Shown: in pieces, positions 1 to 64,000 of the stretch
Layout of the letters: the number at the start of each line of letters is the position of its first letter
Numbering within the stretch: position 1 is the stretch's first letter
Origin: Octopus vulgaris
Taxonomy: Eukaryota
NCBI GenBank assembly: GCA_951406725.2
Contig: OX597814.1
Location: forward strand, 49,290,001 to 49,354,000
DNA length: 64,000 bases
Direction of reading: 5' to 3'
Made by a program: the position numbers and the translations under genes
Notes under the pieces: generated by a model
What the model was told of the DNA's origin: nothing
Seen by the model: the letters and a program-made list of their open reading frames with translations, nothing else
Databases searched by the model: none

Positions 1-581
1 CACTCTCATTTAGTAGTTGTTTTTGCTAGCCCTTATCAGGTCTCCTTGAGTATGTAAATGGATTCAGTGCTGGCTAACAAACCAAGACATTCAAACTGAG
101 CTGAAGTAATAAATGTCTAACCATGACCATCTTTATTATAATCATTCTATTTGAAAATTTAAGTCTTAAAACATGTGGTCCGAGTTTTAATGATGATAGA
201 ACATTTGTTAGAGATATTTAACTGTTACATTGAGTTAATAGAGAAAGTTGCTCTACTCATTTGCAAACATTTGGAGCCATCTACTTCAAAGATTAGGTGA
301 AATTTTCATATGAATAAAGTTGTGGATACATATCTTCCTCCTTTAAGTATATTCATTTTATAATGTATTATCACATTACTAGTAACTGAAATTTGTGTTA
401 GGTAGTTAAGTTCTTTGGGATTAGATACAGAGAAATTGGCTTTTTATGTAATGCTACATAAATTCTAAACATCAATTTTATTCCAGATTTCTATGCTCAA
501 TAATTATTTATGCTTATATAATTTTTTTACACAATAATTATTGCATTAGAAATAACTAATTTGATTCTCTTAAACTTCCAG

Positions 582-748
582 CACTTCAGGATTCAAAAGG
601 TAATTTTATTCTAAATGGAGATTATACTATAAAAGAATATCATCACCGGTTTCGAGTAAAAGGTGGAAGTGTAGAATACAGTGGATCTATTAGTCCTGTT
701 GAACAAATTAACTCTTCAAGTATCATTGAAGAACAGCTGACTGTGTTG
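582..748 (+). CDS. ADAMTS9: ADAMTS9/20-like exon, spacer domain
   Basis: ttccag| (A)[55 protein letters not shown] |gtaagt; phase 1-0. Confidence 0.93.
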
Positions 749-1471
749 GTAAGTGTTATTGTAATCTGATTTTTTTTTTCTTTTACCTTAATTTTAGCTG
801 AACATTATATTTCAACAAACTGTTGCTATTTCATTTTGGAGTTAAAATAATACTAACATTTATTTGGGAAGTACATTTTTGTTCTTTTTACTATGTCCCA
901 TATCCATGGAATTGAAACAATGTGAAACTGTGAGTTTTGACTTTACTAAGAACGTTAATAGTGTAGGTGAAATGTGCTGGCTTACTTCTTGCTCTATTTG
1001 TATTCTAATACCTGATGTACTTAGACATTTACTGTTAAGATATGTAATCTCTTATCCCTTGTTTAATAACAAATTGCATCTATGGACTTTGACTTTACCT
1101 TCAGAACCAAAATATACTTGTGCCTAAAAAATCGCTAATTAACATATATTTATTTAGTCAATTACCTATATTTACACTTATTTTGCTTGCTTTTCTACTT
1201 CTAGGTTTTATCTGTGGGGTCAGTCGAGCCTCCTAATATTTTTTACTCCTATAGTATATCAACTGGTGAAAATGTAAGGTACTCTTGGAATGCTGATGGA
1301 CCTTGGACTGACTGTGATAAAATATGCCAGGGTGAGATATATGTTTATTAGTTCATTCTATTGTGCTGATAATTAAAGTCTAATTCAACAACTTCTATAT
1401 TATTTATTAATTGTATACTACATATGTTGATATTGTAATGTTAGGATCTGCACATTTTGAAAAGGGAACAG

Positions 1472-1505
<34 letters not shown>

Positions 1506-2613
1506 TTAACGTCCGTTTTCCATACTGGATGAGGTTGGACAGCTTGACAAGCTGGCAAGCCAAAGGACTGTGCCAAGCTCCACTGTCTATTTTGGCATGG
1601 TTTTTATGTCCAAATGCCCTTCCTAATGCCAACCACTTTACAGTTAAACTGGGTGCTTTTTGCATGACACCAGCACCAGCAAGGTCTGTATTGGCATGGT
1701 TCTTACAGCTGGAGGCCCTTCCTAATGCCAACCACTTTACAAAGTAGACTGGATGCTTTTCACGTAGCACAAGCACTGGCAAGGTTTGTCTGGGTATAGT
1801 TTTTACGGCTGGATGTCCTTCCTAATGTGAACCACTTCTCAGAGTGGGCTGGGTGCGTTTTGCATGGCTGTTAGTTCCTGTAAAATGATATTCAGGATGT
1901 TGACTGATTAGTAGGATGTATATTGCCTTGTTCTTTCATCAGCAGACTTCGGTTTGTCTACAACTTTGATTGAACTGCATTCATCATGATATTTTTGTTT
2001 CTGCAAATGAGTGAAAAAAATATATAATGTATTTGTTATTAAACATGGTGTATATTCCACATGTCCTATATCCTATATGCTTACTGAGTTAAATATGCTT
2101 CACTTCACTGAGGAAATCCAATCAGGGTTTTAGACAAGCTCCATTCCAATCTGTATTGTCTATCTTGCAAACATTTTATGGGCTAATATTATTGGAGTTC
2201 TCTCCCTTACATGTTTTTTTTTATTTTAACCCTACTTAAATATTTTATCGATGTCCAAGTGGCCAGATAAGATCTCTTACACTTGCTCTGCAATATCATT
2301 CTAAAAATAAACAATCACATCATTAAAATCTCAAAGCCAAGAGATATCACATGATTAATTCAAAACCATATATGTAAATAAACATTACATTTGACAGAGT
2401 AATCAAAATGCCAAAGGGGGAAGTATCCTACAAAGAGATTTTGTATACTAATTGCATGGATGATCTCAGTAATTTCTCTGAGGCCTATTCTAAATATCAA
2501 TGCATTTGGTTGATAAAACAAAGCATAAATTATTAGAAAATTACAATCAGTGTTGTTACTTTACTTTACAGTCTCAGTTAAAGATATATTTCAATTTTTT
2601 TAATGTCACTTTT

Positions 2614-2683
<70 letters not shown>

Positions 2684-5600
2684 ACAAATATATGGGAAAC
2701 TACCACCTGTATCATCTCTTGTGAAAGGTAGGAGAGTCCAGTTTCCTGGACATTGTTGTAGAGCTGAAAACGAGGCAATTTCTACTCTTCTCCTCTGGAA
2801 GCCATCTACTCGCGATACCAGAGGGCGCACACTCTCCTACCCTGATGTAATCTCCAGGGATACAGGCATCCACCAACAGGACCTCCGTAATTCTATGATG
2901 GACCATGAAGTCTGGCATAGCATAGTAAATTCCATTGTCTCGACCACGGTCAAACAATGAGGATGATGATGATATATATATAAATAGAGACGTTTCCTTT
3001 ATTGAGAGTTCTGAAGGCATTTAAACATGACATTCTTTTTAGTAAAGCCTTCTTTCTCATTTTATTTGAGTTAAATTTTCATTTTGTGTGCAGTTTCACC
3101 TAATTCATCTCATTTACTGTTCTCTTTAATGTTAGTTGTTTTTCTTTAATGTTTAAGGCCAAAAACGTAGAAGAATTATTTGCACCAGAGATGATGATTT
3201 AATAGTATCTGATCAGCGCTGTGATGAAAACACTAAACCAAGTCAGATTATACAACAATGCAACATGCACTGTTCTATTGGGTAGATTACTTTATATCTT
3301 TTGTGCTTGAATGGAATGTTAGCATGTATATATAACTCTGCATATTTTAACCTAAAATTTAACCAACACTGATGTGTGAATTGATGAGAATGTATTTTAT
3401 ACACCCTGGAGTGTTTCTGATGCAATTCTTTTCCAGTTTTCCCAAAGGGTTTTAAATTGCCTCATATTTTGTTTGTTGTATGTTTTTGAAAATATGTAAA
3501 TACACAATCGTTTTGTGTGAAAATACAAAATAATTTTATTTTTGTTTTCCACAATTTGCCTAACGTTCACAGAATCAGCTGCTGTATGAGTTCCAGTCTA
3601 TCGTCTATTTCTCATTCGCTGTATTAGCAGTTAAAATTGTGTATAGCCAAAGAACGTAGTTGTCATGTATTGATGTAACTGATCCAGGATTCTTTCTTAA
3701 CCCATTTTTCAGCAAGCATAAATTGTAAAGAAGAAGCTAAAAGCATTTTGTAATCTGAGGAAAGTGACATGTAGGCCATTTATTTATTGTGATCATGAAG
3801 ATACTTTCAATGTCTATGGGTCCCTATATTAAATTTCTGTACATCATAAAGAAGAGAAAATATGTTTAAGAGTTTTGAAAGAATGAGCATTTATATAAAT
3901 TTGGTTTTATATGGCCATATTATGGCAGCTGATAGAGAATGAAAAAACTGGAGAATCCAATGGCTTCACTGCATGATAGTAATATATATTTTGTAAGTAG
4001 ATCAATATGAGGAACATACTTTTAAACTTGCAAGGTAACTTTACACAAACAATGATCATGTTAACAATTAAGGAAAACTTTCTACTGCTTACAATGCATA
4101 ATGCTTTCATTATAGGATTTCAGGGAAAGATTTATATAACTTTTTTTTTACAAATTTATCTAACCTTATTTACTAAACATTTTGCACCCAAATGGTTATG
4201 GCTTAAATATTTTCTAATCCATTAATATTTTGACAGGTTATGTTCTCTTAGATCTTTTATTCTAGCAAATCTCATTTCCCTAGAGACTATTTAACTCTAA
4301 ATAAATAAGTGTACTCGAATACTGATACTGAAAGTTTCTGTGTATTTTTGTTAAGTAATAGAGAGGTAGTTTAAACTTTTATACTAGTAAAATAATTTTT
4401 AAAAAATTGATATAAATGACAATGAAAAATGGATGCTTCAGGTCTCTTAATTCTACATATCCTGACAATTCACTGAATTAATAAAAACAGTTTCAAATGT
4501 CTCTGAAACTGGAGTAATTAAATTAGACGATGTATTCATTTACTCAAAACTCAGTCAAAACAGATTTGTTCAGTATTGCAATAATTCATTTCACCAGATA
4601 GTATTTGGGGTTTTTTTCAATCAATGACATATTATGCTTGATTATCAAAAGATGATGTGATCATGAATAAAATGCTTTGATCATCAATCTGCTAGATCAG
4701 ATTTGATGTGGGGCTAAAAAACAATCACAACTAGTGACAGATTTGTGTATGCCTATGTAATGCTGTCACCAGCATCCCAGAAATACAGGCATTAAAAATG
4801 CCAGCACATGAAATAAACATGAAAAAAAAAAAACTTATTTTAATAATGTCATGCATTTGTCTTTTGTAAACATATCAAACGAAATAAAACTAAATGACTG
4901 GAAAACAGACACATCTGAACATATTATTTAACATCCTCTTTTCATTCTAGTATGAGTTGGATGGTTTGACAGGAGCTGATAAGTCAGACGACTTTGCTAA
5001 GCTCTGCTGTCTGCTTTGGCATTGTTTCTATGGTTGGATGCCTTTCTAATGTCAACCACTTTACAGAACATACTGGCTACTTGTTTTACTTGGCACCAGC
5101 AGCAGTGAGGTCACCTAATAACTTGCAAAACAAGACACCTTCAACTGAGTTGAGCTCGTATTGTGGAAGATGGCTTTGTGTTGGGTGATGAAAGGTTGGT
5201 GTATGAATAGAGGTACAGAAATAAGTATCTTGCAGTAGAGGAGATACATGGCTGCCTCAGTTGGAGAGAGAGAGAGAGAGAGAGAAGATTGTGACGATAT
5301 GATGGGGGTGGGAGTATAGTCAAATTACAAGGGGACGTATATAAGTGAAGTGGAACATGTGTATGTGTGCGCGCGTGCGTGTGTGTGTGCGCGCGTGCGT
5401 GTGTGTGTGCACGCGCGTGTGCGTGTGTGTGTGACACTATGCCTCAAGTTCTGAAGTATTCTTAAGCGTTTTTAGACCAGGTGGAGCTGATCCCCTTCAA
5501 AGACTTAACACAGTCAGTTTCTTCCAGAAAGGGAGACAAGTAGATAGACAGATAGACTAAAAGAAATAGAGAGAAAAAAAAGAGAAGAATCAACTTCAGT

Positions 5601-8600
5601 ACAGGACTGGTGCTTTAATTATCAACTCTGCAAGAATTAAAGGCACAGTTCACCTTGGCCAGATTAGAACTCAAAATGTAAAGATCCACACCAAATACCA
5701 CAAAGTATTTTTTTCTGATGCTCTAATAATTCCACCAGCTTTTGTGTATGTATTACAGTTAGAAGTTCTTCCTGTTTCCAAGCAAGGTAATAAATTTCCC
5801 TTGACCAGACATGTTATCACAGAAGATTGGCAGCATGTGACATTGCTTGTATGATGATGATACTCATCTACAACCATTAAAACAAGGAAACAAATACACA
5901 TGCATGCATGCACACACACACATACACACACACACACACACATATGGCAGTCTTCTTTCAGTTTCCATCTACTCACAAAGCTTTAGTCAGTCTAGGGTTA
6001 TAGTAGAAGACACTTGTCCAATGTGTTACACAGGTGTTTAACCCAAAACCATTTGGTTGATACATATATGTGCCTGAAAAAAAGATGAGATGGTCAGAGT
6101 TGGAATTCTCTTAACACTGGGTAATCACAGCTGAAATGGTTTTCAACAGCATTTTTAAGCACTATTTATGTGCATAGTCAACATGCATAGTATACATGTA
6201 TTGTCCACATCAATAGAGCCAATAAAAAAGATGGTAGTCTATAACTGATCATCGAAAAAATAACATAAAATAAATGATATTCAAAGCATCTGCTTTGAGG
6301 AGTATATCAAAAGGCACCTAAATTTCTTTCTTGAATTGATATAGCCTTTCATTTTTCCTTGAATGGTGGGAATATTGTCAATGAAATAAGTGCCTGTCAA
6401 GTATGGGTGGCAATTTAATTACATGTGTCCCAGAAGGTTGTGTTAATCAAGTATGGCTACAGTTCACTGAATGGAACCAGTACAAGAATTATTTTAAAGA
6501 ACTTTTAGGAATCAAGTACATGAAAACATGTAAGAAAATTTATATATCAGTACATACAAAGAAGTTAATGTGATAGGCTAAAATCTGAGAAGAGAATACG
6601 CCAAGCATTGTCTGTGGTAGACTGATACTTTTCACATTTCTAATATTTTAACTAAATATAAGGCAGTGAGCTGGCAGAATTATTAGCAAGCCGGTCAAAA
6701 TGCTTAGCAGCATTTTATCTGTCTTTATGTTCTGAGTTCAAATTTCACCAAGGTTGACTTTACCTTTGATCCTTTTGGTGTTGATAAAATAAGTACCCAT
6801 TAAGCATTGGGACCAATGTAATTGACTTGCTCCCTCCACCGAAATTCTGGCCTTGTACCAAAATTTGAAACCAATATTCTAACTAAATATCAAAGGGAAC
6901 TCACAGCTTTTACTTTTTCACTGGTATTTACTTTAATTTTCCTTTTAATTTGTTTTCTTCTTGTTAACAGCATTTTCAACAGTAGTAAGCACGTTCCTGG
7001 GTCATTGGCATGTTTGAATTAATATTTAATGCATGTGTGGGTTCTTCTTTTCATTTTTAAGGTAAGTATAAATAAAAAACACTAGGATTTTTTTTTTTTC
7101 TATTTTTACTGTTTTGCATGAGCTAGTTGATTTATTTGTTAGATTAATTGTTTTTACAGCTGGGTTTCTTACTACTCACTAGGAGTAAACAAAGTTAGAT
7201 GCCTTTGTTAAGGCACTGCACAATAACTAGTAAGGTATGAAATTTTGATCCTGCAGTTAGTTAGTTAGTTAGTTAGTTAGTTAATTATTTGGCTCAAAAA
7301 GCAAGAAGCAAGGCCATGTAGGGGGACATGGAGTTATGTACAGGGTGGTGTTCATGCAAAGAGTTCAGGCCATTTGTGGTCAAAGGAGACTTTGAACCGA
7401 GCGGTCGTTGGCATCTTCACTATCTCGTCTGGCAGCTTATTCCACGGATCCACAACCTGGACGGAGAAAGCCCCTCTCCTTCGACTGAGATGAAATCGTC
7501 GCAGATAGAGCTTTTCGGAGTGACCCCGCAGCCGACGCTCTGGAGCAGGAGTGAAGAACAGCTCTTTCGAGAGGTTTCCGCTTGTGATGTTGTGAGCAAG
7601 AATGAGATCACCATGGCGGCGGCGTTTTTCTAGAGAATAAAGGTCGAGCGTCTTCAGCCTTTCTTCATAAGACAAATGCTTGAGACCAAGAACCATGCGA
7701 GTAGCCAGCTTCTGGACTCTTTCGAGATGCTGTATGTTTTTGAGGAGATAAGGAGAAGAGGCTTGAATCCCGTACTCCAATATGGGTCTCACCAGCATGA
7801 CATAGAGCAGTAGGAATATGGCTGCTGTGAGCATTCTGAATTACTATCAACAATGGCCACAGTCAGATGACTGAAACAAGTAAAAGAATAAAACAATTCA
7901 AATAATTTAGTTATCATTCTTTTTTAAAAAATATTTAATCAGTTTTCAATGTTATTAGTCTGTTTAACCCTTTTGTTACCATATTTCTGTTGAAATAAAC
8001 CTACTTTGTTTCAGCTAATTTTGAAAATAATAAAGAATTTACTAAAATATCTTAGTCATTTCTAAAATTTTTCTAAGAGATCAACTCAGTAGTTGTACTG
8101 ACAAGTAGTATTTTTAGCCACTTTAACATGGCTGTCCATTTGAACGGACTCTACTGTGGTTTTTAACTGGAAAGTGGAGGTGGGAGGAGGACATCACGAA
8201 TCAGCTCATCTTTCCTGGGGATTGTAAAGCTTCATTTGCATTCATACACACACACAACACAACATTAAACACACACACACAAAACACTCACACACACATG
8301 TATACTGTAGTGCACCAGAGCACTATATACAATAAGTTCATTACCACTTCTGCAGTTCCGCTCGCTATGAAACATATGAAGCCTGGATCTTTCCTTACTC
8401 CATTCCATAACTCTTGTATTCTTATTCATACACCTGGCAATCCTGGTCGCCTACTGTGAAATATAAAAAGAACTTTTTCCAGTTTATCATTCTTTGATAC
8501 ATAAAAATCCACAACCTTCCGTCTCTATAAACCACTATTGTCCCTGAAAGTTGTTTTTTCATATTTACTACAGATTGCTTGAAGCTAACTTTCTTCCTAC

Positions 8601-11600
8601 ACCTCAATCCGTGGAGCTTACATTTATATATATATATATATCTATATATATAAACGGCAAAATGTCTCTGTGTGTGTGTCCTTTATACAAATCCACAATT
8701 TTTCAGTTAGAGGGCTCGCACTTTCTATGGTCATTCAAAACCGTCCAAGGGTGGTCATGCACATCTTTACATTTCCCCAGTCACCCCGTAAAGCCATTAA
8801 AAAATCAATAGAAGTGACTTTTTGTGAATTTTCTATCCAAAACCCAATCAAAATGCCCAAAACTTGATACACCAATTGAATGCCAGCTAGCTGTATGTGA
8901 TTGCTCGGAGATTTGGACAGTACTCGCGTGTATGTGCGCACGCATGCAGCTGTATATGCATGCACTAGCACTATGACCCGGCGTTGCCAGGTCATAGTGC
9001 TAGTAAATATATATATATATATATAATCATTATTAACATACATACATTTGTGATTACATATATTTATATATGTATGGGTATGCATATATATGTGTGCATT
9101 TTGCAAGCATTTATATCATTGCATGTGCAAATCTACATGTCTGTAATGCACTTATTGCATGCTAAATTTTAAGAATGTTTTATATATTTTTAATACCTTT
9201 ATCAGCTTGTAGTTTGCTAGCTATCCATCTTTTTGGTTTTGTGAAGCCCAGCTTGTGAAAATTGTTGGAGAATCAGTTAGTTATGTATCTATAAGTAACT
9301 GTTTAATCCAAAGTTATAGTCCAGGCGTATGTATATGTGTATGCATGGATGTGGTTGCATGTATGTATATCTATGCATTACATATAAATGTGTGTGTATG
9401 TGTGTGGTATTATTTGCATAGGAGTCAACTTTGTTAGAGGGACAGCAAGCATGCTGTTGATATAGAAGAAGAAAAGAAAATCTTGGGATACACTTGATTT
9501 AATAAGGTATGCAACTATGAGAGTCTCATCAATGCAGTCCGATTGGATATTCCCAATCATAGATTTAAAAAAAAAAGAACCCCTTGGGCAGGCAGCTTAA
9601 GCAGAAGATTCTCATACCAGATACAATCAAATGCTTTTCTGATGTTATGTGCAACTATATAATTCTTAACTAATTTCTCAAGCATAAGAAACAACCAATT
9701 CAAATGCACAACAAAGCCTTTAGATTAAGGACATAGAACAAAAGATTGGTTTTCTAGAAATACATGTAATTTTGTTGAGATGAGAGATAGATTGCAAGAT
9801 ATGCAAGGTACAAAGGTATTTACTTTTCTGAAAGTTGTCTTGAAGGTATTGTTGAGTAAATTTATTCCAGTTAGTCGTAAAGAGTGACTCTCTCCTAATG
9901 TTCTAGATAAAATTCTTCATCTGTACAACAACAAATGAATCACTTGGCTGTGTTGAGCAGTGAGATTTGGTTGTGAGAAGGTTTTAAAGGGACATATCTA
10001 GGAGACTTGGCTTCAGTCACTTGCTTAGTCACCTCAGAGATGTGGAACGCATTTGCTGCCAGAAGTTGAATGCATAAAACTAGTAAAGTTCCAACCAGGT
10101 AAATGGCTTTGAGTAATAGAGGACTGAAGGTGTTGTATGGTAAGAGAAATTAAGGCATGTTCCTTTAATTAATCAGTAGTCATATAATACAGTACATGAA
10201 AAAACACTGATGGCTAGTTTAGGAGCTGAGAAAGAGGTTGATGCTTGGATTACCATTCTGTCAGTCAGGGAGAAAATGGTGTTGTGATAGATGAACTTAG
10301 ATGAAAGTAGAAGAGAGACTTTGATCCAGAGAAATTATAGTTATTTCGTGCTAAACTTTAGGTAATAGATCAATGGGTTCTACATACACAAACACTATCT
10401 TTTGAGGCAAAGATAAAATATAGAGTGTATGCCAGACAGATTTGTCCCAGAGAGGAATAAAATATTGAAAAAATGTGATTTGTTCATTAGTGAAGGTTCA
10501 TATTGAACTAACACTCATTGATATTAATGTAGAGAATAAAGAATTAACTTTGGAATTTTGAGTTGTTTTACTAGAGGAAGGGGAAAAAATGAGTTCTTGG
10601 ACCAGTATTAATTCCAGAGTTGGAACCATTTCATTTCAGAAAAACAGCATGAATAACTGAACTTTCTATGTTTATTTAATTTATTATGAATAATGATACA
10701 ATAAAATACCTGCTTTATGTGGTCAGTACCCACCTTACATTCTGAATTCAAATCCAACCAAGGTCAATTTGCCTTTCATCTTTCATAGGTTTTTCAGATA
10801 AGTACTACTCACAACACTGTGGCTCTGTTAGAAATTTTTGGTGTTTTGTATAAGTTTTTATGATTTTGTTCTGAACATTAATATTTCTCTGTGTACAGAT
10901 AGTACAAACACATCTTTTAAACAGGTGTTAACGTCCTTTTATTTTTTTGTAGCTGGAAGGTGATATACAAAGAACGGTGTTCTGCAAGATGTGGACCTGG
11001 ACGTCAAAAGCAAAAAGTTCGCTGTGTAAAGACCTCTGCTACAAGTTATGAAATAACTGATGAAAAGTATTGCAACCATCTTCCGAAAACTCATAATGAA
11101 ATTGTACCATGTGAAGGGAAATGTCTGCAAACACATTGGGGATATGATAATTGGTCTGTGGTAAGTCACAGTAGAAGCTTAGCACTATTCCATCAAACTG
11201 TACCAGCATGGCTGTAAAGTTAAGAAGTTTGCTTTGCAACTAATGGTTCTTGGGTTCAGTTCTACTGTATAGCATCATAGTCTTAGATGGACCAGTACCC
11301 TATGATTAGAATTTGATTGAGAGAAACAATTTTTTTTTCAACTGTGCTCTTGGCCTTTTCAAATCCTCTAAGACTAGTAAGGTCATCACAGCTAATCTTG
11401 CAAATGTTCCTTTTGAAGATTTGCAAGTTGATAACTGCAAAAGAAAAAAAATGGGATTTTGAATGGATGGAGGTGTGAGGAATAAAACCAAACCCTGCAA
11501 CATACCCATAGCACTGTGTACCATTTTTTTTTGTCTTTGGTCAGTAGGTGTTCTTTCCTATTTGCTTCTATCTAGAAATGAAAGGAAATGACTACTATTC

Positions 11601-14202
11601 CCTTCAGATTTCACTTTTGTTACTTGGACATCAATGTTTTGAAACTGACCTATTTTCCATTACATTTCTGAGTTGTTCAAGCAGAAATATCGTCATAGTA
11701 AATATTCTGCTCAATACCACAGATTTATTTGTCAGTTGATTGACCTTAACCACTTGAAGATGTCCCTTCGTGGCATCTCTGATCATAAGCAGGACTAGTG
11801 GAGGAGTATCGTAGCCATGTGTTGAGAAGGATTTTTGGGGGCTTGAATAAATGTAACAAAAGCAAAGTTTGTCAGAAATATTAGCCATTTGTCATGCTTT
11901 CTAAGGGTAAGCAAATACGAAATATCAGTTGCCACCCTAAGACAAGAATTGATAAAGTGTGGATCAACACACATTGCAATTGTGTAATCTGACAGGAAGA
12001 GGCAATTTTATTTTTCTCATGAAAATACAAAACAAAAGATTTCTAGTTTGCTATATATCGTGTTGTGTGTATTTTTATGCGTGTTTGTGTATAAGTATGG
12101 AATCTCTACGATGAGGGAAAACCATTTGTCAGGACGTATCAGGAACAGATGGTAAAAACTTAACTCCCATTTCTAGTAAAAAAAAAATTATATAAATACT
12201 GAAGTATAAATAAAATGAAATCTGAAATGAAATGCTTCTTCTTTTATGTACATTGTCTAGTGCTGCACTAGTTTTGTTGTTGCATGTTGAAAAACATCCA
12301 AGTAATGTATGTAAACAATGTCAAAAATCTTGTTTATATACAGTATTGTTTTTTTTTTGGTTTTTTAGTGCAGTAAAAGTTGTGGTACTGGAATTCAAAC
12401 AAGGCGGTCTTATTGCTTGGATGACCGAAACAAACGACTTCCTGATACAGAATGTAATATTCAAAATAAAATATCCCAACAAATTTGTAACGACCACCGA
12501 TGTGCAAGCTGGACATTTGGAGATTGGAGTGGCGTAAGTTATCTCCCTTACTCAAATTTATTTTCTCTCTCATTTTTTTCTTTTTTCTCCCTTTGCATTG
12601 CCAAACTGATGGAATCTTGTGTCAGAGAAACTCACAGCCTTATCCTCGCAGTTTGGATTTATCCCCAACTCCAGCTGCTATGATCAACTTATTGAGTTTC
12701 TTGAAGACATCACCTGGGTCACTGATGGCTGCTCATGGATGGATGTTGTTTACCTTGACATTGCTAAAGCTTTTAATTCTGTGCCACACAAAAGACTTAT
12801 GGTAAAACTCTCTGCAACAGGTGTGAAAGATGATCTTTTTTAACTAGTTGGAGTCCTTCATTCTCAGCCATAAAGAGATAGTCATGGTTCTAGAACAGCA
12901 TTCTTCACCCTTATGAGATTTCATTTGGTGTACCACATAGATCTGTTCTTGGTCCCCTTTTGTTTGTTGCATACATTAATGACATAGATGCCAACTTAAA
13001 GAATGCCACAGTGCTGAAATATGCAGATGACACCAAGCTGTACCTTGAGATAAAAAGGACAGATCCTGAACACTATAGATCTTACACTGGCATATGGTGT
13101 AGTGGTTAAGAGTGTGGGCTACTAACCCCAAGATTCCTAGTTCGATTCAAGGCAGTAACTTTTTGTCACTGGAAAAAGTATATATATTTGCAAAGGGAAG
13201 CCTACTTTTCATCGACAACCGTTGATTGTCACACGCTAATGACGGGTCAATACTCAGAAACTCGAGTTCGTGTGTATCATAGGTTGAAGACGGGAAGGAT
13301 GGCTTCCCTTTGCAAATACTAAGGGGGCACAGAAAGTGTGTCAAAAGCTAGCTGGAGGAGGTGTCCTCCTGGGGCTACAAGCTACAGTAGCATCCACCCT
13401 TAGAGGTTAGCCACATTTAAGTGGCAAATATATTTCACGATGTCATGCAGCTACTGTTTATACCTCACTCAGAGATTTATTAAATTTAGTTTTGTTTTGG
13501 TTTCTTATTTACACAATTTTTATGAAAATTTTTTAATACTTCTTTCTCTGAAGCATTCTCTCATCCACTACTCTCAACATTTATGTGCTTTTAATGCTTT
13601 TATATTAGACATTTTCTATGCTTGCTTGATTTGGATAGCTTTTGAATTTTTTGACATATATATAAATTGTTGAATCAGGTAAATGAAATGCCAATATTTC
13701 TTAGATTAAGGCTTAAATTCATAAACTTCCAGATAAGTGATGTTAAATACTCTAACTGCTTATGAATAGTTTAGTTCACTTCTAAAATATATTTATTGTA
13801 TTTTAATATCCTCTCACAAAATGATAAAAACTGGTAAATATGTTTGGTGAAAATGTATTTGATAAATATTTAATTTCTAAAATGATTCTGACTTAATTCT
13901 TTGCTATTCTTTAGTGTACAGCAACATGTGGTTTAGCCAAAAAGCACAGAGATGTCTGGTGTCAGAATGATGTTGACCAGAAGATCCCTGATGAATTTTG
14001 CCATAATGCTCATCGACCAAAGTCTTTCATTGAATGTAACCAAACTGAGTGCCCAGTATGGTCGTATGGTCCATGGAGTGAGGTAAATATTCTATAATAA
14101 AAGTTATATAATGCTCAAGTTTATTTTTGAAAATTTTTTTTCAAAATGTATCATATGCCTTTTCTAAGTTAAAATCCAGTGTCAATGATGAATTTCAGAT
14201 TC

Positions 14203-14248
<46 letters not shown>

Positions 14249-17200
14249 AATTATTGTATACTGTGCTCAGGTGCACCACAACTTGTCAGAAAGTGCGTAT
14301 AAAGTATATGCAGTAATGTACAAATGTCTGGAAAGCGAACAATGTATGAGTCAGATACATGCTTGTGTGTGTATGGAGGGGAGAAAATCAGGTGTAGTGT
14401 TGGCGAATCTCAGAAAGCATGGAAGTTTTGAAGGATGCAGTGCTCCGACAACTAACAACTGATGCCGGCAGTTTGTTCCATGCTTCAGCAACTCTCAGCG
14501 TGAAAAAGTTAGGCCAACCAGAAACATCAAATATCTTGGCAAAGTCAGTGTAATCTGGTGATTTATTTGAAGCAATGTCATTTCAGTATACAAATTGAAG
14601 AGGAATAAAAGCCACTTAATGATGTAAAGTTGAAGAAAAATTAATTATTCTACACTTCAGCTTTAATGATACCTAATCTTATCCTGAAAAATTAAAATAC
14701 AGCTGGGCAGTAATGCAACACTAAAAAACATATGCACATCAATAGGCGCAGGAGTGGCTGTGTGGTAAGTAGCTTTCTTACCAACCACATGGTTCTGGGT
14801 TCAGTCCCACTGCGTGGCATCTTGGGCAAGTGTCTTCTGCTATAGCCTCGACCAAAGCCTTGTGAGTGGATTTGGTAGACGGAAACTGAAAGAAGCCTGT
14901 CGTATATATGTATATATATATATGTGTGTCTGTGTTTGTTCCCCTAGCGTTGCTTGACAACCGATGCTGGTGTGTTTACGTCCCCGTCACTTAGCGGTTC
15001 GGCAAAAAGAGACTGACAGAATAAGTACTGGGCTTACAAAGAATAAGTCCCGGGGTTGATTTGCTCGACTAAAGGCGGTGCTCCAGCACGGCCGCAGTCA
15101 AATGACTGAAACAATTAAAAGAGTAAAAGAGTAAGAGTAATTGCCAACACTTCATTGCATTTGAATATCACAGCCCACATATTCATGCTGTGCATCTATG
15201 TACACCATAACAGTTTTGGTATTATTTACAGCATACTGTTCATTTCAAATTTTTTAGCTTAAGATAAGGGTTTGTTAAAACCAGAATATTGAAAATTTGT
15301 TTTCTACAGCTTTACATGTTTTAGTAATTTCCTGTTTAAATACCTTTAAAGATGGAAGCAATGTTCACACAATCAGTATGTCACTTAAACAATATATTTT
15401 CAAATTCTGAATCCATTTTTCTTAATAGTTTGGTTTTGAAGAAGAGGTTGTGTCCATGGCTTTTTCAGCCCATGTTTTCTTTACAGATAATCCAGTAACA
15501 GAAGTTCAAGCTGAACATCAATTACATCAATTTATCCTGTCAGATAGGGCCTACACAGTCTCTGTTCCTTGCATTATGTAATTGTTGTGTGGACGCCCCC
15601 AGACAATGAAGTAGGCTACATAGATATAGAAGGAGAAGTCTAGACATCAGACTAGTAGCAGAGTAACAGTCGAAGTAGAGAGTCGAGTTGAGTAGAAGGC
15701 ATCCGAACGTGCGACATAACAGTGGCGATGAGGATTTCGTAGCTCATGCAGCCACTGTGTAGTATTGCGATATAACAGTGGTGATGAGGATTTCGTAGTT
15801 CACTCAGCCACTGTGTAGTATTGCGACATAACAATAATGCAGTTGTGTGTATATTTCTTTAATAACAATATAATTGTCTTCTACACATTAATTTTGTTTA
15901 TTTTCAGTGTCCAAAGACTTGTGGCATTAGTTGGAAAAAGAGAGCTGTGCAATGCCATACAGTAAACCATATATTAGTACAAGATGAACTGTGTCCTGTT
16001 CACCAGAAACCAGTTACCATGCAACAGTGTAGAATAACAGAGTGTCGAGCACCAACTACAATTCCCCCTAGAAGCAGCATTAAACAAGAATCTACATTAA
16101 AGTGGAGATTTGGTAGTTGGACAGAGGTAATCTATATTCATTTATTCCCATTTGCAAAATGGTAGTCATTTTTAGAACATGAAATAAGTATCACATCAGA
16201 GACATATTTCCTGCTCACTGATATTGATGAAATGATGTATCTGATTAGGCCTCTGTTTATGGTAGCCACCCAATGCGGAAACCACTGTGAAGTTACTCAA
16301 CCTGCAAGAAATAGCACCCAAATCTCATTCATAACATACCCTGGCAACTTAAAAGAAGATATTGTATTCTTAGACATTAAGGTGGTGAGCTGGCAGAAAC
16401 GTTAGCACACCGGGCGAAATGCATAGCCATATTTCGTCTGCCGTTACGTTCTGAGTTCAAATTCCACCGAGGTCAACTTTGCCTTTCATCCTTTCGGGGT
16501 CGATAAATTAAGTACCAGTTACGCACTGGGGTCGATGTAATCAACTTAATCCGTTTGTCTGTCCTTGTTTGTTCTCTCTTTGTATTCTTAGACATACAAT
16601 GCCTGCTTGGAGCAAACAGTATAACTTTCATTTTTTGCTTTTTCCATTTGTCTCAGACCATTTAACAATAAATTAATAAAGGATATTTAATATTGAATAA
16701 AGATTCTTTAACTGTGTTATATTAAAATAATCATATCCTGGTTGTCTGTGTGCATTTAAATTTGTGCAAACATACTTGTTTGAAAATGTATTTATAAGTT
16801 TTGTTTCTGAGGTTAAATAACTAAACCTGTAAATTTCAGTGTTCTGCCCAGTGTGGTGCTGAAGGTGATCGACAAAGATATGTCAGTTGTACTGATGATC
16901 AAGGAAACACCAGAGAAGATGCTGAGTGTGGCCATCTCACAAAACCTACCACAGTTGAAAGATGTTTATCTAAACCTTGTGGTCAATGGCAAACTGGACA
17001 GTGGGGAAAGGTTTGTTGAGATATTTTGATCATCTTTTCTATTTTGCAATTTCTCATATGATGTGTTAAAATTGGTCGTAAATTGAAATTAAGTTAAATA
17101 ACTGTACAGACTAAGTAGATGAAAATGGTATCTTGAAATGGGAATTTTTTTTACAATATAAGGTTAAAGCGATCTGTTGATCAAATGTATCAAATATTCA

Positions 17201-20200
17201 AAATTGCAATACAGTGGTGTTGCACATTCATTACTTAACCCTTTTGTTACCAACCTGGCTGAAACCGGCTCTGGCTCTGTTGTACAAATCTCTTGCTTTC
17301 ATAAGTTTTGAATTAAAATCTTCCACCAAACTTTAGTCACAATTTATGTTCCGAAAACTAGCTTCATGATAACCAAGTTATTTTATTAAATTCTTTATTA
17401 TATTTTAAGTAATTGGAAGAAGCACAGAGCATCTCACAATACATACAGTAACGAAAGGGTTAATACAGGATTTAGTAATTTAAAAACAAAGAAAAACAAA
17501 CTCTAAAATAAAATAACCTGAACAATATGTAGTGGATGTGTGTGTACGTAAATAAATACATAAACTGTTTCATGATTAAAAAGGGGTTTATTTACATGGG
17601 TTATAAGTACACTACATACAAATGTAAGCAAATGCTACGAATTGCTTGTATAGAACACATATTAAAGATGAATATGTTTGTGTGTGTGCGTGAATCATTC
17701 GGAACAGTAGCCGATAGATACTGTAGGCATTTTTCTGTCGTTTCCAAAACGCGGGGCGAGATAGATCTGTCTGCTGGTGTGTCAGCTGCGATTGTCTTTT
17801 CTTTCTCTGTTTGTCCCTTGTATTTATAATATTTGAAACAGCTAGAAAGATAGACATACTACAACCGAGTTACTACTTAAGTAGGTCAGCGCTTGTCCAG
17901 TTGAACTTCGCCTGACATGGCTGAGGTCGCAGGTCAAAGGGAGATGATCAATCACTTTTTGACAGAACAAAGAGATCCTTAAATTTCGCGCCTATACATG
18001 CATTGGTTTTTGACAACCGATGATTCTTGGATTCAGTTTCGAATCTAGGCTTAGTGTGTGTTTGTAAATAAATACATAAACTGTTTCATGATTAAAAAGG
18101 GATTTATTTACATAGGTTATAAGTACACTACATACAAATGTAAGCAAATCCCTTTTTAATCATGAAACAGTTTATGTATTTATTTACGTACACACACATC
18201 CACTACAAATACATAAGCAGGAAATGCAATAAAATAGCTAAGATAAACTTATATAATCTATTTGGCAGATTCATTAAAACTCTCTTGGCTCTGGTATCAA
18301 ATCTACCTTTTATCCTTTCTCAGCCAATAAAAGGTACCAATCTAGAGCAATGGATTGATGAAACTATTAAGAATATCAGACAGACATCTTATAGTATATC
18401 TTTTGGTTCTTTACATTCTGTGTTCAAGTCCTACCATGGCCTACATGGGTGATAGATTAATGCATCCACTGGTTCAATACCACCACCTAGCCCTTTGAAT
18501 GCTTTTAGCAGAGTTAATTCTATTGCAAACGTTCAGGCCAGGATTCCAGTTTGAGGTTACTTTCCTCCCTCCTACCCATTTTACTGGCCCTGTAAAGGAT
18601 TATGGGCACTGCTTTCTCTCTGGATAATGTATAGCATAGTATTGTACAATATAATATGTGTGTGAGGGGAAGAGGATGTAGAGGAGAAAGAACGAGTGAC
18701 TACAAATAAATACAATGCCATATTGAAAAATTTCCATCTAAGATGTTAGTTTGAAATGGCTTGGTGGATGAGGTTTGGAAAACCAATTTTGGAAGATTCA
18801 AATGAACTGCACTTTTTTCTTTTTCATTTTTTATTGCATCTCTAGGTAATTGTAACTACCTTAATTTATATAACAAGAGGTTATACTAGTGTCTTACTTC
18901 TAGGAATGTAAGCAGTATCCAATCCAAGGAGATTAATCTCTTACTAAATATGGAACTTCAGTTAAGTTATGACTTGACATATTCCTGCAGTTGTATTTTA
19001 TTATTATTAAATCAAAATAGGTTATTCCAAATTTATTTGGTTGTTGCACTCTCAAATTCTATCATTTAACATATTTTCTGTTTATGATTTTTTTATATAA
19101 TAGTTATTCTTGTCATTGAAACACAATACATGACATTGTACTACTTCTATCTTCCAGTGTACTGTTAGCTGTGGAGAAGGTGTACAAACTCGTATAGTTG
19201 CTTGTATACATCTTGATCATCAAGTTGAGGAATTTAAATGTTTCAAAAACTGGAAACCAGTTGCAGTTCAAGCATGCCGACAACGGGAGTGTGAACTTCC
19301 ATCAAGTGATTCTAGCAACTCATCTCATTGGAGAGTTGGCAAATGGAGTGGGGTTAGTATTGTTTCTATGATTCTCACAACTTGCTCCTTTTCAAAAGAG
19401 TCTTGTTTATATTACATGTAATGTTTTACCATTTGTCTTATGATTTAAAATAAACCTTAGTCAACTAAATAGTTTTGGTCCTAACTTTTGTTGTTCCCGG
19501 AATTTATAATTCCATCTATTGATCTGTGCTTCTAAGATACAATTTCCTAGAATCCATTTTCTTTGGTATCTTATCCGTCCATTGTCAACTCAATGCAAAG
19601 CTTTCGGTTTAATAGATGTCGGCATTATTTGAAAAATATAGTTCAAGGGAAGTAACTCTGATTTCCCTGGATTAGCTGCTTGTATAGGTGCAAACTATAG
19701 ACTTTGTAACATTGCGAAATCGAGTAGCTTTTTCTATTTATTTATATTGCTAATGCCCAAAGGAAAATACTTAAATGCTGCAACTCCAGATGTAAATGAA
19801 ATCATTTATGTATGAATACATACGATCGCAAAAGATAAATGACCAAGGCTTCCAAGAGAAATGGCATAACAAGACTACTTTTTGGTTTCAGAGAAGATGG
19901 GTGTGTGCGGGTGGGGGGAATCATCTCAAAATCCAAGGCTCTTCTTAGACTCTCTGGACAATGGACCATTGTACAGGCTAACACTCCCTTTTTCTATACT
20001 ATTTATAAGCCTTGCAAATGACTATTGCTTTTGTGTTCAGGATTAGTATTTGCCATTCTTTTATTCTTAACTGGTAGGAGCATTAACTGACTTTAGATAC
20101 ATTTTGAGAAGCCAGTTCTCTGGTGCCTAGAAAACTGCCTTACCGTATTTGTTCTTTACATTCATTGTTCAAGTCTCACTGCAGTTAACTTGGTTTTTCA

Positions 20201-22931
20201 TCTCTCTGGGGTTGTTAAAATAATAAAAGTACTGTATGTGAAGGCTCTCTCTCTCCCGCTCTCTCTTTTTTCTCTCCACCTATCCATCCATTAACTCTAC
20301 ATCTGTATGCTTTCAAATTTCTATTTTAGTGCTCCAGTACCTGTGGTTCAGGTTGGCAGCGTAGAAGAGTTGCCTGTAACTTTGAAGACCAAAGCCGTTG
20401 TAATATTTTACGGAGACCCATTGAGAGGAAACCTTGCAACAGTGGCTATTGTCCTGGATGGACATATGGAGACTGGAATGAGGTAACTTTTTTACGGTTT
20501 TATATTTCTAACAGCTTTGCTCGTATTGTCCTATTTATAGTGAGGATAGTGGTAAGAAGTTCACTTCACAATTATGAGGTTTCAGGTTCAGTCCCATTCC
20601 ATGGCACCTTGAGGAAGTGTATTCCACTGCAACACTGGGGCTACCAGTACCTTGTTCTTGTTTGTGAATTTGATAGAGAGAAACTATGTGAATAGCCAGT
20701 GTGTGTGTGTGTGTGTGTGTGTGTCTTCTCCCATCCATCCCACTTGACAATCAGTATCAGTTGGTTTGTATACCTGTAATTTTGTAGTTTCACAAGACAA
20801 ACCAATAGAATAAATACCAGACTTACAAAACTAATTACTGGAGCCAATTTTTCAATGAAGCCTTTTCAAAGTGGTGCTCCAGCACAGCTACAAGCCAGTC
20901 ACTGAAACAGATGAAAGAATAAAAGACATTGTACAGAAGGTCATCCGACGTGGCCGTTGCCGATGCCACCTTGACTGTCTTCTGTGCCGGTGGCACGTAA
21001 AAAGCACCAATCGATCATGTCCGCTGCCAGCCTCCCCTGGCACCTGTGACGGTGGCACATAAAAAGCACCCACTACACACACAGAGTGGTTGGCATTAGG
21101 AAGGGCATCCAGCTATAGAAACACTATCTGATCAGACTGGAGCCTGGTGCAGCCTCTTGGCTTCCCAGACCCCAGTCAAACCGTTCAACCCGTGCTAGCA
21201 CGGAAAACGGACATTAAACAATGATGATGATGATGAAAATTTCTTCAGTGAGTTCAATTCACTATATTATTTGTACTTATTTTATCAGTAAAATGATGAA
21301 TGACAAATCCAACTGTGGTAAGCTTTTTAACTTTAACTCAAGAGGACAAAAACTAAATACCAAAAAATTATTTAAATGAATAGTCTTCTCTGTTGATCAT
21401 TCTTACTTATCTTGTTTTAGTGAATATTGATTTTGTTTGTACTTTACACAAGATTCAAGTTGATAGGTGACAGAAAATAAGGAATCATTAGGTGAAAGTG
21501 AAGTTACGTAACATTTACAAGAAATTGAAACCAGACCTCTACTTTTATTCATTGGAAATGTATCTCTTATTCTACATTATTCATTATAATTTTATTTATA
21601 AAATTGCACAAGATTAATTACAAAGTTCAAGAAGCAGGGTTAATTAGAAGAAAACTACTATATAACATAACTAGCTCTTTCTTTCATAAAAAGAACTGAA
21701 TGGAATTAATAATAAAGAGTATTTTGTTATATTTTATATTTTCTTTTAAATGTTTCTAACATGTATATGATTGGTATGCATATATGTACCTGTGTATAAG
21801 TATGTGTTTGAGAATCAATATGCATACATGTGACCCAGGTTTAATTCAATATAGATGACTGTATGTACCTGTATTATTGTCAGTATGTTTTACAAAAAAA
21901 ATTTGACCTAAGTAAACTTATTTCATACTCAAACTAAAGCAAAGTTTCTTCTGAATATTTTTTCTTTAAATTCTAGTGTCCAGTAACTTGTGATTCAAAT
22001 GCGTATCAGAAAAGAACAGTATTGTGTCAACTTCCAAATGGTCAAATGTTGCCAGACCCAAATTGTAACCTATACCAAAAACCTGCTGAAACAAGGCCCT
22101 GCCTTTCAACTTGCAATGAAGTATATGTATGGAATGTTGGAGCATGGGGTCCTGTGAGTAATCACAAATAAAAAAAAAAGAATTATATTTATTTTTCTAA
22201 ATTCTATTTTTGTTTTGCCATCACATCAGTTACTGTTCTTGAAAACAAATAGATCTGTTCACCTTTTGTTTTTGAATTTTTAACACTCAGTACAGAATTT
22301 CTCTCTCATAACTTTTTACTCACAACTTTAAGTGACTACAGTGTTCTGCAGAGACTGACTATAAACCTTGCTGCAATAACTTGGTGAAAATAACAACCAA
22401 ATCTCTCCAACTATATTACTGTTGCATAATATAGTCATGAAAACATTATATCTGAATAAGATGGGATAGTCATGGTCATTAATTATAAGTCTGCTCGATT
22501 AAATTTGTTTTGTGGGTAAACAACAGTTGATACAATACTTCTTGTATTTGTGGATTGTTGGTAGGGAGCAGACCTGTAAAAAATATTGTCTATGCTTATA
22601 TGAAAGTGTGACTGTAAGACAGCGCGATGTGGAAATAATAAGTATTGTTAATTAACAATAAATGCCTGGTGAAGCTAATTAGAGACACAGTTTCAATTCT
22701 TAACTGAAACATTTCTCTTTTATATTGTTACTAACACCCATTTCCTCTTCCTTGTAACTCTTCCTTTCATGCCTGCTGGAAATGGTACAGAAAATCTACA
22801 GTGTTTTGAGAAGCCAATATTGGCGAAACTTCAAATTCACCATTGATAATAAATATTATTTTGACTCTACAAGCAGTATTGAGTCCTTTATTCAGAGCAT
22901 GTTTAGTGTACTGAAGTACACAAACCTATAA

Positions 22932-22984
<53 letters not shown>

Positions 22985-23003
22985 GTATATATGTATGTAT
23001 ATA

Positions 23004-23058
<55 letters not shown>

Positions 23059-23074
23059 GTATTTATGTATGTAG

Positions 23075-23131
<57 letters not shown>

Positions 23132-26100
23132 TGTTTTGTGTTATACTTGTGTGTGTGTACATATATTAGTTTCAAATTTTAGCACAATGCTAGCAATTTC
23201 AAAGGAGTGGGTAAGTCAATTACATCAAGCCTAGAGCTCAACTGGTGCTTATTTTGTCAACCCTGAAAGGATGAAAGGCAATGTCAACCTCGGCGGAATT
23301 TGTGCTCAGAACGTAAAGACAGACAAAATGCTGCTAAGCATTTCACCTGACATACTAAAAATTCTGCCAGCTCGCCACCTTTGTGTGTACATACATTATC
23401 TGCAGAGTACCATCATTAAACTGTACCCTGTTAAGCCAGGTTCAGAGAGTGACTGTCCTTATTGACTTTCATTACCATTTTTGGGAATCAGTATCATGTG
23501 GTCCAACAATCTTCATTGATTATTCAGTGATTAGGCATTTTTTTGCTTTGTATTTTATATCATGACTCCAAAAGAGATTAATTTAAAGAAGCGGGCAACC
23601 CCAGTTGTGAAGCAAAAGTTGGAACTATATAAAGAAGTTAGAGGCTGGTGCTTTTTTACATTTACACACAGAAATGTTGAATAATTTTATAGAATGTATA
23701 TCATTGTTTTATGTAGTTATATAATATATAAAATATTTTTGTAATTTTGTTACTGTGTGATATTCAGCATGCAATGCATCTATTTCTTATTTTGTATGCA
23801 TACACAATATTAAACTTTATCATTGGTTAACTCAAGTAATTAGCTAAAGCTGATACCCTTCCCTGCATTAGTATGTTTTAGTAAAGATGCACAGTGTATG
23901 TACGTGCATGCATGTGTGTGTGTGTGTGTGTGCGTATCAAGCTCAGTTCAATTATCTCCATTCTATTTCTATTGTTCAGATACTTGAATCCTTTCACCAG
24001 TCCTTTCCACCTGTCTCACTCTTAGATCTTCTGTGGCTTAAGTAGTCCAGTATAGAATTAAATATAGGCATAACTTACATTCAGATGTTTCATTGATCTT
24101 GGTAATTCTGGTGGTTCTCACCCCTTTCCCAGGATATTGATGCAGTTGGCTTGAAAGTTACTCATCCACCTTTGACAGACGTTTCTTAATCATGCAAAGA
24201 GCCCACATACCATCCTTACTGGGTTAATCCAGTAGGGGGCAAGCTTAGTAGTCTACCACTTATATATATAAAAGAACAAAACGTTTTTGATAGAATATTA
24301 GTCAGAAGTTACATTTATGTTTTGTTTTGCAAGATTCCTGATGTGAAACCATCTTGTTGAAACAGATATTGTTATATTTTGGGATGGTCATTTAAAAATT
24401 TTTTTTTTTTTTTTTGCCAAATAACCATACACCTTGTATACTCGTTCTTCACTTCAGCTTTAATATTGTTCATATTTTTGTGCTCTTTTTCTGAAATCTT
24501 TCATCACACATCTTGTGACCTCTTCAGTGTCTCTCCATCCTATGTGTCTCCTCCTGCCAGGTCAAGAGGAGACGTGAGGGCTGGAAAATCATCGAAGAGG
24601 TCACAGTATGTATGATGAAAGATTTCAGACAAAGAAAATAAGAACAACAATAAAGCTGAACTGAAGAATGAGTATATAATATATGTGTTTATTTGGCAAA
24701 AGAAAAGAAAAAATTACCATCCTAAGATATGACAATATTAGTCATAAGAAATGAAGGAATTATTCCTTAATTTAATTATATATTTACAGGTATAGAAAGT
24801 CTTCAAATTTTCCAAGGAAATCAAATGAAATGAAGTGAAAAAGAAACTTAAATATAATAGAATAAAATATTTAAATTATTGCATTTAAGAATTTGCCTAA
24901 CATTTAAGAATTCTTGTTTACATATCATCATCATCATCATCATCATCATCACCATTATCATTTAACATCCATTTTTCATGCTTGCATAGGTTGGATGATT
25001 CAACAGGAGCTGTGGGGTCACCAAGTAACTTGTAAGGCAGAGACCTCTCAGCTGAGAGAGGGAATGGAACTGAGGGAAGTGGCTATGAGCCAGGTGAGAA
25101 GTGAGAGTATAATAGAGGGAATACTCAGCTACTACAGTAGGACAGGGACAGACAGGAAGAGGAGAGAGAGTTAGAGAAAGAGAGAGAGAGAGAGACAGAA
25201 TGGGAGACAGGAAAATTGGTGTTGCAGATGTATTTAGGTTTATCTACAGGGAACAGTGGTGGGAGTATAAGTAGTATAAAGGGCGTAGAGAGGGATGTTG
25301 CATAAGAGTGTGAGGGGAGATGTTTAAAGATGGAGAAGACTTGGCTCTTTGAGTGATGGTGAGAGAGTAGGTGGGAGCGGGTGTATAGTAGATATGTAAG
25401 AGTATGGAGAGAGTGTGGATAGGCACATGAGGGAGAGTGGAAAGGCCTGCAGTGGGTGATAATCATGGATAGTGGGATGTGAGGGATGTTGGGAAGATGG
25501 CTTGTAGGGGTGTTTTGTCAGAGGACAGATTATTTGTGTGTGAGAGTAGAGGCATGGCTATAAAGGACATGCTTGTATGTATGGATGATCATGATTTTAC
25601 TTAGCTCAATGTGTCTTCTCAAGCACAGCAGATCACCAGAGATCTTAGTTCTTTGTCATCTCCTCTCTGAGGTTCAACATCTGAAGATCATTTCTCACCA
25701 CTTTGTTCCAAGTCTTCCTGGATCTACCCCTTCCACAGATTTCCTCCACAATTAGAGATTGGTACTACTTAATACAACTGTCCTCATCCATATGCATCAC
25801 ATGACCATGCCAGCACAGTCTTCTCTCTTGCACACATCTGATGCTCTTATAGTAAATTATTCTCTTAAATCATTTACACTGTCGTACATGCACACTGACA
25901 TTATCTATTCAGTGGAACATGTTGGCTACATTTCTTTCAGGCCTTTGCAAGTCCTTTGCAGTCACAGTCCATGTTTCACTGCCATGTAGCATAACTGTTC
26001 ATATGCAGGGATCATACAATCTGCCCTTCACTCTGAAGGAGATGTCCTTTGTTACCAACAGAGGTAGTAGCTCACTGAACTTTGCCCAGCCCATTCTAGC

Positions 26101-29100
26101 AACAACACTTTCAGAACATACTCCTTCACTGCTAGCTTAGTTACCTAAGTATCAGAAGCTATCTACTACTTCTAAGGATACCCCTGGACATTTGAGGAAG
26201 TTTATTTTCTGTACATTCTTAGTGTTTATTGTGCCTGCACATCTGCCATACACAGACTTCTTTGTACTTTCACCTTTTCTACATATTGAGCAGGACCATC
26301 TCCCTGAAGGGATTAGTAATTTGTCTGTTTTCCTACTTACTAGGACTTTGATCTTTGCTAAATTAACTTTTGCTGTGGCACAAGAATTCTCGTGTGCTCA
26401 ACAAATTCTTAAATGTAATGACATAAATATTTTATTTTATTATATTTCTGGTTTTTGTTTTCACTTTATTTAATTCCATTTCATTTCATTTCCATGGAAA
26501 ATTTGATGATTTTCTGTACCTTGTATTTTTATAAATAAACTTAGAAACAATTCTTTTATTTCTTCTGACTAACCTTGTTATTATTTCAATTATATGTATT
26601 CTACCAAGGTCGACTTCGCCTTTCATCCTTTCAGGGTTGATTAAATATAAGTTGCAGTTATGCACTGGCGTCAATGTAATTGAATTAATCCCTTCCCCCA
26701 AATTTGGTGCCTTGTGCTTTCAGTAGAAAGTATTATTACAATTATGTATAAATTAAGATGCACAACAAGTAACCAGTATTTAGAACTTCATGTGTATCTT
26801 TATTTGCTATAAGAGAAAACTGTGAAGAGAATTCATGTATTTTCATCAAACATTCCCTCTACTAGTTTCCATAGTTACAAAGATAATTGAGTATACAGAG
26901 AAAAAAATCAAGACTGGAGAATAGATCCTGAAATTATTTCCTTAAGTCATTCTTATATGTGTTTCAGTGAAGATTATAAGGCTGAATTGTACAATCATGG
27001 TCAGGTGTATTTCTTATATCTTTGCATTATTATAAGAGCTTATTTCAGAATGTGTTATTGTGAGTTGTCTTTTCTTCAAATAACAGAAAAAGTTACAAAG
27101 AATGTTTATTACAAGAGAAATTAAATGGCATGACTGAAGGTAGTGTAAAGAAATTTTAGGTTCAATTACTCTGGAATCAAACTAGACTAAACATAATTAT
27201 ATCTACACTGAGTTTCATTTGTATGTTGATGATAAATTCATAACAGTCTGACAGAGCAAATCTCACTGACTTAGATTTTCTGTCCATATATATATTATGC
27301 TAACATACATTTATAAGCATATACACTCTCACAAGTTATACAGACACTTATATAATACAAGTACAAAGAAATACATATACACATATATATTTATTAAGAT
27401 ATACACTCATAACCTACATAGATACACACATGCATGCATGCATACATACTCACATGTACACACATACACAAATGCATATACATACATATATCTTCTGCAT
27501 TCAATGCTCATGTTTGATTTCCATGTATTATATTATAGTGTACATGGAAGTGAAACATGGGTATTGAATGTGGAGAATGTGTGAAGGCTAGAATGAAATA
27601 TGAGATGAGCATGCTCTGCTTCAAGTGTAATGTTAGTTTGAATGATGGATGAAGCCAAAATGAGCTGAGAGAAAGAAGACTACACTGGTACAGACAAGTT
27701 GTATGCATGGGGAGATGACATTTGGGTAAAGAAATGCCAAGTGAACCAAGGATCCTGCAGCAGAAGAAGACTGAATAAAACATGAAAGCTGGGTTCAAAT
27801 TGCTGAACCTCGTGAAGACAACAAAGACCTACAACAAATGGTGAGATGCTGTGCTGGAAAAGACCTGTCCAACCTCTGGACACATAGAAAACTGGATGCA
27901 AAATGATGAGGATATATGCATGGGCATGTGTATGTATATATATGTGTATATATATCACAAATGCACAAGATATATTAAACTTTACGTTGTAAATATTTTT
28001 AGTGTCCGGCTAGTTGCGGTAAATCTCGCAAATACCGTAAAGTTCGATGCATCAATAAAGATAATATTGAAGTTGACTTATCAAAATGTCCTGGCAAACC
28101 ACTTCGATCCAGTAAACGGTGTCGAGTAAAGAAATGTCCTCACTGGTACAAAGGTCCTTGGAGGCCAGTAAGTATTTTATTTGCAATTAAAATAAATCCT
28201 TGACAGTTAATCATTTTGTTTTTGTTTTGTTTTTTTTGTTACAAAAAGAAATGGCATAAACTCCATTTTTTCTTCAGTACACACAAAGCATATTGACTGT
28301 GAGGTTAAGATGCTGTACTGCTAACCATTCAGAATAAATTCATATCTTACTGCTGCTGTTATGTTGTGACCTTGGGCAAAGCATATATTTCTGCTAAATC
28401 TTATTTGCTTGATGGACAAAATAAATTTAATTCGCTCTCTCTTAATCTAAGAATAGCCAGTCATAGAAAGAGATTCTGGCTGTTGAAATAATTACTCCAG
28501 TGAAAAAAACAATTCCATTCATTTTGATTGTACAAATGGATGTAAAACTGTAAGAGTATATGAATCAAAAGTTTATCAAAAGTTTTCTTAATATCAACAA
28601 ATAAATGGTTATATTCTTAAAAATCTCTTGTAAATAAGCTACACCCCTAATATTATTATTGCATATAAAGTTGTTTTTCTGAGATTGTTACACTATACTG
28701 TATATCATTAGTAGCTGACTATTGAGGTCTCTGATAATAGTAAAAGCAGTGTCAGAGTAAAACAAATAGAAATATATAACAAGTAGAAATGAAGAAACTA
28801 AAATATACTATTTGTAATTACAATGGCTGGTTGTTACTTTCTTCAATTCCTAGTGCTCTGTTGAATGTGGTAATGGTACAAGAACAAGAGAAGTTACTTG
28901 CAAACAATCTAAATATAAAACAATACCTGATGTATATTGTAACAAGAAAAAGAAACCTATAAGTGCGAAAAGTTGCTATCCAGCACCCTGTAAATATATA
29001 TGGAAAAAAGAGAGGTGGTCATTGGTAAGCAGGTTATATTTTTTAATTTCCTTTTTCTGAATTGGACACATAAAGGGACTTTGCATGCATACAGACACAC

Positions 29101-29622
29101 AGACTCACAAATAATATTAATTGGCATAGCTTTTTAAGCAGTTCAATTTAAAATATAAATTTGACATCCTTTTTAATGGTAATCAAATGTTATATCACTT
29201 ACTAAACTGGTAAGTTGTTATCTCATATTATACATTATCTCACCATTAAACTTCTCATCATTACACTATGAATTATCTCTATTAGTTATCTTATTCTACA
29301 AAAAAAAAATAAGACGCGTGACCGATAAATCAATATAATGCTGTGTTTCTTGAACTGTCAAACTCAACTTGTTAATTGTTTTATGATACTTGACCTCCCC
29401 TCACATGTCTATCTGCACATTCTCTATGCCCTCACTTATCTACCATCCTTACACCCCCCCATCCACTTCAATTTCTCTCACCATCACTTGTTACAGTCAT
29501 GTCTTCCCCATCTCAAGACATCTCTACTCACATTCGAATGGAACATCTCCCTCTATCCCCTCTGTACTATTTATACTACCCACCTCCTTGTAGGTAAACT
29601 TCAATACATCTCCAATACCATC

Positions 29623-29678
<56 letters not shown>

Positions 29679-32600
29679 CCTCTCTCTCTCCCTCCCTCTC
29701 TCTCTCCCTCTCTCTCTCTCTCTCTGTCCTTCCTCCCCTTCTTTGTCCTACTGAAGTGTCCAAGTATCTTCTCAATAGTAAGACTACTATCTTTGTCCTG
29801 CCATTATCCTCTAACTTCTCGCTTAGCGCATGTCCACTTCCCTCAGTTCTACTCCCTCTGTCAGCTGAGAGGTCTTTGTCTTGCAAGCTTCTTTGTGACC
29901 CCACTGGTGCTGGTGCCACATAAAAAAGCACCTGTGCTGGCACCATGTAAAAAGCACATGTATTTGTGCCACTTAAAAAGCACCCAGTACACTCTATAAA
30001 GTGGTTGATGTTAGGAAGGATATCCAACTGTAAAAACTAAGCTAAGATTGACAATTGGAGCTTGGTGTAGCTCTCCAGCTTGCCACCTACTGTCTAACCC
30101 ATACCAGTATAGAAAATGGGCATTAAATGAAGAGATTATAGAGGCTCTTTAACATTACATGTTATATGATGATGGTGAGTCACATAACCCATTGGGTTAC
30201 AGGGATATCTTTGAAGTTCTTTTCTTCATGTAAGTTATAGCAAGTCAGCCTAGCAGAACCCTCCACTTTCCTAACCATTTGAAACTCTCAGTAAGTCAGC
30301 ACTGAAATGACATCAGTTTTACCTTGCATTCACTGATTAAATTTGCTAAGTTGTTTCTACTTAGCCATTTTAGACTGAGCCATTTTAGAATTGACCCTGC
30401 CATGGACACAAAATAGTGCCAGAGACAGTGTGAATCTTCAGCTACTTGTTTAATGTCCCATTTTCTTTGCCTTGTCAATAAATTATATCATTTTATAAGT
30501 AATTTATTACATATTTACAAATATATAGAAGTAATTATATCAAGTGTAGCATGCTGACTTTGTGTGTTTAATCCATTCTTTTTCACTGTAGGGTTAGACA
30601 ACCAAAGTAATCAGACATACTCAACACTAACAATAAAATAATGGTAATAATCATAGGCTGTACCAGTCTAGGAATAATAGATTACACTGTGTAACATGAT
30701 TTTTGTCCTTGGGTAGCAACTGTTATTTCCTATTTGCTTACTTCTACAAAGTATGAAAAATGGTTAATATTTCCTTCAAATTTTGCTTTTGTTACATTTA
30801 TTCAAACCCCAAATAATCCCTCTCAACACATGGGTATAATGTTCCCCATTACTCCTGCTCATGATCAGAGATGCACATATTGTTAGCCACTAAGGGACAT
30901 GATCAAGAGATTAAGGTTAAGCAATTGACAAACAAATCTATGGTATTGAGCAGAATATTTGCTATCATGATATTTATTCTTCAGCAAATCAGTGCTGAAT
31001 CTGTCTGAAATGTAATGGAAAATAGGTCTGTTTCAAATAGGTCTGTCACAAAAGCAAAGTTTGAAGGGAATAGTAGTCATTTCCTTTGATTTCTAGATAG
31101 AAGCAAATAGGAAATAACACTTACTGACCTAAGACAAAAAAAAATTAGAATTTTGTTACACAATGTTATTGCTTTATTTTTACTTGCAGTGTTCTAAAAC
31201 CTGTGGATTTGGACAGAAACAGCGAGCTGTAAATTGCATGGATTATGAAAATAAATCTTTAGCTGAGGATAAGTTTTGTTTATTCAAGAAGCCTAAAACC
31301 CATAGAAGATGTGCTGAGTTCCCTTGTCCTTTACAATGGACCACAGGCCCTTGGACTGACGTAGGTTTTAATTATTTTTTTCTTTACTAATTATGAATTT
31401 AAAACATCAGATTTGAGTTGTAGTAATTTTTGCTTTTTCCATTCAATTTCTAAATGTATATTGGATGTAAGTGCTTTGACTAGGTGATTGGTTCTCAGTA
31501 GCATAGCTTTTGGTCATAGAAACTGAGAATAAAGCAGAAAATTTTGATGTAAGATGGATGAAGCATGCAAAAATGATTGCAAAAATGTAGGATAGATGTC
31601 TCTATAGATGAGGTTAGTGATGAAGATTAATGAGGTTCTTTTTTCTATCAGTTGTTGTCAGCATTCTGTTTAGACCATTGGTGCATAGTTTAAGCAGTGG
31701 TGATGATTTAGTGGTTTTAAACATTTTAATTCAAATGGATGTTATGGGCATCAGCTTTGAAATTGAATTGTAAATGTGAAAACTTTGAAACATTATTTTT
31801 ATTTTTTTTACATTGCAAAAAGGCCGTAAATCTTAGAGGATTGGTCCATTTTATCACACCCACTACTTGAATATTACTTATTTTATTGACCCTGGAAGGA
31901 CTAAAGATATAATTGATTCTGATAATATTTTAAATCAGAATGTATGGGGATAAAATGTTGTACCAAAAGATATTTGGTCCCAGTCTCTACAGATCCTATC
32001 TTTGACCACTAATTAATTTTGTATCCTAAAGCACTTTTACTGATTCCCATTAAAAAGATATCTCTTTCAACTTTTACTGAATTATTATATGTCATTAGAT
32101 CAGATAATTTGATTTGTTTTTTTAAATTTATTTACTCACTACCTTTAACTAAAAAGTATTGCATTATATTAGAGGGTTTCAAAACACCATATTAACATGG
32201 CCCTCTTGAAGAATACACCAAGTCTATCTCTTAAGTACATAGTTACTTTCACTACTTTCATTTTTATTATAAAACAATTCAGTTAGTGCTACTTTTTTTT
32301 AGAACTAAATGTCTACCTCATCACATGTGTTTAAATGTTTCTTTCTTTTTCCTTTTCCTCCACTACCATCATTCAGTGTTCAGCAACCTGTGGCCTTGGG
32401 TGGCAATCACGATCAGTGGTTTGTAATTCTTTCTCTAAAGAAAACTGGATACTTGGTGAATCACAGTCATGTAAGAACGCAGAAAAGCCTCCTTCTCAGC
32501 GTTATTGTAACTATGGTGACTGTGATGGATATTTCTTCTGGAAGGTTTTTTCTTGGCAGCAAGTAAGTATTAAACTTAATATTATACTGTATCAATTTGT

Positions 32601-35600
32601 TTACATTAAATATAAAGGTGGATATCAGTAGTAATTGCATTTCTGTACAGTAGAATATATTCTATATATTTTTTGCTAACACTGTGTGTACAGACAGCTG
32701 TAAACACTTTGTCTTTATATATAACTAGCAGTATCGGCCGGTGTTGCTCGGGTTTGTAAGGGAAATAACTATATAAGCATTTTTAGAGAGTTATAGCCAA
32801 AAATTAGCGAAAAAATGCATTAAAAATGGGGAAAAAATTATGGTAAATTTTTTTTTAAATCGTTGACTCATCGTAGACATTTTTAGAGAGTTACTTCCCT
32901 TCTATAATAGCGAAAAAAATGCATTAAAATGGAAAAAAATGATGGTAAATTTTTTTTTAATCGTAGACTCATCGTAGACATGTGCTAATACCCAGAAGGG
33001 CTCGATATGAATCACGACTATAAGATACTCAGTTTTGGTTAAACTGCACCGCAAAATGTGGTAGTAGTTAGGAATCTAAATCGTAGGAGACAGACACACA
33101 ACTTCACTTTTATATATAAAGATATCTTTGTGCTCAGAGAAAGTGGGATCTACTAGATTAGTTTTTATCCTTACTCTTTTACTTGTTTCAGTCATTTGAC
33201 TGTAGCCATGCTGGAGCACCGCCTTTAGTTGAGCAAATCGACCCCAGGACTTATTCTTTGTAAGCTTAGTACTTATTCTATCGGTCGCTTTTGCCGAACC
33301 GCTAAGTTACGGTGACGAAAACACACCAGCATCGGTTGTCAAGCGATGTTGGGGGGACAAACAGACACACAAACATATACACACACACATATATATATAC
33401 ATATATACGACAGGCTTCTTTCAGTTTCCATCTACCAAATCGACTAACAAGGCTTTGGTCAACCCAAGGCTATAGTAGAGGACACTTTCCCAAGGTGCCA
33501 CGCAATGGGACTGAACCTGGAACCATGTGGTTGGTAAACAAGCTACTTACCACACAGCCACTCCTACGCCTTAGTTGGAATTTTATCAGTGACTGAGTAC
33601 CTTTTAAAAGTCCACAAAGACACTGATTATAAACACACTATTACTAAAGACTTAAATAGATGTATAGGCCAATTTGCATTATGTAACATGTTCTAGAAAG
33701 TTAATAAAAGATTCTTTAAATTCTCTACCTTTTTTTTTTTTGGAGAATTTTACTCAGTGTTACAATGCTATTTACATCCTTATTACAAATGTTCTTTATT
33801 TTCCTAACCTATCCAGTGTTAACTTAGTTTTGTGTTATTTTTCTTAATAGTGTCCTGACGCTTGTGGAATCCAGGAGGTTAACAGGAGAGTGACCTGCAT
33901 TGATAAAGCTGGCCGAGAATATCCTTCCTCAAACTGTAAAGATACCGCTCCAGTATCAAAACGAATATGTCCCAATAAAAGATGTAAATTGAATTTTCAT
34001 TTTAATTCTAATTCACCTTTTATCTAATTTAAATTTATTGAGACTATAATCAAGATAAACAAATTTTTATCAGTATTTCAACTTGCCTTTATATTTAGGA
34101 TTTATGCTGAATAGTTGCCAATGAAATCGCTGTTACTGTCATATAAATATTAGTTTCAAATTTTGGCACAACGCCAGCCATTTCAAAAGAGTGGATAAGT
34201 TGATGATATCAACTCCAGTGCTCAACTGGTACTTATTTTATTGATCATGAAAGGGATGAAAGATAAAGTTGACCTCAGGAGAATTTGAACTCAAAGTGTT
34301 AAAATAGACAAAATGCCGCTAAGCATTTTGGCCAGTGTACTAATGATTCTGCCAATATTTATACTATCGCATAAATATTGACAGTAGCTGTTACAAATTT
34401 AAATAATGAAACTGCTAATGATGATAGAGAAGAGGATGACTACGAACATGACAATAATGTTGTTTCATTTCAACAACAGTAATGATTACAATAACATCAG
34501 CAAATACTTTTGATACTCGCTCCTTTTCTCAACTCTCTTGCAAAATAAACTTTCTCTTGAGTTAATGTTACCACTCTAGTATATCATATTCAATTTGCTC
34601 TTATTTAATTACTATAGAACAATGCCTGCTTATTAAACAAACACTGGGTCAATAGTTAAAAGTGCATATAGTAATAGTATAATAAGGAAGATTTAAGTGC
34701 ACTGGACTTCTTAGAAGAGATTCAGTATGCCTTAAGTAAGTAGCCACAGTACTGTATCAGGATGCATATCAGTACACAGTTTTGCAGGTTTTTCTAACAT
34801 TTATGAAGATGCAAATGCAAAACAGCTTGATACTAATGATTGTAATGGACAGAGTAGATGTTGGAGATGGGAAAATTTATGACATATGTCTTATTTGCCT
34901 AAGTCCTTTCATGGACACAATTCACAAAAATTAGCATTCTGTTGAGGGGGAGAAATGTTTCCCAAATGCATAAAATGTTGAAAACTGACTAAAAAAAATA
35001 AGTTTTTTTAAATAGATATAATTCTGTAATCCATGTAAAAATGTGTCAAAATTTAAGGTGACTTTTTTTATAAATTTTCAAACATTTTTCCCTAATGATT
35101 TTTTCCAAATTCTAATTGGTTAAAATTGTTGTTTTCTCCTACATTTAAATATTTAGGTTTTGTTTCTTCATGCCAAGAATTAAGAGATTCAACATCCATT
35201 AGGCAAGATAGCACCTACCGACTACTTATCAGAGGAAAACTTGTCCCGGTAAATTGTTTTTGAACATTTCAATTTGTTGCTTGCATAAGTCATCTCTTAG
35301 CTCTCTCTTAAACTTTTCTTAATTCTGTCAAGTTCACAGCTTCTGGGAGTCTTTTAGCTTCTGCTAAAGTCAGTGCCAATATGTTAAAAAAAAAAAACAA
35401 TGATCTTTTATCTTTAATCTTTTTCTTTTTTTTTCAGTCATTAGCTTGTGGCCATGCTGGGGCACTGCCTTGAAGAATTCTTAGTCGAATGTATCAACCC
35501 CAGTCCTTATTATCTTTTTAAGCCTAGTATTTATTCTGTCAGTCTCTGTTGTCAAACCACTAAGTTGTGGGGATGTAAACACACCAACACCAGTTGTCAA

Positions 35601-38600
35601 GCAGTGGGGAGGAACAAACACAGACACACATATATATATATATATACTCCTGGAATGGTTGGCATTAGGAAGGGCATCCAGCTGTAGAAACCATGCCAAA
35701 TCAGATTGGAACCGGTGCAACTCCCCAGCTTACCAGTTTTCAGTCAAACCAGCCAACCCATGCCAGCATGGACAATGGACATTAAATGATGATGATGATG
35801 ATATGCATATATCCACTAACAAGGCTTTGGTTGGCCCAAAGCTATAGTAGAAGACACCTGCGCAGGGTGTCATGCAGTGGGACTGAATCCAGAACCATGT
35901 GGTTGGGAAGCAAGTTTCTTACCACACAGCCATGCAACATATAGCAATGCTCTGTGAAAATTTGTCCCAAAACTTGAGACTTCTTCTAATGACTAAATTT
36001 GTGTGGTCATAATTATAGAGTTTCAGGTTTAGACTTAAAGATTAACTTTTTATTCTTCACTTTCCACATAACTTGTAACAAAAAATATTTTGATTTCTAC
36101 AATATCTCTTGCAAATAAAAAATATTTTCAAAAACTGTATTTTTTAGTATGTTAAGGTAAAAGTTATCTATGATGTGAAGGAGGAAAAGACGGAAGCAGA
36201 GAGAAAATTACAGTAGTCTTACTTGTCTATCTGGAAAGGTTACTCACAACATCCATGTGCTCTATCTATGTGGATGGGGTTGCTCACAATCTCCACGTGC
36301 TCTGTCTGCCACCGTACCGTCTAATAGGTCTGCTTTCATACGCTGTCCACTGCCAACTGACTACTCGTGCCTCGCCGACCCCGCATGCCCACCATGGCCC
36401 TTCCAGTGGGACCACTTCTGACAGGACATGCATGCTCCCTCACTTCCGGTCCTTCCCCACAACACAGCCTGACTCATAACACCACAACTTTTAAATTTTA
36501 TTTTGCATCACATAAGAATGTATCATTGCATTTGACACATTGAGCAAATTTTTTATTTGAAAACTCCACTTCTTAAATAATGAAAAATTATAAGCACAAA
36601 AAAAAATATATTGTTTCCTTGAAGAAACTTCAACAGTAATCAAATAGAAAGCAAGACATTAAAAATTCAATATATGGATAAAATTTCATTCCATTTTTTA
36701 CAAAAACCTTAAGATATCTGAAATCCATACTTAGCTTTAATTTATTTTACAGAGAAAATTAACTACAAACTTTTATAATAATCAAGATATTTTAATAATC
36801 TAACATACCATGGTAAATTTTTCATCCTCTTACTAAATAGTATTACTTTTATTTTACATCTAGATATACTGCAATAAAATGAAAAAGAATCCTGTTGAAT
36901 ACATTACTCTACAATCTCCTGAAGAAAACTTCTCAGAAATCTATGAAAAACGGTAAGTTTGTTGTCAGAAAGAAGTTGTAGAATTCTGTAATTGTTTAGT
37001 GATGAAAACATTGATATAATGACTAGGTGCAACCTATAGATCTTATTTCTAGATATACCATGCCCCTGCTTAGCTGAGGACCATACTGTACATTCCAACA
37101 CACAATGGTTAATCATGCATAGTGCAGTGAGACACTCTGGACATGTATCTCCACTACCTTGCCTACTTCTATCCACCTATAAATTCTGATAATAGTTATA
37201 ATAGTTGTGGCTAGAGTGCAGGTTGAGATGGTCTCAATCCAAATTTGACAAATGCTGACCCCACTGTTCTTATCATTGGTACTTATTGTGAACTTACACA
37301 TGCATAGTTTTAATTTTGAGAGATACCAAATTATCTGAGATTATGTCTTGCAATTGACTGGTCATTTATCCAGTGAGGGGATTTATCTGATATTTGCTTT
37401 ATACCATGAATATTTAGAGCTTATTATAGTTTTTCAACCCGGATCCCTGATTGAGCAGACATATGATCTCATCATTGTTCGGATTGTGCAAGGACTACAT
37501 TATTCAGTATGTTCTTAAGATAGTAGGGTTTGATTTGAGAGAGATTTAACTGCTCTTTGTAGTAGATTGAGTGCTTGTGTAGAGGCTTCCTCATTGGTTT
37601 ATGATAAAAGGTTGAGTATTGATAAATAAATAGAAAATAGGGATGTGAGTCACTATTTTATCTATTGTGCTATTATGTAGATAACAGCCTATGTTTACCT
37701 AACTGAGAAGCTTAAGAGAGTTTGGTGATAAAAAGGAGATTCAGTTGGGGAAAAAAATTCCACTCCAAGCAAACACATATTAACAAAGAGAAATTATTTT
37801 CTTGATTAAACTAAATAACATTCATAATGGCTTCTGCTTTAGGTATGAGGTTAGCAATTTTAAGGGAAATAGATTAGTTGATACTGTCCATGCCAGTGCT
37901 AACTTGATGCTTTATTTTTTTGATCTCAGAGAGATGAAAGGCAAAAGTGACTTGGACAGAATTTGAACTCAGGAAAAATACAAACAAGGCATTTTCACTA
38001 ACGATTCTTCCAGTTTATCACCTTATAATGCAAATAGTTTCAAGATATGTTGATGTACTCAAGGTTTCTAGTGTAATTTTGTAGGGATTTTTTTGTATCA
38101 AAAGTAACATTCTAGATTTGGAGTAAAGATTATTTGCCAACATAACATGGCAATCCTGGTTTAGGACAAATGTTGCTGTAATTTAGCCCCAGGAGACATC
38201 GTCTCTAGCCAGCTATACGACACAATCTGTATTCTTATATTTTCAAACAAGAGAATCTAGCACCACCACCCAACCAGCTCAAAACAAAATCGGTGTATCG
38301 CGATTTCCAGGTTATTTCCCTTCATCAGCACAGAATAATTGTTCGGCTAGAGGCAGCGCCACCTCTAGCCAAACAATTATTCTGTACTGATGAAGAGAAA
38401 TAACCCAGAAATCACGATACATGGATATTGTTTTGAGCTGAGTGGGGGTGCTAGATTCCCGTGTTCGAAAATATAAGGACACAGACTGTGTCGTATAGCC
38501 AGCTGGAGACGATGTTGTCTGGGCTAAATTACAGCAACATTCATCCTAAACCAGGACTGCCACGTTATGTTGGCAAATAATCTTTACTCCAAAGTACTGT

Positions 38601-41600
38601 TTCTGAATATCTCTCATTGTGAGATTTACAAATAGTAATTTTCTAATGTCTAGATTTGTTTGTATTTGGTTGGTGAATGGTCAAATTAAGGGGCAAAAAG
38701 GGATAAGATGAGAAAACCTGTTGATATCAAATTGTCATCATTCTTAATTTTAATCATGGCTTGATATAAAAATAACAATATTTCACTTTAATCGTGTGTT
38801 TTTATTTGTTTATGTTTTTATTTTTAGACTGAAAAAGAAATGGACTTGCCCTCAAAATGGTAGTCGCATTGACAATTGCTATTGTCATAAAAAAAATTTC
38901 AGCAAAGCGGGTTACACAACATTTTCAAAAATACGAATTAGTTTAAAAGCATTAACTGTAGTATGTAAGTATATTTCACCCTCAAACCTATTTTTTGTAA
39001 ATCTGATGATATTCCCCCAACATTCTCTCTCTTGTTTGTATGAGTGTGTGTGTATGAGTGGAAATCCTGGTAAAACAAAGAAAATGTTACTTGTGGATGC
39101 CTATGTGTGAAGATGTTAATATTGAATGAACTGTTAATCAACCCATAGTTAATAAGCAAGATCATATGTGCACATTGTGCTTCCAGAATCTCAGTTCTAT
39201 TGGGATGGGCAGGTCTTCTTGAGAACTGCATATTGCTATTCATTCCAATCTTTTATCAGCCCCGCCATGAGGTTTCAGGTCCTGAGATTAGTCTTCACTA
39301 CTTTGTCCCATCAATACTCTTAGCTTTTTGTTTTTAATCTAAGTGAACAAAAGCAAGAAACTTGAAACAATGTTGGAATGAATCTTTGGCTTTAAAAAAG
39401 TAAATTCTATGCCATGAGAGTATTTTTTTCCCATATCTAACCAAAACAGTTCTTTCTTTCCCTTCATATACAAATTCATGTGTGTCTGTATATGTTGATA
39501 TGTGTGTGTGTGTATATATATGTATCATCATGGTACTCTGTCAGTTGCGACTCACCAGCTGTGCAAACAATATTAAATATGTAAACAAGAGAAAAAAATG
39601 GAAAACAGGACAAGGAAACACAGAGAAAGGACCCTTCATCAGTTGTTGGCTATCTATCTACTCCTCATTTCAAGCATTCAACGACAATATGAGTCTTCAA
39701 AGACAGTTGCTCCCATAAATTCTAAAATAAAATTTAGGATTTATGGAGGGTCAAAGTTGGGAACAAAAATAGGACAGTGATGATATACAAGGAAACCAAA
39801 CGAAAGCAAACATTTAATGATAATTTAATAAAAAAATAAAGTAAAATGTACGGTTACTCACTAATAATGAATAATATTGATTTAAGACAATGGTGATGAA
39901 AATAATGAAGGTAATGACTGCACAGCAATGAAGATTTAAAGCTCTTCAGGTGATGCCTCTTCAGGTGTTTTAGGGGATATTGTATCTTCGTGCAAGGCTT
40001 TCTTGGTGGGCTTGAGGAACATTGGATGGGAAGTTGCTGTCATTGTTTCTTCATGGTGGTGAGAAGAGTTTTATATGTCTGCATGGTAACATCATTGGCA
40101 TTTTTAAATTGGAGAACCATATAGGGATCCCATGCTTCTGCCTTCCCTTGCAATTCATTTGCTGTCCTTAAAAGGTCGGACAGACATTTGATTACCAGGC
40201 CCACTTCATCCTCTCCTGGATCTGGTGCTTCCTCCTCTTCGCTGGCAGATTTCGTTAACTCCAACAAATCTTCATCTGTCAGGGTTTCAGAATGGGCATC
40301 GATGAGGTCATTGACCTCATCTGGCATGATGTCGTCAAAACCTTTGTCACCAAGTACCTTTGCCAGTTTCACCGCATTATTGACAACCTTGTGCTGAATA
40401 TCTTCAGATGAGAAGCCCTCGTAGTCATGGACACACTCTAGCCACACTTTCTTCCAGAATGCGATGAGGGTTTCTTTTTTTTCACGTCTTTAAGAGCAGC
40501 GTGGATGACTGACAGGCACATTGTGATCATGAAGTTACGCTGGTACTCCTTTAACTTGAAATTCTCATCTAAATCCATTGTATCTGCAAGCTGTTGGAGA
40601 GACTTCCAAGTGTAAGTGCCTTGAAGGCATGGATCATGCCTTGATCCATAGGCTGGATGAGGTAGGTGGTATTGGCAGGGAGGAAACTCCAAAAGGTGAC
40701 TGCCAGCATTATCCATAACAAGCAACACCTTGAATTTCATGCAAACATTTTGGAGGTATTCCTAGGCTTGTGGGATGAAGCATTGGTGAAACCAATTCAA
40801 AGTTAGATTTTTGGTAATCCAGGCCTTGGGGTTGTGCATCCAGTGGATAGGCAGCAGGTTTTTATTTTTATTTTTGATGGCCCTTGGGTTCATGGACTTG
40901 TAGATAAGTCCTGGTTTCATCATGAAGCCAGCAGCATTGCTGCAAGTAATTAGCATCACTCTGTCCTGTGCCTTAAATGCTGAGGCTCTGGCTTTGTCCT
41001 TCATGATGTACGTTCTGGAGGGCATCTTCTTCCAGAACAAGCCAGTCTTGTCCATACTGAAAACCTGTTCCGGCTTGTATCCCTTGTCCTCAATGATCTA
41101 CCTGAAGGTCTCGAGGTACTTCTCGGCAGCTTTTTTGTCAGCTGATGCTGTCTTTCCATGCAGGGAAACACTTTATTTTAAACCATTTCTGGAAATGATC
41201 AGACCATCCCTTGGTGGTTTGAAAATTTTCGGGCTCCGGTACTGTCAATGATCTTGGTTGCAGTTCTTCAGTGCCTTCTACTCTGTCAAACTGCTGGTAT
41301 AATTTCCACACCTTCTCGTGGATGATGTTACTGCTCAAGTGGCTGTTTTTCTTTTTGCAGTCACTAATTCACAATGCCAAGGCAGATTCCATTCTGACGA
41401 AGTGCTTATTTCTCACTATCATTATCTTTTTGGCACTTTCACAGAAAGTTACTACTATGGTAGTCCTGATCGCCACCTCATTCTTCTTTATGTAGCGTAT
41501 GGTGCTTTCGTTGACAACATAATAGTGACTTACTGCAGCATAACTTTTACCTTCCCAGAACATATCCAGCAATTGTGCCTTCGCATGGAGCATCATAACC

Positions 41601-44600
41601 TTTTTCTGATGTTTAGGTTCACTGCCAGAAAACTTAGAAGGCGTAGGGCATTTGGGCGGCATCTTAGGGCTTTAATAACTTGCAGTGAAAAACACAGCAC
41701 TCAATAAAATACTGGAGATATCTACTGGATGCAGTTTAAAAAAAAAAAACTACAAAAAAACCTTCATTATGTCTAATATGTACATACCACCAATGGTAGA
41801 TTGAGCAGAGATTAAAAATAATGGTTTTGAAATATTTAGTTTGTATTACCACTAGATACAGTTATCTATACCATGATAACCAGTGAGTGAGAGAGAGAGA
41901 GGGACCAGCAAGTAACCTAATTTCAATGAGGCTCTATTGGCTCATGACCTTAAAAATTATCCTGTTGAAATAAACAATGTGTATGATCAAATGTAGCAAT
42001 GATTTCAAAAAAGTGCTGGTAGTTTCTAATTAGCAAGCTTTGATTGAAAGCAGGAATAAGAGATACAAGATACAGTGTACTTGTATCTAAAAAAAATCAA
42101 GCAACATGATGTGTGGCTATTCTAATCACATTACTTCACTGTTAGAGCAACACAAACAAACTTGCCAGAAAGGTCTGCTGGCTTTCAATACTCAGTCATG
42201 CTCTACTAAATTTAGAGGGAAAACTGCAATGATACACCTGTAGAAAGAAGTTTATGTAATAGGAAAACAAAGCAAACTAGTGGCAAACCACTATTGATTT
42301 CAGTGACATACTGAACTGAATGATGTATTTGAGCCTCAGAAGAGAGATACCAATCAGCAGAAGCCAGCCAGTGGGTCAGCAATATTTGAAGGGTAAAGAT
42401 GCTTTGTGGAACACTTCCAGCAAATGGTCAATGTACCAGGACTGGTCAAGCCAGAAACTTTGGAAAATGTGACACATTAATGTGTTGCTATAACAATGGT
42501 AGATGAACCAAGTGTTGATCACAAACAAATTGCTTCTGAGATTACTGCAGAAGCAGAAAAGCAATGGTGACGGACTCATGAAATGTCTTTATCAGTTGCT
42601 GCTGGAATCAAAGGTAATGGGTAAATATCCCACAGCATGAGAAAGGTGCTAGCATTGCACTTATATTCAAGAAATATGATATAAAATGAGAGATTTCTCT
42701 TCATACTATAGTCAAAAAGACCTTTGCAATATTGTTACTCAATGATGTTTTGTTTCCAACAAATGCAAAATATATGTATGAATCTGAATCAAGCATTGTT
42801 TGCAGTCTTCATTGATTTCACAAAGGCATTCAGCACACTAAACTGGTCATGCCTATAGTAAATACTCAGAAGGTTTGTATGTCTGAGAAATTTCACTCTT
42901 ATAACAGAGTTTCTCCACACTGTCATAAGGACTCAAGTTATGCAGATGGACTCCAAATCTGCACCATTTGATGTTACAGTGCAAGTTGAGAAGAGTTGTG
43001 TGTTAGTGCTATGTTATTTTCACTTTATTTGACAGCAATGCTTAAGAAGATATTCCATAATTCAATTGAAGGTTTATACTTAGATACTAACCAGCTTAAA
43101 GTGACATACCTCAAAGCTAAGACCAAGACCACATATGTTCATGAGAAAATGTTATTCACTGAGATGAACACCTGTATCTCCCGAGCAGAAGAGTGCAGAC
43201 TTTGATGGGTGCATTATACATTGCAGCCACAAAGATTGTCCTGAAAATTAACACCAAAAAACCTGAAGTTCTTCATCAGCTGAACCCATGCTTATTGTTA
43301 TTGGTGGGCAATACCTGTTAGAGGCAAACCATTATATTTATCTGAGTGGAACAATTTGTAGAGGAAAGGCTTAGTGATGATGTAGAACAAGCAAAACCAG
43401 CACAACATTCAGAAGGTTAAGAATGTGACTGTGGAGCTACAAGTTTATGTCAGTTAAGTCAGAGTAGGCTCTGGCGGAGATTCAAAGATGTGACTAAGCA
43501 TAAGAAAAGATTGAAAATTGATACTGCAGTTGGACCACAACTGAAGACAGAAACCAGTGAAGGAAATCAATCCACTTCTAATATTCAAAACATTTTATAT
43601 AGACAGCCATCATCAACTGTTGACAGACAATCTAAATTGATGACTTGTAGTATAAGTAAAAAGATGAGATGGTCAAAGGACACCCATAATCATAGTTCTG
43701 CTCAGCCAGGGGCTAAACTTATCGACTTATCTAAGAGTTTAGTATTTAAGAGCAACAGCCCTGTATAGTGTCAGTAATTAAAGTTCAGAGCGCTTCAGCC
43801 AGCTGTAAAAATATCTGTAACAAGTAATTAATGCATCAGTTGTTTCCCTGATCATATGCTCTTCCTGTTTAACAATGAGTCACATTAAATAATGTCATGG
43901 GACAACTGTAGATAGGTATAGTATATAAACATACATACGCACACAAAATTGCACACACACATGCATATGTGTAGATGTTTCTGTGGATATGTATGTGAAT
44001 GTTCAACTTTTTTTATACAAAATTATTTCAACAGAACAGATGTAGGCTTTCTCCTTGCTCTCCCACTTTCTTTTACTCCCTTCTGTTTGTGTCTCTGAAA
44101 ATAAATATTTTTCTGTCAGTGATTGATAAATATTGTTTATATTTTCTTTCTAGTAAATGATTTCACTTTCGCAACAACTCGAAATGGAAAAAATGTCCCT
44201 TTTGGAACAAGTGGAGATTGTTATAGTTCTTTGAACTGCCCTCAAGTAAGTTACTATTTCTTGGCAAGATTTTTTTCAATTATGATTAGATTTTTAAAAA
44301 CTATTTTAGCTTTTTAAATATGCTTTCCATTCTGAATAACATATTCATTTCAAATTTTGGCACAATGCCAGCAATTTCAGGGATGTGGCTAGTCAATTGC
44401 ATGCCCCACCCCCACCCCCGTACTCAACTGGTATTTATTTTATTGACCCTGAAAGGATGAAAGGCAAAGTCTACTTTGGTGGCATTGGAACTCAGGATGT
44501 AAAGCCAGAAAAAATGCCACTAAACATTTTGTCTGGCATGATAACAATTCTACCAACTTGCTACCTTCTTTCTGAATAACATATTAAAAACAAAATATCA

Positions 44601-47546
44601 TTTTCCTTTCCTGTTTCCTTCCCAGTCTCTTTTACACACTTTTGATGCTTTATATTCTTATGCTCTACCATGAATAGAATTTGTCTAAAACAAGTATGGC
44701 TTTTAGCTAGTTGCTCTTCCCATTGCTAACCATTAAAACATGAAATTGGAGCTGAGCATCTGCTTTATTAGTCAGCCATCTAAAGCAGGAGTACTGGACC
44801 TCAGACCAGTACTGGATCATTTGATATTGAGCCATACAGAAGAAATAAATTTTAAAATCTTATTTCTGTTTTATTGACTATCACAGCCTGCAGAATGTTT
44901 CTGCATTATATAGGTATTGTATATTTAATCATTAAATTGTATATAATATGCACATGAGACCCTGTTCATGGAAAACTTGTCCTGCATAAAACTGGTCCAT
45001 GGTACAAAAAAGGTTGGGGATAACTAATCTAAAGTATGAAAAATTATCTTCCTTGTTCATAAATAGGAAGCAGTTAAGATTTCAACTGTAAACTAAGTTA
45101 TCAATAACCTTGACTGTAGAGCACTTTCAGCAATTGGTCAATATACTAGAACATGTCAAACAAGAAACTTTGGAAAACATGGCACATCACATTATTGATA
45201 TATCAGTGGATGATCTGCCAAGTAAAAGACATGTTGGTCACAACAGATCACTCTCAAATAGAAAGTTACTAACAGTAGGTGGGATTCCAACAGAAGTACA
45301 GAAAAATGGTGGGGACAAATGCAGTAGATGTCTTTATTAGTTGATGCTGGAATCATAGAAGAGTGTGTATGTGTGAGAGAGAGTGAGAAAGAGACAAATA
45401 GACAGGCAGACAGCACACAAGTTTTTCTCAAATGCATCAGCAAACAAAATTTCTATTTGAGTATCAGCCACAGTAATCTCAACAGTCTAGAATTTATGAA
45501 GGTGACAGGAGATACTCCTATTTCTTTGACTGATTAATGTGTTGGTGTGTGTGTGTGAGAGAGAGAGACAGACGGACAGACAGACAGTATATAATCAAAG
45601 AAAGAAGAGTATCTTCCATCATTTTCATAGATCCTCCTACACTTTTGAGATTGTGGTAGATATTTGGATAATAATTTTGTACATATAATCCTCTGAGAAA
45701 AACTTGGACAGGGAAAGAATTCTCCAGGAAACTGCAGCACTGAGATGACGTGATTGAGAAAAAATAATGTTAAAAAAAAATAGAAATGTGTTAAAATCTA
45801 ATATAAAATGAATATTACTTTCCTAATGATAGTTGACTTTTCTTTTTTATTTTAAGGGACAATTCCAAATTGATTTATCACGGACTGACTTTGCAGTTTC
45901 TCCAAGTACTAAATGGATATCAACAGATGAAAAATATCATAACAGAATATCAGTATCTAAGGTTTGCATTGAATTTGTTGCCTCTTAATTTGTGTATAAC
46001 TTCACAAGGTTTTAGAATGCATCATTTTGTATGCTCATTTGTTTTTGCATCTGTTTTTTTCATGCTAACATGAGTTACATGAATATATTATTTGGACATT
46101 GTTTTACTGATGGATGCTTATCCTGCTGCCAACCTTTATCTGTTTTCAACTAAGGGGTCCACATGCTTTTAGAAGCACAAAGCTAGTGGATAATTTGTTG
46201 ACAAAGGAAATGACAATAATTGTAGCTTAGCAATTATCAGAGAAGCACTAATGCAAATGCAAACACACACACACAAACTTACACATATCTATATCTATCC
46301 ATCTATGATAGATGTTATATAGATATGTGATGATGGTGTGTTTGTGGTGGAAAGAGGGTTGAGTGACAGGCTTTGTGGTGTTTCAGTCTACAGAGGGCCT
46401 ATGAAGACTTGAAAGAAATGAAGCCAGCATGTTCTGCTGAATGGGTAATGTCAGTGTGTACATACTGCAAAGTGTAAATGATTTAAGAAGAAAACTGGGT
46501 ATAAGAGGCATCAGATGTTGTGTACAAGAGAGAAGACTGCACAGGTACAGTCTTGTGATGCATATGGACAAGGACAGCTGCTTAGAAAAATGCCAATCTC
46601 TCATTGTGGAGGGAACCTGTGAAAGGGATAGGCCCAGGAAGACATGGGATGAAGTGGTGAAAATTGATCTTCTGGTGTTAAGCCTCACAGAGGAGATGGC
46701 AAGGGACCAAGATCTCTGGTGATTTGTTGTGCTTGAGAAGACATGTCAAGCTAAGTAAAATTACTGCCATCCATACATATAGGTATGTTCTTTATGGCCG
46801 TGGCCCCACCCATCTCTCCCAGCTGTCTTGCAGGTGCCAATTCCATGTAAAACGCATTCATGCTGGTGCGACAAAAAATGCACCCATGCTAGTGGCATAT
46901 AAAGAAGCACCAAGCACACTCTGTAAAGTGGTTGGCATTAGGAAGGACATCCATTGGAGTCTGGACAGCTCCTATCAAACCATTCAACCCATACCAGCAT
47001 GGAAAACAAATGTTAAACTATGATGATGATTATTAGAAATATTATTTTTAAAATTGTTAAAATTTTTTTGTGTATCATAAAAGTATAACCGATTTATTGC
47101 GCATAATTTTTTATGACAAACTCTTATATGGACTCCCTAGGGCCATATGGATCCTGGTTGAGAACCACTGATATCAAACCTTTCAAACCAAAGCAAGTTG
47201 GAAAATATCTTATTCAGTAACCTAACAATGATTTTAGAAGGATTCAAGAGAATTTTGACCTCATAATCCATGACTTTGTATTTAGTAATTTAAGCTGCTA
47301 AGTTTAGTAACTTCCTTTAATGAAAAATGTAGAAAAGTTTGAGTAACCACAATAGTTATACATGTAAATGATAACAATAATTTCTGCAAAATATTTTGGA
47401 ATATTTGATTCCCATCTACAATATCTTCAATATTTCTTTGTTTCTTTCAGAACAATAAGCTAATAAGAGGTTTGTGTGGTGGCAGATGTGGAACCACATG
47501 CCTTCCTGACCCCCGTATTGGTTTACAACTTCAACTGAGTCATTGA
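582..47546 (+). CDS. ADAMTS9: ADAMTS9/ADAMTS20/GON-1-like metalloprotease, 3' half: 22 coding exons (spacer end, 14 TSP1 repeats, GON domain, stop); 5' part lies upstream of the window
   Basis: Manually spliced exons, all AG/GT bounded with matching phases, give one open frame of 3311 nt ending in TGA at 47544-47546. The translation follows the ADAMTS9/20 architecture as recalled (spacer GNFILNG..VEYSGS..VLSVG, W-x4-W-x2-C-x3-C TSRs, GON domain). The symbol denotes the ADAMTS9/20 family; an invertebrate gene cannot be assigned to one paralogue. Confidence 0.95.
1205..1331 (+). CDS. ADAMTS9: exon, spacer end and start of TSR2
   Basis: ttctag| [42 protein letters not shown](G) |gtgaga; phase 0-1. 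Confidence 0.94.
1472..1870 (-). mobile_element. RTE-family LINE 3'UTR fragment with (CAT)n tail and three tandem ~99 bp internal units
   Basis: (TCA)n then tttaacgtccgttttccat; core cccttcctaatgccaaccac repeated in units starting at about 1592, 1691 and 1790; the same tail follows RTE ORF2 at 46383-47030. Confidence 0.75.
2614..2678. repeat. (TA)n microsatellite
   Basis: visible dinucleotide run. Confidence 0.95.
2681..2971 (+). mobile_element. 5'-truncated RTE-clade LINE (ORF2 C-terminus plus (GAT)n tail)
   Basis: [30 protein letters not shown]...LLLWKP...[11 protein letters not shown] then gatgatgat; flanked by atatatatataaa on both sides (2668-2680, 2972-2984), a likely TSD. Confidence 0.75.
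3158..3281 (+). CDS. ADAMTS9: exon, TSR2
   Basis: tttaag| (G)[40 protein letters not shown](G) |gtagat; phase 1-2. Confidence 0.93.
4925..5355 (-). mobile_element. RTE LINE 3'UTR fragment (degenerate)
   Basis: tttaacatcc...ggatgcctttctaatgtcaaccactttacag core followed by a purine-rich tract, as at 24925-25580. Confidence 0.6.
6661..6872 (+). mobile_element. tRNA-derived SINE with Meta-like central domain (family B)
   Basis: ggcagtgagctggcagaa head, B-box gagttcaaatt, core cctttgatccttttggtgttgataaaataagtacc; 18-bp TSD with one mismatch (6642-6659, 6873-6890). Confidence 0.8.
7255..7815 (-). mobile_element. CR1-clade LINE 3' end (ORF2 C-terminus) with (TAAC)n tail
   Basis: ORF 7352-7834: LVRPILEYG...[12 protein letters not shown]...[22 protein letters not shown]...RGH...WNKLP; tail (gtta)n at 7255-7283. 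Confidence 0.9.
8641..9003 (+). mobile_element. non-autonomous Helitron
   Basis: A|TC start (tctatatatataaa), 3' hairpin 8964-9004, CTAG|T end, no TSD. Confidence 0.75.
9430..10630 (-). mobile_element. highly decayed non-LTR retrotransposon RT region (CR1/L2/Jockey group)
   Basis: minus-strand remnants [22 protein letters not shown] (9573-9650), IKSSVSQ (resembles GVPQGS) and YINSM; boundaries approximate. Confidence 0.55.
10953..11160 (+). CDS. ADAMTS9: exon, TSR3
   Basis: ttgtag| [27 protein letters not shown]...[17 protein letters not shown] |gtaagt; phase 2-0. Confidence 0.95.
12369..12533 (+). CDS. ADAMTS9: exon, TSR4
   Basis: ttttag| [55 protein letters not shown] |gtaagt; 165 nt, phase 0-0. 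Confidence 0.95.
12590..13078 (+). mobile_element. CR1-clade LINE reverse transcriptase fragment
   Basis: SQFGF...[23 protein letters not shown]...[18 protein letters not shown]...KYADDTKLY with stops and frameshifts. Confidence 0.9.
13089..13159 (+). mobile_element. tRNA-derived SINE head (same family as the 57.3-57.7 kb element)
   Basis: ggcatatggtgtagtggttaagagtgtgggctactaaccccaagattcctagttcgattc: A box tagtggttaag, B box agttcgattc; closely similar to 57516-57585. Confidence 0.75.
13185..13437 (+). mobile_element. hammerhead-bearing non-autonomous element (Penelope-like), subfamily 1
   Basis: 18-bp perfect inverted repeat 13185-13202/13301-13318 encloses the hammerhead; 13310-13435 is homologous to 38465-38585. 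Confidence 0.6.
13230..13274 (+). ncRNA. minimal type-I hammerhead ribozyme motif (core carries G5>A)
   Basis: CACACG-CUaAUGA-C-GGGU(CAAU)ACUC-A-GAAA-CUCGAG-UU-CGUGUG: perfect 6-bp stem I, stem II, palindromic helix III ACUCGAGU. Confidence 0.7.
13915..14082 (+). CDS. ADAMTS9: exon, TSR5
   Basis: ctttag| [56 protein letters not shown] |gtaaat; 168 nt. Confidence 0.95.
14204..14507 (-). mobile_element. CR1/L2-type LINE 3' end with (ATT)n tail
   Basis: minus strand [39 protein letters not shown] then 3'UTR and (AAT)n run 14204-14245. Confidence 0.75.
14745..15139 (+). mobile_element. full-length tRNA-derived SINE (family A)
   Basis: ggcgcaggagtggctgtgtggtaag A box, gggttcagtccc B box, internal (TA/TG)n, tail gaaacaattaaaagagtaaaagagta; other copies at 20540, 33171 and 35405. 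Confidence 0.85.
15583..15833 (+). mobile_element. solo-LTR-like remnant with 56-bp tandem repeat
   Basis: termini tgttgtgt...acataaca, flanks gtaat/ataat, unit gcgacataacagtggcgatgagg recurring at 15711, 15767 and 15823. Confidence 0.55.
15908..16126 (+). CDS. ADAMTS9: exon, TSR6 plus linker 1
   Basis: tttcag| [19 protein letters not shown]...[33 protein letters not shown] |gtaatc; 219 nt. Confidence 0.95.
16378..16579 (+). mobile_element. tRNA-derived Meta-like SINE (family B), young copy
   Basis: gcctttcatcctttcggggtcgataaattaagtaccag core; perfect 16-bp TSD ttgtattcttagacat (16362-16377, 16580-16595). Confidence 0.9.
16840..17010 (+). CDS. ADAMTS9: exon, TSR7
   Basis: tttcag| [57 protein letters not shown] |gtttgt; 171 nt. 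Confidence 0.95.
17239..17459. mobile_element. piggyBac-type MITE
   Basis: TTAA|cccttttgttac ... gtaacgaaaggg|TTAA; a partial related end lies at about 7965-8060. Confidence 0.85.
17528..18207. mobile_element. Ginger-like non-autonomous DNA transposon
   Basis: TGT...ACA termini, ~62-bp TIRs (17528-17589, 18146-18207), 4-bp TSD aata; internal direct copy of the left end at 18054-18149. Confidence 0.7.
19158..19352 (+). CDS. ADAMTS9: exon, TSR8 plus linker 2
   Basis: ttccag| [65 protein letters not shown] |gttagt; 195 nt. Confidence 0.95.
20330..20482 (+). CDS. ADAMTS9: exon, TSR9
   Basis: ttttag| [51 protein letters not shown] |gtaact; 153 nt. Confidence 0.95.
20540..20926 (+). mobile_element. 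tRNA-derived SINE family A (older copy)
   Basis: gtggtaagaag...ggttcagtccc...ggtgctccagcacagc...ctgaaacagatgaaagaataaaaga. Confidence 0.7.
20940..21236 (+). mobile_element. RTE LINE 3'UTR fragment with (GAT)n tail
   Basis: two ggtggcacrtaaaaagcacc motifs, gtggttggcattaggaagggcatccagc core, ggacattaaacaatgatgatg tail. Confidence 0.8.
21977..22153 (+). CDS. ADAMTS9: exon, TSR10
   Basis: ttctag| [59 protein letters not shown] |gtgagt; 177 nt. Confidence 0.95.
22935..23128. repeat. compound (TA)n/(TATG)n microsatellite
   Basis: visible run. Confidence 0.95.
23169..23381 (-). mobile_element. Meta-like SINE (family B)
   Basis: reverse copy ending attctgccagctcgccacct; TSD tgtgtgtacatayatta (23152-23168, 23382-23398). 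Confidence 0.85.
24366..24738. repeat. ~370 bp imperfect palindrome (foldback/MITE-like)
   Basis: tatactcgttcttcacttcagcttt pairs with aaagctgaactgaagaatgagtata; tgtgacctcttc with gaagaggtcaca; centre ctcctcctg-ccaggt-caagaggag. Confidence 0.8.
24925..26400 (-). mobile_element. decayed RTE LINE (ORF2 3' part plus 3'UTR and (CAT)n tail)
   Basis: 25580-26400 is the reverse homologue of 46383-46760 and 61330-62200; (CAT)n tail at 24925-24960. Confidence 0.75.
27530..27912 (+). mobile_element. decayed RTE LINE 3' end
   Basis: [13 protein letters not shown] motif, agaagactacactggtacagac, gctgtgctggaaaagac, gatgag tail. Confidence 0.55.
28003..28167 (+). CDS. ADAMTS9: exon, TSR11
   Basis: ttttag| [55 protein letters not shown] |gtaagt; 165 nt. 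Confidence 0.95.
28854..29024 (+). CDS. ADAMTS9: exon, TSR12
   Basis: tcctag| [57 protein letters not shown] |gtaagc; 171 nt. Confidence 0.95.
29340..30130 (+). mobile_element. RTE LINE 3'UTR with (CT)n expansion
   Basis: pyrimidine-rich tract, (CT)n 29627-29724, three tandem ggtgccac..aaaagcac motifs, gtggttgatgttaggaaggatatcc core. Confidence 0.65.
30701..31139. mobile_element. MITE with ~95-bp imperfect TIRs
   Basis: tgttatttcctatttgctt (30721-30739) is the reverse complement of 31101-31119; ccttcaaattttgcttttgt pairs with acaaaagcaaagtttgaagg. Confidence 0.7.
31190..31360 (+). CDS. ADAMTS9: exon, TSR13
   Basis: ttgcag| [57 protein letters not shown] |gtaggt; 171 nt. Confidence 0.95.
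32377..32562 (+). CDS. ADAMTS9: exon, TSR14
   Basis: attcag| [62 protein letters not shown] |gtaagt; 186 nt. Confidence 0.95.
32725..33122 (-). mobile_element. non-autonomous Helitron with internal ~100-bp tandem duplication
   Basis: minus strand A|TCtttatatataaaag start, GC-rich subterminal hairpin, CTAG|T end; duplicated unit catttttagagagtta...catcgtagacat. Confidence 0.75.
33171..33571 (-). mobile_element. full-length tRNA-derived SINE family A
   Basis: reverse complement of 14745-15139 over its full length. Confidence 0.85.
33851..33983 (+). CDS. ADAMTS9: exon, TSR15
   Basis: taatag| [44 protein letters not shown](C) |gtaaat; phase 0-1. Confidence 0.93.
34152..34360 (-). mobile_element. 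Meta-like SINE (family B)
   Basis: reverse core ggtacttatttt..gatgaaagataaagttgacc; approximate TSD tactgtcatataaatatt/tactatcgcataaatatt. Confidence 0.75.
35157..35248 (+). CDS. ADAMTS9: exon, GON domain start
   Basis: atttag| (C)[30 protein letters not shown] |gtaaat; phase 1-0. Confidence 0.92.
35405..35935 (-). mobile_element. SINE family A interrupted by a + strand RTE 3' tail (35648-35802)
   Basis: both SINE halves flank ggttggcattaggaagggcatcc...gacattaaatgatgatg, which sits in the SINE's (TA)n tract. Confidence 0.75.
36171..36463. mobile_element. possible solo LTR
   Basis: GC-richer island, tgatgtg...cacaaca ends; left end resembles 48380 (tgttgtgtgatggaggaaaaagac); no TSD found. 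Confidence 0.35.
36864..36952 (+). CDS. ADAMTS9: exon, GON domain
   Basis: atctag| [29 protein letters not shown](R) |gtaagt; phase 0-2. Confidence 0.93.
38290..38334 (-). ncRNA. minimal type-I hammerhead ribozyme motif (intact core)
   Basis: UCUGUG-CUGAUGA-AGGG(AAAUAA)CCUG-GAAA-UCGCGA-UA-CACCGA; palindromic helix III AUCGCGAU; stem I 5 of 6 bp. Confidence 0.7.
38381..38425 (+). ncRNA. minimal type-I hammerhead motif (decayed stems)
   Basis: UCUGUA-CUGAUGA-AGAG(AAAUAA)CCCA-GAAA-UCACGA-UA-CAUGGA. Confidence 0.6.
38828..38964 (+). CDS. ADAMTS9: exon, GON domain
   Basis: ttttag| (R)[45 protein letters not shown] |gtaagt; phase 2-1. Confidence 0.94.
39790..41735 (-). mobile_element. decayed Tigger/pogo (TIGD1-like) DNA transposon; transposase pseudogene at about 39940-41662
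   Basis: frameshifted ORFs: [14 protein letters not shown]...[23 protein letters not shown] (CENP-B-type HTH), [45 protein letters not shown] (DDE_1); TIRs not recognised. Confidence 0.9.
42000..43445 (+). mobile_element. highly decayed RTE-BovB-type LINE ORF2
   Basis: remnants [12 protein letters not shown] (42800-42835), ..CVL..MLFSLYL, MLFT(D), [13 protein letters not shown]; left boundary approximate. Confidence 0.7.
44154..44245 (+). CDS. ADAMTS9: exon, GON domain
   Basis: ttctag| (L)[30 protein letters not shown] |gtaagt; phase 1-0. Confidence 0.94.
44346..44569 (-). mobile_element. Meta-like SINE (family B)
   Basis: reverse core ccctgaaaggatgaaaggc; perfect 16-bp TSD ttctgaataacatatt (44330-44345, 44570-44585). 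Confidence 0.85.
45857..45961 (+). CDS. ADAMTS9: exon, GON domain
   Basis: tttaag| [35 protein letters not shown] |gtttgc; 105 nt. Confidence 0.92.
46383..47030 (+). mobile_element. RTE LINE 3' end (ORF2 C-terminus, 3'UTR, (GAT)n tail)
   Basis: [28 protein letters not shown]...[18 protein letters not shown] then gtggttggcattaggaagg core and tgatgatgat. Confidence 0.85.
47451..47546 (+). CDS. ADAMTS9: last coding exon, GON domain end and stop
   Basis: tttcag| [31 protein letters not shown]; CGGxCG motif of the GON C-terminus. Confidence 0.94.
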   Translation, partial: NNKLIRGLCGGRCGTTCLPDPRIGLQLQLSH

Positions 47547-47864
47547 TTCATAGAAAAAAAAAATAATGTAAGCTTTTTTCTTTTCGCAGTTTTCTTCCCT
47601 AAGAATTTGCTAACAAAAAGACTTTTTTTCTAATATACTGTGAATAATTGGCATTAGAAACAGAAGACGAGATAATGTGTTAGTCATTTCTTTTCCAGTA
47701 TTGTGAGAAAGTAAGTGAAACAAATAGAAATTAAAAGTGGGTCACAAATTGACTTTGTCAAAAATTCAATCTGTAAATTTTAAAACAAATATATCCACAC
47801 AGGAATGTGACTGTGACCTAGTAATGTGACCTAGTAAAGTATAAATTATTCATATTTAATTTTC

Positions 47865-48480
47865 TCACCAATGCAGTCTCGCCATACACGGTTTCCCCAC
47901 AACCCCGAACGTTACACCGGCCTCGTTGACAGTGACACCTCCTAAACGGGTGATTGCATCCATCCCCATCACCATGTCAATCTCGTCCACCAAGTGATTC
48001 ACCATCATATCCCACCAGTTTAGCCAATCTCCTGAGTTCGTTGGCAAATACATCGACCTGTTTGCCAGTCCACTTTGTTTTCCCCAGGCGAGCATATGCT
48101 TCAAACATTCCTTCTGCAAAGGCCTCCATCAAATAGATTTCTATTTTTTCCGCACTCAGTTGGCCCCTTTCTTCCATTTCTAGGTATAGTGCCAACGCCG
48201 AACCATCTAGGTACAGCGGTATAAAACTCGCTAAGTCGTCTATCCTGTGGAGTTTCGCAACCAACTTCATCTTCAACCAAGCAACTACATCCATGTCACC
48301 ACAGAACGGTTTGACCATATCATTCGAAATACGAACTACACTCATTCATTTTTTTTTTTTTTGTTATGGGCCGAAATAGCTTGTTGTGTGATGGAGGAAA
48401 AAGACAACAAAAAAAGAAGCAAAAGGGAGAAAGAAATACAGAGACCTTACCTGTTGTTCGAGGCGGGATGAGCAATCACT
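47865..48480 (-). mobile_element. Gypsy-type LTR retrotransposon fragment (gag start plus adjacent LTR end)
   Basis: ORF 47977-48345 MVKPFCGDMDVVAWL..KLVAKL..IDDLASFIPLYLDGSALALYLEM...KWTGKQVDVFANELRRLAKL resembles invertebrate Gypsy gag; ACA end at 48380 on the minus strand. Confidence 0.7.
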
Positions 48481-48797
48481 GCCCTTATCGTGAAGAAAAA
48501 TGCGTCGTTCCACATTCACTGTCTCTCATCAAACTGCGCCCACATGCTTTCTGCCCGAGCATGCCCTTGTGGCTCTTCCACCAGCCCCTGCAGTCTTCAC
48601 TTCCATTTACCTCATCTGCAATCCTCTCCACCAACACCATATAGCTCATCACAGCCCATAACACCACAATATATATATATAACTGCCAATTTACCATCAA
48701 TGACAACCTCTCTTTATTACTGTCTGCCTCCTTCCACGTCAGTTCAGTAGTTAGCTTGCATTCAACATGCTACAATTGGTGACCCCAACTAGTGATT
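48480..48797 (+). mobile_element. LTR 3' part followed by a tRNA-Trp-like primer binding site
   Basis: ...gctaca|at-tggtgaccccaactagtgatt compared with the tRNA-Trp PBS tggtgaccccgacgtgatt; left boundary uncertain. Confidence 0.5.
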
Positions 48798-49319
48798 CCT
48801 GACTTCCTAACCATTTCACATGATTAACAATCCAGGTTATAGAGTATACCATACAGTGAACTAAACAATATAGTGTACAATAACAATGTGGTTTGCCCAT
48901 ATGCTAAATTTTATAAATGTAGATGTGTTTAAGACTGTAATGAAAGTTTAGAATGTTAATCATATCTTCTTTCTTTCTTATTTTTCAGGTGGAACCAATG
49001 CATCATTAGGCTGTATTACTACAACCATCTTTCATTGTAAATAATCCATTCCAAAAGACTAATATTGTGACTATTATTATTATTAGTCTTTGTTATTTAT
49101 TTTTTCTAAAACTAGACAAATTATTTACACACTTGAGTGCAATATTTGAGAAAATGTATAAGATATACGTGCATATATATATGATGATGATATATATATT
49201 GTGTGTTTGTATTTGTGTGTGTGTTTGTTTGTATAAATAGTTTATGTTGTAAATGTCTCATTGAACATAACACTGCTGGTAAATGTGATTATTATTGTTG
49301 TTATTGTTATTAGGGTTAT

Positions 49320-50365
49320 AGACTTGGTCATGACAGTAGAGTAGCAGGCAAATTGACTTTCAGTATTTAATCTCAACCTTCAGTTCTAAGTTCATATCCT
49401 GATAGAGTCAACTCTACTTTTCAATTTTCTAAATGTCTATAAAATAAGCATCATTTTTATACTATAGACTATTCATTCCTCTTATATTTGTGAACTTGTC
49501 CCTAAATAAGAAATTATTATTTTTTTACAATGATGGCATTAGTGTGAAAAATTGTTATGTGAAGAACTAAATGCTTTCCAGCATTTAATTCTTTTTTCAA
49601 TATTCTGAGTTTAAGCTCTTCTAATGTCAAATTTTCCTTTCATCCTTCCAGGGATGGTAAATATGGAAATAGTTATGATCTGGGATTGATTAAATTGACA
49701 CACTTATCCTCCAAAATGCATGGCCTTATGTCAATATCAGAAACCATAATTATTTACTATTATTATTATTAAGGTGGCAATCTGCTAGCAGAATCGTTAG
49801 CATGCCGGGCAAAGTACTCAGCAGCATTTCATCTATCTTTATGTTCTGAGTTCAAATTCTGTCAAGATTAACTTTGCCTTTCATCCCTTCAGGGTTGATG
49901 AAATTAGTACCAGTTATGCACTGGGTTCAATGAAATTGACTAGCCCCCTTCCCCAAAATTTCAGGCCTATAGTAGAAAGGAACATTATTATTAATATTAT
50001 TATTATTATTATTATTATTATTATCTGCCAGTTCAGATTGGAGCCTGGTGCAGCCATCTGGTTCGCCAGTCCTCAGTCAAATCGTCCAACCCATGCTAGC
50101 ATGGAAAGTGGACATTAAATGATGATGATGATTATTATTATTTATAAGACTGTGAGCTGGCAGAGTTGTTATTGCTTCAGACAAAATATTTGGCAATATT
50201 TCTTCCGGCTCTCTACATTCTGAGTTCTATTTCCACCAAGATCAACTTTCCCTTTCATCCTTTGGAATCAATAAAGTAAGTTGAGCATTTGAATTGATGT
50301 AATTAACTGGCTCCCTCCCCACCAAATTTCAGGCCTTGTGCCTATAATAAAAAGAAGTATTTTTA
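49320..50365 (+). mobile_element. cluster of four same-orientation Meta-like SINEs (family B) plus an RTE tail (50025-50130)
   Basis: core ..tttcatcc..gataaaataagtacc variants at about 49410, 49635, 49875 and 50250, separated by (ATT)n. Confidence 0.7.
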
Positions 50366-52111
50366 TTATTATGTACATTTATTCAGGCCTTGTAGAAAGG
50401 ATTATTAGGTATTTCTAATTTGCATTTTTCTTTGGTTTTGCTCATTTTGTTACTGTTTTACCATATCTTTATTCTCTATTGTTTAAAAAATGCTATGGTT
50501 GAGAACTACTAGCATAAAGGACACTAAATGGCAGTCTAAAGTCATGATTATTAAATATCACTCAAAAGAAGTGATGAACCCTAAATGTTAAAAATATTTT
50601 GCCCCAGACTAGTAAAAGCAAATTTAGGTCTAGTTATCATTTACGTATATTGATTTATGAAATATAATGAAAGCTTTAAAAGATTTAAGTCTCGAACCAA
50701 ATGTTGGCATCTGTTATAGTCTGCCAAGAAATTATGAATACATCATATGTCATTGGTGAAATTCCTTTCAAACAAAATCACTGAATTATTTTGTAGATAG
50801 AACATAAAACTCAATCATTAATTATGACTGATCTGTTGATTTGAAAAACTGATCTGGAACATACCATTAAGTATGTATAACCAGTAAGAGTTTCAGGAGC
50901 AAGATATTTCACTAGAAACTGCCAATTGATGTGGGATATGAACTTAAACTATTCTATGTTATAGAAATAAATTTATGATTATTCTTCTTTGTAAAATACA
51001 ATAGATATTGCCTGTTAATCTACTAGAGATGTTCATAACACTAAATGGCTAAGACATTCATTTTCAACTTTGAAATTCCATTTTATTGAAGATTGTTAAG
51101 AATATTTCTTCAGACTTTATTTTTTCATTGCATTCAAGAGTTTGGTTTTTTAAGTTGAATTATTATCTAGGAAGCTATGCTTGTACACATTATATTTGAC
51201 TGGCTAAGCAACTTAAACAGAGAACCAGCTTTTGACACTGCATTGTCTCCTTGACAAGTCACTTTACTCTACCTACTTTGGCCAATCTTTCTCATGAGAA
51301 TAAGACTTATTTTTAAATTATAATGGAATGGTTGACACCAAGATTGAAAACATGTTTCAATGATTTACAAAAATGTGTGAGGTTTGAGAAAAAACTGAGA
51401 ATTATGTCCAAAATAATTTATGACTGCCTCTCTCAGGTTCATACCAAATATATGTCTGTTTACTCAATTTTGAAAACTATAACCCTTTGGATAAATTAAA
51501 GATTGAGATAAAACTCCAAAGAAAGTATTATCAATGAAATTCATTTAGCCTGATGTTTAACTGAAAAAGAATATTAAAACAATAGTTATCATCTTAACAT
51601 TCTTTACTTAAAGATCTAATATAATTGACCAATGTGAGGCCAATTACTATGCTTTGGCATCATAATAATATAAAATACATTTCTTCACATCTACACCTAT
51701 GTCACCTGATCATCTGCTGAAGTTAAATAGTGCTGGTGTTAGTACTAATAATATAGACAATAATAATGCTCAGTATAAAATATTTATAACACTGCAAACT
51801 GAAGCACTGAGTCCTGTTCCATATATAAAGTATTTTTGTAAATAAATTTTTATCCATAGTAATCATGATAAGGTGCTTTTATTAGCATAACCTCTGCAGA
51901 AGCTACTTTGAAGAATTTATACATATATTTATAGATATTATATTATTATTATTATTATTATTATGTACATATATATATTTATATACTTACTTAAAATAAA
52001 ACAAAAGGAATATCATGAAATGAAATGAAGAATTATTCAAGTTAAGAAAATAATCCAAGATTTTATGATATTTTATGTGTGCATGTGTATGTGTGTGAAT
52101 GTATATATATG

Positions 52112-52114
<3 letters not shown>

Positions 52115-52168
<54 letters not shown>
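52115..52168. repeat. (TA)n microsatellite
   Basis: visible run. Confidence 0.9.
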
Positions 52169-52172
<4 letters not shown>

Positions 52173-53456
52173 AAATAATGAAAAGAGGCTTTGAATTGTC
52201 ATTTGTAAGTGAACCGATATATAGTAATTATTCTCTATGTCTATACATGTAGTTTCTTAAAATGTTCATCAAGCATAGATTTTATCATTCTATCCTTAAT
52301 CCAAATTCGAACCAGATATACTAATAATTCAGTGATTAAAAAAAAATGGTTTTTTTTCATTCTTTTCTGAAAAGGAAAGTGAGCATTCATAATATTAACA
52401 CATTTGTATAAAAATGACGAAACTAAACATTGACCTACTGTGTGATTTAATTGCAATTTTCCTGTTACCAATAAAAAGAAAAAAATATATCAATGAGGCT
52501 TGGAAATGCCAGTTCAAATAAATGGCAGTCTTATCTGACCAGTTTTTAATGCTAAAGGGTTAAATAATGTAAATGTATGCTTATCATTTAAAAAAAAAAG
52601 CTCATGGTGAATGTGTTAAGAAGTTTCTGTTGTATATGAAATACATTTACTATATATCCTGGTTACCTTATCAAATAGCGCAAGAAAAATAAAATCTTAT
52701 ATTTCAAATATTCTTTATAAATAAGCTTCATAATGATGGATTGTTCCCCTCTGAAAAATCTTCATGGTGCTTTCAAAATGGAGAGACTGGAAAAACAAAT
52801 CTTGGCTTTGATGATAATCATAATTATTATGGTTTTAAAACTTATTTTATGAAAATTTATCATTTTTGTGAAATTACTTAAAGTGTATATAAAGAATATT
52901 TACAAAAAAAAAATTATATTTTATTTGTTAATGTCTTTCTGCAAATTATAGACATAATATCATGAAAGTATTTTAACTTTTCATTTATTTTATCAAAATA
53001 AAAGAAATATATAAGATTTTATATCAACAAACTTGAGATGAGTCTCACATTTTTAATTCCTTTATATAATATATAATTGGCAGGAAATTGGAAATATTTA
53101 CAAACTTAGCTAAAAAGTAAAGATAATACCCTTTGTCATTGGTTACTGCTTTGGCTTTGTAATACTTGTAATATTTTATATGAAAACTACATATCCAATA
53201 TTTGCATATGTTTCATAAGTACTTTTTAATTTTACAGTATTACAAAATTTGCTGTAATTATTTTTATATTTTTATTATGCTTGTAACCAAAACAACAATT
53301 ATTTTCTTTTAATAAAGTATCTTTAAATATGTGTAAAAGAAAAGAAGAAAAGAGCAAGAAAAAATACTATAAGAGCAATTATAGAAAAATAATGTCTTAC
53401 ACACACACACACACACATGCATATAATGATAAATTGATAATGGACATAAACATAAA

Positions 53457-53495
<39 letters not shown>

Positions 53496-55046
53496 TGCTC
53501 CAGCATGGTGCAGTCAATTGACTGAAACAAATAAAAGTATAAAAGAATATATATACATACACACACACCTACATTTATATATATGAGTTTAATTAATGTA
53601 AATAATGCAATGTGTTTGAAATATATATATATATAATAAAATAAAGTGACTGGTTCACATATCAGTTAAATAAATAAGCTGTAAGTTGGTTTCAAAACAT
53701 AATCCTAAATGCATTTTATGTGGAATCTCATTGCCAATATTGACTACTGGTTGGAATTTGAGCCACTTACATTGTGATATTCATAGCACTGCCTAAATAG
53801 CTTAACAGCTTCACCTGATTATATTCAGGTTGCCAAATTTGAATTGGACTTGTTGGAGTTTTTAAATATTACTGTTTTAAAATAAGATTGTTTTTCATTT
53901 TGAAGAATGATCTTTCTTGCCATGCTATTATATATGGATCAAATGCACAAACAAATTACTTGTAATATAAATATGTATTCTTGACTTCATTAGTAGAATT
54001 TATCATTGCTGTTGTTGTTGATGTTATAGTTTAGCAAACCTATGATTGAAAGGCCCTTCAACCTTGACGATCATATCTTTTTTCTTTTCTTTTTTTTTCT
54101 GATCTCAGTGTATGTAGGATCATATTACCCAATGTCTCTTCTTTTTCTTAAAGAAAGTAGGGTGCAATTTGAGACAGATTTGACTATTATTTCCATCAGG
54201 TTGGCTGACCATATAGAGACTCACCCTGCAGTTGTGTTGGGCATCAAAATGCAATATAAAATTCTCAAGAAAATGCATTTGTAACTGAGCATCAGTTCCA
54301 TCTTGAATATATTTACTCATGTTGCCAGTATAATTGGAGAAGACAAAAATTTGTAAATTCTGAAAATTACCACTTGTCCTCTCCTTTGAGTCTGAAGTTT
54401 CTGACTTCATTTTTTTTTTCCCCTTCATTCATTGAGTATATAAAAATGACAGGCATTTCTACTCACATTCTGTTATTGTTTATTTTTTTTTAAAGTTGTG
54501 CATATTCTTACATTCTTTAACAGATGTGTCTGTATGTGTGTAGGTGTATATAATAAGTGTAAAGTGGAGTTTGTAGCATTATGTTGTAAAATAAACTCCA
54601 CTCTTCACTTATTATTTATAATAATAAATGATAGGAGAGAATCTCTTTTATGCAATTTCAGATAGCCATTGATCACGAATGCTTTCTTCTGTAAATGTCT
54701 GGATTTTCTAATTCCTTCTTGTTTACTATATATATATATATATTAAGGTAGCAAATTGGATGAAGCATTAAAGCGGTGGCTAGAGTACATTGTGGTATAT
54801 TCATTCTGGTTATTTGTGCTCTTTGTTCCAATATTAGTTGGGTCAACGTTACCTTTCCTTGTTGGGGGTCAATAAAATAAAGTATCACTCCTGTTCTGGT
54901 GTTGATTCTCTCCCTCCCCCCTCTCTCTCTCTCCCCTTTTTTTTTCTGGAAAAAATATTGGTCATAGTCAGAAAAGAAGAGGGATAGTATATGCCCAAGA
55001 CATGGTGTATATGCACATGATGTTTATGTGTGTGTGTGTGTGTGCA

Positions 55047-55088
<42 letters not shown>

Positions 55089-57336
55089 GATATATCTGTT
55101 GATCTTATCTCTTTTGAATTTGGTTCAAAGTAAACTTCTTCCCGATGTATTACAATACATGATACAGATATAGAATTTCATATTTTCTTAAGACTTTTCA
55201 CCTTCTTTTGTCAGAGGAAGTTCATCATAAGAAGTCTTAAATAATGTGTGTGTGTTTGTGTCAGTGTGCATATAAATTTAAGAAACTATCTTTCTGATTC
55301 AAGTAAATACTTCTGATATATTTGTTATATGTGCATAATTATAAATACTGGAGTATATATGAAAGAACTTTTTCTTGGGGTGTTAGAATGCCCTGAGTAC
55401 TTTGTGTTAAGTAGCTGTTGCAATTATCATTTATCTGGATGTTGCTGTGTGTATCATGTGTAATCAACTTCATTGTATTGCTCTGTGTTTACTATTGTCT
55501 CTTGTTCATTATATCATGTTGTCCTTGAATCACAGTACCCTACAGAGACCACAGGCATAACAGTTTCTTAGCATTATCATTGATCAGAAATTTGATCAAT
55601 TAGTAAGTAAAGCTAATAATCAGAAAGTATAAATTAGATGCCAGTGAAAGATAATCTTAGTATTTGCAATTTAATCAACTGATCATCACCTTATAGACTT
55701 TATAATAAATCATAGCTTTTGTATTATATGTAATATATGTATATAGCTACTAATATCATCCACAAAAGTAAGACATGATTTTTCTTCATCTTCCATTAAA
55801 TCAACAGTGCATCTTCTCTACAATAATCGTTTTGAATGAAAATCCATTTATCCTGTCAAAAGTTTCTTGGTCTCTGTAGTCAGCTCTATACCATAAGGTA
55901 TAATATAAACAAAAATGTAAAGCAATTATTTGTGTGTTCGTGGGAATGTTTGCTCTTCTATGCATGGGTTTACTTAGTTTATCTAAATAGTTTTTCTTTC
56001 TTTTAGATTAAGTTCTCAAAAGCAGCTTATTTCTCTAGATAGTTAATATCTTTACTATTTATGTAGTGGCTAAAACCATTTTCATAAATTGGAATGTATA
56101 TAGGAACTCTATATCACTGGGACCAAACATTTAATGTTCCTAATTGATTAAATGAGAAACTTTCTGACATGTTTTAGTGTGGGACAAATTTGAACATGTC
56201 ATATTTTTAATCTTTGTATTGTATTGATTTAAACAGTAGCTATTTATAAGCAGGAATCTGAATAGAATTATCTAAATAATTTCCACATTTTTCAAACTAA
56301 TAGAAATGTTTAAGAACATTTTACTTCCTTTTTGTTATGTAATTTTTATCAATTGAGTGCAATGTGTGTAGACAATTCTTTTTAAGACTTGCTCTACTTT
56401 TTCTGCTGGAATAGCTTTAATGTTGTATGTGTAAAAAAAACATAAGGCAGAAGTATAAATATGTTCTTTTAAAATCAGTACATAGCTTTATATAAATAAA
56501 ATCCTAGAAATGAAGTTCTAGAAATAAAGTTGTACACAATAAGTCACATGAAAATTTTAGCCTTTGTTTCAAACACATAAATTTTAAAGTTATCTCTTGC
56601 CATTGCTTAGCTTTAGGATTTCTGTTTACTTAATTTCCCTCATGATATTACAGCACATTGGTGACACAATGAATCTGTAATGTCCTTACAATAATAACCA
56701 TGAAAGTGACAGCATGGACAGAGGTTGGATGCTTGATGTTATAATTGTTCTCTAAAAATACAATGAACAAAAATATTAAACTCATGAATATATCATGTGT
56801 TGATTATTTCATTTTTTTGCATTTATTTGGTTAAGATTTACCGAAATAACCCACTATCTAATGTATAATTATGTCAGTGTTAGAGAAAAAGATTTTAACT
56901 TAATCATTTTTAAGTTCGTGTGTGACTCAGCTAACACAGCTGTTATGTCTCAATTTTTGAAATAAGCTTGTCTTTTTATTGTTTATTCCAAAACAATGGA
57001 ACTATACTTATAGTCTTTGCCAGACCTCTACATAGTGGTAAGAGACACATAGAACCTTATACTATTGAACTGGTATATTTAGCATGTTAAGGAATGAAGA
57101 ATCACCATGAAAGGCTATCTACTTAACAGATAGTTTTTTACAGTGGTCCAGAATGTGTGTATATGTGTTTGGGGCATCAACCTAGGTGTGACAAACTGCT
57201 CTGGAATGCAGAAAACGAAATTTAAACTTAGTTTAAATTTCAGCAATTGAAATGTTATAGTTCTATATTTAAGAGATGAGGAATTATGTACATTATTTAC
57301 ATTTGATGGATATTTGTCCTCATCTTGTTTGTTGTT

Positions 57337-57382
57337 AACACAATGTTTCGGCTGATATACCCTCCAGTCTTCATCAAGTGTC
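57337..57382 (-). ncRNA. hammerhead-like motif (C3>U)
   Basis: GACAC-uUGAUGA-A-GACUG(GAGGGUAUAU)CAGCC-GAAA-CA-UU-GUGUU. Confidence 0.5.
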
Positions 57383-57651
57383 TTGGGGAAATTTCAAACC
57401 TGGGTTCTCATTCCTAAGGTATTTTTTTTAATGTTATTATTCAGGTCACTGCCTAGAATCGAACTCGGAATCTTGGGGTTAGTAGCCCACACTCTTAACC
57501 ACTACACACACCACAGCATATAGCATAGTGGTTAAGAGCGTGGGCTATTAATCCCAAGATTCCGAGTTAGATTCCAGGCAGTGATCTGAATAATAATAAT
57601 AACATCAAAAAATACCTTAGGAATGAGAACCCAGGTTCGAAATTTCCCCAA

Positions 57652-57697
57652 GACACTTGATGAAGACTGGAGGGTATATCAGCTGAAACGTTGTGTT
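57652..57697 (+). ncRNA. hammerhead-like motif (C3>U)
   Basis: GACAC-uUGAUGA-A-GACUG(GAGGGUAUAU)CAGCU-GAAA-CG-UU-GUGUU; helix III palindrome ACGU. Confidence 0.5.
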
Positions 57698-59744
57698 AAC
57701 AAAAAACAAGATGAGTATAAATATCCATCAAATGTAAATAATGTAATTAAAATACTCTTGACTGCTATAATAATCTGCTGTATATAACATTACAAACACC
57801 TAAGCTGAAGACTTCAATTAATTAACATCCTATATTAATATACATACATTCACACATTTTATTTATTTTCTGTCTCTTTTGACTGAGATGTTACCATTTC
57901 TGGATTTTGTTTTGGGCATTAATTCACTGTGTCCAGTTCTATGTTCTATTGTGCCAATATTTTTTAATTTCACAGAACATCATTTTAATTAAATGTTTTT
58001 GTTGAAACATTATGGAAATTGTTCAGATTTTGTTGTTGTTTTTCTTACAATTTCTACCAAATGTGTTTTATTGAAAGGTAGAGCTTTCAAATATGTAATT
58101 ACTATAAAACGGTTCTCTTGAAATTTTGTTTCATTTAAGTTGTGGAAAAGTTCTGTTACTTTCTGTATGCATGTTAGTGAATGTTTTTAAAATCTTTTAC
58201 AAAAATGTAAAAGAAACAAAATTTCAAAGAATCATAAATAAAATTTCATGAACTGTTGAACCTTTAAATTCTGTATTTGATGTTAGATACACTTAAAGTA
58301 AGGATCATTATTATAAATCCTCTCTTGTTATAGGAGAAGCTCACACTGATAAGGTTATAAGTATATGTATTTAGATCTGAGTTCCAGTTTCCATAATAAA
58401 ACAGTAAGTTTGAAGATTCAGTAGCTATGGGAATAGTAAATTGCTCATGATGTACATGTTTATTAATTAGTTGGTTAATGACATTTGTTTAAATATCATG
58501 CTATCAGAAAAATGACTCATTTACTGGACTAACCCCTTTTCTTAAATAACAAAAGGAAATCTAATTGACAACTTAAAGTGGAAGGTTAAGGTGTAATAGA
58601 ATGGCAGACTGACTATTTTGCTGTATCTGATAGAGTACATTGTCATTACATTCCTTTTACATCTGTATTTCCATACTGGCATCAGCTGAACAGGTTGTCA
58701 TGGATCAAGCTGGTACTTTTTAAGTGAGTCAGAGATTATGTCTCACTTGTGCATTTCATTTTGACATGTTGTCTGTAACTGGATGTCTTTCCTATCATGA
58801 ACCACTTTTCAGAGAGTAGTACCCAGAATTTATCATAGAGAAGTTACCTTGTCCTCAGCAAGACTAAAGAATCTTCTCTGTTCTATGTTGACAGCACCAA
58901 AAATTTAGAAAAGTGATAACAAATGATCCGAGCAAGAACGTGATGGAAGAAAATGAGAGAGAGAAAATTGCATGATGGTTGTTGATAATGAAATTTAATA
59001 GAAACCACTTAAGTGGCATGATAGAAGTATAAGTGATAGGAAGGAAATAGAGTAATAGAAGGGGAATACTAGAAGTGAGAGATATGGAAAAGGGTTAGTA
59101 TTTTCTTCCATTTTTAAAATGGAAGGGATTAATGTGACAAGGACTGGCTGTTATTTCTACTTGCTTAGAAATGCAGCATAAATTAACTTAATTCTGATAC
59201 CAATAAAGACAAATTAAAATAAACAAGGCATGATGATTGATATATTATTATTATTTATTAAAGAATACATGAAAAGACCTTGAATTAGTCAGATATTAGG
59301 CCTTACACAGAATCTTAAAGGATAATCAGTTAAACTGTTTATCTTTGCAAGACAGGTTAACATTTATTACTTTGAATGATTTGATCTTCATATTTCATTC
59401 ATCTAGAGATGCCTTCAGAAGCAATTGTAGGCCCTGTTCTAATAAATACAAGGGAAACTATAATAATGAATATACCATTTTTAACAAATAGGTTTGCTTC
59501 TACAGTCTTGGGAACTATTTTGACACTTCAATTTTTTTTAGTTTATCAGCATGAAACAAAATTCATTAATCATGTCAAAAACGTTCAAGAAATTGGCAAA
59601 TTTGAGGTTGGGTAAACTATAGTATTTGGTAAGTTGTGTTACTGTGAGAAGTGACAATGTATATAAGTAAACCTGAATAAATTATATTTATATGGTGGTA
59701 CAAAGCCACCTCCCCATCACCTAGCATAAAGCCACCTCCCTCAG

Positions 59745-59960
59745 TTAAAGTGCCTTGTCTCATTACTTGGTGATCTTGCTGATGTCACATAAAAAGCGTC
59801 CAGTACTCTCTGTAAAATAGTTGGCATTAGGAAGGACATCCAACCATAGAAACTGTCAAAGCAGACAGTAAAGCTTACACAGCCCTCTGGCTCTCCAGCT
59901 CTTGTCAAACTGTCTGACCCATGCCAGCATGGAAAGTGGATGTTAAATGATGATGATGAA
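59745..59960 (+). mobile_element. RTE LINE 3'UTR fragment with (GAT)n tail
   Basis: ttggcattaggaaggacatcc core, catgccagcatggaaagtggatgttaaatgatgatg. Confidence 0.75.
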
Positions 59961-60015
59961 TATAATATATTCATTTATAGATACAAGCATGGCCATGGTT
60001 AAGATATTTGCTTCC

Positions 60016-60375
60016 CAAGTAAGTGGTTTCAGATTCATCCCACTGTGTGGTACCTATTATAGCCCCAGAAACAGAACCAAGACTGAAGCATTCACAACTG
60101 AATATGCTTCATCAACTTGGCCACTCCCATAATGACCTAAAAAATGTAACAGCTACAAATTAAATCATTATACTTTATTGGTTTGGATCCCACTCTCATA
60201 TTTGAATATCAAGATTAGAACATTAATCTAATGTCTATTTATATGTCTTTTAAGCCATCATAGGAGTGGCCAAGTTGATGAAACACATTCAGTAGTGACT
60301 GCTTCAGTTTTGGCTCTGTTTCTGGGGCTATAATAGGTACCACACAGTGGGACTGAATCTGAAACCACTTACTTG
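60016..60375. repeat. inverted repeat with ~135-bp arms; third partial copy at 60889-60982
   Basis: caagtaagtggtttcagattc...ttggccactcc versus ggagtggccaa...gaatctgaaaccacttacttg. Confidence 0.85.
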
Positions 60376-60455
60376 TGACATACCTGAATAGTTTGTGGTA
60401 AGAAGGGCATCAAACTGTAAATTAGTTCCAAGCACATGCACACATTTGGCACATA

Positions 60456-62650
60456 TCAGCATCACCACCATCATCATCATTTTGCATCCATTTTCCAAAT
60501 TGGCATAGGTTGGATGCTTTGTCACAGTGTTAGTCATTCTTATTCAGCATTAATGTCCTTGTGCACAAATTGGAGGACCAAGTTTTGTTTGTGCATTTCA
60601 TTTTTGGCTTGGTTACTATGGCTAAATTACCATTCCTAACATCACTCCCTTTACAGAGTATACTGGGTATATGTTACTGTGGTACCAGTACTATGTATCC
60701 TCCACTCAATTCACCAATTACTTTACTGTATGTGCATTTTATTGTGGTACCAGCACATGTGAAGTCATCTTGTAATTTACCAAGCTAAAGAGGCCCCCAC
60801 AACTCTGAGAGGGAGAACAGAAGAGAATGTGATGTAAGTTGAGCTTAAGATGAGATATTGAGGGAAAATCAAATTTGATCAGAGGAACAGTCCCACTGTG
60901 TGGTACCTATTATAGCCCCAGAAACAGAACCAAGATTGAAGCATTCAATACTGAATGTGCTTCATCAACTTGGCCACTCCCAGGAGAGAATAACATAAGA
61001 CTGTACTGGTGGGAGTAATAGGGAGGAAATGGTGGTGTCAGTATTAGTAGGAGAGAAAAGAGTGATGAGGATTATATGAAGGGTTGAATAGAAGGAGATC
61101 TCATACTATCCCACATTATATGGGTGAAATGACAGGTGAGGTAGGTGGTGATGTTGCATGACAGGGAGAGACAGATGAGAGCAAACTATTTCAATGATGA
61201 GGAGATGCCTTAGGGAAAGAGTCACTGAAAGAAAGAAAGGCATGAGGGTGTCATAGAAGAAGTGAGGACAAGAGATGGGAGCAGCCCCATTACAGCATTC
61301 TCTTTGCCATACTTGTACAGGATTGCAGATGTTTCCAGCACTGCATGTTACTAATTTTTGTGGACTCCTATCATCATTTTTGTGAAACATATCTTGAAAT
61401 CAATTTCCACTACTTTATCCCAAGTATTTCTAGATTGTTCTATTCCATATGTTTTATTCACTTTGAGTGCTAATCACTTTTTTTACAGTTATTGTCATCC
61501 ATACTCAACACACACCCATATTAACACTGTGTTCTCTCTTGCACACTGCATCTGATTCCTTCCATGTTTAGCTTTTCTCTCAATTTGTTTATTCCCCATT
61601 CGTGCACACTAACTTCATACGTCCCACAAAATATGATTAATTCATTCCTATCTAGTTCATACAAGTCCTTGTGCATTTTGGTCCATATCACATTACCATG
61701 CAGCATTCTCACACACATGCATTCTACAATCTGACCTTCATCTGAAGGAGTGGCTCTTTGTTACTTGCAGTAAATGTTCCTGAACTTTTCAAATTCATTC
61801 TTAGTCTGGCTATCATGCCTTCAGAACACTCACCCTTGCTACTAATTAGATTACCTAGGAAACAAAAACTATTGACTACTTCTAGTGAGCCTTCTGAGTA
61901 TTTAAGATAATCTATTTCTTAAGTGATATTTGTGCTTAATTTCTCTGTGCATCTGTCACATATTAAGGATGCCTTGACTGTTAGCCTGTCTGTGAGCCCA
62001 GTATACCTTTAGTACAGCCATTGTCAACACTAAGCACACTGTTTAAAGTTCCTACCTTTTCCTTTTCTGCATATCAAACACAGCCATTTTCTTGATAGCA
62101 GCAGCGTTGTCTTTCTCTTGATGTAACAAAATTTTAGTTTTGGCAAAGTTTACTTTAAGGTTTATCAATTTTTTGGTTTGCTTCCATGTCTGGAGTTTCT
62201 TCTTCAAATCTTTCACAGATTCTGCTTTATGAACAAGGTCATCAACGAAGAGGAATTCCTGTGGATATCCAGTTTTAAACTCCTCATTTGTGACTTGGAG
62301 GACTGCTATAAACAGGGGGAATGGGGAGGACTGAGCCTTAACAAACTCGTATCTATGTACTAAATTCATCACTGAACTGATTGTTATCTCTCATTTTGCT
62401 GCCTACATCCCTGTACATAGTTTGTTTGACTCTTGCAAATCATTCATCAACCCCTAGCTTCCTTAACACTCACCAGATGAGAGAATGAAAGACCTGCTCC
62501 AGGTCAATGAATACCAAGTATAAAGACTTACTCCTTGCTAAATAATTCTCCTGAAGTCATCACACTAAAAAGATGGCATTTATGGTACCTGTCCCTGGCA
62601 CAAACCTGAACTGCATCTCATCCAAGCTAATCCTATCTCTAATCAGTTTT
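60456..62650 (-). mobile_element. decayed RTE LINE (RT domain to 3' tail)
   Basis: ORF 62052-62372 LFIAVLQ...FLFVDDLV...LKVNFAKTKIL; QFRFVPG motif at about 62595-62615; (CAT)n tail at 60456-60480. Confidence 0.8.
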
Positions 62651-64000
62651 ATCTGCTTTAGAAAAGCTATTCATGGTAACTCAGGTTGCCCATGAACTTA
62701 ACTAAGACATTTATGTGAGAGGCTTCTGTACAGTTTTCATCAAACAAATCCCACCCACAAAGCACTGGTCACAATCAGGGTAGAAAATGTATGACCAATG
62801 TGCAATGCAGTGGGATTGAACTTGTTAACCACTGAGCCATGCCTGCATCTGTTTGAACCAAGACTACCTTCAGCCTTTACATTTTGTTGGGGAGGGAAGA
62901 GTGGTAGGTAACTCAATGAATAAAGCATTGGATTATCGACTTAAAGATAAGTAGTTCACATACTGTCACAGATGGTGCATTGTAACTGCAGTCAAAACAA
63001 CATCTAACCTACAAATGTTTCAGTCCACCTTGCTATAAATAAGCACCAAACAATACAGAAGAGGAAAGAAAATTACTGCTGTTGTCTGGTAACAAAGAGT
63101 GGAAAAGTTCATTGCTCATGATGTTTAAATTCAAGTCAACCCTGATCCAGAGTACCTAGAGTAAAAAATGTTCCAGCTATGACCATCTTGTCTTTTGGAG
63201 AAAGACTGTCTAATACTACAGTATTTAATGTATCCTTTCCTTATTTAAGACAATAAAGTCTGACTTGAGGAAAATTTTCTTCCTATTTCTAGAAAGCCAA
63301 GTAACCATGTAGTAGCTCCCTCATACTCATTGTTGTAAGCAGTAGTGGTAGCACTGAAAAATTATTAGGTTGCAGTGTGTTGAAAACCTATTTCCTACTG
63401 TTAGTGTGCAGGCATAGGTAAACACACACTGACAGAAAATTGATGTATAAAGGAATAAATTCACAGTAATAAAGAGCTCTACTAATAACAGGTTATTGAA
63501 AATTCTGACAGTTTATTAAATTGTAGTAAATCTAAGTAGGACCAACTTGCATGCATATTTGTAATCTACTAGAATAGTTTTTAAGAGCAATACAATTAGC
63601 AGAAAAACAGAAAAGCATTAATTTTATTTATAGCTCCCACTTTCTTGTATTCAACAGCTGTTTCATTAAGATAAATACCACCAAGTGTATAATTACATAA
63701 TTAATTTTAAAACTTTGTTTACACAAATCATCAGGAAAGTTATTTTATGTTAATAAGAAAACTTCCTGGTTTAAATATTTACATTGAGACAGAAAAAAAA
63801 AACAACACAAAGAAGAAGAAAAACAACCTAAATATATGGATGAGTAAAAATAGAAATACATATATGAGGTTTTCAAGCACCACCCACATCTTGGTGAAAC
63901 TGACATCTAGAAGTATTGTCTGCATGTATATGCAGAAATGGGCACCTTAGTCAAACTCCTCCAAACATATTCCCCCCACGACCCATCATTTCTTTCACTG

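Follow-up and report, generated by a model that had tools for sequence, protein, structure and literature searches.

The 64-kb stretch of Octopus vulgaris DNA analyzed here (the window) contains several hammerhead ribozyme motifs. What kind of element carries them, and how is it copied? We find that the repeated unit is probably a non-LTR retrozyme, a described class, and is unlikely to be a Penelope terminal repeat.

Hammerhead-bearing insertions in the window

All of the hammerhead motifs proposed in the original prediction were located where it had placed them, and the cut that it predicted on the minus strand agrees in position with ours (Table 1). Copy A is ~95% like the majority sequence of its lineage. 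Numbered from the cut site, it consists of monomer positions 240-355 followed by positions 1-214. Its hammerhead is likely inactive. The CCAGCTGGAG...CTCCTGGGGCT hairpin downstream is common to all lineages.

The sequence at 38120-38334 had been described as a mirror copy of the neighboring unit. It is inverted, but it is not a separate unit. It is the inverted arm of its neighbor's insertion; that is, arms B and C are one insertion (38121-38648) flanked by the two copies of a 10-bp duplication. Some other details were the result of decay. Stem II is present, but the ACUC and CCY strands that had been paired with GGGU and GGG are decayed forms of CCC. The predicted 8-nt palindrome of helix III is intact in arm C and decayed in arm B. 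The window copies of lineages A and B are old, decayed insertions. An Rfam scan, suggested as a check, gave 53 matches in the window at E up to 10, none of them to a hammerhead family.

Table 1. Positions of retrozyme features in the window
Feature	Position	Strand	Remarks
Copy A, lineage A, 5'-truncated	13153..13482	+	ends at the 'long' end; locus L031
Copy A type I hammerhead	13223..13279	+	extended stem I, core, stem II, palindromic helix III
Copy A stem I	13230-13235 / 13269-13274	+	
Copy A core	13236-13242	+	G5 changed to A
Copy A stem II	13243-13256	+	
Copy A GAAA	13257-13260	+	
Copy A helix III	13260-13267	+	ACTCGAGT
Copy A position 17	13268	+	U here, C in the family; predicted cut after 13268
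Copy A conserved downstream hairpins	13302..13430	+	include the CCAGCTGGAG...CTCCTGGGGCT hairpin
Target-site duplication, left copy	38111..38120	+	10 bp
Arm C, inverted arm of lineage B insertion	38121..38352	-	'short' end, ~173-175 past the cut site
Arm C hammerhead	38285..38343	-	helix III ATCGCGAT intact; predicted cut after 38296
Arm C hammerhead core	at 38328	-	
Arm B, direct arm of lineage B insertion	38349..38648	+	'long' end, ~226 past the cut site
Arm B hammerhead, decayed	38372..38433	+	helix III ATCACGAT, stem changes; predicted cut after 38419
Arm B hammerhead core	at 38387	+	
Target-site duplication, right copy	38649..38658	+	10 bp

A non-coding monomer in two lineages

The monomer is 355 nt in lineage A and 350 nt in lineage B, with a GC content under 50% in both (0.45 and 0.40, respectively). 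It is non-coding: the longest ATG open reading frame in four majority sequences was at most 51 aa. No primer-binding site or polypurine tract was apparent by eye in the majority monomers. The genome has at least 5,003 matches to the two-lineage family. There were 581 exact genome matches to the hammerhead pattern and 226 to the lineage B core. Reversed controls gave 0 each, so the matches are not due to chance. Pieces exceeding one monomer were present at 12 of 30 B loci and 5 of 30 A loci. At three further motifs with the ATCGCGAT palindrome, the downstream sequence was unrelated and there was no Penelope-like open reading frame within 3.5 kb.

The two lineages are homologous, as had been proposed from their downstream parts. 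The homology is wider than that, because the majority monomers align end to end (local score 139 vs ≤44 in 1000 shuffles), with about 61% global identity. By itself, blastn gave no link between A and B, and trees left lineage B unplaced (it has a long branch, and one tree took in two spurious rows).

Covariation in the hammerhead and the predicted fold

The family majorities have an intact type I hammerhead, and their CUGAUGA/GAAA/UH retains the predicted CUGANGA/GAAA/UH consensus. The layout is not the minimal Penelope type that had been suggested. It is canonical type I, as defined in PMC4209133, with a 6-bp helix I that has a bulge and an extension, a 4-bp helix II with a 6-nt loop, and a 2-bp helix III with a palindromic tetraloop.

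Compensatory changes in stem I, part of the original prediction, were found between lineages in five of six pairs. Helix III occurs as four different perfectly self-complementary octamers (ACTCGAGT, ATCGCGAT, ACTGCAGT and ACTATAGT) and in a wobble form, ACTCGGGT. This series fits a predicted cleavage of the RNA as a dimer. The core pair C3-G8, present in 116 of 125 countable motifs, has changed to U3-A8 in one subfamily. Covariation among copies, which had also been predicted, exceeded that of the controls: the hammerhead scored 0.51, compared to ≤0.18 when slid, and 0 of 500 shuffles reached the score. Position 10.1-11.1 is C.A in lineage A and A.G or A.A in lineage B and was unpaired in 24 of 30 aligned copies. 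That is, a standard pair closing helix II is absent in A and B; it is present in younger subfamilies (A-U, G-C). The mismatch may slow cleavage.

The monomer is predicted to form a highly self-paired circle, with z from -5.3 to -9.4 across five majorities. When the fold of one lineage was scored on the other, there were 19 and 24 pair-keeping double changes, and pairs changed on both sides were enriched (p 0.0002 or less). The letter-redraw control gave weak results (p 0.07 and 0.28) in two of the four comparisons. Enrichment was marginal for A versus D (p 0.14 and 0.05), and the deep division between A and B accounts for most of the covariation. When A, B and D were folded independently, just 29 pairs out of ~112 predicted were identical. 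The minimum free energy structure was a double hammerhead for the dimer in four of five majorities and an inactive fold for the monomer in all five. Lineages that are only ~60% alike have retained both the hammerhead motif and the predicted fold as a whole.

Insertions have two fixed ends

The ends of the insertions are fixed: one arm stops ~173 nt and the other ~220 nt past the cut site. Of 99 insertions, 58 had a direct and an inverted arm: 44 combined a short and a long end, 1 had two short ends, none had two long ends, and 13 had one unclassed end. Short was thus paired with long in 44 of 45 classable inverted insertions (p 1e-12). There is a tail of 43-52 nt on one end only; in lineage B it is about 52 nt. 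The insertions are partial tandems with an inverted, 5'-truncated arm, copied across the cut site. Locus-specific changes were common to both arms and to successive rounds at L079, L132, L134, L196 and L200; the arms of L075, like L196 a young copy, had no private change in common. Insertions of lineage A favor (TA)n. Those of lineage B have duplications of 8-15 bp, and duplications of at least 8 bp were found at 15 of 38 B insertions, compared to 0.4 expected by chance. Together, covariation, fold and insertion footprint support the earlier view of a non-coding, hammerhead-bearing family, linked to retrozymes and Penelope, with a selected fold.

Contigs from runs guessed to be RNA span the cut-site junction. 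Because DNA-sized runs do likewise, with the same uneven depth profile, these contigs carry no verdict on a circle.

Penelope-like elements and other explanations

Two intact families in the genome that encode reverse transcriptase and a GIY-YIG nuclease, in open reading frames of 781 and 775 aa, have the same two-ended footprint, one end per arm. Ends of the first are at cut+73 (10) and cut+113 (9); those of the second are at ~cut+143 (11) and cut+169 to 189 (16), of 29. A one-sided tail has been called typical of Penelope-like elements in the literature. No homology between the unit and either family was found. For the 775-aa family, the AT-rich 3' end gave no matches as a DNA query, and a protein search was used instead. 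A search for an autonomous partner sharing the unit had been suggested as a check; no reverse transcriptase plus GIY-YIG reading frame framed by the unit was found among the sampled Penelope-like loci and the flanks of unit loci. The helper is likely a Penelope-type reverse transcriptase. Against this, the unit has no sequence likeness to the terminal repeats of the 31 sampled Penelope-like loci.

It is improbable that the unit is a solo terminal repeat (pLTR) of a yet-unfound autonomous Penelope-like element, with the copies as its 5'-truncated insertions. The shared footprint would fit, as would the frog retrozyme families in the available account (24 of 57 correspond to known elements, with 21 of 22 Penelope-like), and our sample of Penelope-like elements comprised top-scoring loci, with 150 of 6136 candidates scored. 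However, the unit's own downstream end sits upstream of the hammerhead, so that the sequence closes into a ring of 350 nt that never leads out into an open reading frame. Furthermore, the unit had no blastn match (word size 7) to the pLTRs of 31 sampled loci, a small sample. Penelope-like protein matches lay near 3 of 104 unit loci, and these were either separated from the unit by a (TA)n run or hundreds of bases distant. At L087, a retrozyme adjoining a Penelope-like fragment was considered as one element and rejected: the two inserted separately into a single (TA)n run.

We also regard as unlikely a template that is a linear, uncut multimer and not a circle, with a hammerhead that is slow or does no more than trim ends and with tandems derived from tandem source loci. 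Private changes that recur in every round and in both arms argue against it, as do the long-range pairing that links both monomer ends around the hammerhead and the circles made by coral, mussel and axolotl units in published work available in part. Such a template would equally allow insertions to cross the cut site. The non-canonical 10.1-11.1 pair is in its favor, and eight of nine frog retrozyme dimers were uncut in vitro in the available account. Least likely, and very improbable, is that a LINE or a DNA transposase moves a SINE- or MITE-like repeat whose hammerhead is vestigial. Duplications of 8-15 bp are compatible with LINE-type priming too, and a tRNA-like SINE head adjoins copy A. 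But that junction occurs once in the genome, so the head is not part of the unit and a SINE-hammerhead chimera was rejected as a family; ARAGORN found no tRNA in the window. The family lacks both a poly(A) tail and terminal inverted repeats, it has a one-sided tail and inverted arms, and hammerhead covariation is present in young subfamilies.

Comparison with known retrozymes

Whether the family had been described was a question of the original prediction; the class is known (PMC7229834; 10.64898/2026.07.22.740005). We compared the unit to the available parts of these and two other reports. The metazoan non-LTR retrozymes of Cervera and de la Pena 2020 (PMC7229834) are also non-coding tandem monomers (170-400 nt) that carry a type I hammerhead and have less than 50% GC, duplications >4 bp and a self-paired circular fold. 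The mussel units (350-390 bp; MN642551-MN642576) are near the octopus unit in size. In axolotl HHR_Amex2, as in the octopus unit, helix III has 2 bp and a tetraloop, and the base of helix II is mismatched. In contrast, most of the octopus insertions are dispersed, contain 1 to 3.5 units and have two fixed ends and an inverted arm; the available part of PMC7229834 describes no such arrangement. For the octopus unit, cleavage is predicted and a circular RNA is likely.

Li, Clavereau and Pollet 2026 (10.64898/2026.07.22.740005) present vertebrate non-LTR retrozymes as Penelope-like derivatives and propose that they use Penelope-like enzymes. Like the octopus unit, these co-occur with intact Penelope-like elements. 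Their evidence, in the part available, is co-occurrence and pLTR homology, with molluscs unsampled, whereas for the octopus unit no pLTR homology was found and the link is insertion ends and target choice. The Penelope-like system of 10.1101/2021.04.23.441226 has in common with the unit a palindromic helix III for dimers, the U3-A8 core variant, partial tandems, an inverted 5'-truncated arm, a one-end tail and a microsatellite bias. Its tail is 30-40 bp, compared to 43-52 nt here, and the octopus unit differs in having no open reading frame and a canonical, not minimal, hammerhead. The Schistosoma Sm-alpha SINE-like repeats (PMC6765202) are also short, non-coding and equipped with a type I hammerhead; unlike them, the octopus family lacks a promoter-bearing tRNA-like head.

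Proposed mechanism

We consider it probable that the unit is a non-autonomous non-LTR retrozyme, with a predicted self-cutting dimer and a likely circle that is likely copied by a Penelope-like reverse transcriptase and GIY-YIG nuclease. The first step would be transcription of a tandem or read-through copy. Two hammerheads would then join via the 8-nt palindrome and cut, as folding and covariation predict. By analogy to other retrozymes, the monomer would be ligated into a structured circle. The helper would cut the target, and the two DNA ends would each prime synthesis on one RNA species, at fixed sites that lie 173 and ~220 nt past the cut site and are separated by about 45-50 nt. For this step we observed the fixed ends and the common private variants, and we infer the enzyme. 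Copying would cross the cut site for up to three rounds. Its products, tandems that are 5'-truncated and include an inverted arm, are seen in the DNA. Selection would act on the RNA of source elements, and inserted copies, such as those in the window, would decay.

It is possible, although we put this forward tentatively and would not favor it, that the signal for mobilization is the shape of the RNA and not a sequence shared with the helper. A conserved branched fold would present Penelope-type reverse transcriptases with a pair of fixed priming sites. Lineages that are 40% apart would have kept both fold and sites even as the helper changed, with a (TA)n-cutting nuclease serving A and a duplication-forming one serving B.

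Implications

The literature available to us leaves two questions open: the identity of the enzyme that mobilizes animal retrozymes, and the way in which Penelope-like elements come to have inverted arms and a tail on one side. This family makes both accessible to in vitro tests: its template is short, its priming sites are mapped, it has young copies that are nearly identical, and the same genome encodes two intact helper candidates. The varying palindromes of helix III form a natural series whose covariation is evidence for cleavage by a double hammerhead. If the signal is indeed RNA shape, then the family would provide a minimal substrate, 350 nt long, for studying how Penelope elements insert at two ends, a reaction that is unsolved, and it would be a viroid-like RNA evolving by structure inside an animal genome.

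Two lineages of a hammerhead retrozyme unit

We found all of the motifs that the original prediction had placed in the window. A first look at the 2.8-Gb genome gave 3570 candidates for the unit of lineage A and 2156 for that of lineage B, of which 40 were scored for each. A hairpin common to the two lineages had 5003 exact matches genome-wide, and the reversed pattern had none. Flanking sequence at 30 loci of each lineage showed that what precedes the hammerhead is the downstream end of the unit itself. The majority (consensus) monomer is 355 nt in A (GC 0.45) and 350 nt in B (GC 0.40), and the longest ATG open reading frame in the majority monomers is at most 51 aa. The A and B majorities align end to end (score 139; shuffles at most 44) with 61% identity. 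Folded as circles, five majorities had z from -5.3 to -9.4.

Copies picked as best matches, which lean young, had a median likeness to their own majority of 94-95% (41 B loci, 42 A loci), and the younger A subfamilies were 98-99% like theirs. The window copies are 91-95% like the majorities. They have decayed: copy A has A in place of G5 and U in place of C17, the helix III palindrome of copy B is broken, and the predicted dimers of the window copies are damaged, arm C excepted. Both insertions are intronic in a plus-strand ADAMTS/GON-1-like gene, with A and arm B in the sense orientation. The junction between the SINE head and copy A occurs once genome-wide.

Lineage B sequence was also present in sequencing runs X10, X16 and X19, labelled as three other organisms (L030:1550-1899). 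The family may therefore be older than the split of those organisms.

Retrozyme copies and neighbouring features in the window
Feature	Position	Strand	Remark
Copy A	13153..13482	+	
Arm C, inverted	38121..38352	-	
Arm B, direct	38349..38648	+	
ADAMTS/GON-1-like gene exons	12369-12530, 13914-14084, 20330-20485, 38826-38963	+	TSP1_ADAMTS and GON domains
tRNA-like SINE head	13085-13152	+	abuts copy A directly
Decayed LINE-type reverse transcriptase fragment	~12600-13080		upstream of SINE head; by eye
Decayed DDE_1 (pogo/Tigger-like) transposase fragments	40040-41700	-	

The hammerhead

The Rfam scan proposed as a check did not recover the ribozyme: none of its 53 matches in the window was a hammerhead, so the type I hammerhead that we assign to the unit is a call from motif, folding and covariation. 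Helix I has 6 bp, then a bulge and a 4-bp extension; helix II has 4 bp and a 6-nt loop; helix III has 2 bp and a palindromic tetraloop. This is the layout of the canonical animal type I form in PMC4209133, not of the minimal form there. Over 30 real copies, the named structure was paired in 90% of cells. With the helix III palindrome entered as four pairs, 92.5% stayed paired. Covariation was 0.51, compared to at most 0.18 for the slid structure, and none of 500 shuffles reached it, a control that related sequences can beat; most of the changes stem from the single A/B split. The compensatory change noted in stem I was borne out: in 5 of 6 helix I pairs, both partners differ from A to B.

Further subfamilies turned up by pattern search and in a hairpin-based sample, and one has a U3-A8 core variant. 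Among 125 countable motifs (~2-4 of them spurious), the helix III octamer was ACTCGAGT in 34, ACTCGGGT in 23 and ATCGCGAT in 16, plus CpG-decay forms of ATCGCGAT, and ACTGCAGT in 5 and ACTATAGT in 3, both at loci picked by the downstream hairpin; these counts are biased because pattern-search loci were picked by helix III. Three other hammerhead-like motifs (L136, L137, L138; ~3400-3600) have the same ATCGCGAT helix III in unrelated flanks, and may be further retrozyme families.

A monomer needs only the outer two pairs of helix III, so the retained self-complementarity of the inner four letters points to dimers. The minimum free energy fold of the dimer was a double hammerhead in four of five majorities; that of the monomer was inactive for each. 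As counter-evidence, neither A nor B has a pair at position 10.1-11.1; among younger subfamilies, A-U and G-C occur there.

The fold outside the hammerhead

The circular fold of A scored on B had 19 pair-keeping double changes, and that of B scored on A had 24. Pairs changed on both sides were enriched in these comparisons (p 0.0002 or less) and between B and a third majority, D (p 0.0008 or less), and marginally between A and D. A stricter letter-redraw control gave p 0.07, <0.0002, 0.28 and 0.05 in four comparisons. Outside the hammerhead too, the enrichment across lineages thus supports selection on the modelled RNA shape. Confidence in any single helix is lower: 29 of ~112 pairs coincide in independent folds of the three majorities.

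Two fixed insertion ends

Arms C and B of the window are a single insertion within a 10-bp duplication, with arm C ending ~174 nt past the predicted cut site and arm B at ~226. We surveyed 99 insertions (5 duplicate loci removed) for a short end (~173 nt) and a long end (~220 nt). Outward-pointing arms were present in 58: 44 were short plus long, one was short plus short, none was long plus long, and 13 had one end unclassed. That is, 44 of 45 classable insertions paired the two ends (p 1e-12). Almost all single-orientation copies (40/41) ended at the short (22) or long (18) point, and loose ends in the contigs of two large runs also lay at the short end.

Contact with (TA)n was found in 37 of 61 lineage A insertions and in 1 of 38 from lineage B (2/38 with a wider window). 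Duplications of at least 8 bp flanked 15 of 38 B insertions, where chance predicts 0.4, and 6 of 15 hairpin-chosen B loci, one repeating an earlier locus.

In five young insertions (L079, L132, L134, L196, L200), private changes were common to both arms and to successive rounds; L075 had no private change common to both arms. The shared changes fit copying that begins from two sites on a single RNA species and runs round it. In L196, the last direct round lacks a change at position 349 that is present in both the upstream direct round and the inverted arm; this may reflect a copying error that one arm handed on to the other, or a mixed template.

Resident Penelope-like elements

Two RT+GIY-YIG families in the genome, one of 781 aa and one of 775 aa, are young and intact, and each carries a different hammerhead of its own. 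In both families the ends fall at two points within (TA)n. Craig et al. (10.1101/2021.04.23.441226) describe Penelope-like elements as bearing such a tail, usually at one end only. Among 38 ends listed for the 781-aa family, 10 were at cut+73 and 9 at cut+113, and 17 continued into the ORF; among 29 for the 775-aa family, 11 were at ~cut+143 and 16 at cut+169 to 189. Inverted pairs had one end of each kind (L156-L158; L222/L223, L225/L226, L232/L243, L238/L239, L125). That is, intact candidate helpers with a matching footprint reside in the same genome.

The 775-aa family (L216-L245) is very young, with at least 150 near-identical matches; its hammerhead core is CCGAAGA, with C at position 4 (e.g. 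L125:4805-4845), and its helix III is AGTACT. In the 781-aa family (L121-L124), a second open frame lies upstream, is up to 479 codons long and has no Pfam match; the hammerhead of this family has U3-A8 and an ACATGT palindrome.

A proposed life cycle

The DNA establishes the unit with its motif and covariation, its arrangement in tandem and in inverted arms that end at two fixed points, and its target preferences. In the life cycle that we propose, unit RNA would be transcribed and cleaved by the hammerhead as a dimer, and the monomer, predicted to adopt a circular fold, would be ligated into a circle and mobilised by a Penelope-type enzyme. Lineage B may be served by a different helper. The unit had no sequence likeness to the pLTRs (terminal repeats) of the sampled Penelope-like loci, which leaves the Penelope-type helper putative. 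Penelope-like helpers for non-LTR retrozymes are proposed in PMC7229834, and are argued from vertebrate pLTR homology in a 2026 preprint (10.64898/2026.07.22.740005).

The unit has the testable features of non-LTR retrozymes described in PMC7229834, and belongs to this already described class. We found no paper on a cephalopod retrozyme, nor one on this two-ended footprint in retrozymes, in a literature whose supplements and subscription papers may contain either; the words ribozyme, hammerhead and retrozyme do not occur in the main text of an octopus repeat annotation paper. What is new to the class is this family, with a mechanistic signature that is open to testing.
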